IMG/VR virus record: IMGVR_UViG_2654588006_000001
DNA from: a virus
Lineage: Duplodnaviria > Heunggongvirae > Uroviricota > Caudoviricetes
Reading direction: 5' to 3' (one strand)
Length of the DNA stretch: 33,854 nucleotides
In this document: in pieces, positions 1-33,854 of the stretch
How positions within the stretch are numbered: the first letter of the stretch is position 1
Layout: every line of letters starts with the position of its first letter
Made by a program: the position numbers and the translations under genes
Notes under the pieces: model-generated
What the model was told of the DNA's origin: nothing
Seen by the model: the letters and a program-made list of their open reading frames with translations, nothing else
Databases searched by the model: none

Positions 1-318
1 ATGAAAAAGATAGCTGCTATATCATTAATTAGTATTTTTATTATGTCTGGTTGTGCTGTGCATAATGATGAGACAAGTATCGGTAAATTTGGTCTTGCAT
101 ATAAAAGTAATATTCAGCGTAAACTCGATAATCAATACTACACCGAAGCCGAAGCTTCTTTAGCCAGGGGCAGAATATCTGGTGCAGAAAATATAGTAAA
201 AAATGATGCAGCCCATTTCTGTGTTACTCAGGGCAAAAAAATGCAGATAGTTGACCTGAAGACAGAAGGTGCAGGATTACATGGCGTCGCTCGTCTGACA
301 TTCAAATGTGGAGAGTGA
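1..318 (+). CDS. yegR: Small lipoprotein (host flank), 105 aa
   Basis: N-terminal signal peptide with lipobox (…FIMSG-C) seen in translation; lies outside the att repeat. Symbol assigned from recalled E. coli K-12 synteny (yegQ-cyaR-ogrK-yegZ-yegR) and matching orientation, not from a search. Confidence 0.5.
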   Translation: MKKIAAISLISIFIMSGCAVHNDETSIGKFGLAYKSNIQRKLDNQYYTEAEASLARGRISGAENIVKNDAAHFCVTQGKKMQIVDLKTEGAGLHGVARLTFKCGE

Positions 319-380
319 GAATATTTTTTGGTAAGCGTCAAACATGCGCGTTCTGGTTGTGCTTAGCCGGAACCTGTGCG

Positions 381-413
381 AGCACGATGCCGTTACGTGA
401 AAGGCATCGTGCT
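381..413. repeat. Perfect 11-bp inverted repeat (agcacgatgcc / ggcatcgtgct) with ~11-nt loop
   Basis: Read directly from sequence; sits between the lipoprotein gene and attL, no clear U-tract. Confidence 0.5.
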
Positions 414-477
414 ATGAAGGGAGATTCTATCGATGTGGTCAATGGAAGACGGTTACCAGAGATAGGGCTTATGCATA

Positions 478-504
478 AAAAAATAAGCCCGTGTAAGGGA
501 GATT
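478..504. repeat. attL core: 27-bp direct repeat aaaaaataagcccgtgtaagggagatt
   Basis: Identical 27-mer at 32322..32348; flanking bases differ on both sides; int lies immediately inside. Matches the 27-bp P2 att core as I recall it. Confidence 0.9.
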
Positions 505-583
505 TAGGGTGTCACCAGTAGGGGCTTTCAACGGTACAATGCGGGTTTGAGCGGCATAAATTACCACTGAAAGCCCTTAAACG

Positions 584-1597
584 TTACTCTACTGTGGACA
601 CTGTGTGGACACTCTCGACCTCAGTACCACCTCTTAGCGGATTAAGAGAAATGGCGTCCTGAAGGTACTCTGGCGCAAAATGAGCGTAAACCATAGTTTG
701 CTCAATCCGCGTGTGACCTAGTATCCGTTGTAGCGTGATAATACTTCCTCCATTAATCATGAAATGAGTGGCAAAGCTGTGCCTTAGTGCATGTGTAGCT
801 TGCCCCATTGGCAAATCCGGTTTTATTGCTTTCATTGTTCGTCTGAAGCGAGGGTAATCAGCATCAGGGAATAAAAAACCTCGTTTGTTATCCGCGATCA
901 TTTTGGCAACAGCCTCTGAGATCGGGACGGTGCGTGGTTTGTTTGTTTTCGTTTTAACAAACGTGACGCGGTTATGGATGATATTTTCTGCTTTCAAACG
1001 AGCTGCTTCTCCCCAACGTGCTCCAGTACTCAGGCAAAGAATCGCAATCTTTTTGTTGTCGCCGTCAAGAGCAGCAAGCAGTAAGGCAATTTCTTCCTGC
1101 GTGAGATAGCCTGTGTCTGGTTTTTCCTCCTTAAGCCTTTTTGTCCCTCTGATAGGGTGCTCACCAAAGAATAACTCCGCTTCAATCAGGGCTGTAAACA
1201 TGCCGCTAATACATGTTAAATCACGATTGATACTCGAAGGTTTAATACCCTGACTTCTTCGGGTGGCGCAGTACTGGCTGATAAGCGATTTCGTAATTTG
1301 AAATGCGCATGGGTCATTCGTTATTTTTGTGAAGATTTCAATTTTCCCAAGATTAGATTTCCCATGCTCTTCGTGTTTACCCTTTAAATCCCACCAGATC
1401 TGTGTCAGCTCCGACAGACGTCGCTTGTCTGTTGGTTTTGATAGCCATTCTTTATTGTGGTGGTTGTACAACGTGTATTTCTCGAAAGCGACAGCTTCGC
1501 TTTTCTTATCAAACTTCCTACGGATGCGTTTTCCATTACGTCCAGTAGGGCGGATGTCCACTTCATATCGACCATCATCGAGTTTTTTGATTGCCAT
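584..1597 (-). CDS. int: Tyrosine integrase (P2 Int-like), 337 aa
   Basis: C-terminal catalytic region HALRHSFATHF…LGH…VYAH (R-H-R-Y tyrosine recombinase pattern); adjacent to attL; strong RBS ggaggg; length equals P2 Int as recalled. Confidence 0.95.
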   Translation of the reverse strand: MAIKKLDDGRYEVDIRPTGRNGKRIRRKFDKKSEAVAFEKYTLYNHHNKEWLSKPTDKRRLSELTQIWWDLKGKHEEHGKSNLGKIEIFTKITNDPCAFQITKSLISQYCATRRSQGIKPSSINRDLTCISGMFTALIEAELFFGEHPIRGTKRLKEEKPDTGYLTQEEIALLLAALDGDNKKIAILCLSTGARWGEAARLKAENIIHNRVTFVKTKTNKPRTVPISEAVAKMIADNKRGFLFPDADYPRFRRTMKAIKPDLPMGQATHALRHSFATHFMINGGSIITLQRILGHTRIEQTMVYAHFAPEYLQDAISLNPLRGGTEVESVHTVSTVE

Positions 1598-1712
1598 CAG
1601 AAAACCCTCCGAGTGGTGTGTTTTTTTGCGACTACTAATCGCTTTTTTCGTGGTGGCTGAAATTTAGCCACCAATAGTAGGCACTTGTGATGAATATATT
1701 CACGATGAATTG

Positions 1713-2012
1713 TTAACCAGTCTTTTGACCGGAGTGGGGCGACGTTGTTTCGTTTTGCCCAAAGTGTGCGAGAGCGGGCGCAATTTGCCCGGACTCAGGA
1801 GCGATCTGATTGGTCATGAACCATAAAGTGTATTTGGTGAATTGTGGGGTCTGCAGGATGTTCATCATGACATCTGTTGGAGGTGTTGAACGACCACTTT
1901 CATAGTAACTCAGCGTGCCATACGGAACCCCTGTTAAATCAGCAAGTTGTTGTCTGCTCAAATACTCTGATTTTCGCATTAAGACTATCTTCTCGCTTAT
2001 CGTGTTTGACAT
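1713..2012 (-). CDS. C: Immunity repressor C, 99 aa
   Basis: HTH-like segment LSRQQLADLTGVPYGTLSYYESG; divergent from cox; position and length as in P2. Confidence 0.9.
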   Translation of the reverse strand: MSNTISEKIVLMRKSEYLSRQQLADLTGVPYGTLSYYESGRSTPPTDVMMNILQTPQFTKYTLWFMTNQIAPESGQIAPALAHFGQNETTSPHSGQKTG

Positions 2013-2126
2013 GGTGTTTAGATCTCAATAGTATTTAGTTTAGATGTAGATTGTTTAGTGCTTGGATGTGGGCACTAAAAGGCATTATAAGACATTAAAC
2101 GCAATTCATGAGGGCTAGAGGACGAC
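2013..2126. promoter_or_regulatory. C/cox divergent immunity switch region (Pc/Pe) with direct repeats gtttagat (2016..2023, 2038..2045)
   Basis: Intergenic between divergent C and cox; two 8-bp direct repeats 22 bp apart read from sequence, consistent with the direct-repeat operator architecture recalled for P2 C. Exact promoter elements not mapped. Confidence 0.55.
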
Positions 2127-2402
2127 ATGAGCAAGCAAGTAACACTCATGACTGATGCGATTCCTTATCAGGAGTTCGCAAAACTAATAGGAAAATCGAC
2201 AGGAGCGGTTCGTCGGATGATCGATAAAGGAAAGCTGCCTGTAATTGATATGACCGATCCACAATCAGCTTCAGGTCGTGCAGGTGAATATTGGGTATAC
2301 CTTCCGGCATGGAATAACGGACTAAAACTGGCTTATGAAAGCCGCCCTAAAGAGATTCGTGACGGCTGGTTGATGTGGTTAGGTCTCGGTGAACCACGTT
2401 AA
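2127..2402 (+). CDS. cox: Cox excisionase/repressor, 91 aa
   Basis: Position immediately right of C, divergent; length equals P2 Cox as recalled; RBS gagg upstream. Confidence 0.88.
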   Translation: MSKQVTLMTDAIPYQEFAKLIGKSTGAVRRMIDKGKLPVIDMTDPQSASGRAGEYWVYLPAWNNGLKLAYESRPKEIRDGWLMWLGLGEPR

Positions 2403-2412
2403 GGAGAACCGT

Positions 2413-2583
2413 ATGAATGAGCCTCGTTGTATTGCTCAGTTACTGCGTAACGAAAGCCCCAGGGCGATTGACTTCACCATCACCCACGGTAAGGGGCGTA
2501 AGGGAATCATTATCCGCACCAAAAAACAGAGTCCGTTAAAAAAGGCTCTGACCTTTCTGAAAAGCCGGAGGGTATGGAAATGA
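2413..2583 (+). CDS. Small hypothetical protein (P2 orf78 position)
   Basis: ATG at 2413 preceded by aaggag RBS; the track ORF from 2389 probably starts here. Synteny only. Confidence 0.6.
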   Translation: MNEPRCIAQLLRNESPRAIDFTITHGKGRKGIIIRTKKQSPLKKALTFLKSRRVWK

Positions 2584-3080
2584 CAGTGATGACGCTCAAT
2601 CTCGTTGAAAAACAGCCAGCAGCTATGCGCCGGATAATTGGCAAGCATCTTGCCGTCCCTCGCTGGCAGGATACATGTGATTATTATAATCAGATGATGG
2701 AGCGCGAACGGCTAACGGTTTGCTTTCATGCACAGTTAAAACAGCGTCACGCAACGATGCGTTTTGAAGAAATGAACGACGTCGAACGTGAACGGCTGGT
2801 TTGTGCAATTGATGAATTGCGTGGGGCATTCTCAAAACGCCGTCAGGTCGGTGCAAGTGAGTATGCATATATTAGTTTTTTAACAGTCAGCCAGCGACGT
2901 ACTTTATTTATGCACGCACGACTGACAGAAAAAGAATTCAACCAGCCGTACTGGCGAATTAATGAAGAATCATGTTACTGGCGTGATGCTTTATTCCGTG
3001 CATTACGTGAATTATTCAGTCTGTTTGAGTATGCACCGACAATTCTGACGTCGGTAAAACCAGAGCAATATCTGCATTAA
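2580..3080 (+). CDS. B: Replication protein B (helicase-loader-like), ~166 aa
   Basis: Synteny (cox-orf78-B) and length; start chosen at second ATG (MTVM…) because the RBS spacing to 2574 is too short. Confidence 0.75.
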   Translation: MTVMTLNLVEKQPAAMRRIIGKHLAVPRWQDTCDYYNQMMERERLTVCFHAQLKQRHATMRFEEMNDVERERLVCAIDELRGAFSKRRQVGASEYAYISFLTVSQRRTLFMHARLTEKEFNQPYWRINEESCYWRDALFRALRELFSLFEYAPTILTSVKPEQYLH

Positions 3081-3143
3081 ATAATTAACCAGAGTTTTTA
3101 ACGCACTTAATCGTGCGGGGCTTCTTTTTGCCTGGAGAAAGTC

Positions 3144-3368
3144 ATGCATACAGTTTCTGAAAATCAGTGCGGTAAATACGCATTACTGCTGCAACAGGCC
3201 AGAACCGAAGCACAGGCCGACGCTGCGACGCGCTTTTCTTCTCATCTTGACGCCATGATTCGCCATATCACAAAGGCGGAGTTATCCCGCGTGGAGATAG
3301 TCGAGCTGCTCAGTCAGGAGTCGGAAAAATTTCACAATATCGGATTGTCTCGCGGGGAGGTGCTTTGA
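3144..3368 (+). CDS. Hypothetical early protein (P2 orf80 position)
   Basis: Synteny between B and A; 74 aa. Confidence 0.6.
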
Positions 3369-3670
3369 TGTCCTGTTCTCATTCAGTTGTATTACTGAAT
3401 AACGCCTTAAAAATCGCCGTTATGGAAAATGGTGATTTATCTCTTATTCAACTTTGTCTTGATAAAGAAAAACGCGACATAACTGAATCTGTTATCGCGA
3501 TTTATCAGAATGAATTAAACCTCCTGTCTGATGTGGTCAATTTACTTGTTAAACGCGCTGTATTCCACAAGCAAATTTCCTCCGTGGATGAACTGACAAA
3601 ATTAACGACAGAAATCGTCAGCTATTGCGCTGATGAATTTAAGAAACTGAACGACAAAAGGAACTGGTAA
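3365..3670 (+). CDS. Hypothetical early protein (P2 orf81 position)
   Basis: Synteny; start overlaps upstream stop (translational coupling). Confidence 0.6.
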
Positions 3671-3894
3671 TGCCGGACAACGTAGATTTCATTCAGGAAC
3701 AACAGGCTGAATTACTGGAGCGCCAGATTAACGCGGCAAGGGTAAAACATTGCGGTGTTTCTGCGCTGGTTTGCGAAGAGTGTGACGTGCCAATACCTGC
3801 TGCCCGTCGTGCGGCTTATCCGTCAGCCACGCGTTGTGTTTCCTGTCAGTCAGTCTTTGAAGCAAAAAACAAACATTACCGGAGAACGGCATGA
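3670..3894 (+). CDS. TraR/DksA-type C4 zinc-finger protein (P2 orf82 position)
   Basis: CxxC…CxxC pattern (CEECDV…CVSCQ) seen in translation; synteny. Confidence 0.7.
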   Translation: MPDNVDFIQEQQAELLERQINAARVKHCGVSALVCEECDVPIPAARRAAYPSATRCVSCQSVFEAKNKHYRRTA

Positions 3895-4166
3895 GTATTC
3901 GTATTGAAATTGGCGAACGTTATGTCGTTACCAGTGACAGCTTTCAGTTTATTCTCCACGAGAAAAAGAGAGCGGAAAGCGGTAAAAACGCCGGTCAGGA
4001 ATGGCTGTCGGTGGTTGGTTATTACCCGAAATTAAGCCAGCTCGTTTCCGGCATGATGCATCACGATATTCTGACCGGAAGCGCAAAGTCTTTTGCTGAT
4101 TTAAACGCGCAGGTTGAGCAACTCAGCAAGCGTTGTTCAGAGGCTTTTGGCTCATATGGCCGTTAA
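3891..4166 (+). CDS. Hypothetical early protein (P2 orf83 position)
   Basis: Synteny; 91 aa. Confidence 0.6.
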   Translation: MSIRIEIGERYVVTSDSFQFILHEKKRAESGKNAGQEWLSVVGYYPKLSQLVSGMMHHDILTGSAKSFADLNAQVEQLSKRCSEAFGSYGR

Positions 4167-6408
4167 AGCCTCCGGGCGTTTTGTCCCTCCATCAGCATTT
4201 GCCGCAGGCACCGGTAAGGCGTTTACCGGTGCTTATGCATGGAACGCGCCACGCGAGGCTGTCGGGCGCGAAAGACCCCTTACACGTGACGAGATGCGTC
4301 AGGTGCAAGGTGTTTTATCCACGATTAACCGCCTGCCTTACTTTTTGCGCTCGCTGTTTACTTCACGCTATGACTACATCCGGCGCAATAAAAGCCCGGT
4401 GCACGGGTTTTATTTCCTCACATCCACTTTTCAGCGTCGTTTATGGCCGCGCATTGAGCGCGTGAATCAGCGCCATGAAATGAACACCGACGCGTCGTTG
4501 CTGTTTCTGGCAGAGCGTGACCATTATGCGCGTCTGCCGGGGATGAATGACAAGGAACTGAAAAAGTTTGCCGCCCGTATCTCATCGCAGCTTTTCATGA
4601 TGTATGAGGAACTCTGCGATGCATGGGTTGATGCACATGGCGAGAAAGAATCGCTGTTTACGGATGAGGCTCAGGCGCATCTGTATGGTCATGTTGCTGG
4701 CGCTGCACGAGCTTTCAATATTTCCCCTCTCTACTGGAAAAAATACCGTAAAGGACAGATGACCACGAGGCAGGCATATTCTGCCATTGCCCGTCTGTTT
4801 AACGATGAGTGGTGGACTCATCAGCTTAAAGGTCAGCGTATGCGCTGGCATGAGGCGTTACTGATTGCTGTCGGGGAGGTGAATAAAGACCGTTCTCCTT
4901 ATGCCAGTAAACATGCCATTCGTGATGTGCGTGCGCGCCGCCAGGCAAATCTGGAATTTCTTAAATCGTGTGACCTTGAAAACAGGGAAACCGGCGAGCG
5001 CATCGACCTTATCAGTAAGGTGATGGGAAGTATTTCTAATCCTGAAATTCGCCGGATGGAGCTGATGAACACCATTGCCGGTATTGAGCGTTACGCCGCC
5101 GCAGAGGGTGATGTGGGGATGTTTATCACGCTGACCGCGCCGTCAAAGTATCACCCGACACGTCAGGTCGGAAAAGGCGAAAGTAAAACCGTCCAGCTAA
5201 ATCACGGCTGGAACGATGAGGCATTTAATCCAAAGGATGCGCAGCGTTATCTCTGCCGCATCTGGAGCCTGATGCGCACGGCATTCAAGGATAATGATTT
5301 ACAGGTCTACGGTTTGCGTGTCGTCGAGCCACACCACGACGGAACGCCGCACTGGCATATGATGCTTTTTTGTAATCCACGTCAGCGTAACCAGATTATC
5401 GAAACCATGCGTCGCTACGCGCTCAAAGAGGATGGCGACGAAAGAGGAGCCGAGCGAAACCGTTTTCAGGCGAAACACCTTAACCGGGGCGGTGCTGCGG
5501 GGTATATCGCGAAATACATTTCAAAAAATATCGACGGCTATGCACTGGATGGTCAGCTCGATAACGATACCGGCAGACCTCTGAAAGATACTGCCGCGGC
5601 TGTTACTGCATGGGCGTCAACGTGGCGCATCCCGCAATTTAAAACGGTTGGTCTGCCGACAATGGGGGCTTACCGTGAACTACGCAAATTGCCTCGCGGC
5701 GTCAGCATTGCTGATGAGTTTGACGAACGCGTCGAGGCTGCACGCGCTGCCGCAGACAGTGGCGATTTTGCGTTGTATATCAGTGCGCAGGGTGGGGCAA
5801 ATGTTCCGCGCGATTGCCAGACTGTCAGAGTCGCCCGTAGCCCGTCGGATGAAGTTAACGAGTACGAGGAAGAAGTCGAGAGAGTGGTCGGCATTTACGC
5901 GCCGCATCTCGGCGCGCGTCATATTCATATCACCAGAACGACGGACTGGCGCATTGTTCCGAAAGTTCCGGTCGTGGAGCCTTTAACTTTAAAAAGCGGC
6001 ATCGCCGCGCCTCGGAGTCCTGTCAATAACTGTGGAAAGCTTACCGGTGGTGATTCTCCGGTTATGACCCCCACACCGTCTGAGCAAGCCACAGCTGTGT
6101 TAAATCTGATTGATAAAGGAGTGATTGGTTGGGATGAGCCGGATGTTATAAAGGTGCTTAACGGCGCGTTAAACGCTGGTGCGCCTCAAAAAAGCAGCCA
6201 ACAAAGAAATGCAGCATCGCTCAAACCTGCTGAACAGACGCCATCAGCCAGGCTTACCAAAGCGGAGAGGGAGCGGATACCAAAAATTCGATTTGATTTG
6301 GTTCAGAAAGATATTGTTCCTGAGTGGTGGGAGCTTGAGGTTCTTGCTCGGGGAGCGAAAGTGCATTTTGGATATAAAGTATTCAAATATCACAATAATG
6401 ATAAATAG
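4156..6408 (+). CDS. A: Rolling-circle replication initiator gpA (HUH endonuclease)
   Basis: HUH motif (…EPHHDGTPHWHMMLF…) and paired tyrosines (GYIAKYISK) in translation; synteny. Start uncertain: the track ORF begins at 4114, 4156 (MAVKASGRF) minimises overlap with the upstream gene. Confidence 0.9.
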   Translation: MAVKASGRFVPPSAFAAGTGKAFTGAYAWNAPREAVGRERPLTRDEMRQVQGVLSTINRLPYFLRSLFTSRYDYIRRNKSPVHGFYFLTSTFQRRLWPRIERVNQRHEMNTDASLLFLAERDHYARLPGMNDKELKKFAARISSQLFMMYEELCDAWVDAHGEKESLFTDEAQAHLYGHVAGAARAFNISPLYWKKYRKGQMTTRQAYSAIARLFNDEWWTHQLKGQRMRWHEALLIAVGEVNKDRSPYASKHAIRDVRARRQANLEFLKSCDLENRETGERIDLISKVMGSISNPEIRRMELMNTIAGIERYAAAEGDVGMFITLTAPSKYHPTRQVGKGESKTVQLNHGWNDEAFNPKDAQRYLCRIWSLMRTAFKDNDLQVYGLRVVEPHHDGTPHWHMMLFCNPRQRNQIIETMRRYALKEDGDERGAERNRFQAKHLNRGGAAGYIAKYISKNIDGYALDGQLDNDTGRPLKDTAAAVTAWASTWRIPQFKTVGLPTMGAYRELRKLPRGVSIADEFDERVEAARAAADSGDFALYISAQGGANVPRDCQTVRVARSPSDEVNEYEEEVERVVGIYAPHLGARHIHITRTTDWRIVPKVPVVEPLTLKSGIAAPRSPVNNCGKLTGGDSPVMTPTPSEQATAVLNLIDKGVIGWDEPDVIKVLNGALNAGAPQKSSQQRNAASLKPAEQTPSARLTKAERERIPKIRFDLVQKDIVPEWWELEVLARGAKVHFGYKVFKYHNNDK

Positions 6409-6499
6409 GGGTGTGATTTCACTTCTTGTAAGTAGTAACATCAGAAGATTCCGATTACCGTTTGTCTTATTAGTTGCGTTTAAAAAGAGGTATTTTTAG

Positions 6500-7972
6500 A
6501 TGGTTGAAAATTTGAGTGAGATTAGAACATCGACCGTGACTGCATTGTTAGAGAAGGTAAGGCAGAATAATTATGGGAAGTATCTGTTAAAAGCTAAAAT
6601 TGGGCGAATTCGCGGATTTTCGGGAGAAGATATTACTTTTGAATTTCCTGTTACAGCCTTGGTTGGTCCTAATGGTAGTGGAAAATCCTCTGTTCTCGGC
6701 GTTGCAGGATGTGCCTATAAAGAAATTAAGCCTAGCGTTTTCTTTCCCAAAAGTGCAATTGGTGATGAAAGCATGGCGGGGTGGAAAGTTGAATATGATA
6801 TAATTGATAAAGTTATTAATCCTCGACAAACAGTTCGCAGAACTAGTAGTTTTAGAAGCGCTAAATGGGCGAGAGATGAAGTATTATCTAGAGATGTATA
6901 TTTCTTTGGTATCGAACGGACTGTCCCTGCTGGCGAGAAGACAAAGTACAAAAAGTTAACCCGTTCCTCTTACCAACATACAGGCAGTTTATCAACGTTG
7001 AGTGCAAATGTCGCAAAACAAATAGAACATATTTTGGGCAAGGATGTGTCTGCTTTTAATGTGACAGATATTGGCCATGATGAAAAGTTTTTTGTAGGCA
7101 ATAATAATGGTAGCCGTTATTCTGAATTCCATTTTGGTGCGGGTGAGTCATCAATTATAAGAATGGTTTCTGAGATAGAGAATGCATCTGATAACAGTTT
7201 GGTTCTTATTGAAGAAATTGAAAATGGGCTGCATCCGGTAGCAACGAGACGAATGGTCGAATATCTAATTGATGTTGCCAGTCGTAAATCAATTCAGGCT
7301 GTTTTTACCACACATAGTGATTATGCCCTGATGCCATTACCACAGGAAGCAATATGGGCATGTATTGATGGACGTCTTAGAAAAGGACGGTTAACTGTTG
7401 AATCTTTAAGGGCTATATCTGGTAGGGTTGACAAAAAATTAGCTATCTTTGTTGAGGATGAGTTTGCTAAATGCTGGGTTGATACTATTCTTCGGGAAAG
7501 ATTAGGTAGTGATTATGATCAATTAGAAGTACATGCCGTCGCTGGCGATGGAAATGCTGTATCTATTCATAAGTCACACAAGGCAAATCCTTCAATTAAA
7601 TTTAAATCGCTTTGTATTATTGACGGAGATTCTTCACAAGAAGATAGTGATGAAAATGGTGTCTTTAGATTGCCGGGGACTCAACCTGAACGTAGTGTAT
7701 TCGATGACATACTTGTGAAAATTGATAATATATTGGCAATACTTACTGTTTCTTGCCAACTGCCTCCAGAATCTCAAGGTAAAGTGAGAACAGTGGTTGA
7801 ATCTGTTTCAAGAACGAATCGAGATCCCCATCTTATTTTTAATCAAATAGGCATGGAATTAGGCTTCATTTCAGAAGTGATTATTCGGGGTGCATTTTTA
7901 AGCCTTTGGGCAAGGCAAAATGAAGATTATTGTAGTGATTTAGTAAACAAAGTTAAGGCCCTTCTGGATTGA
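6500..7972 (+). CDS. ABC-type ATPase with C-terminal Toprim-like domain (OLD-family-like), 490 aa; candidate defence cargo
   Basis: Walker A GPNGSGKSS; Walker B/D-loop LVLIEEIENGLHP; H-loop FTTHS; C-terminal acidic motifs IFVEDE and IIDGDS resembling Toprim E and DxD; aagagg RBS; visibly AT-rich; occupies the slot between A and cos. Confidence 0.75.
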   Translation: MVENLSEIRTSTVTALLEKVRQNNYGKYLLKAKIGRIRGFSGEDITFEFPVTALVGPNGSGKSSVLGVAGCAYKEIKPSVFFPKSAIGDESMAGWKVEYDIIDKVINPRQTVRRTSSFRSAKWARDEVLSRDVYFFGIERTVPAGEKTKYKKLTRSSYQHTGSLSTLSANVAKQIEHILGKDVSAFNVTDIGHDEKFFVGNNNGSRYSEFHFGAGESSIIRMVSEIENASDNSLVLIEEIENGLHPVATRRMVEYLIDVASRKSIQAVFTTHSDYALMPLPQEAIWACIDGRLRKGRLTVESLRAISGRVDKKLAIFVEDEFAKCWVDTILRERLGSDYDQLEVHAVAGDGNAVSIHKSHKANPSIKFKSLCIIDGDSSQEDSDENGVFRLPGTQPERSVFDDILVKIDNILAILTVSCQLPPESQGKVRTVVESVSRTNRDPHLIFNQIGMELGFISEVIIRGAFLSLWARQNEDYCSDLVNKVKALLD

Positions 7973-7987
7973 TTAGCACTTTGTGGA

Positions 7988-8020
7988 GATCTGGAGGATT
8001 TTCTCCAGATCTTATTATTT
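7988..8020 (+). terminator. Rho-independent terminator after the ATPase cargo gene
   Basis: 9-bp stem gatctggag / ctccagatc, loop gatttt, followed by T-rich tract ttattattt. Confidence 0.7.
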
Positions 8021-8149
8021 GAGTCATGTATTACTAGGTTGCATCTATTTGCATTTGTTTTTGATGTCATTCTGTACCTTTTTTGTCAGGCCTGACGTGG
8101 TTTCAGATTACTGAGGCACTTGCATCAAAACCGCCCCATGAAGCGGGCG

Positions 8150-8168
8150 GGCGAGGCGGGGAAAGCAC
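8150..8168. other. cos cohesive-end site (ggcgaggcggggaaagcac)
   Basis: Exact match to the 19-nt P2 cohesive end as I recall it; located between the cargo gene and Q, as expected in a prophage. Confidence 0.8.
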
Positions 8169-8337
8169 TGCGCGCTGGCGGTGGTGCTGATTTTATTTTT
8201 TCAGCGTCTGAGCGCGTCGTAATGGCGCTTAGTCTGCCCGTTGAGGCGTTGGTGTGTCTGCGGGGTGTTTTGTGCGGTGGTGAGCGTGTGAGGGCGTGAT
8301 GACGGGGTGTAAAAAAGCCGCCCGCAGGCGGCGATGT

Positions 8338-9372
8338 TCAACCGTTGTCAGTGTCCAGTGAGTAGTTTTTAAAGCGGATGACCTCCTGACCGAGCCAGCC
8401 GTTTATTTCCCGAATTCTGTCCTGTAACGGGATAAGCTCATTGCGGACAAAGACCTTTGCCACTTTCTCAATATCTCCCAGTGACCCGACGTTCTCCGGC
8501 TTGCCGCCCATCAACTGAAAGGGGATACGGTGCGCGTCCAGCAGGTCAGCGGCGCTGGCTTTTTTGATATTAAAAAAATCGTCCTTCGTTGCCACTTCAC
8601 TGAGCGGGATAATTTTAATGCCGTCGGCTTTCCCCTGTGGGGCATAGAGAAACAGATTTTTAAAGTTATTGCGGCCTTTCGACTTAACCATGTTTTCGCG
8701 AAGCATTTCGATATCGTTGCGGTCCTGCACGGCATCGGTGACGTACATGATGTATCCGGCATGTGCGCCGTTTTCGTAATACTTGCGGCGGAACAGCGTG
8801 GCCGACTCATTCAGCCAGGCAGAGTTAAGGGCGCTGAGATATTCCGGCAGGCCGTACAGCTCCTGATTAATATCAGGCTCCAGCAGGTGAAACACGGAGC
8901 CGGGCGCGAAGGCTGTCGGCTCGTTGAAGGACGGCACCCACCAGTAAACATCCTCCTCCACGCCACGACGGGTATATTTGGCCGGTGAGGTTTCCAGTCT
9001 GATTACCTTACCGGTGGTGCTGTAACGCTTTTCCAGAAACGCATTACCGAACACCAGAAAATCCAGCACAAAGCGGCTGAAATCCTGCTGGGAAATCCAC
9101 GGATGCGGGATAAATGTCGAGGCCAGAATATTGCGTTTGACGTAAATCGGTGAGCTGTGATGCACGGCAGCACGCAGGCTTTTCGCCAGACCGGTAAAGC
9201 TGACCGGCGGCTCATACCATCTGCCGTTACTGATGCACTCGACGTAATCCAGAATGTCACGGCGGTCGAGTACCGGCACCGGCTCACCAAAGGTGAAAGC
9301 CTCCATTTTCGGGGCGCTGGCGGTCATTTTTTTTGCCTCAGGTTGCGGTGTTTTCCCTTTTTTCTTGCTCAT
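8338..9372 (-). CDS. Q: Portal protein gpQ, 344 aa
   Basis: Synteny next to cos; length equals P2 Q as recalled; start ATG overlaps P stop (TGATG). Confidence 0.9.
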   Translation of the reverse strand: MSKKKGKTPQPEAKKMTASAPKMEAFTFGEPVPVLDRRDILDYVECISNGRWYEPPVSFTGLAKSLRAAVHHSSPIYVKRNILASTFIPHPWISQQDFSRFVLDFLVFGNAFLEKRYSTTGKVIRLETSPAKYTRRGVEEDVYWWVPSFNEPTAFAPGSVFHLLEPDINQELYGLPEYLSALNSAWLNESATLFRRKYYENGAHAGYIMYVTDAVQDRNDIEMLRENMVKSKGRNNFKNLFLYAPQGKADGIKIIPLSEVATKDDFFNIKKASAADLLDAHRIPFQLMGGKPENVGSLGDIEKVAKVFVRNELIPLQDRIREINGWLGQEVIRFKNYSLDTDNG

Positions 9373-11144
9373 CAGTAAAACTCCAGAATGGTGGATGTCA
9401 GTGGGGTGCTGATACCGGCGGTGAGTGGCTCATTTAACAGGGCGTGCATGGTCGCCCAGGCGAGGTCGGCGTGGCTGGCTTCCTCGCTGCGGCTGGCCTC
9501 ATAGGTGGCGCTGCGTCCGCTGCTGGTCATGGTCTTGCGGATAGCCATAAACGAGCTGGTGATGTCGGTGGCGCTGACGTCATATTCCAGACAGCCACGG
9601 CGGATGACGTCTTTTGCCTTGAGCACCATTGCGGTTTTCATTTCCGGCGTGTAGCGGATATCGCGCGCGGCGGGATAGAACGAGCGAACGAGCTGGAACA
9701 CGCCGACACCGAGGCCGGTGGCATCAATTCCGATGTATTCGACGTTGTATTTTTCGGTGAGTTTGCGGATGGATTCAGCCTGGGTGGCAAAGTCCATGCC
9801 TTTCCACTGGTGACGCTCAAGTATTCTGAATTTGCCACCGGCCACCACCGGCGGTGCCAGTACCACGCATCCGGCGCTGTCGCCACGGTGTGACGGGTCG
9901 TAACCAATCCATACCGGGCGGGATCCGAACGGATTGGCGGCAAACGGCGCATAGTCTTCCCATTCTTCCAGCGTGTCGACCATGCAGCGTTGCAGCTCCT
10001 CGAACGGGAACACCGACGCCTTGTCGTCAACAAATTCACACATGAACAGGTTTTTAAAATCGTCGGCGCTGTTTTCGCGTTTAAGCTGCTCAATGTCGAA
10101 CAGCGTGCAGCCACCTTTCAGGGCGTCCTCAATGGTGACAATCTGCCGCCACTGGCCGTCCGCACAGAGAAGCCCACCGGCAAGGGCGTTATGACTGACG
10201 TCGATTTCCACGCGTTCAGCGGCGCTGGCGCGTCCCCGGTTAAACAGTTCACCCGACCAGAACGGGTAGGCGTCGTGCGCCAGCGTGGACGGGGTGGAGA
10301 AATAGGTCGAGCGCAGGTGACTCTGTGAGGCCATACCTGATGCCACCTTACGCAGTACCTGAAAATTCGGGATCCAGAAAATCTCATCGACGTACAGGTC
10401 GCCGTTATGGCTCTGTGCGGTGTTGGAATTGGTGCCGAGAAAAATCAGTTTTGCGCCGTTATTGCCCAGGACAATCGGGTCACCGGTAAGGTCAACGTCA
10501 ACCAGACGGGCAAAGGCGATGATGTATTCACGGAACACATACGCCTGCGTTTTACTGGCCGACAGAAAAATCTGGTTATGGCCGGTTTTCAGGGCGCGCA
10601 GCAGCGCCTCGCGGGAAAAATAAAACGTCGCGCCAATCTGGCGGGATTTCAGGATATCGCGGATGCGGTGCTCAAGCCCGGCGCGATACCAGTGCAACTG
10701 ATAGTCGAAAGACTGCTCAAAGAAAATCTGCTCCAGCTTTTCGATGGCCTCGTCACTGAAAAAATTCTTTTTCGGTTTGCGACGCCCGCCTTTGTTGCGG
10801 TTAGCGACGTTCGGATTAAGGTCTGCCTCGTTGCCGGTCTGACTGTAACGGTTGACCCGTGCCAGTCGTTCAATCTGGCGTCCGAGCAGGTCAATTTCCT
10901 TGAAGTCACCGCCGGTTTTCTGCGGTTTGATGATGAGCTGGGTCAGCCGCGCTTCCAGACTCATTTCGACACGGCTGATGGGGGCAACGCTGTCCCAGCC
11001 GTCGCGCTGCTTCCAGATCTGCACCGTCGGGCGTTTCATCTGCAACATGGCGGCAATCTGCGGCACGGAAAATCCCTGCCAGTACAGCAGCGCCGCCTGA
11101 CGACGCGGGTCGTGTAAAAGAGTGGTGTCTGTGGTGATGGTCAT
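9372..11144 (-). CDS. P: Terminase large subunit gpP, 590 aa
   Basis: Synteny; start taken at internal MTITTD (ATG 11144), giving the 590 aa recalled for P2 P. Confidence 0.9.
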   Translation of the reverse strand: MTITTDTTLLHDPRRQAALLYWQGFSVPQIAAMLQMKRPTVQIWKQRDGWDSVAPISRVEMSLEARLTQLIIKPQKTGGDFKEIDLLGRQIERLARVNRYSQTGNEADLNPNVANRNKGGRRKPKKNFFSDEAIEKLEQIFFEQSFDYQLHWYRAGLEHRIRDILKSRQIGATFYFSREALLRALKTGHNQIFLSASKTQAYVFREYIIAFARLVDVDLTGDPIVLGNNGAKLIFLGTNSNTAQSHNGDLYVDEIFWIPNFQVLRKVASGMASQSHLRSTYFSTPSTLAHDAYPFWSGELFNRGRASAAERVEIDVSHNALAGGLLCADGQWRQIVTIEDALKGGCTLFDIEQLKRENSADDFKNLFMCEFVDDKASVFPFEELQRCMVDTLEEWEDYAPFAANPFGSRPVWIGYDPSHRGDSAGCVVLAPPVVAGGKFRILERHQWKGMDFATQAESIRKLTEKYNVEYIGIDATGLGVGVFQLVRSFYPAARDIRYTPEMKTAMVLKAKDVIRRGCLEYDVSATDITSSFMAIRKTMTSSGRSATYEASRSEEASHADLAWATMHALLNEPLTAGISTPLTSTILEFY

Positions 11145-11317
11145 GAATACCTCGCCGTGATGAATACACGGCAAGGCTACTGAGTCGCGCCCCGCGATTC
11201 GCTAAGGTGCTGTTGTGTCAGTGATAAGCCATCCGGGACTGATGGCGGAGGATGCGCATCGTCGGGAAACTGATGCCGACATGTGACTCCTCTAATCACT
11301 ATTCAGGACTCCTGACA

Positions 11318-12172
11318 ATGGCAAAAAAAGTCTCAAAATTCTTTCGTATCGGCGTTGAGGGTGACACCTGTGACGGGCGTGTCATCAGTGCGCAGGATAT
11401 TCAGGAAATGGCCGAAACCTTTGACCCGCGTGTCTACGGTTGCCGCATTAACCTGGAACATCTGCGCGGCATCCTGCCTGACGGTATTTTTAAACGTTAT
11501 GGCGATGTGGTCGAACTGAAGGCCGAAAAGATTGATGACGATTCGGCGCTGAAAGGCAAATGGGCGCTGTTTGCGAAAATCACCCCGACCGATGACCTTA
11601 TCGCGATGAACAAGGCCGCGCAGAAGGTCTACACCTCAATGGAAATTCAGCCGAACTTTGCCAACACCGGCAAATGTTATCTGGTGGGGCTGGCCGTCAC
11701 CGATGACCCGGCAAGCCTCGGCACGGAATACCTGGAATTCTGCCGCACGGCAAAACACAACCCCCTGAACCGCTTCAAATTAAGCCCTGAAAACCTGATT
11801 TCAGTGGCAACGCCCGTTGAGCTGGAATTTGAAGACCTGCCTGAAACCGTGTTCACCGCCCTGACCGAAAAGGTGAAATCCATTTTTGGCCGCAAACAGG
11901 CCAGCGATGACGCCCGTCTGAATGACGTGCATGAAGCGGTGACCGCTGTTGCTGAACATGTGCAGGAAAAACTGAGCGCCACTGAGCAGCGCCTCGCTGA
12001 GGTGGAAACCGCCTTTTCCGCACTTAAGCAGGAGGTGACTGACAGGGCGGATGAAACCAGTCAGGCATTCAGCCGCCTGAAAAACAGTCTCGACAACACC
12101 GAAAGTCTGACCCAGCAGCGCCGCAGCAAGGCCACCGGTGGTGGCGGTGACGCCCTGATGACGAACTGCTGA
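11318..12172 (+). CDS. O: Capsid scaffold protein gpO, 284 aa
   Basis: Divergent from P; start at MAKKVSKF gives the 284 aa recalled for P2 O. Confidence 0.88.
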   Translation: MAKKVSKFFRIGVEGDTCDGRVISAQDIQEMAETFDPRVYGCRINLEHLRGILPDGIFKRYGDVVELKAEKIDDDSALKGKWALFAKITPTDDLIAMNKAAQKVYTSMEIQPNFANTGKCYLVGLAVTDDPASLGTEYLEFCRTAKHNPLNRFKLSPENLISVATPVELEFEDLPETVFTALTEKVKSIFGRKQASDDARLNDVHEAVTAVAEHVQEKLSATEQRLAEVETAFSALKQEVTDRADETSQAFSRLKNSLDNTESLTQQRRSKATGGGGDALMTNC

Positions 12173-12230
12173 CCGGCGTCAGTCAGTCCGGGAAAACCTT
12201 CACGATTAACCCTTAATTTCAGGAAAAACT

Positions 12231-13304
12231 ATGCGCCAGGAAACCCGCTTTAAATTTAATGCCTACCTGTCCCGTGTTGCCGAACTGAACGGCATCGACG
12301 CCGGTGATGTGTCGAAAAAATTCACCGTTGAACCGTCGGTCACCCAGACCCTGATGAACACCATGCAGGAGTCCTCTGACTTTCTGACCCGCATCAACAT
12401 TGTGCCGGTCAGCGAAATGAAAGGGGAAAAAATTGGTATTGGTGTCACCGGCTCCATCGCCAGCACCACCGACACCGCCGGTGGCACCGAGCGTCAGCCG
12501 AAGGACTTCTCGAAGCTGGCGTCAAACAAGTACGAATGCGACCAGATTAACTTCGATTTTTATATCCGCTACAAAACGCTGGACCTGTGGGCGCGTTATC
12601 AGGATTTCCAGCTCCGTGTCCGTAACGCCATTATCAAACGCCAGTCCCTTGATTTCATCATGGCCGGTTTTAACGGCGTGAGGCGTGCCGAAACCTCTGA
12701 CCGCAGCAGCAATCCGATGCTGCAGGATGTGGCGGTCGGCTGGCTGCAGAAATACCGCAATGAAGCCCCGGCGCGCGTGATGAGCAAGGTTACTGACGAG
12801 GAAGGTCACACGACCTCTGAGGTCATCCGCGTGGGTAAGGGCGGTGATTATGCCAGCCTCGATGCACTGGTGATGGATGCGACCAACAACCTGATTGAGC
12901 CGTGGTATCAGGAAGACCCTGACCTTGTGGTGATTGTGGGGCGTCAGCTACTGGCGGACAAGTATTTCCCCATCGTCAACAAGGAGCAGGACAACAGCGA
13001 AATGCTGGCCGCTGACGTCATCATCAGCCAGAAACGCATCGGTAACCTGCCGGCGGTACGCGTCCCGTACTTCCCGGCGGATGCGATGCTCATCACGAAG
13101 CTGGAAAACCTGTCCATCTACTACATGGATGACAGCCATCGCCGCGTGATTGTGGAAAACCCGAAACTCGACCGCGTGGAGAACTACGAGTCAATGAACA
13201 TTGATTACGTGGTGGAAGACTACGCCGCCGGTTGTCTGGTGGAAAAAATTAAGGTCGGTGATTTCTCCACACCGGCTAAAGCGACCGCAGAGCCGGGAGC
13301 GTAA
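12231..13304 (+). CDS. N: Major capsid protein gpN, 357 aa
   Basis: Synteny and length. Confidence 0.9.
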   Translation: MRQETRFKFNAYLSRVAELNGIDAGDVSKKFTVEPSVTQTLMNTMQESSDFLTRINIVPVSEMKGEKIGIGVTGSIASTTDTAGGTERQPKDFSKLASNKYECDQINFDFYIRYKTLDLWARYQDFQLRVRNAIIKRQSLDFIMAGFNGVRRAETSDRSSNPMLQDVAVGWLQKYRNEAPARVMSKVTDEEGHTTSEVIRVGKGGDYASLDALVMDATNNLIEPWYQEDPDLVVIVGRQLLADKYFPIVNKEQDNSEMLAADVIISQKRIGNLPAVRVPYFPADAMLITKLENLSIYYMDDSHRRVIVENPKLDRVENYESMNIDYVVEDYAAGCLVEKIKVGDFSTPAKATAEPGA

Positions 13305-13307
13305 CCG

Positions 13308-14045
13308 ATGACGAGTCCCGCACAGCGCCACATGATGCGGGTCTCGGCAGCGATGACCGCGCAGCGGGAAGCCGCCCCGCTGCGACATGCAACTGTCTAT
13401 GAGCAGATGCTGGTTAAGCTCGCCGCAGACCAGCGCACACTGAAAGCGATTTATTCAAAAGAGCTGAAGGCCGCGAAAAAGCGCGAACTGCTGCCGTTCT
13501 GGTTGCCGTGGGTGAACGGCGTGCTGGAGCAGGGCAAAGGCGCACAGGATGACATTCTGATGACGGTCATGCTGTGGCGTCTGGATACCGGCGATATTGC
13601 CGGTGCGCTGGAGATTGCCCGTTATGCCCTGAAGTACGGTCTGACCATGCCGGGTAAACACCGCCGTACCCCGCCGTACATGTTCACCGAGGAGGTGGCG
13701 CTTGCGGCCATGCGCGCTCACGCTGCCGGTGAATCCGTGGATACCCGTCTGCTGACGGACACCCTTGAACTGACCGCCACGGCTGACATGCCTGATGAAG
13801 TGCGCGCAAAGCTGCACAAAATCACCGGTCTGTTTCTGCGTGACGCTGGTGATGCCGCCGGTGCGCTGGCGCACCTGCAACGTGCGACACAGCTCGACTG
13901 TCAGGCAGGCGTCAAAAAAGAGATTGAACGACTGGAGCGGGAGCTGAAACCGAAGCCGCAGCCCAAAGCGGCCACCCGCGCCCCACGTAAGACCCGGAGC
14001 GTGACACCGGCAAAACGTGGACGCCCGAAAAAGAAAGCCAGTTAA
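13308..14045 (+). CDS. M: Terminase small (endonuclease) subunit gpM
   Basis: Synteny; basic C-terminal tail (…RKTRSVTPAKRGRPKKKAS). Confidence 0.85.
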   Translation: MTSPAQRHMMRVSAAMTAQREAAPLRHATVYEQMLVKLAADQRTLKAIYSKELKAAKKRELLPFWLPWVNGVLEQGKGAQDDILMTVMLWRLDTGDIAGALEIARYALKYGLTMPGKHRRTPPYMFTEEVALAAMRAHAAGESVDTRLLTDTLELTATADMPDEVRAKLHKITGLFLRDAGDAAGALAHLQRATQLDCQAGVKKEIERLERELKPKPQPKAATRAPRKTRSVTPAKRGRPKKKAS

Positions 14046-14144
14046 CAACCGAATGCGCCCCGCGCCAGGGCGGCACGCCGGTCAGTGAGGGTGAATCACC
14101 TGACACTGCACCGGCGTCCACCGCCCGACTTTTCAGAGGTAGTC

Positions 14145-14654
14145 ATGATGACGCTGATTATTCCGCGAAAGGAGGCTCCCGTGTCCGGTGAGGGTACGGT
14201 GGTCATCCCGCAACCGGCAGGCGACGAGCCGGTGATTAAAAACACGTTCTTTTTTCCCGATATCGACCCGAAGCGCGTCCGGGAACGTATGCGCCTTGAG
14301 CAGACCGTCGCCCCCGCCCGTCTGCGTGAGGCCATCAAGTCAGGCATGGCAGAGACGAATGCGGAGCTGTACGAGTACCGCGAACAGAAAATTGCCGCCG
14401 GTTTTACGCGTCTGGCGGACGTCCCGGCGGACGACATCGACGGTGAAAGCATCAAGGTTTTTTACTACGAGCGCGCCGTGTGTGCGATGGCGACCGCGTC
14501 GCTTTATGAGCGTTACCGCGGCGTGGATGCCAGTGCGAAAGGCGACAAGAAGGCCGACAGCATTGACAGCACCATTGATGAGCTGTGGCGGGATATGCGC
14601 TGGGCGGTGGCGCGTATCCAGGACAAGCCGCGCTGCATCGTGAGTCAAATCTGA
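14145..14654 (+). CDS. L: Capsid completion protein gpL, 169 aa
   Basis: Synteny; start at MMTLIIP preceded by gagg RBS gives 169 aa. Confidence 0.85.
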   Translation: MMTLIIPRKEAPVSGEGTVVIPQPAGDEPVIKNTFFFPDIDPKRVRERMRLEQTVAPARLREAIKSGMAETNAELYEYREQKIAAGFTRLADVPADDIDGESIKVFYYERAVCAMATASLYERYRGVDASAKGDKKADSIDSTIDELWRDMRWAVARIQDKPRCIVSQI

Positions 14655-14857
14655 TGAAGACCTTTGCGCTACAGGGCGACACGCTCGACGCCATCTGTGT
14701 CCGGTATTACGGGCGCACTGAGGGCGTGGTCGAAGCCGTGCTCGCCGTAAATCCGGGACTGGCTGAACTGGGTGCGGTGCTGCCACACGGCACCGCCGTC
14801 GAACTGCCCGACGTTCAGACCGCGCCCGTGGCTGAAACTGTCAATCTGTGGGAGTAA
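14654..14857 (+). CDS. X: Tail protein gpX (LysM-like), 67 aa
   Basis: ATG overlaps L stop (ATGA); 67 aa; synteny. Confidence 0.85.
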   Translation: MKTFALQGDTLDAICVRYYGRTEGVVEAVLAVNPGLAELGAVLPHGTAVELPDVQTAPVAETVNLWE

Positions 14858-14860
14858 CGC

Positions 14861-15142
14861 ATGACAGCAGAAGAAAAAAGCGTCCTGTCGCTTTTCATGA
14901 TTGGGGTGCTGATTGTTGTCGGCAAGGTGCTTGCCGGTGGTGAACCCATCACCCCGCGTCTGTTTATCGGGCGCATGTTGCTCGGTGGTTTTGTCTCGAT
15001 GGTTGCCGGTGTTGTTCTGGTGCAGTTCCCTGACCTGTCACTGCCTGCGGTGTGCGGTATCGGCTCCATGCTGGGTATCGCCGGTTATCAGGTGATTGAG
15101 ATTGCCATTCAGCGCCGCTTTAAGGGCAGGGGGAAACAGTAA
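14861..15142 (+). CDS. Y: Holin gpY, 93 aa
   Basis: Hydrophobic TM segments in translation; immediately precedes endolysin. Confidence 0.88.
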   Translation: MTAEEKSVLSLFMIGVLIVVGKVLAGGEPITPRLFIGRMLLGGFVSMVAGVVLVQFPDLSLPAVCGIGSMLGIAGYQVIEIAIQRRFKGRGKQ

Positions 15143-15639
15143 TGCCGGTAATTAACACGCATCAGAATATCGCTGCCTTTCTCGACATGCTGGCCGTGTC
15201 CGAAGGGACGGCGAATCATCCGCTGACGAAAAACCGGGGCTATGACGTGATAGTCACCGGACTGGACGGGAAGCCGGAAATTTTCACCGACTACAGTGAC
15301 CACCCGTTCGCGCATGGCCGACCGGCGAAGGTGTTTAACCGTCGCGGTGAAAAATCCACGGCCTCCGGTCGCTATCAGCAGCTTTACCTGTTCTGGCCGC
15401 ACTACCGCAAACAGCTTGCCCTGCCGGATTTCAGTCCGTTGTCACAGGACAGGCTCGCCATTCAGTTGATCCGCGAACGCGGTGCACTGGATGACATCCG
15501 GGCGGGACGCATTGAGCGCGCCATTTCACGCTGTCGCAATATCTGGGCGTCCCTGCCGGGTGCCGGTTACGGTCAGCGTGAGCATTCACTGGAAAAACTG
15601 GTCACCGTCTGGCGTACCGCCGGCGGCGTACCGGCTTAA
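15142..15639 (+). CDS. K: Endolysin (phage lysozyme) gpK, 165 aa
   Basis: Synteny in lysis cassette; lysozyme-like N-terminal region (…LAVSEGT…). Confidence 0.88.
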   Translation: MPVINTHQNIAAFLDMLAVSEGTANHPLTKNRGYDVIVTGLDGKPEIFTDYSDHPFAHGRPAKVFNRRGEKSTASGRYQQLYLFWPHYRKQLALPDFSPLSQDRLAIQLIRERGALDDIRAGRIERAISRCRNIWASLPGAGYGQREHSLEKLVTVWRTAGGVPA

Positions 15640-15653
15640 ACGGAGTAAACACC

Positions 15654-16079
15654 ATGAAGAAATTATCCCTTTCACTGATGCTGAACGTGTCGCTGGCGCT
15701 GATGCTGGCACTGTCCCTGATTTACCCGCAGAGCGTGGCCGTCAATTTTGTCGCCGCCTGGGCGATTCTGGCGACGGTTATCTGTGTGGTTGCCGGTGGT
15801 GTCGGTGTGTATGCCACTGAGTATGTACTGGAACGCTACGGACGGGAGCTGCCGCCGGAATCGCTGGCCGTGAAGATTGTCACGTCGCTGTTTTTGCAGC
15901 CGGTGCCGTGGCGCAGACGGGCAGTAGCTCTGGTGGTGATGGTGGCGACATTTATCTCGCTGGTCGCTGCCGGGTGGATTTTTACCGCGCTGATTTATCT
16001 CGTGGCATCGGTGTTCTTCCGGCTGATACGTACGGCCTGCCGTCAGCGTTTTGAGGGGCGGGAACCATGTCAAGGCTGA
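15654..16079 (+). CDS. lysA: Lysis timing membrane protein LysA, 141 aa
   Basis: Multi-TM hydrophobic protein following K. Confidence 0.8.
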   Translation: MKKLSLSLMLNVSLALMLALSLIYPQSVAVNFVAAWAILATVICVVAGGVGVYATEYVLERYGRELPPESLAVKIVTSLFLQPVPWRRRAVALVVMVATFISLVAAGWIFTALIYLVASVFFRLIRTACRQRFEGREPCQG

Positions 16080-16492
16080 TGATTGTGCTGGTCGTGTTGT
16101 TATCGCTGGCGGTGGCGGGTCTGTTTCTGGCGAAGCATAAAAACGCCAGCCTGCGCACCTCACTGGACAGGGCAAACAACGTAGCCAGCGAGCAACAGGC
16201 GACCATCACCATGCTGAAAAATCAGCTTCATGTTGCGCTCACCAGGGCAGACAAAAACGAGCTGGCGCAGGTGGCACTGCGTCAGGAACTGGAAAACGCC
16301 GCGAAGCGTGAAGCTCAGCGCGAGAAAACCATCACGAGATTACTCAATGAAAACGAAGATTTCCGCCGCTGGTATGGCGCTGACCTGCCTGATGCTGTGC
16401 GCCGGTTGCACCAGCGCCCCGCCTGCATCGACGCCAGTGATTGTCCACAACGCCTGCCCGAAAGTGAGTCTTTGCCCGATGCCGGGCAGTGA
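16067..16492 (+). CDS. lysB: i-spanin (Rz-like) LysB, 141 aa
   Basis: N-terminal TM anchor followed by coiled-coil-like region; contains embedded lysC. Confidence 0.8.
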   Translation: MSRLMIVLVVLLSLAVAGLFLAKHKNASLRTSLDRANNVASEQQATITMLKNQLHVALTRADKNELAQVALRQELENAAKREAQREKTITRLLNENEDFRRWYGADLPDAVRRLHQRPACIDASDCPQRLPESESLPDAGQ

Positions 16493-16637
16493 CCCGCAGA
16501 CGAACGGCGATTTAAGTGCCGATATCCGGCAGCTTGAGAACGCGCTGGCACGCTGTGCCAGCCAGGTAAAAATGATTAAACACTGTCAGGACGAAAACGA
16601 TGCTCAAACCCGACAGCCTGCGCAGGGCGCTGACTGA
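16347..16637 (+). CDS. lysC: o-spanin (Rz1-like lipoprotein) LysC, 96 aa, embedded in +1 frame of lysB
   Basis: Internal ATG gives MKTKISAAGMALTCLMLCAGC… with lipobox LCAGC, Pro-rich mature part. Confidence 0.8.
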   Translation: MKTKISAAGMALTCLMLCAGCTSAPPASTPVIVHNACPKVSLCPMPGSDPQTNGDLSADIRQLENALARCASQVKMIKHCQDENDAQTRQPAQGAD

Positions 16638-17067
16638 TGCCGTCACGGTGCTGAAAACTAACCCCGATATGCTTCGGATATTCGTGGATAACGGGAGTAT
16701 TGCCTCCACACTGGCGACGTCGCTGTCATTCGAAAAGCGTTACACGCTCAATGTCATTGTGACCGATTTTACCGGTGATTTTGACCTGCTCATCGTGCCG
16801 GTGCTGGCGTGGCTGCGGGAAAATCAGCCCGACATCATGACCACCGACGAAGGCCAGAAAAAAGGCTTCACGTTTTATGCAGACATCAACAATGACAGCA
16901 GCTTTGATATCAGTATCAGCCTGATGCTGACCGAACGCACGCTGGTCAGTGAGGTGGGCGGCGCGCTGCATGTGAAGAATATCCCGGAACCCCCGCCGCC
17001 GGAGCCGGTCACCCGCCCGATGGAGCTTTATATCAATGGCGAACTGGTGAGTAAGTGGGATGAATGA
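16600..17067 (+). CDS. R: Tail completion protein gpR, 155 aa
   Basis: Synteny and length. Confidence 0.85.
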   Translation: MLKPDSLRRALTDAVTVLKTNPDMLRIFVDNGSIASTLATSLSFEKRYTLNVIVTDFTGDFDLLIVPVLAWLRENQPDIMTTDEGQKKGFTFYADINNDSSFDISISLMLTERTLVSEVGGALHVKNIPEPPPPEPVTRPMELYINGELVSKWDE

Positions 17068-17512
17068 GTTTAAGCGTTTTGAAGACCGGCTGACCGGACT
17101 GATTGAGTCGCTGTCACCGTCTGGGCGTCGGCGACTGAGTGCCGAACTGGCGAAACGTCTGCGGCAGAGTCAGCAGCGTCGGGTGATGGCACAGAAAGCC
17201 CCGGACGGCACACCCTACGCGCCACGCCAGCAGCAGAGCGTCAGAAAAAAGACCGGTCGCGTTAAGCGAAAAATGTTTGCGAAACTTATTACCAGTCGTT
17301 TTTTGCATATCCGTGCCAGCCCGGAGCAGGCATCAATGGAATTTTACGGCGGGAAGTCGCCGAAAATCGCCAGTGTGCATCAGTTTGGTCTGTCGGAAGA
17401 AAACCGGAAAGACGGTAAGAAAATTGATTATCCGGCGCGTCCCCTGCTCGGCTTTACCGGTGAGGATGTGCAGATGATTGAAGAGATTATCCTGGCTCAC
17501 CTTGAGCGTTAG
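17060..17512 (+). CDS. S: Tail completion protein gpS, 150 aa
   Basis: Synteny and length. Confidence 0.85.
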   Translation: MNEFKRFEDRLTGLIESLSPSGRRRLSAELAKRLRQSQQRRVMAQKAPDGTPYAPRQQQSVRKKTGRVKRKMFAKLITSRFLHIRASPEQASMEFYGGKSPKIASVHQFGLSEENRKDGKKIDYPARPLLGFTGEDVQMIEEIILAHLER

Positions 17513-17542
17513 TTTTATCCAGGCAGAGGCTGATGCGCAATT

Positions 17543-17577
17543 AAACATTGAGCGGCCATGCTGGTCGCTCAATGTTT
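17543..17577. terminator. Bidirectional hairpin between convergent S and the antisense cargo gene
   Basis: Perfect 12-bp stem aaacattgagcg / cgctcaatgttt with 11-nt loop; U-tracts weak. Confidence 0.55.
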
Positions 17578-17583
17578 AGAGGT

Positions 17584-18369
17584 TTATGAGTGATTTTTAT
17601 TTGATGCTTTGTATTCTAAAACCTTCTTATTGGCGTAAAAGAATTTTGTATATGACAGGAATATAACCAGACCTGAAGTGAAATAGACGAGGGATAGTAT
17701 TAATAATGCTTTTTTGTGACTGTTATTATCTTTAATCTCCTGGCTTAACCATTCGGAGTCCTCCTCGTTTAGCTGTAAGAGCTTATTGCAGGCGATCTCA
17801 GGAAGTGTGTCTTTTATAAATACGTTTTGCAGTTTCTTGCAATCGGCAAGGCTATAAGTTTTATTAAATTCAACTGCTTTATTTTTGAAGGATAAAAGAA
17901 CTTTGTCACTATAAACATAGTACATCATGTTTTTATATGGTATGCCTATGGCATCCCTTACTATAACGGATTGTTTGTTGTGTATGTAACATGCGAGGAG
18001 AATGTAAAAAATACTGGTCAGAATTACAATTATTGTTTTAATTATGTGTGGTGGTTTTGTTATGTCACCCCAGATGCGAGTAAGGAAAAAATACGATGTT
18101 TTTAGTTTTCCATCAATCAGTCCCTGCTGTATCATTCTCACATTTTCAATGCCTGATACATTGATTCCGTTAATTATTTTAAATAGTTGAATGTCGCGCC
18201 ACTCGCGGTCAAGTCTTTTTAATTTTTTGTCTGAATATCCAAAATTGAAATAATGTGCAATAAGCCTCATAAGGTTACTTTTACCAAAGCTAAAAAATGC
18301 TAATACTGCAAAGCTACAAAGGAAAAAAACGATTAGCCCCCACACATTAGTCACATTATAGCTGACCAT
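17584..18369 (-). CDS. AT-rich three-TM membrane protein, 261 aa (P2 orf30 position); candidate moron
   Basis: Strong RBS aaggag 6 nt before ATG; hydrophobic helices near residues 10-28, ~98-120 and ~225-245; opposite strand to the flanking late operons; visibly AT-rich. Confidence 0.8.
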   Translation of the reverse strand: MVSYNVTNVWGLIVFFLCSFAVLAFFSFGKSNLMRLIAHYFNFGYSDKKLKRLDREWRDIQLFKIINGINVSGIENVRMIQQGLIDGKLKTSYFFLTRIWGDITKPPHIIKTIIVILTSIFYILLACYIHNKQSVIVRDAIGIPYKNMMYYVYSDKVLLSFKNKAVEFNKTYSLADCKKLQNVFIKDTLPEIACNKLLQLNEEDSEWLSQEIKDNNSHKKALLILSLVYFTSGLVIFLSYTKFFYANKKVLEYKASNKNHS

Positions 18370-18452
18370 TACGCTCTCCTTGAATGTTGTCTGGTAGTTC
18401 TACAAATGAATCCAGATAGCATAACTTTTATATATTGTGCAATCTCACATGC

Positions 18453-19088
18453 ATGAACACTCTCGCAAATATTCAGGAACTCGCGCGCGCACTGCGCAAC
18501 ATGATTCGCACCGGCATTATCGTCGAAACCGACCTTAACGCCGGTCGCTGCCGCGTGCAGACCGGCGGCATGTGCACCGACTGGCTTCAGTGGCTGACCC
18601 ATCGCGCCGGTCGTTCGCGCACATGGTGGGCACCTTCCGTGGGAGAACAGGTGCTGATTCTGTCCGTGGGCGGTGAACTCGACACGGCATTCGTTCTGCC
18701 GGGGATTTATTCCGGCGATAACCCCGCGCCGTCTGCGTCGGCGGATGCCCTGCATATCCGTTTCCCTGACGGGGCGGTGATTGAGTATGAACCCGAAACC
18801 AGTGCACTTACGGTAAGCGGAATTAAAACGGCCAGCGTGACGGCTTCTGATTCTGTTACTGCCACGGTGCCGGTGGTCATGGTGAAAGCATCAACCCGCG
18901 TCACCCTGGACACACCGGAGGTGGTCTGCACCAACAGGCTGATTACCGGCACGCTGGAAGTGCAGAAGGGCGGGACGATGCGCGGCAACATTGAACACAC
19001 CGGCGGTGAACTCTCATCAAACGGTAAGGTACTGCATACCCATAAACACCCCGGCGACAGTGGCGGCACAACAGGGGGACCTCTATGA
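18453..19088 (+). CDS. V: Baseplate spike gpV, 211 aa
   Basis: Synteny; start at MNTLANIQ gives 211 aa. Confidence 0.88.
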   Translation: MNTLANIQELARALRNMIRTGIIVETDLNAGRCRVQTGGMCTDWLQWLTHRAGRSRTWWAPSVGEQVLILSVGGELDTAFVLPGIYSGDNPAPSASADALHIRFPDGAVIEYEPETSALTVSGIKTASVTASDSVTATVPVVMVKASTRVTLDTPEVVCTNRLITGTLEVQKGGTMRGNIEHTGGELSSNGKVLHTHKHPGDSGGTTGGPL

Positions 19089-19432
19089 CAGCGCGTTATC
19101 TCGGAATGAATCGCAGTGATGGCCTGACTGTCACTGACCTTGAGCATATCAGCCAGAGTATCGGCGATATCCTGCGCACACCGGTCGGCTCACGGGTGAT
19201 GCGTCGTGATTACGGCTCGTTGCTGGCGTCAATGATTGACCAGCCGCAGACCCCGGCGCTTGAGTTGCAGATTAAGGTCGCCTGTTACATGGCAGTGCTG
19301 AAATGGGAACCCCGCGTCACCCTGTCATCCGTCACCACGGCGCGCAGTTTTGACGGGCGAATGACGGTCACGTTAACCGGCCTGCACAACGACACCGGCC
19401 AGCCACTTTCGTTAACCATCCCTGTGAGTTGA
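19085..19432 (+). CDS. W: Baseplate protein gpW, 115 aa
   Basis: Synteny and length. Confidence 0.88.
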   Translation: MTARYLGMNRSDGLTVTDLEHISQSIGDILRTPVGSRVMRRDYGSLLASMIDQPQTPALELQIKVACYMAVLKWEPRVTLSSVTTARSFDGRMTVTLTGLHNDTGQPLSLTIPVS

Positions 19433-19436
19433 AACC

Positions 19437-20345
19437 ATGCCGATTATCGACCTGAACCAGCTACCCGCACCGGATGTGGTCGAGGAGCTGGACTTTGAAA
19501 CCATTCTTGCTGAACGCAAGGCGACACTGATTTCCCTTTACCCGGAAGACCAGCAGGAGGCGGTCGCCCGTGCCCTGATGCTGGAATCCGAGCCTCTCGT
19601 CAAACTGCTGGAGGAAAATGCTTATCGTGAGCTTATCTGGCGTCAGCGTGTGAATGAGGCCGCACGGGCGGTAATGCTGGCCTGTGCCGCCGGTAATGAC
19701 CTTGATGTGATTGGTGCCAATTACAACACCACGCGCCTGACTATCACCCCGGCAGATGATTCGACCATTCCGCCGACACCGGCAGTGATGGAATCTGACA
19801 CCGATTATCGTCTGCGTATTCAGCAGGCGTTTGAAGGTTTAAGCGTCGCCGGGTCGGTGGGGGCTTATCAGTATCATGGTCGCAGTGCCGACGGGCGTGT
19901 CGCGGATATTTCTGTCACCAGTCCGTCTCCTGCCTGTGTCACCATCTCTGTGCTGTCACGTGAAAATAACGGCGTCGCATCCGAAGACCTGCTGGCTGTG
20001 GTGCGTAACGCCCTTAATGGCGAGGACGTCAGGCCGGTGGCCGACCGCGTGACCGTGCAGTCTGCCGCCATCGTTGAATACCAGATAAACGCCACGCTTT
20101 ACCTTTACCCTGGTCCCGAAAGCGAACCCATCCGCGCTGCCGCTGTGAAAAAGCTGGAAGCGTATATCACGGCACAGCACCGGCTGGGGCGCGACATCCG
20201 TCTGTCTGCCATTTATGCCGCTTTGCATGTGGAAGGCGTGCAGCGTGTCGAACTGGCTGCACCACTGGCTGACATCGTGCTCAACAGTACGCAGGCGTCT
20301 TTCTGTACCGAATACCGCGTCGTGACCGGAGGCTCGGATGAGTGA
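19437..20345 (+). CDS. J: Baseplate protein gpJ, 302 aa
   Basis: Synteny and length. Confidence 0.88.
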   Translation: MPIIDLNQLPAPDVVEELDFETILAERKATLISLYPEDQQEAVARALMLESEPLVKLLEENAYRELIWRQRVNEAARAVMLACAAGNDLDVIGANYNTTRLTITPADDSTIPPTPAVMESDTDYRLRIQQAFEGLSVAGSVGAYQYHGRSADGRVADISVTSPSPACVTISVLSRENNGVASEDLLAVVRNALNGEDVRPVADRVTVQSAAIVEYQINATLYLYPGPESEPIRAAAVKKLEAYITAQHRLGRDIRLSAIYAALHVEGVQRVELAAPLADIVLNSTQASFCTEYRVVTGGSDE

Positions 20346-20868
20346 TTCGCGCCTGCTGCCGACCGGCTCATCACCGCTTGAAGTTGCCGCCGCAAAAGCC
20401 TGTGCGGAAATTGAAAAAACGCCGGTCAGGATTCGTGAGCTGTGGAACCCGGACACCTGCCCGGCAAATCTGCTGCCGTGGCTGGCGTGGGCGTTTTCGG
20501 TCGACAGGTGGGATGAAAAGTGGCCGGAAGCGACAAAACGCGCCGTTATCCGCGATGCCTATTTCATCCACTGTCATAAAGGCACTATCGGCGCAATCCG
20601 GCGTGTGGTGGAGCCGCTCGGCTATCTCATCAACGTGACGGAGTGGTGGGAAAACAGTGACCCGCCCGGCACCTTCCGCCTTGATATTGGTGTACTGGAA
20701 AGCGGTATCACAGAGGCAATGTATCAGGAAATGGAACGGCTGATTGCTGATGCCAAACCTGCAAGCCGTCACCTTATTGGTCTGAACATTACCCGGGACA
20801 TTCCCGGCTACCTGTTCGCCGGTGGTGTGGCTTATGACGGCGATGTAATTACGGTTTACCCCGGATAA
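20338..20868 (+). CDS. I: Baseplate protein gpI, 176 aa
   Basis: Synteny and length. Confidence 0.88.
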   Translation: MSDSRLLPTGSSPLEVAAAKACAEIEKTPVRIRELWNPDTCPANLLPWLAWAFSVDRWDEKWPEATKRAVIRDAYFIHCHKGTIGAIRRVVEPLGYLINVTEWWENSDPPGTFRLDIGVLESGITEAMYQEMERLIADAKPASRHLIGLNITRDIPGYLFAGGVAYDGDVITVYPG

Positions 20869-20878
20869 GTGAGGAATA

Positions 20879-23101
20879 ATGAGCACAAAATTCAGAACCG
20901 TTATCACCACTGCTGGTGCAGCAAAGCTGGCAGCGGCAACCGCGCCGGGAGGGCGGAAGGTCAACATTACCACGATGGCCGTCGGGGATGGCGGTGGTAA
21001 ATTGCCTGTCCCGGATGCCGGACAGACCGGGCTTATCCACGAAGTCTGGCGACATGCGCTGAACAAAATCAGCCAGGACAAACGAAACAGTAATTATATT
21101 ATCGCAGAGCTGGTTATTCCGCCGGAGGTGGGCGGTTTCTGGATGCGTGAGCTTGGCCTGTACGATGATGCTGGAACGTTAATTGCCGTGGCGAACATGG
21201 CTGAAAGTTATAAGCCAGCTCTTGCCGAAGGCTCAGGGCGTTCGCAGACCTGCCGCATGGTCATCATCGTCAGCAGTGTGGCCTCAGTGGCGCTGACCAT
21301 TGACACCACAACGGTGATGGCAACGCAGGATTACGTTGATGACAAAATTGCAGAACATGAACAGTCACGACGTCACCCGGACGCCTCGCTGACCGCCAAA
21401 GGTTTTACTCAGTTAAGCAGTGCGACCAACAGCACGTCTGAAACACTCGCCGCAACACCAAAAGCGGTAAAAGCAGCATATGACCTTGCTAACGGGAAAT
21501 ACACTGCACAGGACGCCACCACAGCGCGAAAAGGCCTTGTCCAGCTCAGTAGTGCCACCAACAGCACGTCTGAAACGCTCGCCGCAACACCAAAAGCGGT
21601 AAAAGCAGCATATGACCTTGCTAACGGGAAATACACTGCACAGGACGCCACCACCGCGCGAAAAGGCCTTGTCCAGCTCAGTAGCGCCACCAACAGCGAT
21701 TCTGAAACGCTTGCGGCAACGCCAAAGGCGGTTAAGACAGCGTATGACCTTGCTAACGGGAAATACACTGCACAGGATGCCACCACGGCGCGAAAAGGTC
21801 TTGTCCAGCTCAGTAGCGCCACCAACAGTGATTCTGAAACGCTGGCTGCAACACCAAAAGCGGTGAAGTCTGCCTATGACAATGCTGAAAAACGTCTTCA
21901 GAAAGATCAGAACGGTGCGGATATTCCTGATAAAGGACGCTTCCTGAGTAACATTAATGTTTACAGCAAAGGTGAAGTGGATAAGAAAAAGGGAATGCGA
22001 AAGTATTCGTTTGCAGCCCCTGCAAATGTCGTTGCCGGGAAGTGGTATCCCGTTATCTTTCGCCGTGCTGCCAGCCTTTCAGGAGAAATGGCATCCCGCG
22101 TCGTTATTTCAACTGGTTGTTATAACGGCGATTATGTAATGAATAACTGCGAGTTTAATGGCATGGTTATGCCCGGAGGCTGGACCGATCGTGGTTCATA
22201 TGCGGCAGGTTATTTCTGGACGTATCAGACTAATGAGCGTTCAATCCATTCCATTGTTACAAGCCTGAAAGATGATGATGTATGTAGTGTTTTTTATGTT
22301 GAAGCCAGAGCTTTCCCAGTACAAATTCTTGCAGAGGAAGGGCTAACGGTTATTGTTCCGACAGAGGATTATGTCGTCGGTCAGACGACATATAAGTGGG
22401 GGGCAACTAATCCCGCTACAGAAAGCACGAACGTACAGGCTATTCTGGATTTTAAAAATGGACGTGGTTATTACTGTTCACATCCATTTATTTCCAGCCT
22501 TTCAGGAAATGCTGCAACAGCCTCAAAACTCGAAACACCGAGGAAAATAGCAGGTGTTGCCTTTGATGGTTCTGGAGATATTACCCTTAATGCCAGAAAT
22601 GTCGGTGCATTTGCACTTCGGCAGACAGGTAATACGGTTAATGGTGATACAGCCGTTGGATGGAATTGGGACAGTGGCGCATACAACGCTCTGATTGGGG
22701 GAGCATCTGCATTAATTCTTCACTTTAATATAAATGCTGGTAGCTGCCCGGCTGTACAGTTTCGTGTGAATTATAAAAATGGCGGTATATCTTACAGGTC
22801 AGCCCGTGATGGTTATGGTTTTGAATCTGGCTGGTCTGATTTCTATACCACAACACGAAAACCATCAGCGGGAGATGTTGGTGCATACACCAAAGCTGAA
22901 TCAGATTCTCGCTATGTCCGGGATATTCGCCTGGGCACTCGTGTTGTTCAGACCATGCAGAAAGGGGTTATGTATGAGAAAGCAGGGCACGTAATTACAG
23001 GGCTTGGTATTGTCGGTGAAGTCGATGGTGATGACCCCGCAGTATTCAGACCGATACAAAAATACATCAATGGCACATGGTATAACGTCGCACAGGTGTA
23101 A
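20879..23101 (+). CDS. H: Tail fibre protein gpH, 740 aa, with tandem fibre repeats and divergent C-terminus
   Basis: Conserved N-terminus, then about 3.6 tandem copies of a 44-aa motif (…LSSATNS-SETLAATPKAVK-AYDLANGKYTAQDATTARKG…); longer than the P2 H I recall. Confidence 0.9.
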   Translation: MSTKFRTVITTAGAAKLAAATAPGGRKVNITTMAVGDGGGKLPVPDAGQTGLIHEVWRHALNKISQDKRNSNYIIAELVIPPEVGGFWMRELGLYDDAGTLIAVANMAESYKPALAEGSGRSQTCRMVIIVSSVASVALTIDTTTVMATQDYVDDKIAEHEQSRRHPDASLTAKGFTQLSSATNSTSETLAATPKAVKAAYDLANGKYTAQDATTARKGLVQLSSATNSTSETLAATPKAVKAAYDLANGKYTAQDATTARKGLVQLSSATNSDSETLAATPKAVKTAYDLANGKYTAQDATTARKGLVQLSSATNSDSETLAATPKAVKSAYDNAEKRLQKDQNGADIPDKGRFLSNINVYSKGEVDKKKGMRKYSFAAPANVVAGKWYPVIFRRAASLSGEMASRVVISTGCYNGDYVMNNCEFNGMVMPGGWTDRGSYAAGYFWTYQTNERSIHSIVTSLKDDDVCSVFYVEARAFPVQILAEEGLTVIVPTEDYVVGQTTYKWGATNPATESTNVQAILDFKNGRGYYCSHPFISSLSGNAATASKLETPRKIAGVAFDGSGDITLNARNVGAFALRQTGNTVNGDTAVGWNWDSGAYNALIGGASALILHFNINAGSCPAVQFRVNYKNGGISYRSARDGYGFESGWSDFYTTTRKPSAGDVGAYTKAESDSRYVRDIRLGTRVVQTMQKGVMYEKAGHVITGLGIVGEVDGDDPAVFRPIQKYINGTWYNVAQV
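21401..21880. repeat. Tandem 132-bp repeats (about 3.6 copies) inside H
   Basis: Near-identical 132-nt units read directly from sequence; also the source of artefactual antisense ORFs. Confidence 0.9.
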
Positions 23102-23104
23102 TTT

Positions 23105-23632
23105 ATGCAGCATTTAAAAAATATTACTGCGGGTAATCCCAAAACTGTTGCTCAATATCAACTGACAAAAAATTTTGATGTTATCTGGTTATGGTCCGAA
23201 GACGGAAAAAACTGGTATGAGGAAGTAAGTAATTTTCAGGAAGACACGATAAAGATTGTTTACGACGAGAATAATATAATTGTCGGCATCACCCGAGATG
23301 CTTCAACGCTTAACCCTGAAGGTTTTAGCGTTGTTGAGGTTCCTGATATTACTGCCAACCGACGTGCTGATGACTCAGGTAAATGGATGTTTAAGGATGG
23401 TGCCGTGATTAAGCGGATTTATACGGCAGACGAACAGCAGCAACTGGCAGAATCACAAAAGGCAACTTTGCTTTCCGAAGCCGAATCCGTGATTTTGCCG
23501 CTGGAACGCGCTGTCAGGCTGAATATGGCGACGGATGAGGAACGCAGCCGACTGGAAGCATGGGAACGCTACAGCGTTCTGGTCAGTCGTGTGGATCCTG
23601 CAAATCCCGAATGGCCGGAAATACCGCAATAA
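23105..23632 (+). CDS. G: Tail fibre assembly chaperone gpG, 175 aa
   Basis: Immediately downstream of H; length as recalled for P2 G. Confidence 0.85.
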
Positions 23633-23971
23633 GTTGTATGATCTCTGGTGTGAGCTTACATATCTATAGCACAGAGTAAAGCCTAATCTGACAGTCCGCT
23701 ATGTGCCAAAAGCGGACATAACGACACGTTAGTTAGAAATCTCAAGACCAATTAGGTTGGATACTTACATGTATACTATTGCCTAACGATACTACCCTAT
23801 CAACCTCATGGTTTATAGGCGGGGGTGAGAGCCAATCGAACGCTATCGTACGTTTTTATGCTGTCTACCCTAGACCCCAAGTAGACATGAATCTTACCTG
23901 ATTTCCATACGAGGGCGACGTTGATCATCCAGCTTTAGTGCGAGCACTGAACTTAACATTTACCAGCAATA

Positions 23972-25018
23972 GTGATATTTTCTACAAAGAAAAATATATG
24001 GAATAACGTCATCGCGGGTACAAAAATGACTATAAAAAAAACATATGTAACACCAACAGAAATAGTGAAATATTTTTATGACAAACCGGAAAACGATAAC
24101 GTAAAAGAGAGAAAAACAATTGAGAGCCTGACCCGTCTCAAACCTGAGTGGGAAAATACTCTCGATATGATGAAGTTAATACGCAATTGTGAAAAGCTAG
24201 CAACTGAAGGTATTTTAATGGAATTATCTTCAGGACATACTCTTTTGGACCGTTGCTATTTCGCACCGAATTTCAATGAATCAGATGCGAAATATGGAAA
24301 GTATGATTTTATAGCTGATGGATTTGAGTCAATCATAGACCGCCTTAGTCCTTCCGTTTTACCTGTTGTTGTTGAAAAAAGTGATGGTTCACATGATCTT
24401 GGTACTAGTTTTATTGTTGGGAATAACCACACGATATTTACAGCCAGACATGTTATTGAAGACATGAAGAGTATCAGGATACTTAGAGCTGGTGGTGAGG
24501 CTTTACCAATACATAAAATCTTTGTATCTAACGATGAACGTATTGATATCGCTTTAGTTTTCACAACCATTCCGAATGAAGATAATATTCAACCACTTAA
24601 GGTCTCAACCAAAGCCTCGGTACTGGATGAAATTTTATCAATAGGATTTCCACCCATTCCAGGATTTGATGCATTAAAGTTATATGACGTTTCGCATATA
24701 AATTCGTTTGTCCGACTGTCAAAGGGGCGAATTGTTGGTTCTGGTCACTCTTACTTAGATTCACAAGACTTTTTATTATTCAATGCTAGGGTTAAGGGGG
24801 GGAATAGCGGTGGCCCTATAATTAACAAATACGGCTTTGTTATTGGTATGCTTGTACAAATACCAATATCATCTGAGGACAGTTCAAAGATTGATAACCT
24901 TGGATATGGTATAGCTGTAACAGGAAAAAGCCTGCTGGATGCTATTACATTTACAGAAAATGGCCGCGAATTAACACTCACCGACCGAGGAAATGGAGAA
25001 TATTCAACTCTAGCATAA
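23972..25018 (+). CDS. Cytoplasmic trypsin/HtrA-like serine peptidase with ~135-aa unknown N-terminal domain, 348 aa; candidate defence cargo
   Basis: Catalytic-triad motifs in order: GTSFIVGNNHTIFTARHV (His), DIALVF (Asp), GGNSGGPII (Ser); no signal peptide or TM; visibly AT-rich; in the G/FI slot. Start may be GTG 23972 or ATG 24026. Confidence 0.8.
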   Translation: MIFSTKKNIWNNVIAGTKMTIKKTYVTPTEIVKYFYDKPENDNVKERKTIESLTRLKPEWENTLDMMKLIRNCEKLATEGILMELSSGHTLLDRCYFAPNFNESDAKYGKYDFIADGFESIIDRLSPSVLPVVVEKSDGSHDLGTSFIVGNNHTIFTARHVIEDMKSIRILRAGGEALPIHKIFVSNDERIDIALVFTTIPNEDNIQPLKVSTKASVLDEILSIGFPPIPGFDALKLYDVSHINSFVRLSKGRIVGSGHSYLDSQDFLLFNARVKGGNSGGPIINKYGFVIGMLVQIPISSEDSSKIDNLGYGIAVTGKSLLDAITFTENGRELTLTDRGNGEYSTLA

Positions 25019-25496
25019 ATGATATTATTAATTAAGTTGTACTAACTCAGTTTAAATGAATCAAGCATCCCCGTAACTTTGCCTGAAAAGGCTCATCGAG
25101 GGATGCACATTGTACGGATGTGTGAAAACTAAATCGGCTTTGTCACTTGGATTCGAGGGGAAAACTGAACTGAAAGCGATAAAAACGTCTAAAAAATCGT
25201 TTCGCAGACAGATGCACCCGATTCAAGCCATTTTGAGGATGGCTTTCTGCCTTTTATATTTATATTAATCATAAGGTTATTCCATTGGTGTACGATATCG
25301 TGCTTTGCCCCTCATCTCCCAGATAACTAATTAGCCTTAAAATTACTCATGTGTTTCTGCCGGTTAAAATTATATGGTTTTCATTTACAATAGTCTCAAG
25401 TCCGCTCTTCGCTCAAAGCAGACTGTCAGATTTGATAGCGTTTTGGCTATGTAAATTGTCAGTCGGGAAATAAGTGAGTACAAATCATGACAGGCG

Positions 25497-25520
25497 GGCG
25501 GATTGTCCGCCTTTTCTTTA
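25497..25520 (+). terminator. Rho-independent terminator upstream of FI
   Basis: GC-rich 6-bp stem ggcgga / tccgcc, loop ttg, followed by ttttcttta. Confidence 0.55.
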
Positions 25521-25616
25521 TCTGTTGTTTCATCCACTGACCAGCCAGGTCAAATAGCGTCTCATGCTCTGCACAACAGAAAATACCACTCACCCATTAA
25601 CCACGGAGTTAGACGG

Positions 25617-26807
25617 ATGAGTGACTATCATCACGGCGTGCAGGTGCTGGAGATTAACGACGGCACCCGCGTCATTTCCACCGTATCCACGGCCATTGTC
25701 GGCATGGTCTGCACGGCCAGCGATGCGGATGCGGAAACCTTCCCCCTCAATAAACCGGTGCTGATTACCAACGTGCAGAGCGCAATTGCAAAGGCCGGTA
25801 AAAAAGGCACGCTGGCGGCGTCGTTGCAGGCCATCGCTGACCAGTCAAAACCGGTCACCGTTGTCGTGCGCGTGGAAGACGGCAACGGCGATGACGAAGA
25901 AACGAAACTTGCGCAGACCGTTTCCAATATCATCGGCACCACCGACGAAAACGGTCAGTACACCGGACTGAAAGCCCTGCTGGCGGCGGAGTCGGTAACC
26001 GGTGTTAAACCGCGTATTCTCGGTGTGCCGGGACTGGACACCAAAGAGGTTGCCGTCGCACTGGCATCAGTCTGTCAGAAGCTGCGCGCTTTCGGGTATA
26101 TCAGCGCATGGGGCTGTAAGACCATTTCCGAGGTGAAAGCCTACCGCCAGAATTTCAGCCAGCGTGAGCTGATGGTCATCTGGCCGGATTTCCTCGCATG
26201 GGATACGGTCGCCAGTACCACCGCTACCGCGTATGCCACCGCCCGTGCGCTGGGTCTGCGCGCTAAAATCGACCAGGAGCAGGGCTGGCATAAAACGCTG
26301 TCCAACGTCGGGGTGAACGGTGTTACCGGCATCAGCGCGTCCGTATTCTGGGATTTGCAGGAGTCCGGCACCGATGCTGACCTGCTTAACGAGTCAGGCG
26401 TCACAACGCTGATTCGCCGTGACGGTTTCCGCTTCTGGGGTAACCGTACCTGCTCTGATGACCCGCTGTTCCTCTTTGAAAACTACACCCGCACCGCGCA
26501 GGTGCTGGCCGACACGATGGCTGAGGCGCACATGTGGGCGGTGGACAAGCCCATCACCGCAACGCTGATTCGCGACATCGTTGACGGCATCAATGCCAAA
26601 TTCCGTGAGCTGAAAACAAACGGCTATATCGTGGATGCGACCTGCTGGTTCAGCGAAGAATCCAACGATGCGGAAACCCTCAAGGCCGGAAAACTGTATA
26701 TCGACTACGACTATACACCGGTGCCTCCTCTTGAAAACCTGACCCTGCGCCAGCGTATTACCGATAAATACCTGGCAAATCTGGTCACCTCGGTTAACAG
26801 CAATTAA
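25617..26807 (+). CDS. FI: Tail sheath protein gpFI, 396 aa
   Basis: Start at MSDYHHGVQVLEI (internal ATG of the track ORF); 396 aa; synteny. Confidence 0.92.
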   Translation: MSDYHHGVQVLEINDGTRVISTVSTAIVGMVCTASDADAETFPLNKPVLITNVQSAIAKAGKKGTLAASLQAIADQSKPVTVVVRVEDGNGDDEETKLAQTVSNIIGTTDENGQYTGLKALLAAESVTGVKPRILGVPGLDTKEVAVALASVCQKLRAFGYISAWGCKTISEVKAYRQNFSQRELMVIWPDFLAWDTVASTTATAYATARALGLRAKIDQEQGWHKTLSNVGVNGVTGISASVFWDLQESGTDADLLNESGVTTLIRRDGFRFWGNRTCSDDPLFLFENYTRTAQVLADTMAEAHMWAVDKPITATLIRDIVDGINAKFRELKTNGYIVDATCWFSEESNDAETLKAGKLYIDYDYTPVPPLENLTLRQRITDKYLANLVTSVNSN

Positions 26808-26819
26808 GGAGCCTGACCG

Positions 26820-27338
26820 ATGGCAATGCCGCGCAAACTCAAGTTAATGAACGTCTTTCTGAACGGCTACAGCTATCAGGGCGTCGCGAAGTCCGTCACG
26901 CTGCCAAAACTGACCCGTAAGCTCGAAAACTATCGCGGTGCGGGGATGAACGGCAGCGCACCGGTAGACCTCGGCCTTGATGACGATGCGCTGTCAATGG
27001 AGTGGTCGCTCGGGGGCTTCCCGGATTCGGTTATCTGGGAGCTTTACGCCGCAACCGGTGTGGATGCTGTGCCGATTCGTTTTGCAGGCTCTTACCAGCG
27101 TGACGATACCGGCGAAACGGTGGCCGTCGAAGTGGTCATGCGTGGACGTCAGAAAGAAATCGACACCGGCGAGGGTAAACAGGGAGAAGACACCGAGTCG
27201 AAAATCTCCGTGGTCTGCACCTATTTCCGGCTGACGATGGACGGTAAGGAGCTGGTCGAAATCGACACCATCAACATGATTGAGAAGGTGAACGGCGTCG
27301 ACCGGCTGGAGCAACACCGCCGCAATATCGGCCTGTGA
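26820..27338 (+). CDS. FII: Tail tube protein gpFII, 172 aa
   Basis: Synteny and length. Confidence 0.9.
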   Translation: MAMPRKLKLMNVFLNGYSYQGVAKSVTLPKLTRKLENYRGAGMNGSAPVDLGLDDDALSMEWSLGGFPDSVIWELYAATGVDAVPIRFAGSYQRDDTGETVAVEVVMRGRQKEIDTGEGKQGEDTESKISVVCTYFRLTMDGKELVEIDTINMIEKVNGVDRLEQHRRNIGL

Positions 27339-27394
27339 TTTTCATCCGGTCAGCCAGGCTGACCGGTTAACCCTGATTCAGAAGTGAGAAAACC

Positions 27395-27670
27395 ATGAAC
27401 AAAGAAAATGTGATTACCCTGGACAATCCGGTCAAGCGTGGTGAGCAGGTTATCGAACAGGTCACGCTGATGAAACCCAGTGCCGGGACGCTGCGCGGTG
27501 TCAGTCTGGCAGCGGTCGCGAACTCCGAAGTCGATGCACTGATTAAGGTGCTGCCGCGCATGACGGCACCGATGCTGACCGAGCAGGAGGTCGCCGCACT
27601 GGAACTGCCTGACCTTGTGGCGCTGGCCGGTAAGGTGGTCGGTTTTTTGTCGCCGAACTCGGTGCAGTGA
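27395..27670 (+). CDS. E: Tail assembly chaperone gpE, 91 aa
   Basis: Synteny before tape measure; length. Confidence 0.88.
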   Translation: MNKENVITLDNPVKRGEQVIEQVTLMKPSAGTLRGVSLAAVANSEVDALIKVLPRMTAPMLTEQEVAALELPDLVALAGKVVGFLSPNSVQ

Positions 27671-27822
27671 CGTTTCCGAAAAATCTCTCGGTCGATGACC
27701 TGATGGCGGATGTGGCAGTGATATTTCACTGGCCGCCATCAGAACTGTATCCCATGAGCCTGACCGAACTCATCACATGGCGCGAAAAGGCGCTCCGGCG
27801 AAGCGGAAACACGAATGAGTAA
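27395..27822 (+). CDS. E': gpE+E' (-1 programmed frameshift product, ~142 aa)
   Basis: Slippery run ggTTTTTTG at 27641..27649; the -1 frame stays open to TAA at 27820..27822, overlapping the T start; total length matches the 142 aa recalled for P2 E+E'. Confidence 0.75.
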
Positions 27823-30262
27823 CAATGTAAAATTACAGGTATTGCTCAGGGCTGTTGACCAGGCATCCCGCCCGTTTAAATCCATCCGCACAGCGAGCAA
27901 GTCGCTGTCGGGGGATATCCGGGAAACACAAAAATCACTGCGCGAGCTGAACGGTCACGCATCCCGTATTGAGGGATTCCGCAAGACCAGCGCACAGCTC
28001 GCCGTGACTGGTCATGCACTTGAAAAGGCACGGCAGGAGGCCGAAGCCCTTGCCACACAGTTTAAAAACACCGAGCGTCCGACCCGTGCTCAGGCGAAAG
28101 TGCTGGAATCCGCAAAGCGTGCGGCGGAGGACTTACAGGCGAAATATAACCGCCTGACGGATTCCGTTAAACGCCAGCAGCGGGAACTGGCCGCTGTGGG
28201 AATTAATACCCGCAATCTTGCACATGATGAGCAGGGACTGAAAAACCGTATCAGTGAAACCACCGCACAGCTTAACCGTCAGCGCGACGCGCTGGCGCGT
28301 GTCAGTGCGCAACAGGCAAAACTTAATGCAGTAAAACAGCGTTATCAGGCCGGAAAGGAACTGGCCGGAAATATGGCCTCAGTAGGCGCTGCCGGTGTGG
28401 GGATTGCGGCGGCGGGAACGATGGCCGGAGTTAAGTTGCTGATGCCCGGATATGAGTTTGCGCAGAAAAACTCAGAATTGCAGGCTGTGCTCGGTGTGGC
28501 AAAAGACTCCGCCGAAATGGCTGCACTACGCAAGCAGGCGCGCCAGCTCGGTGACAACACCGCCGCCTCAGCGGATGATGCGGCCGGTGCGCAGATTATC
28601 ATTGCGAAAGCGGGTGGGGATGTTGATGCCATTCAGGCGGCAACGCCGGTCACGCTGAATATGGCGCTGGCGAACCGTCGCACGATGGAAGAAAACGCCG
28701 CCCTGCTGATGGGGATGAAATCTGCCTTTCAGCTTTCAAACGATAAGGTCGCTCATATCGGGGATGTTCTCTCCATGACGATGAACAAAACCGCCGCTGA
28801 TTTTGACGGCATGAGCGATGCGCTGACCTATGCCGCACCAGTGGCAAAAAATGCCGGTGTCAGCATTGAAGAAACTGCCGCAATGGTCGGGGCGCTGCAT
28901 GATGCAAAAATCACAGGCTCAATGGCGGGGACGGGAAGCCGTGCCGTGTTAAGTCGCCTGCAGGCACCGACTGGAAAAGCATGGGATGCACTCAAAGAGC
29001 TTGGCGTGAAAACCTCAGACAGTAAGGGAAACACCCGACCAGTATTTACCATTCTGAAAGAAATGCAGGCCAGCTTTGAGAAAAACCGGCTCGGTACTGC
29101 CCAGCAGGCCGAATACATGAAAACCATTTTCGGGGAGGAGGCCAGCTCAGCCGCCGCTGTGCTGATGACTGCCGCGTCAACCGGAAAGCTGGACAAACTG
29201 ACCGCTGCGTTTAAAGCCTCAGACGGGAAGACCGCAGAGCTGGTAAATATCATGCAGGACAACCTCGGCGGTGACTTTAAGGAGTTTCAGTCCGCTTATG
29301 AGGCGGTGGGGACAGACCTGTTTGACCAGCAGGAAGGCGCACTGCGTAAGCTCACGCAGACGGCCACAAAGTATGTGTTAAAACTCGACGGCTGGATCCA
29401 GAAAAACAAATCACTGGCGTCAACCATCGGCCTCATTGTCGGTGGTGCACTGGCGCTGACTGCTGTCATCGGTGCCATTGGCCTCGTAGCCTGGCCGGTT
29501 ATCACTGGCATCAATGCCATCATCGCGGCAGCAGGCGCAATGGGGGCAATCTTCACGACGGTTGGCAGTGCTGTTATGACGGCCATCGGGGCGATTAGCT
29601 GGCCGGTTGTGGCCGTGGTGGCCGCCATTGTCGCCGGGGCGTTACTTATCCATAAATACTGGGAGCCTGTCAGCGCATTCTTTGGCGGTGTGGTGGAAGG
29701 GCTGAAAGCGGCATTTGCGCCGGTGGGAGAACTGTTCACGCCACTGAAGCCGGTGTTTGACTGGCTGGGCGAAAAGTTACAGGCCGCGTGGCAGTGGTTT
29801 AAAAACCTGATTGCCCCGGTCAAAGCCACACAGGACACCCTGAACCGTTGCCGTGACACGGGCGTCATGTTCGGGCAGGCACTGGCTGACGCGCTGATGC
29901 TGCCGCTTAATGCGTTCAACAAACTGCGCAGCGGTATTGACTGGGTACTGGAAAAACTCGGTGTTATCAACAAAGAGTCAGACACACTTGACCAGACCGC
30001 AGCCAGAACTCATGCCGCCACGTATGGCACCGGTGGTTATATTCCGGCGACCAGCTCTTATGCAGGCTATCAGGCTTATCAGCCGGTTACGGCACCGGCT
30101 GGCCGCTCTTATGTGGACCAGAGTAAAAACGAATATCACATCAACCTGACGGGCGGTACTGCGCCGGGAACACAGCTTGACCGCCAGTTACAGGATGCGC
30201 TCGAAAAATACGAGCGGGATAAACGTGCGCGCGCCCGTGCCAGCATGATGCATGACGGTTAA
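27815..30262 (+). CDS. T: Tail tape measure protein gpT, 815 aa
   Basis: Long Ala/Gly-rich protein with hydrophobic central segment; synteny and length. Confidence 0.92.
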   Translation: MSNNVKLQVLLRAVDQASRPFKSIRTASKSLSGDIRETQKSLRELNGHASRIEGFRKTSAQLAVTGHALEKARQEAEALATQFKNTERPTRAQAKVLESAKRAAEDLQAKYNRLTDSVKRQQRELAAVGINTRNLAHDEQGLKNRISETTAQLNRQRDALARVSAQQAKLNAVKQRYQAGKELAGNMASVGAAGVGIAAAGTMAGVKLLMPGYEFAQKNSELQAVLGVAKDSAEMAALRKQARQLGDNTAASADDAAGAQIIIAKAGGDVDAIQAATPVTLNMALANRRTMEENAALLMGMKSAFQLSNDKVAHIGDVLSMTMNKTAADFDGMSDALTYAAPVAKNAGVSIEETAAMVGALHDAKITGSMAGTGSRAVLSRLQAPTGKAWDALKELGVKTSDSKGNTRPVFTILKEMQASFEKNRLGTAQQAEYMKTIFGEEASSAAAVLMTAASTGKLDKLTAAFKASDGKTAELVNIMQDNLGGDFKEFQSAYEAVGTDLFDQQEGALRKLTQTATKYVLKLDGWIQKNKSLASTIGLIVGGALALTAVIGAIGLVAWPVITGINAIIAAAGAMGAIFTTVGSAVMTAIGAISWPVVAVVAAIVAGALLIHKYWEPVSAFFGGVVEGLKAAFAPVGELFTPLKPVFDWLGEKLQAAWQWFKNLIAPVKATQDTLNRCRDTGVMFGQALADALMLPLNAFNKLRSGIDWVLEKLGVINKESDTLDQTAARTHAATYGTGGYIPATSSYAGYQAYQPVTAPAGRSYVDQSKNEYHINLTGGTAPGTQLDRQLQDALEKYERDKRARARASMMHDG

Positions 30263-30276
30263 GGAGGTGACGAAAA

Positions 30277-30756
30277 ATGATGCTCGCGTTAGGTATGTTT
30301 GTTTTTATGCGCCAGACGCTGCCACACCAGACCATGCAGCGTGAATCAGATTATCGCTGGCCGTCAAATTCCCGTATCGGTAAACGGGATGCCTTTCAGT
30401 TTCTCGGTGTGGGTGAGGAAAACATGACGCTTGCCGGTGTGCTTTATCCCGAACTGACCGGCGGCAAGCTGACGATGACCACGCTCAGACTGATGGCAGA
30501 GGAAGGCCGGGCGTGGCCGTTGCTGGATGGCACCGGCATGATTTACGGCATGTATGTCATCAGCAGGGTGAGTGAAACAGGGAGTATTTTCTTTGCAGAC
30601 GGCACACCCCGGAAAATTGATTTTACGCTGTCGCTCACCCGCGTTGATGAATCACTGGCCGCGCTTTATGGCGATATCGGTAAACAGGCGGAATCGCTCA
30701 TCGGTAAGGCTGGCAGTATGGCGACCAGATTCACGGGTATGACGGGGGCGGGATAA
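30277..30756 (+). CDS. U: Tail protein gpU, 159 aa
   Basis: Synteny and length. Confidence 0.88.
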   Translation: MMLALGMFVFMRQTLPHQTMQRESDYRWPSNSRIGKRDAFQFLGVGEENMTLAGVLYPELTGGKLTMTTLRLMAEEGRAWPLLDGTGMIYGMYVISRVSETGSIFFADGTPRKIDFTLSLTRVDESLAALYGDIGKQAESLIGKAGSMATRFTGMTGAG

Positions 30757-31919
30757 TGCTGGATGCGCTGACATTTGATGCAGGCAGTACGCTGACGCCG
30801 GATTACATGCTGATGCTCGACAGCAGGGATATTACCGGCAATATCAGTGACCGTCTGATGAGCATGACCCTGACGGATAACCGGGGCTTTGAGGCTGACC
30901 AGCTTGATATTGAACTGAACGATGCCGACGGGCAGGTCGGGCTGCCGGTTCGTGGCGCTGTCCTGACGGTGTATATCGGCTGGAAAGGTTTTGCCCTGGT
31001 ATGCAAAGGGAAATTTACCGTTGATGAGGTTGAACACCGGGGCGCACCGGATGTGGTCACCATCCGCGCCCGGAGTGCAGATTTCCGCGGGACGCTCAAT
31101 TCCCGCCGGGAAGGCTCCTGGCATGACACCACGCTCGGTGCGATTGTTGAGGCGATAGCCTCCCGTAACAGGCTGGAAGCCAGTGTCGCTCCGTCACTGG
31201 CCGGAATTAAAATCCCGCACATCGACCAGTCGCAGGAGTCTGATGCGAAATTCCTGACCCGTCTTGCAGAACGCAACGGCGGTGAGGTGTCGGTAAAAAT
31301 GGGAAAACTGTTGTTTCTCAAAGCGGGGCAGGGGGTGACGGCCAGCGGTAAAAAAATCCCGCAGGTCACCATCACCCGCAGCGACGGCGACCGCCATCAT
31401 TTTGCGATTGCTGACCGTGGAGCCTATACCGGCGTAACGGCAAAGTGGTTACACACCAAAGACCCGAAACCACAAAAGCAGAAGGTAAAACTGAAACGCA
31501 AAAAGAAAGAAAAACACCTGCGCGCACTGGAGCACCCGAAAGCGAAACCGGTCACGCAGAAGAAAGCGCCAAAAGTACCGGAAGCGCGCGAAGGTGAATA
31601 CATGGCCGGTGAGGCTGACAACGTTTTTGCCCTGACTACGGTATATGCCACGAAAGCGCAGGCCATGCGCGCCGCTCAGGCGAAGTGGGATAAACTGCAA
31701 CGGGGTGTGGCGGAGTTCTCCATCAGCCTGGCTACCGGTCGGGCAGATATTTACACGGAAACACCGGTTAAAGTGTCAGGCTTTAAGCGCGTCATAGACG
31801 AGCAGGACTGGACAATCACTAAGGTGACACATTTTCTGAATAATAGCGGCTTCACGACGTCCCTGGAGCTTGAGGTCAGGCTTTCTGATGTGGAGTACGA
31901 AACAGAAGATGATGAGTGA
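30756..31919 (+). CDS. D: Tail protein gpD, 387 aa
   Basis: Synteny and length. Confidence 0.88.
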   Translation: MLDALTFDAGSTLTPDYMLMLDSRDITGNISDRLMSMTLTDNRGFEADQLDIELNDADGQVGLPVRGAVLTVYIGWKGFALVCKGKFTVDEVEHRGAPDVVTIRARSADFRGTLNSRREGSWHDTTLGAIVEAIASRNRLEASVAPSLAGIKIPHIDQSQESDAKFLTRLAERNGGEVSVKMGKLLFLKAGQGVTASGKKIPQVTITRSDGDRHHFAIADRGAYTGVTAKWLHTKDPKPQKQKVKLKRKKKEKHLRALEHPKAKPVTQKKAPKVPEAREGEYMAGEADNVFALTTVYATKAQAMRAAQAKWDKLQRGVAEFSISLATGRADIYTETPVKVSGFKRVIDEQDWTITKVTHFLNNSGFTTSLELEVRLSDVEYETEDDE

Positions 31920-32000
31920 TGTTTTTGTTTTATCTGTTTGTTTTATAAGGATAAATTAACTAAAATGGCACCATCAACAAAACCGGAAGAGGTGCTCGCG

Positions 32001-32219
32001 ATGTTTCATTGTCCTTTATGCCAGCATGCCGCACATGCGCGTACAAGTCGCTATATCACTGACACGACAAAAGAGCGTTATCACCAGTGTCAGAACGTGA
32101 ATTGCAGCGCCACGTTCATCACTTATGAGTCGGTACAGCGATACATCGTGAAGCCGGGAGAAGTCCACGCCGTAAGGCCGCACCCGTTGCCGTCAGGGCA
32201 GCAAATTATGTGGATGTAA
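32001..32219 (+). CDS. ogr: Late-gene transcription activator Ogr (C4 zinc finger), 72 aa
   Basis: MFHCPLCQHAAHARTSRYI…CQNVNC… with four Cys; last gene before the att repeat; start taken at internal ATG. Confidence 0.9.
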   Translation: MFHCPLCQHAAHARTSRYITDTTKERYHQCQNVNCSATFITYESVQRYIVKPGEVHAVRPHPLPSGQQIMWM

Positions 32220-32230
32220 TTAGAAACAGG

Positions 32231-32257
32231 AAGCCCCTCAGTCGAGGGGCTTTTTTT
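32231..32257 (+). terminator. Rho-independent terminator after ogr
   Basis: Stem aagcccctc / gaggggctt, loop agtc, followed by seven T. Confidence 0.85.
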
Positions 32258-32321
32258 GTCGATGTGGTCAATGTGTGGACGTGACCAGAAATAAATCCTT
32301 TTATTTCAATTTGTTGTACGT

Positions 32322-32348
32322 AAAAAATAAGCCCGTGTAAGGGAGATT
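32322..32348. repeat. attR core: 27-bp direct repeat
   Basis: Identical to 478..504; overlaps the 3' end of cyaR. Confidence 0.9.
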
Positions 32349-32408
32349 ACACAGGCTAAGGAGGTGGTTCCTGGTACAGCTAGCATTTTATGGGTTATGT
32401 TTTTCAGC
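32322..32408 (-). ncRNA. cyaR: sRNA CyaR (RyeE), 3' end formed by the att core
   Basis: Reverse complement reads gctgaaaaacataacccataaaatgctagctgtaccaggaaccacctccttagcctgtgtaatctcccttacacgggcttatttttt, matching CyaR as I recall it; between yegQ and the prophage ogr end as in K-12. Confidence 0.85.
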
Positions 32409-32492
32409 GAAACGGATGATAACCTTAATAAATGCAGCTGTATGTGATCGGTTTCTAAGAATTTTCCATCCGGGAAAAATAATCGAAATTAA

Positions 32493-33854
32493 TCACTTAC
32501 CGTGGGGATTACGCGTGGTTTCCCCGGAGAAATTACGCATCAGCAGCGCGTAATTGAGCTCAAGATCCTGCGGGACCGGGAGCCACACAGTATAACCATC
32601 GCCTGGTGCTATCGGCATAGCTTCGCCTTTGGCGTTTTCCATGTGCTCAAGGGTAAAATTAATGTTGCCTTGCGGCGTCATCAGCTCAAGGCTGTCGCCA
32701 ACGGAGAATTTATTTTTCACCGCTACCGCCGCGAGGTCCCCCTTGCGCTCACCGGTAAACTCACCAACAAACTGCTGGCGGTCAGAAACTGAATAACCGT
32801 ATTCGTAGTTCTGATAATCGTCGTGAGTATGACGACGCAGGAAACCTTCGGTATAGCCACGATGCGCCAGACCTTCCAGAGTTTCCAGCAGGCTGGTATC
32901 GAACGGTTTTCCCGCAGCGGCGTCATCGATAGCTTTGCGGTAAACCTGTGCGGTGCGTGCACAATAGTAGAAAGATTTGGTACGACCTTCGATTTTCAGC
33001 GAATGCACGCCCATTTTGGTCAGGCGTTCTACATGGGCGATGGCGCGCAGATCTTTCGAGTTCATGATGTAAGTGCCGTGCTCATCTTCAAACGCGGTCA
33101 TATACTCGCCCGGACGCTGGGCCTCTTCGATCATAAACACTTTGTCGGTTGGTGCGCCGATACCCAGCGTCGGCTCAACATTTTGCACCGGAATCGGCTC
33201 GTACTTGTGTACGATGTTGCCAACATCATCTTCTTTCCCTTCCTGGACGTTGTACTCCCAGCGGCAGGCGTTGGTGCAGGTGCCCTGGTTCGGGTCGCGC
33301 TTGTTGATATAGCCAGAGAGCAGGCAGCGACCGGAGTAGGCCATGCACAGCGCGCCGTGAACGAAGATCTCGATCTCCATATCCGGCACCTGATTGCGGA
33401 TCTCTTCAATCTCTTCCAGCGACAGCTCGCGAGAGAGGATCACGCGGGTCAGGCCCATTTGCTGCCAGAATTTCACCGTCGCCCAGTTCACGGCGTTAGC
33501 CTGCACCGAAAGGTGGATCGGCATTTCAGGGAAGTGCTCACGCACCAGCATAATCAGCCCTGGATCGGACATAATCAGCGCATCCGGCCCCATTTCCACC
33601 ACCGGTTTCAGGTCACGGATAAAGGTTTTCAGCTTGGCGTTGTGCGGTGCAATGTTGACCACGACATAAAACTTTTTCCCCAGCGCGTGGGCTTCATTGA
33701 TGCCGAGCTGAAGATTTTCGTGGTTGAATTCGTTGTTGCGCACACGCAGGGAATAACGCGGCTGGCCCGCATAAACAGCATCTGCGCCATAAGCGAAAGC
33801 GTAACGCATATTTTTCAGCGTTCCCGCCGGGGAAAGGAGTTCCGGTTTAAACAT
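32493..33854 (-). CDS. yegQ: Peptidase U32 family protein YegQ/TrhP, 453 aa (host flank)
   Basis: N-terminus MFKPELLSPAG…, 453 aa, adjacent to cyaR as in E. coli K-12; start codon is at the window end. Confidence 0.8.
   Translation of the reverse strand: MFKPELLSPAGTLKNMRYAFAYGADAVYAGQPRYSLRVRNNEFNHENLQLGINEAHALGKKFYVVVNIAPHNAKLKTFIRDLKPVVEMGPDALIMSDPGLIMLVREHFPEMPIHLSVQANAVNWATVKFWQQMGLTRVILSRELSLEEIEEIRNQVPDMEIEIFVHGALCMAYSGRCLLSGYINKRDPNQGTCTNACRWEYNVQEGKEDDVGNIVHKYEPIPVQNVEPTLGIGAPTDKVFMIEEAQRPGEYMTAFEDEHGTYIMNSKDLRAIAHVERLTKMGVHSLKIEGRTKSFYYCARTAQVYRKAIDDAAAGKPFDTSLLETLEGLAHRGYTEGFLRRHTHDDYQNYEYGYSVSDRQQFVGEFTGERKGDLAAVAVKNKFSVGDSLELMTPQGNINFTLEHMENAKGEAMPIAPGDGYTVWLPVPQDLELNYALLMRNFSGETTRNPHGK

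Follow-up and report, generated by a model that had tools for sequence, protein, structure and literature searches.

Organization of the locus

The stretch of DNA analysed in this study (33,854 nt, hereafter the window) carries a P2-like prophage set between two host flanks. The left flank opens with yegR (1-318, + strand), an orphan gene for a lipoprotein-like product of 105 amino acids (Pfam YegR, PF27694), which is followed by 159 bp of non-coding DNA (319-477) that is at once the B arm native to locI, the attachment site of P2, and the right end of what is called here the yegR islet. The 27-nt att core of P2, AAAAAATAAGCCCGTGTAAGGGAGATT, is found twice on the + strand, as the attL copy at 478-504 and as the attR copy at 32322-32348. 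The second copy doubles as the 3' end of the cyaR (ryeE) small RNA gene (32325-32410, - strand; Rfam RF00112, 100.7 bits, E = 3e-19), attB being supplied by the terminator half of cyaR, and an Rfam scan of the window matched CyaR alone. The host gene yegQ/trhP (32493-33854, - strand) occupies the right flank.

On the prophage side of the attL core lie the P' arm of the resident prophage (505-583, with Int arm repeats at ~594-620, all within 505-1597 of the - strand) and its int gene (584-1597, - strand). At the opposite end, the annotation transferred from P2 places ogr at 32001-32219 and the ogr rho-independent terminator at about 32230-32257, both on the + strand, and these are followed by the genuine P arm of the resident prophage (32259-32321, + strand), with its Int arm-binding site at 32259-32286 and its IHF site from ~32290. 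The constructed attP was 98.2% identical to that of phage P2 (AF063097), and the integration site of the window prophage is the classical P2 site locI. An open reading frame at 306-521 (71 aa) that runs across the flank was taken as spurious, with natural indels of 1 nt and 12 nt lying inside it, and because of these same indels among the alleles the whole of 319-477 was treated as non-coding.

Similarity of the left flank to the phage P arm

An earlier reading of this DNA from its sequence only had reported a 15-mer shared by the left flank and the phage arm, together with partial similarity past it, and both of these observations were borne out. The 15-mer TCGATGTGGTCAATG has exactly two copies in the window, at 430-444 and at 32259-32273, both on the + strand; the chance expectation for a 15-mer with up to two mismatches is 0.08 matches. 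The similarity extends over ~36 nt, with one small gap on each side, so that TCGATGTGGTCAATG-GAAGACGGTTACCAGAGATA of the flank is aligned with TCGATGTGGTCAATGTGTGGAC-GTGACCAGAAATA of the phage arm. The local score of the flank against the P arm was 38, as compared with 14.8±2.3 for shuffled sequences, and none of 1000-2000 shuffles equalled it (z 10.3). The flank copy and the phage copy stand on the same side of the core and in the same orientation, at 33 nt and 48 nt, respectively, from their own core. The last position of the arm-like stretch (477) directly adjoins the first of the core (478).

With reference to the annotation of P2 (AF063097), the P arm consists of a 28-nt Int binding site, TCGATGTGGTCAATGTGTGGACGTGACC, then an IHF site and then the core. 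The shared 15-mer is the first 15 nt of this Int site and thus corresponds to the first Int arm-type repeat. The flank is similar to the P2 arm in the order of Int site, IHF region and core, and its first Int arm repeat is intact at 430-444, but its second repeat is degenerate, with GAAGAC where P2 has GTGGAC, and its IHF region is shortened by ~15 nt; the flank reads GTTACCAGAGATA where the P arm has GTGACCAGAAATA. Two Int repeats and an IHF site at P2 spacing, as expected of a functional attP arm, are not present together in the flank, and judged by such sequence criteria it would not be a functional attP arm, unlike the P arm of P2.

Comparison beyond P2 gave a concordant picture, as the flank could be aligned colinearly along its whole length with P arms of P2-like elements that are integrated at cyaR in other genera, and the P arm of Citrobacter youngae has a 17-nt exact match, TATCGATGTGGTCAATG, in common with the flank. 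These alignments support the view that 428-477 (+ strand) is a homologue, now decayed, of the ogr-proximal P arm of P2-like phages, and an earlier P2-type integration at the cyaR core is the most likely source of it; to this extent the interpretation given in the sequence-only reading was supported.

Alleles of the flank and the hairpin downstream of yegR

Sixteen alleles of the flank, obtained from IMG/VR contigs and genomes, were aligned. The first arm repeat was intact and the second degenerate in all sixteen, in a collection whose probe fixes 432-452. A minority of the alleles were longer, with 12 extra nt (GACCAGGGATCAATCCGT... as compared with GACCAGAAATAAATCCTT... in P2), and these carry the homology into the IHF region (GACCAGGGATCAATCC vs GACCAGAAATAAATCC), raising the score to 43 and z to 12.6. 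The arm measures 60 nt in the long allele as against 63 nt in P2, and the shortfall in the IHF region comes down to ~3 nt. One long-allele type was found in 145 of the 5426 genomes and another in 4, an empty site (strain Ecol_545) being among them. We read the long allele as a form of the relic that may be less deleted; being rare, it is no more than a candidate for the ancestral state.

A perfect 11-bp stem with an 11-nt loop is present at 381-413 (+ strand) both in the sequence and in the predicted fold; its arms are agcacgatgcc and ggcatcgtgct, and it lies 63 nt 3' of the yegR stop codon. This hairpin had been described as terminator-like and as sitting where the ogr terminator would be. 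It does exist, and its position was confirmed, but the description is valid for position only, because the stem is followed by ATGAAGGGAG, without a T tract, and a terminator scan of 1-700 called no terminator. Natural C-to-T changes in the 5' arm of the hairpin retain pairing, as G·U, only on the + strand. Probably the hairpin forms a stem-loop at the 3' end of yegR transcripts; it does not qualify as a canonical intrinsic terminator. A structured RNA covering 319-477 was considered and rejected: the fold gave z -5.7 against shuffles, but no compensatory changes, in the hairpin or elsewhere, were detected among the 16 aligned alleles. An imperfect inverted repeat at 325-340 and 448-463 (TTTTTTGGTAAGCGTC / GACGGTTACCAGAGAT) brackets both flank hairpins in the predicted RNA fold, with its 3' half situated within the P-arm relic.

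Distribution of the flank in E. coli genomes and phage records

An empty site was constructed by joining 1-504 of the window to 32349-32900, so as to contain yegR, 319-477, the core, cyaR and yegQ, and was searched for in 5426 complete E. coli genomes. It was covered to at least 80% in one place in 4565 of them, mostly as a single uninterrupted piece, and in ~16% of the genomes a large insert splits the site. Some genomes were 100% identical to the constructed site, for instance NZ_CP033401, whose annotation lists yegS, yegR and yegQ one after another and shows no phage gene among them. The flank was 92-95% identical, and the 15-mer intact, in a K-12 derivative, in a B2 strain derived from E2348/69 and in a strain that has 169 bp more after yegR. 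The presence of the flank at empty sites means that 319-477 is native attB-flanking DNA; the relic occurs in nearly all sampled E. coli, and the view that it tells something about this particular strain or its prophage was not supported.

These results refute, for this strain, the explanation that the sequence-only reading had offered, namely an older P2-like element that once lay next to, or in tandem with, the present prophage. Strains without a prophage here carry the same flank, and the comparison of empty sites found 319-477 beside cyaR with no prophage there, an arrangement which that reading had itself named as evidence against its proposal. The likeness it had drawn to the ogrK/yegZ remnant of K-12 failed as well, since K-12 has the flank plus a remnant of its own inserted between flank and cyaR: in K-12 the same flank runs into 18 nt of core joined to the end of gene D, and from there through ogrK and a P arm close to that of P2 to the core and cyaR. 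The ogrK/D' remnant of K-12 is a separate and later layer to the right of the flank.

Barreiro and Haggård-Ljungquist are said to have described, in J Bacteriol in 1992, this remnant of P2 (ogrK, yegZ/D'), which E. coli K-12 carries at locI. The K-12 remnant and the flank relic are comparable in that both are P2-derived, adjoin the cyaR core and would have been left by internal deletion of a prophage, and the K-12 remnant, like the flank relic, includes a P arm abutting the intact core. On the other hand, the K-12 remnant (~630 bp, near-identical to P2) still has ogr and a portion of D, begins with a truncated core and is limited to K-12-type strains, whereas the flank relic, which lies to the left of it, is found in nearly every sampled E. 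coli genome, is recognisable over ~50 nt at roughly 70% identity and harbors no phage gene.

A scan of IMG/VR with the exact E. coli-type arm returned 116 contigs, and all of them have yegR upstream, which means that host flank was included in these prophage calls; many IMG/VR contigs begin exactly at the yegR start codon, as the window does. A second scan with the long-allele motif gave E. coli flanks and unrelated chance matches only. When a phage collection was searched with 381-477 and the left part of the islet, two host-flank records and otherwise weak chance matches were obtained. Among GenBank entries, ON470606.1 is a prophage record spanning yegS and yegR beyond attL, and AY639599.1 matches the 3' half of yegR and the flank alone. 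No living phage that carries the E. coli-type arm emerged from the phage collection or from the IMG/VR scans. The host gene yegR is carried in two GenBank 'phage' records and in 116 IMG/VR contigs, and prophage-boundary callers that extend direct repeats, as well as phage databases that contain host flank, are misled at locI.

A length difference was also observed on the yegR side of the flank. An extra, AT-rich 169 bp stands directly after the yegR stop codon (window position ~322) at 1819-1990 of locus L003 (NZ_CP124424), and it was present in 5 of the 33 full-coverage rows of a spread genome sample and in 14 of the 116 IMG/VR contigs. It could be an insertion or, equally, the result of a deletion in the other strains.

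The yegR islet and its boundaries

For comparison with other lineages, the yegQ neighbourhoods of 80 Enterobacteriaceae species representatives were used. The distance from the yegS start codon to the cyaR core was 74-117 bp in about 45 of the 80 species. It was 85 bp in Escherichia sp. E1V33, in a set that holds a single Escherichia outgroup with an unoccupied site (n=1), as against 882 bp in E. coli, and the sequences of the two can be aligned as far as the core. Neither yegR, searched for within 3 kb of yegQ, nor the flank was found at any of the 80 outgroup loci. Between yegS and cyaR there is thus an islet of ~0.8 kb which is a derived insertion, E. coli-specific among the lineages compared, and yegR is its sole gene. 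With the flank as its right end, it makes the relic both larger and older than the sequence-only reading had it. The GC content of the islet is 39.7%, as compared with 49.7% for yegS and 54.1% for yegQ, which speaks for a foreign origin, and its left part is single-copy in 5401-5421 of the 5426 genomes. One segment of the islet, CCAGGAGCTTGCA, was tried as an ERIC-like dispersed repeat and rejected, being single-copy (blastn in distant mode; median 1 place per genome, maximum 2).

The islet is bounded by core repeats, with the intact copy (478-504) on the right and a decayed copy on the left. The decayed left core, AAAAAGTCAGTTCAAGTATGGAGGATT, stands exactly where the homology of E. coli and E1V33 breaks and is in register with the core of E1V33; it lies at 1183-1209 of locus L001 (NZ_CP033401), that is, ~290-317 bp upstream of window position 1. 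Aligned without gaps, it shares 18 of 27 positions with the att core (binomial P = 2.4e-5), a count that only one further 27-mer attains in the 67.7 kb formed by the two strands of the window. A third core-like segment was noticed in the flank itself: the 27-mer at 400-426 agrees with the core at 15 of 27 positions and ends in AAGGGAGATT (417-426, + strand), which equals the last 10 nt of the core and stops 3 nt before the arm relic, while the K-12 and B2 alleles read AAGGAGGATT at this place. This may be a decayed middle copy of the core, or chance.

No int or other phage coding remnant was detected in the islet (tblastn of Int; the phage-database matches were host-flank records). When the 40 nt to the right of the left core were compared in anchored fashion with the P2 P' arm, 5 of 2000 shuffles reached the score; with unrestricted local alignment this was the case for 45-64 of 1000 shuffles, and an unrelated yegS stretch scored higher. 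No similarity of the left-core side to the P' arm of a Klebsiella P2-like element was found. As the likeness to a P' arm is weak, only one arm of the islet is securely P2-like.

The YegR family is almost confined to E. coli, and its distant homologues occupy other, unrelated chromosomal loci, where DNA homology ends at the ends of the reading frame. Searches by tblastn and in PHROG yielded no phage homologues, the matches being restricted to records that include the host flank. The family phrog_21109 matches YegR over its full length (E = 1.3e-71), which suggests that it was built from host flank. The candidate status of yegR as a phage moron was accordingly not retained, the tblastn and PHROG matches being host flank and the support going no further than the position of the gene. 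Because YegR is without phage relatives, it is from position alone that we infer it to be cargo of the ancient element.

Origin of the flank

Our data make it probable that the flank, which is the ordinary host arm of locI, is also a fossil of an ancient P2-type integration in an ancestor of E. coli. In that ancestor, at a time when at least one sister Escherichia lineage had already split off and the sampled phylogroups had yet to diverge, an element with a P2-type integrase would have recombined with the 3' end of cyaR. Nearly the whole element would later have been deleted, with ~0.8 kb left between yegS and cyaR in the order decayed left core, AT-rich spacer, yegR with its 3' hairpin, decayed P arm (~428-477) and core. 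The core, which completes cyaR, would have been kept intact by selection on the small RNA. Modern P2-like phages, including the window prophage, integrate into this surviving core, so that P-arm-like DNA of older date borders their attL on its outer side. Insertion at the core, a bounding repeat of the core and a P-arm-like sequence that abuts the surviving core in the orientation of P2 prophages today make up the signature of an old integration by an integrase, with later loss of the interior. Precedents come from the same site, where K-12 shows a later instance of the process and three of the ten islets examined in other genera have core-like sequence at their left junction. Homology to the P arm, presence of the flank at the empty sites of most genomes, its absence from the outgroups and the decayed far core repeat are observed, and we infer that the insertion was mediated by an integrase. 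The arm relic is most likely functionless today, apart from the hairpin, which would serve the yegR transcript.

Other explanations have to be weighed against this history. We give almost no credence to a strain-specific scar, in which a recent ancestor carried an older P2-like prophage beside or in tandem with the present one that was almost wholly deleted, like ogrK/yegZ; the P-arm similarity itself would fit, and deletion remnants do arise at this locus, as in K-12, but the flank stands at the unoccupied sites of most genomes (4565/5426, with NZ_CP033401 100% identical), K-12 holds it in addition to its own remnant, and yegR is upstream in 116/116 of the IMG/VR flank matches. It is likewise highly improbable that the flank is unrelated host DNA which came by an Int arm-like motif through chance or convergence. 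The exact match is indeed short (15 nt), the rest is ~70% identical and no phage genes are left; nevertheless, 0 of 1000-2000 shuffles reach the score (z 10-12.6), the orientation, the side and the approximate core distance are as in the phage, and the stretch is colinear with the P arms of many genera and situated inside an insertion bounded by a core repeat. Just as improbable, in our estimate, is repeated copying of the P arm into the flank by gene conversion or recombination with resident P2 prophages, for which no ancient relic would be needed. The opportunity exists, given that ~16% of the genomes are split by a large insert and that in such lysogens the true P arm lies ~33 kb off in direct orientation; however, the arm-like stretch is uniformly diverged from P2, with no patch of near-identity in sixteen alleles (collected with a probe that fixes 432-452), the flank is the same in lysogens and non-lysogens, and no phage with the E. 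coli-type arm was found.

A history in two layers is unlikely, though some chance has to be left to it. The yegR islet would then have arrived first, on an integrative element using the same core, and a P2-like phage would have entered the right core and lost everything between the end of its left core and the beginning of the Int site, leaving a core relic at 400-426, the triplet CTA, the P-arm relic at 430-477 and the core. The decamer AAGGGAGATT (417-426), identical to the end of the core and so close to the arm relic, would fit such a deletion, and a 10-mer core match anywhere in the flank is expected by chance only ~0.005 times; in addition, the K-12/B2 alleles (AAGGAGGATTC) have GGAGGATTC in common with the end of the decayed left core, and nested remnants do accumulate here, as K-12 demonstrates. 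Against this, 400-426 agrees with the core at only 15/27 positions, the first 17 being at chance level, and overlaps the 3' arm of the yegR hairpin, and the argument is post hoc, with the alleles varying at exactly these bases. Retention for a function, where the surviving Int arm-type repeat helps P2 Int to use locI or alters excision at attL, appears very unlikely. The first arm repeat is intact in sixteen alleles, though the collecting probe fixed 432-452, and locI is the preferred site of P2, a status that would suit such a role. Yet no evidence was seen that the repeat is conserved beyond the flank around it. A paired arm site of the kind present in P and P' requires the second repeat as well, and this has degenerated here; the IHF site is largely lost, and canonical attB sites need no arm sites. 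There is a slim chance that the arm repeat might bind P2 Int, and so add to the preference of P2 for locI or change excision or tandem lysogeny. If it were active, attL would be partly attP-like, and an old phage scar would condition later integrations at the same place.

An ancient P2-type integration thus remains the reading that we adopt, and it bears on how such flanks are interpreted. Prophage remnants at att sites are already well known, including that of K-12 at locI. In the full-text literature that was searched, no description of an arm-like sequence in the locI flank was found, and within the same scope the locI arm has not been described as an older P2-type relic present with yegR in nearly all E. 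coli. Where a prophage arm resembles the host flank, a recent second prophage need not be the cause, and the classical 'native' attB arm of the preferred site of P2 would itself be phage-derived. The E. coli orphan gene yegR would be located in an islet that was delivered to the 3' end of cyaR and then stranded. The yegS-cyaR junction can be regarded as a layered record of integration, with the decayed core, yegR and the arm relic in E. coli, to which K-12 adds D'-ogrK, and with toxin-antitoxin or cdt islets in other genera.

Other occupants of the yegS-cyaR junction

Islets of 0.24-2.7 kb were observed between yegS and cyaR in other genera, among them Kluyvera, Enterobacter and Leclercia. Those that were checked harbor a HicA/HicB pair, an addiction-module antidote-like HTH protein or a 2-thiouracil desulfurase family protein, and a partial or decayed core-like sequence was recognized at the yegS-side junction in 3 of the 10 islets examined. 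The yegS-cyaR site is a general integration hot spot. The E. coli islet resembles the decayed islets known from the 3' ends of tRNA and sRNA genes, which likewise hold lineage-specific cargo between the end of the RNA gene and its decayed repeat, and differs from other hot-spot islets in being present in nearly all sampled genomes and in that its outer end has been treated as the native P2 attB arm.

In E. albertii NBRC 107761 (locus L007, 4534-7100), a P-arm relic was observed beside the cyaR core, truncated inside the Int site (CAGTGGACGCGATCAGAAATAAACCCTATTATTTCA...), and ~1 kb further there are cdtA-like (Pfam CDtoxinA, E = 2.5e-43) and cdtB-like (Exo_endo_phos) genes. A locus for cytolethal distending toxin is thus located, at this attachment site too, behind a scar of P2 type. 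With respect to the core itself, the end of cyaR in E. coli equals the P2 core at 27/27 positions, and two stem positions (GCCTGCGT vs GCCCGTGT) separate it from the cores of Citrobacter and of the nearest Escherichia relatives, E1V33 and E. albertii. The cores of Kluyvera are also 27/27, including that of one species without an islet.

Follow-up and report, generated by a model that had tools for sequence, protein, structure and literature searches.

A sequence-complete P2-type prophage, very probably intact and not SOS-inducible, with accessory genes in the three classical moron regions

The window analysed here, a stretch of 33,854 nucleotides of viral DNA (IMG/VR record IMGVR_UViG_2654588006_000001), raises the question of whether the prophage it holds is a complete phage, potentially inducible and equipped with a defence payload, as an earlier note had proposed, or a decaying remnant. 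Judged by its sequence, the segment 478-32348 is a complete P2-type prophage (genus Peduovirus) and an ordinary case of a well-described pattern. The prophage is about 31.84-31.87 kb in length (deposited P2-like phages span 29.2-34.8 kb), has a G+C content of 51.4%, and shares 97% nucleotide identity with phage P2 (NC_001895 / AF063097) across 81% of the query. The alignment is collinear and falls into four blocks, within which the aligned DNA is 96.8-97.6% identical. It is very probable that this is an intact P2-type prophage that is not SOS-inducible and bears its accessory load in the three classical moron regions (Table 1).

The boundaries given earlier proved to be exact: the 27-bp core of P2 attP is present in two perfect copies, at 478-504 and 32322-32348, with a chance expectation of 0. 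In attR, the Int P arm, the IHF site and the core match those of P2 at 28/28, 33/34 and 27/27 positions, respectively. The prophage occupies the usual chromosomal site of P2, in the yegR to trhP/yegQ interval, where it is inserted at the 3' end of the sRNA gene cyaR, and the att core coincides with the cyaR terminator. When joined in silico, the flanks were identical to the empty attB of strain WCHEC020031 (607/607, 100%), and at least 80% of this joined-flank query was covered in 4563 of 5426 genomes. The Int/att module is bounded by the duplicated core, and its predicted excision product is an empty attB.

A tblastn search of the window with all 42 P2 proteins revealed that 38 are matched, in P2 order, and that none of these is interrupted. 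The matched proteins share 91-100% amino acid identity with those of P2 and are full length except for H, with A aligned over 745 of 761 residues. No full-length match was obtained in this search for orf91, tin, old and fun(Z), which are known non-essential morons of P2. The P2 gene set for replication, packaging, head, lysis and tail is present and collinear, no stops or frameshifts were found across about 26 kb of coding sequence, and coding divergence from P2 is overwhelmingly synonymous (dN/dS 0.076 over 34 genes).

The mapped cis sites, namely cos, ori, Pe/Pc with O1/O2, the Ogr-dependent late promoters, the E/E' slippery site and the Int, IHF and Cox sites, are intact as well. The ori nick region (about 5974-6054) matches P2 at 77/81 positions, with an identical core 28 nt to either side of the nick, and homology with P2 and with virion-isolated P2-like phages restarts in the cos flank, at about 8115-8122. 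Activator sites of the Ogr type (TGT-N12-ACA) precede all four late operons. Between its Ogr-site region and a point close to the start of FI, pF does not differ from that of L-413C, and the carriers of this allele (Wphi, L-413C and P2_AC1) are plaque-forming phages. The attenuator and the tO terminator of the O operon are 100% identical to those of P2, while the slippery region near 27650, the ogr promoter and the ogr terminator match at 41/41, 29/30 and 23/24 positions, respectively. The earlier description of the prophage as complete, with cos (19/19), int/att and ogr intact, and as no decaying remnant is therefore borne out by its uninterrupted, full-length essential genes (int, C, cox and ogr included), its intact sites, the low dN/dS and the perfect agreement of the joined flanks with attB. 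M (245 aa) has lost 'PE' in frame; this 2-aa deletion, the C-terminus of A and the mosaic H fibre are variant alleles, which may weigh against a reading of productive growth.

Table 1. Features of the P2-type prophage and its insertion site (positions in the window).
Feature	Position	Strand	Remarks
attL core	478-504	+	27-bp P2 att core; exact match to P2 attP core 24356-24382
attL Cox-binding sites and Int P' arm	521-617	+	74/74 and 26/27 vs annotated P2 sites
int, tyrosine integrase	584-1597	-	337 aa; full length, 99.4% aa identity to P2 Int
C, immunity repressor	1713-2012	-	99 aa; 100% aa and nt identity to P2 C
Pe/Pc switch with operators O1, O2	2006-2109		104/104 vs P2 25884-25987
Early operon	2127-4166	+	cox (2127-2402), orf78, B (2580-3080), orf80-orf83; full length, 92-100% aa identity
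A, replication endonuclease	4156-6408	+	750 aa (P2: 761); 92% identity over 745 aa
HEC-04-type ABC ATPase-TOPRIM protein	6500-7972	+	490 aa; replaces orf91/tin/old
Terminator-like hairpin 3' of HEC-04 gene	7986-8013	+	12-pair stem, consensus scan only
cos region	8121-8168		19-nt cohesive-end sequence 8150-8168, 19/19 vs P2 cosL/cosR; next to Q
Q, portal	8338-9372	-	98.8% aa identity, full length
P, terminase ATPase	9372-11144	-	99.8% aa identity, full length
Divergent late promoters pP/pO	11145-11317		Ogr site 11208-11238; 173/173 vs P2
O operon	11318-17512	+	O, N, M, L, X, Y, K, lysA, lysB, lysC, R, S; full length, 94-100% aa identity
orf30 of P2	17584-18369	-	261 aa; 98.5% aa, 99.4% nt identity to P2 Orf30
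pV late promoter	18370-18452		Ogr site 18384-18411; 83/83 vs P2
Baseplate V, W, J, I	18453-20868	+	full length, 97.6-99.4% aa identity
Tail fibre H and assembly protein G	20879-23632	+	H 740 aa, mosaic (P2 H = 669 aa); G 175 aa
Trypsin-fold (HtrA-like) serine protease	24026-25018	+	330 aa; Pfam Trypsin_2, E 2.9e-17
pF late promoter region	25524-25616		differs from P2; allele of Wphi, L-413C, P2_AC1
F operon	25617-31919	+	FI, FII, E, E+E', T, U, D; full length, 98.2-100% aa identity
ogr, late-gene activator	32001-32219	+	72 aa; 100% aa identity
attR	32259-32348	+	Int P arm 32259-32286, IHF site 32290-32323, core 32322-32348
Host cyaR sRNA gene	32325-32410	-	Rfam RF00112, 100.7 bits vs gathering score 47

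The cargo lies exactly at the positions described for P2, i.e., A-Q (TO), S-V (orf30) and G-FI (Z/fun). That all three variable slots are AT-rich was confirmed, with G+C contents of 38.8% (6174-8120), 33.6% (orf30, 17584-18369) and 37.6% (23718-25400) against that of the whole prophage. The accompanying claim that non-P2 content is confined to these slots did not hold, since S/V lies inside a 13.4-kb block 97.6% identical to P2 and its gene is P2's own orf30 (5 nucleotide differences in 786). Also overlooked were the 3' end of A, where the final ~115 codons encode a stretch with about 60% identity to P2, the part of H that binds the receptor, and G. The true non-P2 segments are the A 3' end with the TO region, the H/G tail-fibre module and the Z/fun region. 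The three moron regions of P2 have already been published (PMC6823313; PMC9122126; PMC13586616), as have the defence hotspots of P2-like prophages (Rousset et al. 2022, PMC9122126; Moura de Sousa et al. 2026, PMC13586616), so neither the regions nor their defence role is new here. No mention of the combination of HEC-04, orf30 and S1 peptidase was found in searchable literature texts; among complete E. coli genomes, the full combination was observed in APEC E123 and ETEC4090.

Of the proposed defence payload, only the TO-region gene falls in a validated defence family. The PADLOC HEC-04 model PDLC04149 matches its product with an E-value of 4.6e-225 (residues 6-489 vs profile positions 4-489 of 494), and Pfam matches are of the AAA_21, AAA_15 and SMC_N types. 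This single protein, matched end to end, has its ABC ATPase in the N-terminal part and its TOPRIM domain in the C-terminal part, with K62 (Walker-A) and E319, D375 and D377 (TOPRIM) at the published positions. Based on this match, the gene (G+C content of 38.3%, found in 10 of 5426 E. coli genomes) is a predicted single-gene defence of the ABC-ATPase-TOPRIM nuclease type. The family has been experimentally validated as defence, and the published test of plaquing reduction employed phages T4 and T5 (bioRxiv 10.1101/2024.01.29.577857). Although its architecture is that of the OLD-family nucleases, the protein aligns with the OLD-family PDB chain 6p74 over no more than 42 residues of the ATPase (E-value, 6.5e-5), and P2 Old has no match in the window by tblastn. 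Over-expression of HEC-04 was reported to be apparently toxic, and a consensus scan found no terminator-like site between A and the HEC-04 gene directly downstream; the possible toxicity and this adjacency were counted against an intact-phage reading.

Orf30 and the S1 peptidase are linked to defence by position and neighbourhood only, the latter as a candidate. Orf30, spanned at full length by phrog_2407, has three predicted TM segments (hydrophobic stretches 4-31, 106-132 and 219-241), and no domain was recognised in it by Pfam. The protease is spanned over its full length by phrog_18002, with its start placed at 24026, and none of H142, D174 and S261 varies among 49 homologues. Its AF2 model (pLDDT 86.7) is closest in fold to DegP/DegS, with Foldseek hits to DegQ/DegP at an E-value of ~1e-13. 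The protein has no hydrophobic N-terminus (top 19-residue hydropathy, 1.22) and begins with an uncharacterised domain of ~110 aa; no PDZ domain was found by Pfam, and the protein ends about 30 residues past the protease domain. Its best PADLOC domain matches, to retron-XI, Lamassu and Hachiman variants, are confined to the protease domain (residues 133-299). Within the slot (23633-25616), the protease gene is the only sense ORF that reaches 60 aa, and no partner gene is conserved beside the homologues across seven contexts. Defence-type neighbours occur in three of these (HEPN_AbiU2 with DUF4238; RT with SNF2 helicase; CHAT/SMC-like), and housekeeping neighbours in two. The protease is a stand-alone cytoplasmic protein and, as a candidate, probably a defence effector with a built-in sensor domain.

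A competing explanation, which we regard as possible though the less favoured, is that Orf30 and/or the peptidase are not anti-phage and serve lysogenic conversion (envelope, fitness or virulence) or benefit the phage itself. Neither protein in its entirety is matched by a PADLOC model. No domain could be recognised in Orf30, a membrane protein, and homologues of the protease are in some cases surrounded by housekeeping genes. P2 hotspots are also known to accommodate cargo unrelated to defence, for example cytolethal distending toxin and partition systems (PMC9122126). In other P2 prophages, however, the slot of the protease is taken by Shedu, restriction or HNH nucleases; three of the seven contexts of the protease are of the defence type, and, being cytoplasmic and having an invariant triad plus an additional domain at its N-terminus, it resembles the retron-XI, Lamassu and Hachiman effectors. 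A candidate role in defence remains the preferred reading for the protease.

In the tail-fibre module, H retains P2 sequence only in its N-terminal 251 aa (96% identity); the remainder is replaced, the non-P2 receptor-binding part extending over 21604-22903. The gene contains a 132-bp tandem repeat (x3.3, 21425-21864), and the closest match of H is that of Peduovirus P22H4/9W (95.7%). G shares 90.9% amino acid and 85.6% nucleotide identity with P2. Because the H/G fibre module has been swapped, the host range of the prophage probably differs from that of P2.

By the pathway of P2, Int would integrate the phage through recombination of attP with an attB overlapping the cyaR terminator, and in the lysogen the C repressor, transcribed from Pc with int, would shut Pe. 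Lytic growth would require C to be displaced, with Cox winning the switch, or inactivated by P4 epsilon, whereupon A would nick ori, Ogr would activate the four late operons and the terminase would cut at cos. As all genes and sites of this pathway are present and essentially identical to those of P2, the prophage is most likely able to excise and to produce infectious particles. Alternatively, it might be cryptic despite its intact ORFs, owing to missense changes, the variant A C-terminus or ill-fitting H/G proteins, and persist as a vertically inherited defence island. The 50,697 deposited phage genomes contain neither the HEC-04 nor the protease allele, so the exact load has not been seen as virions; the full cargo set is rare (of 5426 E. 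coli genomes, 40 have the protease and fewer have HEC-04, as given above), and the sister copy in ETEC4090 is grounded by an IS1 inversion through int. We nevertheless consider a cryptic state unlikely in view of the uninterrupted coding sequence and its low dN/dS, the conservation of all cis sites, the sharing of the variant pF and H segments with plaque-forming phages, and the presence of the same prophage in unrelated hosts, a chicken APEC (Korea) and a pig ETEC (Belgium).

The label 'potentially inducible' calls for correction, as induction by DNA damage is not expected. SOS-inducible P2 relatives of the 186 type have a large CI repressor and a LexA-controlled Tum antirepressor. Every early ORF of the prophage maps to a P2 gene and no extra ORF is found near ogr/att, and therefore neither a tum-like antirepressor nor a 186-type CI is present. 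The features of P2-type immunity are all in place, namely the 99-aa C, a Cox 100% identical to that of P2, and direct-repeat O1/O2 between face-to-face Pe and Pc. UV does not induce P2-like phages with the P2 C repressor, since RecA does not bring about cleavage of C (PMC1904268); P2 is derepressed by P4 epsilon (PMC9942202). As its repressor is P2 C, the prophage would not be induced by DNA damage, and from P2 biology rare spontaneous release, or derepression triggered by satellite P4, is to be expected. Culture supernatants of natural E. coli isolates have yielded four P2-like phages, two of them without induction and two after treatment with mitomycin C (PMC9122126). The usual SOS inducibility suggested by the earlier wording is highly improbable, since the mitomycin-treated half of these recoveries did not show a need for the drug and stands against a repressor and operators identical to those of P2, a C that escapes RecA-mediated cleavage, and early genes that are all those of P2.

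Gene order, att core, cos, ori, C/Cox immunity, Ogr-dependent late promoters and orf30 are common to P2 and the prophage, the genome of which is 1.7 kb shorter. In place of P2 orf91, tin and old there is one HEC-04 gene, on the strand opposite to old/tin; fun(Z) is replaced by the S1 peptidase, likewise on the opposite strand, and P2 H has two fewer 44-aa repeats. Retron type XI RT-protease, Lamassu-protease and Hachiman-protease have an RT, SMC-like or helicase partner, either fused to the protease or encoded next to it, which the prophage protease lacks. With HtrA/DegP/DegS (S1C) it shares the trypsin fold and the His-Asp-Ser triad; those proteases possess PDZ and an export signal or anchor, whereas the prophage protein has neither, is phage-borne, and carries an unrelated N-terminal domain. 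The likeness to HEC-04/IbfA (bioRxiv 10.1101/2024.01.29.577857; PMC12111858) consists in the full-length profile match and in residue numbers, as the Walker-A and TOPRIM residues found essential in the published mutants bear the same numbers in the prophage protein. The published HEC-04 example comes from within an Hma system and IbfA from a plasmid; the prophage copy, by contrast, resides in the P2 TO region. As in the hotspots of P2-like prophages, the cargo is rich in A+T and is exchanged between prophages that are nearly identical in other respects.

The window, a stretch of E. coli chromosome, carries a P2-type prophage between yegR and trhP/yegQ. The first 25 kb of the window are 99.6% identical to the RefSeq-annotated region of APEC strain E123, where the gene list is identical, and megablast aligned 81% of the query to P2 (NC_001895) at 97.1% identity. 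Four blocks collinear with P2 were mapped by blastn. The 27-bp attP core of P2, AAAAAATAAGCCCGTGTAAGGGAGATT, occurs exactly twice in the window, while no copies are expected by chance, and the two copies coincide with the prophage ends proposed in an earlier note on this sequence, the coordinates of which were exact.

Positions of the prophage features in the window and agreement of cis-acting sites with those annotated in P2
Feature	Window position	Strand	P2 position	Agreement with P2 or remark
yegR	1-318			host flank
P-arm-like flank	431-477			bacterial side of attL
att core, left copy	478-504			27 bp
att core to most of A	478-6173		24356-30051	97.3%
C/cox/orf78 module	1713-2583			0 differences
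Slot 1 (TO region, A-Q)	6174-8120			
HEC-04 gene	6500-7972	plus		sole gene of slot 1; 490 aa
Q through start of H	8121/8150-21603		cos to 13458	97.6%
orf30 (slot 2, S-V)	17584-18369	minus		5 nt differences in 786
Tandem repeat in H	21425-21864			132-bp unit
End of H and G	22904-23717		14546-15358	85.6%
Slot 3 (Z/fun region, G-FI)	23718-25400			
Serine protease gene	24026-25018			sole gene of slot 3; 330 aa
pF through ogr to att core	25401-32348		17433-24382	96.8%
att core, right copy	32322-32348			27 bp
cyaR	32325-32410	minus		host sRNA gene
trhP/yegQ	32493-33854	minus		host flank
cos 19-mer				19/19
tQ terminator				22/22
pP-pO intergenic region with Ogr site				173/173
O-operon attenuator				19/19
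tO terminator				37/37
orf30-V intergenic region with pV Ogr site				83/83
E/E' slippery region				41/41
ogr promoter				29/30
ogr terminator				23/24
Int P arm				28/28
IHF site				33/34
Cox sites				74/74
Int P' arm				26/27
Pe/Pc/O1/O2				104/104
ori				77/81

A 607-nt query in which a single core copy joins the left flank to the right was found in one piece (607/607) in strain WCHEC020031, and was covered by at least 80% in 4563 of the 5426 complete E. coli genomes; in K-12, its two halves are separated by the known ogrK/D' remnant. Since the joined flanks match empty sites, precise excision would restore a common natural attB. The att core doubles as the terminator of cyaR, a host sRNA gene (Rfam RF00112, 100.7 bits) that overlaps the attR core, so the 3' end of cyaR is rebuilt by the attR copy of the prophage. 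On the bacterial side of attL, the flank constitutes a degenerate P2 Int P arm, in which TCGATGTGGTCAATG matches at 15/15 positions and is followed by scattered matches with a gap of about 15 bp. As this P-arm-like flank is also present in the "empty" attB sites of other strains, the common empty site looks like an attR left behind by an earlier P2-like prophage. Directly downstream of trhP/yegQ in strain E123, beside the attachment site and just past the right end of the window, lies a ParE/RelE-ParD toxin-antitoxin pair (43957-44551 of region L001).

In a tblastn search with all 42 annotated P2 proteins, 38 were matched in the window without interruption; orf91, tin, old and fun(Z), all of them non-essential, had no match. 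C, Cox, Orf78, Ogr, S, K, Y, E and FII are 100% identical to their P2 counterparts, and most of the remaining proteins share 97-99.8% identity. M lacks two residues (PE) of the Pro/Lys-rich linker, while H is longer than in P2 (740 versus 669 aa). The A protein (750 aa versus 761 in P2) is near-identical to about residue 633, and its final ~115 codons represent a different allele that travels together with the HEC-04 cargo. Nei-Gojobori comparison of 34 equal-length gene pairs with P2 yielded 434 synonymous and 113 non-synonymous differences (dN/dS 0.076), which argues for genes kept under selection and against a decaying remnant. The excised genome would measure 31.84 kb, within the 29.2-34.8 kb range of deposited P2-like phages.

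The cis-acting sites are likewise conserved: each of the four mismatches in ori is 28 nt or more away from the nick site, and homology to P2-like phages isolated as virions restarts ~30 bp before the cos 19-mer, a boundary located as in P2. The only divergent site is pF. Between the Ogr-site region and a point near the FI start it is identical to that of L-413C, and the same allele is shared by Wphi, L-413C and P2_AC1, all of which form plaques, P2 being the odd one out; a defect at pF was therefore rejected. Uninterrupted genes, the low dN/dS and the conserved sites together bear out the earlier description of the prophage as complete, and support the conclusion that it is probably viable.

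The divergence from P2 is itself uneven. No differences were found in the C/cox/orf78 module, and four of the five differences in the 786 nt of orf30 are non-synonymous (pS 0.006), while the core genes flanking these two modules differ by 2-3% (pS about 0.09). This pattern suggests that both modules may have been exchanged recently by recombination. The pig ETEC strain ETEC4090 (NZ_CP122620; 2986-12455 of region L011) carries a sister prophage that has these three cargo genes as well. Its int, the counterpart of int at 584-1597 of the window, is broken into two pseudogene halves, and two copies of IS1 flank an inverted gatZ-yegR segment; a different integration site was considered and rejected, as the site is the same and int was broken by the IS1 inversion. 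The ETEC4090 copy is thus grounded, unlike that in the window.

The tail fiber module, as judged from the alignments, is mosaic. The first 251 N-terminal residues of H are kept from P2 and are followed by two extra 44-aa repeats. The 44-aa unit, which includes …SSATNS.SETLAATPKAVK.AYDLANGKYTAQDATTARKGLVQL…, is encoded by a 132-bp tandem repeat (3.3 copies, 92% matches); H of P2 has fewer copies. The receptor-binding portion of H is unrelated to that of P2, but is 95.7% identical to those of Peduovirus P22H4 and phage 9W, and G shares 85.6% nucleotide identity with P2. Together with the divergent 3' end of A, this mosaic contradicts the previous assertion that non-P2 content is limited to three positions.

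The immunity module is that of P2 base for base, with no differences throughout the entire switch region, and the tblastn search revealed nothing similar to a 186-type CI/Tum system in the window. P2-like phages with the P2 C repressor are not induced by UV, because RecA does not drive self-cleavage of P2 C (PMC1904268). By its sequence, the prophage would belong to the non-inducible immunity type, and the suggestion that it is inducible, in the usual sense of the word, is not supported. Lytic growth could instead proceed through the epsilon protein of satellite P4, which derepresses P2 (PMC9942202), or through spontaneous release at a low level, both of them known routes. Of four P2-like phages obtained from culture supernatants of natural isolates, two came from cultures without induction and two from cultures treated with mitomycin C (PMC9122126). 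For phage recovery, mitomycin C or UV would be unreliable, and spontaneous release or P4 epsilon is preferable.

The three cargo slots correspond to published P2 defense hotspots (PMC9122126; PMC13586616; bioRxiv 10.1101/2024.10.15.618418). They are AT-rich, as had been noticed before: G+C content is 38.8%, 33.6% and 37.6% in slots 1, 2 and 3, respectively, versus 51.4% for the prophage overall. The slot 2 gene, however, is orf30 of P2 itself and, on the basis of its near-identity, is not foreign to P2, so that foreign content holds for slots 1 and 3 only. Three transmembrane segments are predicted in Orf30, and its sole library match is its own PHROG, with nothing in PADLOC, Pfam or NCBIfam. 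Of the 1570 E. coli genomes in which an S-V junction was found, 458 carry the gene; the remaining junctions sampled were mostly empty.

The slot 1 protein matches the PADLOC model of HEC-04 over its full length (E-value, 4.6e-225), and its Pfam matches are of the ABC-ATPase type (AAA_21, AAA_15 and SMC_N-type). In HEC-04 defense, one ABC-ATPase-TOPRIM protein lowers the plaquing of several coliphages; it loses activity in K62A and E319A/D375A/D377A mutants, and is reported to be apparently toxic when overexpressed (bioRxiv 10.1101/2024.01.29.577857); a reported plasmid-encoded homologue, ibfA, has an abortive-infection-like phenotype (PMC12111858). K62, E319, D375 and D377 are all present in the slot 1 protein at the published positions. 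The cargo, accompanied by the A 3' end seen here, was found in 10 of the 5426 complete E. coli genomes, each time between A and Q, and in none of the deposited phages. Here a gene of a validated family is carried by a P2 genome that is probably mobile, and carriage of this kind could be one means of spread for such genes. Of the "defense payload" in the earlier note, only this gene belongs to a validated defense family; the note's broader picture of an intact P2 with accessory cargo stands, without inducibility and without three foreign genes.

The old, tin and fun(Z) genes of P2 run antisense to their neighbors. The HEC-04 gene, which follows A, is co-directional with the early operon, and the slot 3 gene, which follows G, with the V operon. 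A consensus scan revealed no terminator-like site in 6408-6500 or 23633-24026; as the genes lie on the same strand with no such site between, lytic transcripts may read into both.

The start of the slot 3 gene is best set at 24026, since both phrog_18002 and the RefSeq annotation give 330 aa. A Pfam match to CTD12 (ABC-3C; E-value, 0.0039) was disregarded, as it is under the family threshold and falls within the 18 residues that precede the probable true start. The product is a trypsin-fold protease (Trypsin_2; E-value, 2.9e-17), and its catalytic H142, D174 and S261 are invariant among 49 homologues with identity down to 27%, originating from Pseudomonas, Nitrospina, Bacteroidota and metagenomes; the family spans Proteobacteria, Nitrospinota and Bacteroidota. 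The AlphaFold model (pLDDT 86.7) matches the protease domains of DegP/DegQ/DegS, but unlike these the protein has neither a PDZ domain nor an export signal. Foldseek against the PDB recognized only the protease domain, the roughly 110-residue N-terminal domain being without a match. PADLOC v2 has no model for the family and returned no whole-protein system, its matches to retron-XI, Lamassu and Hachiman variants being limited to their protease domains.

The protease occupies the G-FI slot in 40 of the 5426 E. coli genomes and is absent from deposited phages; in other P2 prophages this slot holds Shedu, restriction or HNH nucleases. No conserved partner gene was found over seven homologue contexts, three of which contain defense-type neighbors (HEPN_AbiU2 with DUF4238; RT with SNF2 helicase; CHAT/kinase/SMC-like genes). 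A defense role for this candidate is plausible. A tentative and somewhat doubtful extension is that the cytoplasmic S1 protease founds an undescribed single-gene anti-phage system, in which the N-terminal domain would act as an infection sensor and set the protease free to abort the infection. The "Peptidase + TM" system of a P2 hotspot (pFR104, Rousset et al.) was considered as its counterpart and rejected as unrelated: the pFR104 peptidase is an ImmA/IrrE-type HEXXH metallopeptidase of the A-Q hotspot, whereas the slot 3 protein is a trypsin-fold serine protease.

The compact candidate protease and the long-unexplained orf30 offer material for defense screens. In itself the window changes little, being a textbook P2-type prophage. 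The finding is ordinary and its pattern well described in the literature: P2 relatives with swappable defense genes at TO, orf30 and Z/fun have already been published and surveyed in thousands of genomes.

What the first reader, a model, noticed from the sequence alone, without database searches (positions are those of the whole stretch)
6500..7972. Single ABC-ATPase plus Toprim-like (OLD-family-like) gene occupying the tin/old slot
Between replication gene A and cos, where P2 carries tin and old, this element has one 490-aa AT-rich gene with its own RBS and terminator. The N-terminal half has clear ABC/AAA_15-type motifs (GPNGSGKSS; LVLIEEIENGLHP; FTTHS). The C-terminal ~200 aa has two acidic motifs (IFVEDE and IIDGDS) that resemble the Toprim glutamate and DxD signatures. 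That makes it a compact OLD-like nuclease candidate, shorter than the P2 Old I recall, with no partner gene. Whether it is a divergent Old, a fused PARIS-like or Gabija-like unit, or something new cannot be settled from sequence alone.
Basis: partly seen in the sequence, partly recalled or inferred. Interest (0 to 1): 0.75.

Follow-up and report, generated by a model that had tools for sequence, protein, structure and literature searches.

The report
Known HEC-04 defence gene, P2 prophage
This gene is an exact copy of HEC-04, a single-protein ATPase-plus-nuclease already shown by experiment to protect E. coli against phages such as T4 and T5, and it sits in the well-documented defence-gene slot of a P2-like prophage, so it is real and correctly read but not new.

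Summary
Window 6500..7972 (+) is a 490-aa, AT-rich, stand-alone gene between P2 replication gene A and cos/portal gene Q. It has ABC-ATPase motifs (K62 Walker A, Walker B LVLIEE, FTTHS) and a C-terminal Toprim domain (E319; D375-G-D377).

It is not new. The protein is identical to RefSeq WP_044502283.1. That is the very protein Payne et al. (bioRxiv 10.1101/2024.01.29.577857) cloned and tested as "HEC-04". It reduced plaquing of several coliphages, and the K62A and E319A/D375A/D377A mutants lost defence. PADLOC's HEC-04 model matches it end to end (E = 4.6e-225). A near-identical allele is already listed as a single-gene arrangement in the P2 hotspot table of Rousset et al. 2022.

It is not an orthologue of P2 Old, which shares only the ATPase motifs. 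It also fails the defining tests for PARIS, Gabija and retron I-B.

The likely mechanism is an ATP-dependent switch controlling a metal-dependent Toprim nuclease. Substrate and trigger are unknown.

Verdict: already known, low interest.

The parts
6500..7972 (+). HEC-04 gene (490 aa): ABC-type ATPase (~aa 27-295) fused to an OLD-type Toprim plus helical domain (~aa 310-490). Identical to WP_044502283.1.
   Evidence: ORF; PADLOC HEC-04 E = 4.6e-225 over residues 6-489; identical to the RefSeq CDS and to the tested protein; Pfam AAA_21/AAA_15; fold searches.
6665..6691 (+). Walker A / P-loop codons GPNGSGKSS (aa 56-64; K62).
   Evidence: invariant in 45 homologues; K62A abolishes defence (Payne et al.).
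7199..7237 (+). Walker B / D-loop region LVLIEEIENGLHP (aa 234-246). The ABC signature-like GAGESS lies at aa 213-218 and the H-loop FTTHS at aa 269-273.
   Evidence: these residues are invariant or nearly so.
7445..7462 (+). Toprim glutamate motif IFVEDE (aa 316-321; E319), at the end of predicted strand 314-318.
   Evidence: E319A is part of the defence-dead triple mutant.
7616..7633 (+). Toprim DxD motif IIDGDS (aa 373-378; D375, D377), at the end of predicted strand 369-374.
   Evidence: D375A/D377A are part of the defence-dead triple mutant.
6485..6490 (+). Shine-Dalgarno AAGAGG, 9 nt upstream of the ATG.
   Evidence: Read directly from the sequence. DNA similarity to the Leclercia copy begins at 6480, so the RBS travels with the ORF.
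7986..8013 (+). 12-bp hairpin after the stop codon (terminator-like, with a weak T-tract).
6174..8120 (.). Variable cargo island of the P2 gpA-gpQ hotspot (no homology to P2). It replaces P2 orf91, tin and old, and the 3' end of gene A.
   Evidence: blastn against P2 NC_001895; low GC.
4156..6408 (+). P2-type replication endonuclease gene A (left border of the hotspot).
   Evidence: 96% DNA identity to P2 up to 6173.
8150..8168 (+). P2 cos cohesive-end 19-mer GGCGAGGCGGGGAAAGCAC (exact).
   Evidence: matches cosR of NC_001895.
8338..9372 (-). Portal gene Q (right border of the hotspot).

Best explanation
The gene is HEC-04, a stand-alone anti-phage defence protein. It is carried here as lysogenic-conversion cargo in the gpA-cos-gpQ defence hotspot of a P2-like E. 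coli prophage, where P2 itself carries tin and old.

Shown in the literature, on this exact protein:
- Expressed in E. coli, it lowers plaquing of several coliphages by orders of magnitude. A later paper summarises the spectrum as T4 and T5 but not T7 or lambda.
- Defence needs the Walker A lysine K62 and the Toprim metal ligands E319/D375/D377.
- Induced over-expression appeared toxic.

Shown here:
- Identity to that protein.
- An ABC-ATPase N-terminal half and an OLD/AriB-type Toprim C-terminal half, with all catalytic residues conserved across the family.
- No partner gene or RNA in any context examined.

Inferred mechanism:
- The ABC-type ATPase half acts as an ATP-dependent sensor or switch, probably through head-to-head dimerisation as in OLD, GajA and AriA.
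- On infection it licenses the fused Toprim domain to cut nucleic acid by two-metal catalysis.
- This stops phage replication, possibly at a cost to the infected cell (abortive infection).
- The trigger and the substrate (phage DNA, host DNA or tRNA) are unknown.
For: Identity:
- The window protein equals the CDS annotated WP_044502283.1 in E. coli 789.
- Payne et al. Table S2 names WP_044502283.1 as the tested HEC-04. The 399 aa and 399 nt of it that are held match the window exactly.
- PADLOC HEC-04: E = 4.6e-225, 746 bits, profile positions 4-489 of 494.

Function:
- Defence phenotype, K62A and E319A/D375A/D377A loss of function, and toxicity with IPTG.
- Phage spectrum T4/T5 but not T7 or lambda.

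Fold:
- AF2 full-length model, pLDDT 80. Best PDB match is Thermus OLD 6p74, E = 7.5e-12.
- C-terminal domain model, pLDDT 90.5, pTM 0.86.
- Foldseek top hits are class 2 OLD C-terminal regions 6njx/6nk8 (E ~5e-4, probability 1.00), then PARIS 8ux9.
- Predicted topology puts E319 and DGD at strand ends, as in Toprim.

Conservation: K62, E238/E239, H272, E319, D320 and D375 are invariant and D377 is >= 90% conserved in 45 homologues of 66-93% identity.

Single-gene, mobile cargo:
- The same slot in 11 of 5,426 complete E. coli genomes.
- The same slot in a Serratia P2/186-like prophage, a different slot in a Leclercia lambdoid prophage, and chromosomal or mobile-element sites in Achromobacter. 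The gene is alone in every case.
- Allele WP_028985815 is listed as a one-gene P2 locus in Rousset 2022 Table S5.
Against: - No nuclease activity, substrate, trigger or oligomeric state has been demonstrated for HEC-04. The mechanism is inferred from relatives that differ among themselves (Old: exonuclease; GajA: DNA nicking; AriB: tRNA cleavage).
- Sequence profiles do not recognise the C-terminal half as Toprim. There is no Pfam hit at E <= 10, and only a marginal retron I-B ATPase-Toprim hit (E = 0.0099).
- Foldseek TM-scores are 0.45-0.48, just under 0.5.
- The published defence assay used a plasmid with a supplementary inducible promoter, not a lysogen.
- I found no convincing sigma-70 promoter upstream. 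No upstream DNA is shared with the Leclercia copy beyond the RBS. Expression from the prophage is therefore assumed, not shown.
- The primary source is a preprint.
Confidence: 0.9

Rival explanations
1. It is a divergent, shortened orthologue of P2 Old. Like Old, it would be an exonuclease that excludes lambda by responding to RecBCD inhibition and kills recB/recC hosts.
For: It occupies the same slot as old in P2. It has the same ATPase-Toprim order. The best full-length structural hit is a class 1 OLD nuclease (6p74).
Against: BLASTP against P2 Old finds only the ATPase motifs: 30% identity over 100 aa plus the P-loop, with nothing in the Toprim half. P2 Old belongs to its own PADLOC family (E = 1.3e-214), which is not among the window protein's top matches. 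HEC-04 is reported not to protect against lambda. The gene is on the opposite strand relative to old in P2.
Confidence: 0.04
2. It is functionally a fused PARIS. The ATPase half would sense phage anti-restriction proteins such as Ocr, and the Toprim half, like AriB, would cleave host tRNA to abort infection.
Confidence: 0.12
3. It works like Gabija GajA. It would be a DNA-nicking Toprim endonuclease held inactive by cellular ATP and released when phage replication depletes nucleotides, here without the GajB helicase.
For: GajA structures appear among full-length and C-terminal structural hits. PADLOC GajA models match the Walker B region.
Confidence: 0.08
4. It is not primarily a defence gene but a phage replication or DNA-topology accessory that happens to follow gene A.
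For: It is co-oriented with gene A, only 91 nt downstream, with no recognisable promoter of its own. ATPase-Toprim pairs also occur in topoisomerases, a point raised for IbfA.
Against: Direct experimental defence phenotype for this exact protein. It is absent from P2 itself and from most P2-like prophages (11 of 5,426 genomes). It has foreign base composition. It also occurs alone in unrelated prophages and non-phage sites.
Confidence: 0.02

Closest known systems
HEC-04 (Hma-embedded candidate 04; Payne et al., bioRxiv 10.1101/2024.01.29.577857; PADLOC PDLC04149)
   Same: Identical protein (WP_044502283.1). Same residue numbering for K62, E319, D375 and D377, and a single-gene system.
   Different: Nothing at the protein level. 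Only the context differs from the name: this copy lies in a P2-prophage hotspot, not inside an Hma system. The tested allele has the same accession as P2-prophage copies. The preprint text does not mention prophages or hotspots.
IbfA of IncI1-type plasmids (R64, pUA1135; PMC12111858)
   Same: Same ATPase-Toprim fusion. The two align over 393 aa with the P-loop, VEDD/VEDE and DGD motifs in register. IbfA hits the PADLOC HEC-04 model at E = 9e-42. It interferes with phages and has an abortive-infection phenotype.
   Different: Only 24% identity, 518 aa, plasmid-borne next to proQ/finO. The reported phage spectrum differs: P22-like phages, and historically lambda and T7.
P2 Old / class 1 OLD-family nucleases (e.g. 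Thermus scotoductus OLD, PDB 6p74)
   Same: A stand-alone gene with an N-terminal ABC ATPase and a C-terminal Toprim bearing E and DxD metal ligands. P2 Old occupies the same hotspot. 6p74 is the best full-length structural match.
   Different: About 100 aa shorter than P2 Old. Sequence similarity is limited to the ATPase motifs. It is a different PADLOC family, with no Pfam Toprim or OLD hit. No lambda exclusion is reported.
PARIS (AriA ABC ATPase + AriB DUF4435 Toprim; PDB 8v46, 8ux9)
   Different: No DUF4435 signature. The ATPase half is much smaller than AriA's 55 kDa. No activity against T7 is reported.
Retron type I-B ATPase-Toprim effector (PADLOC PDLC02914; class 3 OLD, e.g. retron Eco8, PDB 9p4j)
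   Same: Apart from HEC-04 itself, this is the only profile that aligns across both domains (aa 52-398, E = 1.4e-15), and the only other one to touch the isolated C-terminal domain.
   Different: No reverse transcriptase gene and no retron ncRNA in the island.
Gabija GajA (class 4 OLD)
   Same: ABC ATPase plus Toprim nuclease used in phage defence. It is a structural neighbour.

Membership tests
HEC-04 (PADLOC PDLC04149) | Full-length match to the family profile | tested here: met
   E = 4.6e-225, 745.8 bits, protein 6-489 on profile 4-489 of 494. The C-terminal 200 aa alone score E = 5.4e-75.
HEC-04 (PADLOC PDLC04149) | Identity or near-identity to the experimentally tested representative WP_044502283.1 | tested here: met
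   The window translation equals the CDS annotated WP_044502283.1. The first 399 aa and 399 nt printed in Payne Table S2 match exactly.
HEC-04 (PADLOC PDLC04149) | Catalytic residues needed for defence: K62, E319, D375, D377 | tested here: met
   All four are present at those positions and conserved in the family.
HEC-04 (PADLOC PDLC04149) | Single-gene system (ATPase fused to Toprim, no partner) | tested here: met
   No other gene or Rfam RNA lies between gene A and cos. The gene is alone in the Serratia, Leclercia and Achromobacter contexts.
HEC-04 (PADLOC PDLC04149) | Embedded in an Hma (helicase-methylase-ATPase) system. This is the origin of the name, not a requirement of the model. | tested here: not met
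   Here, and in the inspected E. coli and Serratia copies, the gene sits in the P2 gpA-gpQ slot. Payne et al. expected most copies to lie outside Hma.
OLD-family nucleases (class 1, stand-alone, e.g. P2 Old) | N-terminal ABC-type ATPase with Walker A/B, signature and H-loop | tested here: met
   Pfam AAA_21 at 9e-18 and AAA_15 at 3e-16; motifs; structural hits to OLD, PtuA and GajA ATPases.
OLD-family nucleases (class 1, stand-alone, e.g. P2 Old) | C-terminal Toprim fold with conserved Glu and DxD metal ligands | tested here: met
OLD-family nucleases (class 1, stand-alone, e.g. P2 Old) | Sequence-level membership (P2 Old profile or a Pfam OLD-type Toprim family) | tested here: not met
   There is no Pfam family for aa 281-490 at E <= 10. 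BLASTP against P2 Old finds only ATPase motifs. P2 Old scores 712 bits on PADLOC 'Old', and that model is not among the window protein's top 25.
OLD-family nucleases (class 1, stand-alone, e.g. P2 Old) | Metal-dependent nuclease activity on DNA | not testable with these tools
   No biochemistry is reported for HEC-04 in the papers read.
PARIS (AriA/AriB or merged AriAB) | AAA_15/AAA_21 ATPase | tested here: met
   PADLOC AriA models at E ~1e-19 on aa 134-276.
PARIS (AriA/AriB or merged AriAB) | DUF4435 (PF14491) Toprim domain, the detection rule of Rousset et al. 2022 | tested here: not met
   There is no DUF4435 hit for the whole protein at E <= 1 or for the C-terminal half at E <= 10. PADLOC shows no AriB or AriAB hit on the C-terminal 200 aa. 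The rule is quoted.
Gabija (GajA + GajB) | GajA-type ATPase-Toprim protein with an adjacent UvrD-like helicase GajB | tested here: not met
   GajA models match only aa ~227-273. There is no helicase gene in the island or next to homologues.
Retron type I-B (RT + ncRNA + ATPase-Toprim effector) | Adjacent reverse transcriptase and msr-msd ncRNA | tested here: not met
   The effector-type profile matches (E = 1.4e-15, aa 52-398). However, there is no RT-sized ORF and no Rfam hit at E <= 1 in 6000-8400.
P2 gpA-gpQ (cos-proximal) defence hotspot (Rousset et al. 2022) | Variable cargo between replication gene A and portal gene Q, next to cos | tested here: met
   Gene order; exact cos 19-mer; P2 homology breaks at 6173 and 8121. 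Allele WP_028985815 is listed in their Table S5 as 'AAA_15/AAA_21/AAA_23'.

The most novel reading that the evidence does not exclude
Probability: 0.15. Interest if true: 0.45.

Novelty: already known. Interest (0 to 1): 0.12.

Why it matters
It matters little as a discovery. The protein, its domain architecture, its catalytic residues and its anti-phage activity are already published for this exact sequence. The P2 slot it occupies is a textbook defence hotspot in which a near-identical allele has already been catalogued.

Two small points of value remain.
- The experimentally tested "Hma-embedded" HEC-04 allele is in fact P2-prophage cargo replacing old and tin. The preprint does not state this. 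It explains how the gene moves: the same slot in Serratia P2/186-like prophages, and other slots in lambdoid prophages.
- The mechanism (trigger, substrate, oligomeric state) is still open. This compact one-protein OLD/AriB relative is therefore a convenient system for asking how ABC-ATPase sensors gate Toprim nucleases.

Tried and rejected
- **P2 Old orthology.** Direct BLASTP against P2 Old (NC_001895) found only ATPase motifs, and the two fall in different PADLOC families. Rejected.
- **Gabija and retron I-B.** There is no helicase, RT or ncRNA partner. Rejected.
- **Hidden partner gene or RNA in the island.** There are only short overlapping ORFs, no RefSeq CDS and no Rfam match.
- **Own promoter.** The sigma-70 scan found nothing upstream of 6500 above background. 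By eye there is only a weak TTGGAT-17-CACAAT inside the end of gene A. The Leclercia copy shares DNA only from 6480. A cassette-borne promoter is therefore not supported.
- **Sequence search of the PDB, with the single sequence and with a 45-member profile.** It reached only ATPase regions of PtuA, OLD and retron ATPases and never the Toprim half. The fold had to be tested by structure prediction.
- **An apparent 67.5% DNA match of 7120-7646 to 'P2'.** This turned out to be the phiE094 homologue, stored in the same file as the P2 locus. It is not a P2 match.
- **The 2026 NAR P2/P4 hotspot paper.** No supplementary files are held, so I could not check whether it lists HEC-04 in P2.

Full report
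**1. The observation**

Window 6500..7972 (+) is a single ATG-initiated ORF of 490 aa. GC is 0.37-0.40 over 6501-8000, against 0.52-0.58 in the surrounding phage genes.

- GPNGSGKSS at aa 56-64 (Walker A, K62)
- LVLIEEIENGLHP at aa 234-246
- FTTHS at aa 269-273
- IFVEDE at aa 316-321 (E319)
- IIDGDS at aa 373-378 (D375, D377)

An AAGAGG Shine-Dalgarno lies 9 nt before the ATG. A 12-bp hairpin at 7986-8013 follows the stop codon, although its T-tract is weak.

**2. Context**

Upstream is the P2-type replication endonuclease gene A. Downstream are portal gene Q (8338..9372, -) and terminase gene P. The exact 19-nt P2 cohesive-end sequence is at 8150-8168, with 0.01 matches expected by chance.

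DNA homology to phage P2 (NC_001895) runs at 96% up to 6173 and resumes at 8121. The foreign island is therefore about 6174-8120. It replaces P2's orf91, tin and old, and the last ~78 codons of gene A.

No other RefSeq CDS, no sizeable independent ORF and no Rfam RNA lies in the island. The window over 3501-9500 is 100% identical to a prophage of E. coli strain 789.

**3. What it is**

Pfam recognises only the N-terminal half as an ABC/SMC-like ATPase: AAA_21 at 9e-18 and AAA_15 at 3e-16. It finds nothing in the C-terminal 210 aa, even at E <= 10.

PADLOC matches the whole protein to one model, HEC-04, at E = 4.6e-225 (746 bits; profile positions 4-489 of 494).

The source of that model is Payne et al. 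(bioRxiv 10.1101/2024.01.29.577857). [quoted passage not shown]
- It reduced plaquing of coliphages.
- It lost defence in a Walker A mutant (K62A) and in a Toprim metal-site mutant (E319A, D375A, D377A).
- It appeared toxic when induced.

Their Table S2 gives the tested protein as WP_044502283.1 from E. coli MOD1-EC5853. That same accession annotates the 100%-identical gene in E. coli 789. Its translation equals the window protein, and the 399 aa and 399 nt held from Table S2 match the window exactly.

The window therefore encodes the experimentally characterised HEC-04 itself. A later paper summarises its spectrum as T4 and T5 but not T7 or lambda. It also identifies the plasmid gene ibfA as a homologue.

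**4. Independent check of the fold**

I built a 45-sequence alignment (66-93% identity to the query).
- The full-length AlphaFold2 model has mean pLDDT 80. Its best PDB match is the class 1 OLD nuclease of Thermus scotoductus (6p74, E = 7.5e-12), followed by PtuA-type and GajA ATPases.
- Residues 296-490 modelled alone gave pLDDT 90.5 and pTM 0.86.
- Foldseek placed the Toprim-containing C-terminal regions of class 2 OLD nucleases first (6njx and 6nk8, E ~5e-4, probability 1.00, TM 0.45-0.48). PARIS 8ux9, Ts OLD and GajA followed.

E319 and D375-G-D377 sit at the C-terminal ends of predicted strands 314-318 and 369-374, which is the canonical Toprim arrangement. K62, E238/E239, H272, E319, D320 and D375 are invariant, and D377 is >= 90% conserved.

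The first (a full-length match to a characterised protein) is met.

**5. What it is not**

- **P2 Old.** P2 Old (586 aa) shares only the P-loop and the Walker B/H-loop region with this protein: 30% identity over 100 aa and nothing in the Toprim half. It belongs to a separate PADLOC family (E = 1.3e-214).
- **PARIS.** As operationally defined (ATPase plus DUF4435), PARIS is excluded because DUF4435 and the AriB/AriAB models do not match.
- **Gabija.** GajA models touch only ~50 residues, and no helicase neighbour exists.
- **Retron type I-B.** The ATPase-Toprim effector profile is the only other model spanning both domains (aa 52-398, E = 1.4e-15). However, there is no reverse transcriptase or ncRNA.
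- **IbfA.** It is a true but distant relative: 24% identity over 393 aa with the catalytic motifs in register, and 141 bits on the HEC-04 model.

**6. Distribution**

- The gene is in 11 of 5,426 complete E. coli genomes, always chromosomal. It lies between gene A and the portal gene in the copies inspected.
- A one-gene arrangement with the allele WP_028985815 is already listed in the P2-locus table (Table S5) of Rousset et al. 2022, which defined this hotspot.
- The family keeps ~67-70% identity across Gamma- and Betaproteobacteria.
- It comprises 124 clusters (at 50% identity) with E <= 1e-30. The ~490-aa fused architecture persists down to ~30% identity.
- A 76% homologue occupies the same gpA-portal slot in a Serratia P2/186-like prophage. 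An 88% homologue lies in a Leclercia lambdoid prophage. Achromobacter copies lie in assorted chromosomal or mobile sites. The gene is alone in every case.
- Only the ORF and its RBS are shared at the DNA level with the Leclercia copy (6480-7945). No convincing promoter was found.

**7. Mechanism**

Shown for this exact protein, by others: anti-phage activity, dependence on the ATPase P-loop and on the Toprim metal ligands, and toxicity on over-expression.

Shown here: identity, fold, conservation, single-gene status and prophage-cargo context.

Inferred from established knowledge of OLD-family nucleases, GajA and PARIS:
- The ABC-type ATPase half acts as an ATP-dependent sensor or switch.
- It licenses the fused Toprim domain to cleave nucleic acid by two-metal catalysis.
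- The outcome is probably abortive.

Trigger and substrate are unknown. The near-equal structural similarity to AriB (a tRNase) and to the OLD nucleases (DNases) leaves both substrate classes open. The reported T4/T5-but-not-lambda spectrum resembles what Tin, rather than Old, contributes in P2.

**8. Verdict**

The element is nonetheless already known: an exact copy of the characterised HEC-04 in the already-described P2 defence hotspot. Interest is low. The only residual value is the note that the tested "Hma-embedded" allele is P2-prophage cargo, together with the still-open mechanism.

Noticed in passing
window 23972..25018 (+): A second AT-rich cargo gene (GC ~0.37, 348 aa) lies between the tail-fibre assembly gene (23105..23632) and tail sheath gene FI (25503..26807), which is the slot where P2 carries Z/fun. 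The C-terminal half is a trypsin-like serine protease (Pfam Trypsin_2, E = 2.9e-17, aa 144-293). The N-terminal ~130 aa are unassigned, with only a weak hit to CTD12 of ABC-3C systems (E = 0.004). PADLOC gives only domain-level hits to protease modules of RT-Protease_XI, LmuA and HamA. RefSeq calls it 'S1 family peptidase'. It is present in 41 of 5,426 E. coli genomes. It is a plausible uncharacterised defence candidate.
   Followed up: partly
window 17584..18369 (-): A third AT-rich cargo gene (GC 0.36, 261 aa) lies between the tail-completion gene (17060..17512) and gpV (18435..19088), which is the P2 orf30 slot. It appears to carry hydrophobic segments. It has no Pfam or PADLOC match and is annotated 'hypothetical protein'. 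It is present in 464 of 5,426 E. coli genomes.
   Followed up: partly
window 6174..6408 (3' end of gene A): Homology to P2 gene A ends at 6173, about 78 codons before the stop. The C-terminal tail of the replication endonuclease is therefore part of the variable, lower-GC island rather than of the conserved gene.
   Followed up: partly
window 20879..23101 (+), about 21400-21870: The tail-fibre gene contains about four tandem copies of a ~45-aa unit (…SSATNS[TD]SETLAATPKAVK.AYDLANGKYTAQDATTARKGLVQL…), visible in the translation.
   Followed up: no
L004 (Burkholderia phage phiE094, NC_055911) 2328..3940: A 66.5%-identical HEC-04 homologue in a Burkholderia P2-family phage (Tigrvirus) is annotated as two overlapping CDS (gp49 and gp48). 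This suggests a frameshift or a sequencing error. It lies next to the integrase rather than in the gpA-cos slot, and a 570-aa 'cytidine deaminase' gene follows it.
   Followed up: no
L008 3784..5582 and L010 5323..7121 (Achromobacter): The same unannotated gene pair (103 aa + 494 aa, no Pfam hits) lies next to the HEC-04 homologue in two different Achromobacter contexts, upstream in one and downstream in the other. It could be another mobile or defence module travelling in the same islands. It is absent from the enterobacterial loci.
   Followed up: no
L005/L006 (Leclercia) 6001..7473: The 88%-identical homologue sits in a lambdoid prophage, between a DinI gene and a 628-aa DNA methylase and on the opposite strand to its neighbours. 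The same defence gene is therefore exchanged between unrelated temperate phage types.
   Followed up: partly

Follow-up and report, generated by a model that had tools for sequence, protein, structure and literature searches.

A mobile, hairpin-ended cassette in the G/FI slot of a P2-type prophage carries a winged-helix-S1 protease gene, a candidate single-gene anti-phage system

The window analysed here, a stretch of 33,854 nucleotides, is a complete P2-type prophage from Escherichia coli strain 789 (an avian pathogenic isolate; NZ_CP010315.1), integrated between yegQ and yegR. Between its tail-fibre-assembly gene G and its tail-sheath gene FI lies a single gene which, as the initial annotation had proposed, is cargo at the G/FI (fun/Z) slot: the neighbours on both sides are tail genes of P2 type, and the DNA flanking the gene matches the "Z-region" records of P2-like phages, the cargo of which is unrelated. 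That the gene is more AT-rich than its surroundings was borne out by a GC content of 0.38 for the cassette and 0.37 for the CDS, versus 0.52 for the remaining prophage and 0.57 for the sheath gene, and DNA free of open reading frames was found on both sides, with 393 bp before and 598 bp after the 330-residue CDS defined below. Immunity genes rich in AT have been reported to be silenced by H-NS (10.64898/2026.09.05.749240). The fun locus has been described as a second defence hotspot of P2, in which three validated systems were found (Vassallo et al., bioRxiv 10.1101/2022.05.12.491691). In GenBank, neighbouring Z-region ORFs bear the label "putative lysogenic conversion protein".

The gene had been described as an ORF of 348 amino acids at 23972-25018, and the reading frame is indeed present on the + strand, but its start from GTG did not hold. 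Comparison of sequences instead places the true start at the ATG at 24026: the RefSeq CDS begins there and encodes 330 amino acids (WP_044502276.1, "S1 family peptidase"); PHROG 18002, a family of unknown function with 330 positions, covers residues 19-348 of the longer reading end to end (E about 1e-234); four homologues with 80-86% identity, taken from unrelated contexts, all start at the equivalent ATG; and the GTG at 23972 supplies the TG of an extended -10 element that is conserved. This element belongs to a predicted promoter found by a promoter scan and by comparison of five homologous cassettes from unrelated contexts, which share an unchanged -35 hexamer, TTAACA, and a conserved TG-extended -10. 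The cassette would therefore have a promoter of its own, presumably active, which would allow expression independently of the late tail operon of P2. With the start at ATG 24026, the part of the protein that precedes the protease is shortened from about 135 to about 118 residues. Residues are numbered here in the 330-residue protein, and adding 18 gives the numbering of the 348-residue ORF. All database names for the protein are generic. The features of the locus are collected in Table 1.

Table 1. Features of the G/FI cargo cassette, with positions in the window
Feature	Position	Strand	Basis or remark
Left inverted repeat of the P2 Z-region; its inner hairpin GTCCGCT-N10-AGCGGAC (23694-23717) is the left end of the cassette	23605..23717	.	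AJ512680/AJ512685 repeat_region; inverted repeat I1
Transferable single-gene cassette, 1731 bp, GC 0.38	23694..25424	+	99.3-99.5% identity in L002, L010 and L011
Predicted own promoter: -35 TTAACA, 17-nt spacer, TG-extended -10 (GTGATATTTT); overlaps GTG 23972	23953..23981	+	Promoter scan, conservation
CDS, 330 aa, winged-helix-S1 protease WP_044502276.1	24026..25018	+	RefSeq, PHROG 18002, homologue starts
N-terminal region, aa 1-118: predicted winged helix (about aa 1-80) and helical linker, motif Y90-G-x-Y93-D-F...G99-F100	24026..24379	+
HtrA/DegS-like S1 protease domain, aa 119-330	24380..25015	+	Pfam, Foldseek, PDB profile search, invariant columns
His142 codon	24449-24451	+	Motif TARHV
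Asp174 codon	24545-24547	+	Motif DIALVF
Conserved low-confidence loop, aa 211-227	Motif FPPIPGFD at 24647-24670	+	Conservation, pLDDT profile
Ser261 codon	24806-24808	+	Motif GNSGGP
3' spacer with terminator-like hairpin 25225-25245	25019..25399	+	Moves with the E. coli cassette
Right inverted repeat of the P2 Z-region; its inner hairpin GTCCGCT-N10-AGCAGAC (25400-25423) is the right end of the cassette	25400..25490	.	Z-region records, hairpin conservation

By sequence and by predicted fold, the protein is a genuine S1/Trypsin_2 peptidase. The three motifs read at the outset as a triad in His-Asp-Ser order were located as described, and the residues H142, D174 and S261 are invariant in the 46 aligned homologues. 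Pfam Trypsin_2 (PF13365) matches residues 126-275 over its full profile, positions 1-144, with 64.2 bits against a gathering cut-off of 27.6 (E=2.9e-17), and PF00089 matches with 33.3 bits against a cut-off of 20.6. The AlphaFold model built with the alignment of homologues presents two domains and is confident (mean pLDDT 83.8, pTM 0.84); in it, the last 212 residues overlay the protease domains of DegS, DegP, DegQ and MucD (Foldseek against the PDB, E about 3e-14, probability 1.00), which gives this domain the double beta-barrel fold of the chymotrypsin type. Profile searching of PDB sequences agreed with Foldseek and returned HtrA, MarP and DegS. Among PDB and predicted viral structures no match to both domains was found, and all matches concerned the protease domain (TMq <= 0.53). 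Between the catalytic Asp and Ser, the loop of residues 211-227 that follows FPPIPGFD is conserved in sequence yet modelled with a pLDDT below 50, and it may lie roughly at the position of the regulatory loops of HtrA. The protein is also predicted to be cytoplasmic, as had been claimed: its N-terminus is hydrophilic, and a hydropathy scan, in which the largest 19-residue Kyte-Doolittle mean was 1.22, detected neither a signal peptide nor a transmembrane segment.

The region preceding the protease had been called unrecognisable, and by sequence this holds, since domain and profile searches against Pfam and the PDB returned no match to the N-terminal domain. The predicted model, on the other hand, clearly shows the fold of a winged helix, with a helix-helix-helix-strand-strand topology and structural similarity to known winged helices. 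Five N-terminal positions are nearly invariant in the 46-sequence alignment (F17, Y90, Y93, G99 and F100). The winged-helix domain has a pI of 5.2 and a net negative charge, and its nearest structures comprise protein binders (Stn1, RPA32C) together with DNA binders. Two other assignments were discarded. Pfam CTD12 (ABC-3C) matched residues 5-46 of the 348-residue ORF at E=0.004, which is below threshold and mostly within the untranslated leader, and the match disappeared once the true N-terminal domain was scanned. The YGxYDF motif resembled chains of AsnC-type regulators in the PDB (E=0.027), but the region is helical in the model, where a ligand-binding domain of the AsnC type would have a strand, and low-complexity sequences (P0106, P0204) were picked up falsely through this very motif.

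The architecture had further been interpreted as a sensor domain joined to a protease effector. A second domain is indeed fused to the protease, but it does not behave as a shuffled module. The N-terminal profile was used for an exhaustive HMM search of 1.84 billion representative proteins. It gave 169 hits and, apart from two low-complexity false positives, every hit that was checked combined the winged helix with Trypsin_2. Across that set of proteins the N-terminal winged helix is thus specific to this family and found only fused to this protease, which rules out a promiscuous sensor module common to other effectors. Because the winged helix is never joined to other effectors, the argument from modularity for calling it a "sensor" is missing.

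The gene travels as a defined unit. Both ends of the cassette are formed by hairpins, the pattern of which has 3 matches versus 0.07 expected; their core, GCTnTGwGCsAArAGCGGAC, is present at both ends in all the enterobacterial contexts examined, and the homology between contexts stops at the outer half-stem of the hairpins. The same hairpin elements bound unrelated cargo in P2-EC46 and P2-EC67. As GenBank annotates left and right inverted repeats in the Z-region (AJ512680/AJ512685), this feature of the cassette ends was already known in outline. The gene is present in 41 of 5,426 complete E. coli genomes; 13 of these have it in the P2 slot, and the other 28 have it elsewhere, within the same 1,731-bp unit at 99.3-99.5% identity. 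The elements seen to contain the unit there were of three kinds: a lambdoid prophage (L002), where it stands between a DUF2254 gene and hokD; an island integrated at thrW (L010), which has a gene for a reverse transcriptase not far away; and an e14-like element (L011), where it occupies the cargo end near an ImmA/IrrE-HTH pair. Insertion sequences split 3 of the 41 E. coli copies. Among the homologues with 80-86% identity, one belongs to a different P2-type prophage, where it lies within the tail-fibre genes and has a GAPS4-type nuclease nearby; another directly follows an integrase at smpB; and others are plasmid-borne, on IncF plasmids of Klebsiella that carry IS3 and a GNAT/DUF1778 toxin-antitoxin pair next to the gene. 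The cassette of the 80% homologue lacks the 3' spacer. No recurrent partner gene was found in any context examined, where the gene always stands alone. A hidden antitoxin, a non-coding RNA or a decayed gene in the flanks was rejected as well, with no match in Rfam, no remnant detected by tblastn and a folding z-score of -1.5; the repeats D1 and I2, which relate the coding region to the spacer, were treated as chance after the tblastn search for remnants. Together, these observations identify the cassette as a self-contained, horizontally mobile, single-gene cargo, and its hairpin ends offer a concrete handle on how cargo is exchanged between the prophage hotspots of unrelated phage types.

A gene carried by prophages, satellites and plasmids could serve these elements rather than their host. 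According to this explanation, the protease would act in counter-defence or in competition between elements, by cleaving immune proteins of the host or, in rival prophages, repressors or structural proteins, and would not be a suicide effector. Winged-helix domains often bind repressor-like or DNA-associated proteins, and the ImmA/IrrE-HTH pair near the gene in the e14-like context is in line with such a role. We nevertheless regard it as unlikely, although it is the foremost of the alternatives, for the following reasons: some copies are lone chromosomal genes without a recognisable mobile element; the gene is absent from all 50,697 deposited phage genomes (tblastn, E<=1e-10), which represent actively propagating phages; and the predicted promoter is of the sigma-70 type, suggesting that the gene is expressed in the lysogenic state and not in the lytic cycle.

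The contexts in Pseudomonas bear on a different possibility, in which the protein is a lysogenic-conversion or virulence factor that leaves the cell by a non-classical route, for instance as an effector of type III secretion. One Pseudomonas protein is encoded at two loci. At the first, it is adjacent to an hrp type III cluster (hrpL-hrpJ-hrcV), which would fit such an effector, as would the APEC and ETEC strains among the E. coli hosts, a copy close to the vat toxin island in one E. coli, and the lysogenic-conversion label carried by the neighbouring Z-region ORFs. At the second, the identical protein lies between HEPN_AbiU2 and DUF4238 genes in a satellite hotspot, beside a DUF927/Toprim primase, and thus among Abi-type genes. 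The protein moreover lacks a signal peptide or transmembrane segment, and the family extends to Nitrospina, Bacteroidota, Cyanobacteria and Verrucomicrobiota and to commensal and environmental E. coli, so that we find a role in virulence quite improbable.

The family as a whole is small and scattered. A search of 5.8 billion proteins gave only 75 relatives, nearly all of about 330 residues, from E. coli, Pseudomonas, Nitrospina and Bacteroidota, and the 44 loci found in about 185,000 species belong to at least five phyla. Such a patchy distribution is typical of accessory genes that move horizontally. Comparison with the 80-86% homologues gave a dN/dS of 0.12-0.19 for the whole CDS; the protease taken by itself gave 0.09-0.13, the N-terminal region 0.17-0.29. 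Judged by these ratios, both domains are under purifying selection, and the N-terminal domain evolves about twice as fast as the protease, as expected for a domain that determines specificity. The same values bear on the idea that the gene is a decaying passenger without a current function. Copies disrupted by insertion sequences and an AT-rich composition, probably associated with poor expression, are what one would expect from decay, but the constraint on both domains, the invariant triad, the constant length of about 330 residues across phyla and the conservation of the predicted promoter make it the least credible of the explanations considered here.

The HtrA-like fold raises yet another explanation: a cytoplasmic protease concerned with stress or regulation, or else an addiction gene that acts like a toxin, carried along in variable slots without taking part in phage defence. 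Several members of the family stand among housekeeping genes, and the three E. coli copies split by insertion sequences are consistent with a gene that is dispensable or costly. Conserved proteases, however, already perform the quality control of cytoplasmic proteins; the distribution of the family is extremely patchy and its cassette has moved repeatedly between mobile elements; and the flanks show neither an ORF for a matching antitoxin nor an RNA known to Rfam nor any unusual structure. This explanation, too, is doubtful, and we rank it after that of a protease serving the mobile elements.

Comparison with characterised proteases helps in delimiting what is new. The protein shares with the HtrA proteases DegS, DegP, DegQ and MarP the chymotrypsin double-barrel fold, the His-Asp-Ser order and the GNSGG motif, as well as a flexible yet conserved loop between Asp and Ser, situated roughly where HtrA has its regulatory loops. 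Unlike them, it is predicted to be cytoplasmic, has no signal peptide, membrane anchor or PDZ domain, and bears its putative regulatory domain at the N-terminus, in the form of a winged helix. The lack of PDZ is indicated by the absence of a Pfam match, by an end of the protein only about 45 residues past the protease core, and by HtrA matches in the PDB that concern the protease domain only. The NCBIfam models for HtrA, DegS, DegP, DegQ and MarP gave about 20-46 bits against cut-offs of 250-800, the best being TIGR02037 with 45.8 against 416; together with the lack of PDZ and of an export signal, these scores rule out membership of the HtrA/Do family proper. HtrA proteases are oligomers that remain inactive until a ligand binds their regulatory domain, as with DegS and its PDZ domain, and activation is allosteric.

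Lit, encoded by prophage e14, is a zinc metalloprotease with a known trigger and a known substrate; it has, to our knowledge, no winged helix and no relationship in sequence or fold to the winged-helix-S1 protease. The likeness is of another kind: both are prophage-encoded, single-gene proteases, cytoplasmic (by prediction in the present case) and situated in a prophage cargo region. The role of Lit in abortive infection, summarised in 10.64898/2026.09.05.749240, makes it a model for a lone protease that aborts infection. S1 proteases themselves are the immune output of defence systems with trypsin-like effectors (10.1101/2025.09.03.673762), and the best PADLOC matches of our protease domain were the retron type XI RT-protease, the Lamassu LmuA-protease and Hachiman (HamA), with E=6e-13 to 1e-7. 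None of these systems is encoded here, as the cassette encodes neither a reverse transcriptase nor a helicase and offers no SMC partner and no neighbouring MBL nuclease. For retron type XI, the match covers only profile positions 340-486 of 506, that is the protease part, the protein has no RT domain in Pfam, and the flanks gave no Rfam match; for Lamassu, LmuA matches only over profile positions 16-175 of 425, and the single-gene cassette has no LmuB partner. A trypsin-MBL module is defined by an adjacent, co-evolving gene for a nuclease of metallo-beta-lactamase fold (10.1101/2025.09.03.673762); this assignment was rejected because a single gene lies between the hairpin ends and no partner recurs in the contexts examined, and the likeness to the trypsin-MBL modules of Hachiman, Avs and pAgo is confined to the protease domain. 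PDC-M35A and PDC-S45 gave weak partial matches in the protease region (E=4e-7 over residues 126-295 and E=7.5e-4 over residues 119-170 of the 348-residue ORF, respectively) and are not the same family.

With the cargo of P2 fun(Z), P2-EC46 and P2-EC67 the gene has in common the slot and the inverted-repeat hairpins that bound it. It is not P2 Fun/Z itself, in agreement with the initial annotation: the records of P2, Wphi and P2-EC match the flanks only (11-15% of the query, P2 itself 15%), their cargo is unrelated, and tblastn found no homologue in phage records. Nor did the earlier statement that no named defence system could be recognised need revision, since matches in PADLOC-DB v2 do not extend beyond the protease domain. 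No description of the family, and no phenotype, was found in the searchable literature; it is not described in Rousset 2022 (PMC9122126), in DefensePredictor (PMC13092281), in 10.1101/2022.05.12.491691, in 10.1101/2025.09.03.673762 or in the preprints of modularity screens. The winged-helix-S1 architecture is previously undescribed.

In our opinion, the mobile single-gene cassette most likely acts as a prophage-borne anti-phage protease of the abortive-infection type, a reading to which we assign a probability of about 0.5. The gene is accordingly a candidate for single-gene defence with a protease as output, located in a prophage hotspot, and one of very many such cargo genes. In its favour are the fun slot itself, a full-length HEC-04 defence candidate that this prophage has at the other hotspot of P2, the occurrence of the cassette at classical cargo positions of several mobile elements, the patchy distribution of the family, and the defence effectors among the best PADLOC matches of the protease domain; against it are the members that stand among housekeeping genes and the absence of the gene from deposited phage genomes. 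The computational case for defence is one of context, not of statistics. At 32 distant loci, its immediate neighbours include AbiEii, pAgo with TIR, a retron-VII RT with DUF3800, PglZ, Mrr, nSTAND3 and PDC-S01, PDC-S03 and PDC-S73. No measurable enrichment of these neighbourhoods for defence genes was seen when they were compared with distant flanks drawn from the same loci: the nearest neighbours matched about 2.0 PADLOC families per protein (251/126), and so did genes at a distance of more than 6.5 kb (177/88). The control is imperfect, since the distant flanks may themselves be parts of islands and generic ATPases and helicases are also hit by PADLOC profiles.

For an anti-phage protease of this kind, a mechanism of activation can be proposed purely by analogy with HtrA. 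The winged helix and the aromatic linker would hold the protease latent, in place of a PDZ domain; binding of a ligand to the N-terminal region would switch the protease on; and the active enzyme would cut essential host or phage proteins, so that phage production stops, as with Lit of e14. Latency, trigger, substrate and abortive outcome are all steps that we infer. Because the winged helix is acidic and resembles the protein-binding RPA32C and Stn1, the ligand would more likely be a phage protein than DNA. A broader version, which we put forward only tentatively, is that the protein is the founding member of an unnamed, phylum-spanning group of single-protein immune receptors: its winged helix would recognise a phage protein and allosterically free the HtrA-like protease, a cytoplasmic switch resembling DegS, infection would be aborted, and the promoter-bearing cassette with its hairpin ends would allow the gene to be swapped among P2, lambdoid and e14-type prophages, satellites and islands.

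If the gene serves in defence, its product, with 330 residues, would be among the smallest immune proteins that combine sensor and effector. Its output would be proteolysis, exerted through a fold whose workings are well understood, and this would make it a convenient system in which to study how infection is sensed by a single protease and which cuts are needed to stop a phage; the second hotspot of P2-like phages, which has received less study, would also gain one more system. If it does not, the family still represents an uncharacterised group of HtrA-like proteases, predicted to be cytoplasmic, in which the regulatory domain is of a new kind.

The cargo cassette, which holds the single protease gene, ends on both sides in inverted hairpin elements (see the table) that share the core GCTnTGwGCsAArAGCGGAC. 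This core bounds the protease gene in lambdoid, thrW, e14-like and smpB-island contexts as well, and it also bounds the unrelated cargo carried by the P2-like phages P2-EC46 and P2-EC67. Because the outer half-stem of the end hairpin is the point where homology breaks, the sequence comparison suggests an exchange of cassettes, either site-specific or mediated by the terminal repeats. The elements themselves are already present in GenBank, where they are described as inverted repeats of the Z region; no recombinase came to light in the analysis. A third match to the hairpin pattern, found within the tape-measure gene, is probably due to chance.

Just past the right inverted repeat, in the stretch of P2 backbone that precedes the sheath gene, stands a strong terminator-like hairpin, which would shield the late tail operon from transcription reading out of the cargo slot. 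E. coli yields 41 copies of the cassette; three of them are split by IS4-like or IS3 elements, and these disruptions could reflect a fitness cost or else simple decay.

Outside E. coli, a Pseudomonas homologue of 330 amino acids, 54% identical to the window protein, was found as identical copies in two contexts: in one, the type III secretion cluster (hrpL-hrpJ-hrcV) is some 2.6 kb away, and in the other the gene is flanked by HEPN_AbiU2 and DUF4238 genes, with a DUF927/Toprim primase adjoining.

The prophage carries other cargo at the other P2 hotspot, where the product of a 490-aa "ATP-dependent nuclease" gene is a full-length match of the PADLOC candidate HEC-04 (E = 4.6e-225); it also resembles, less strongly, ATPases of the AriA, AbiLi and GajA type. 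A hypothetical gene of 261 amino acids, encoded on the strand opposite to the surrounding late-region genes and without a PADLOC match, may be a further moron.

Features of the prophage and of related copies
Feature	Location	Strand	Remarks
Inverted hairpin elements ending the cassette	window 23685-23717 and 25400-25432		also in L002 (lambdoid prophage), L010 (thrW island), L011 (e14-like element), L058, L003, L004
Match to GTCCGCT-N10-AGCGGAC	window 29290-29313	+	2 mismatches
Terminator-like hairpin	window 25492-25512	+	9-bp stem, 6 GC pairs, T-run
IS-split cassette copies	NZ_CP069677.1, NZ_CP100947.1, NZ_CP100930.1		hits H64-H66
Pseudomonas homologue copies	L006 7001-7993; L007 3034-4026		
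Nuclease gene	window 6500-7972	+	replication endonuclease/portal interval
261-aa gene	window 17584-18369	-	virion-morphogenesis gene/baseplate gene V interval
Tail-fibre tandem repeats	window 21350-21800		tail-fibre gene 20879-23101

Finally, within the tail-fibre protein a unit of about 45 amino acids occurs some four times in tandem (…KGLVQLSSATNSxSETLAATPKAVKxAYDLANGKYTAQDATTAR…), and the composition profile exhibits a strong AT-skew peak of about 0.4 at the same place.
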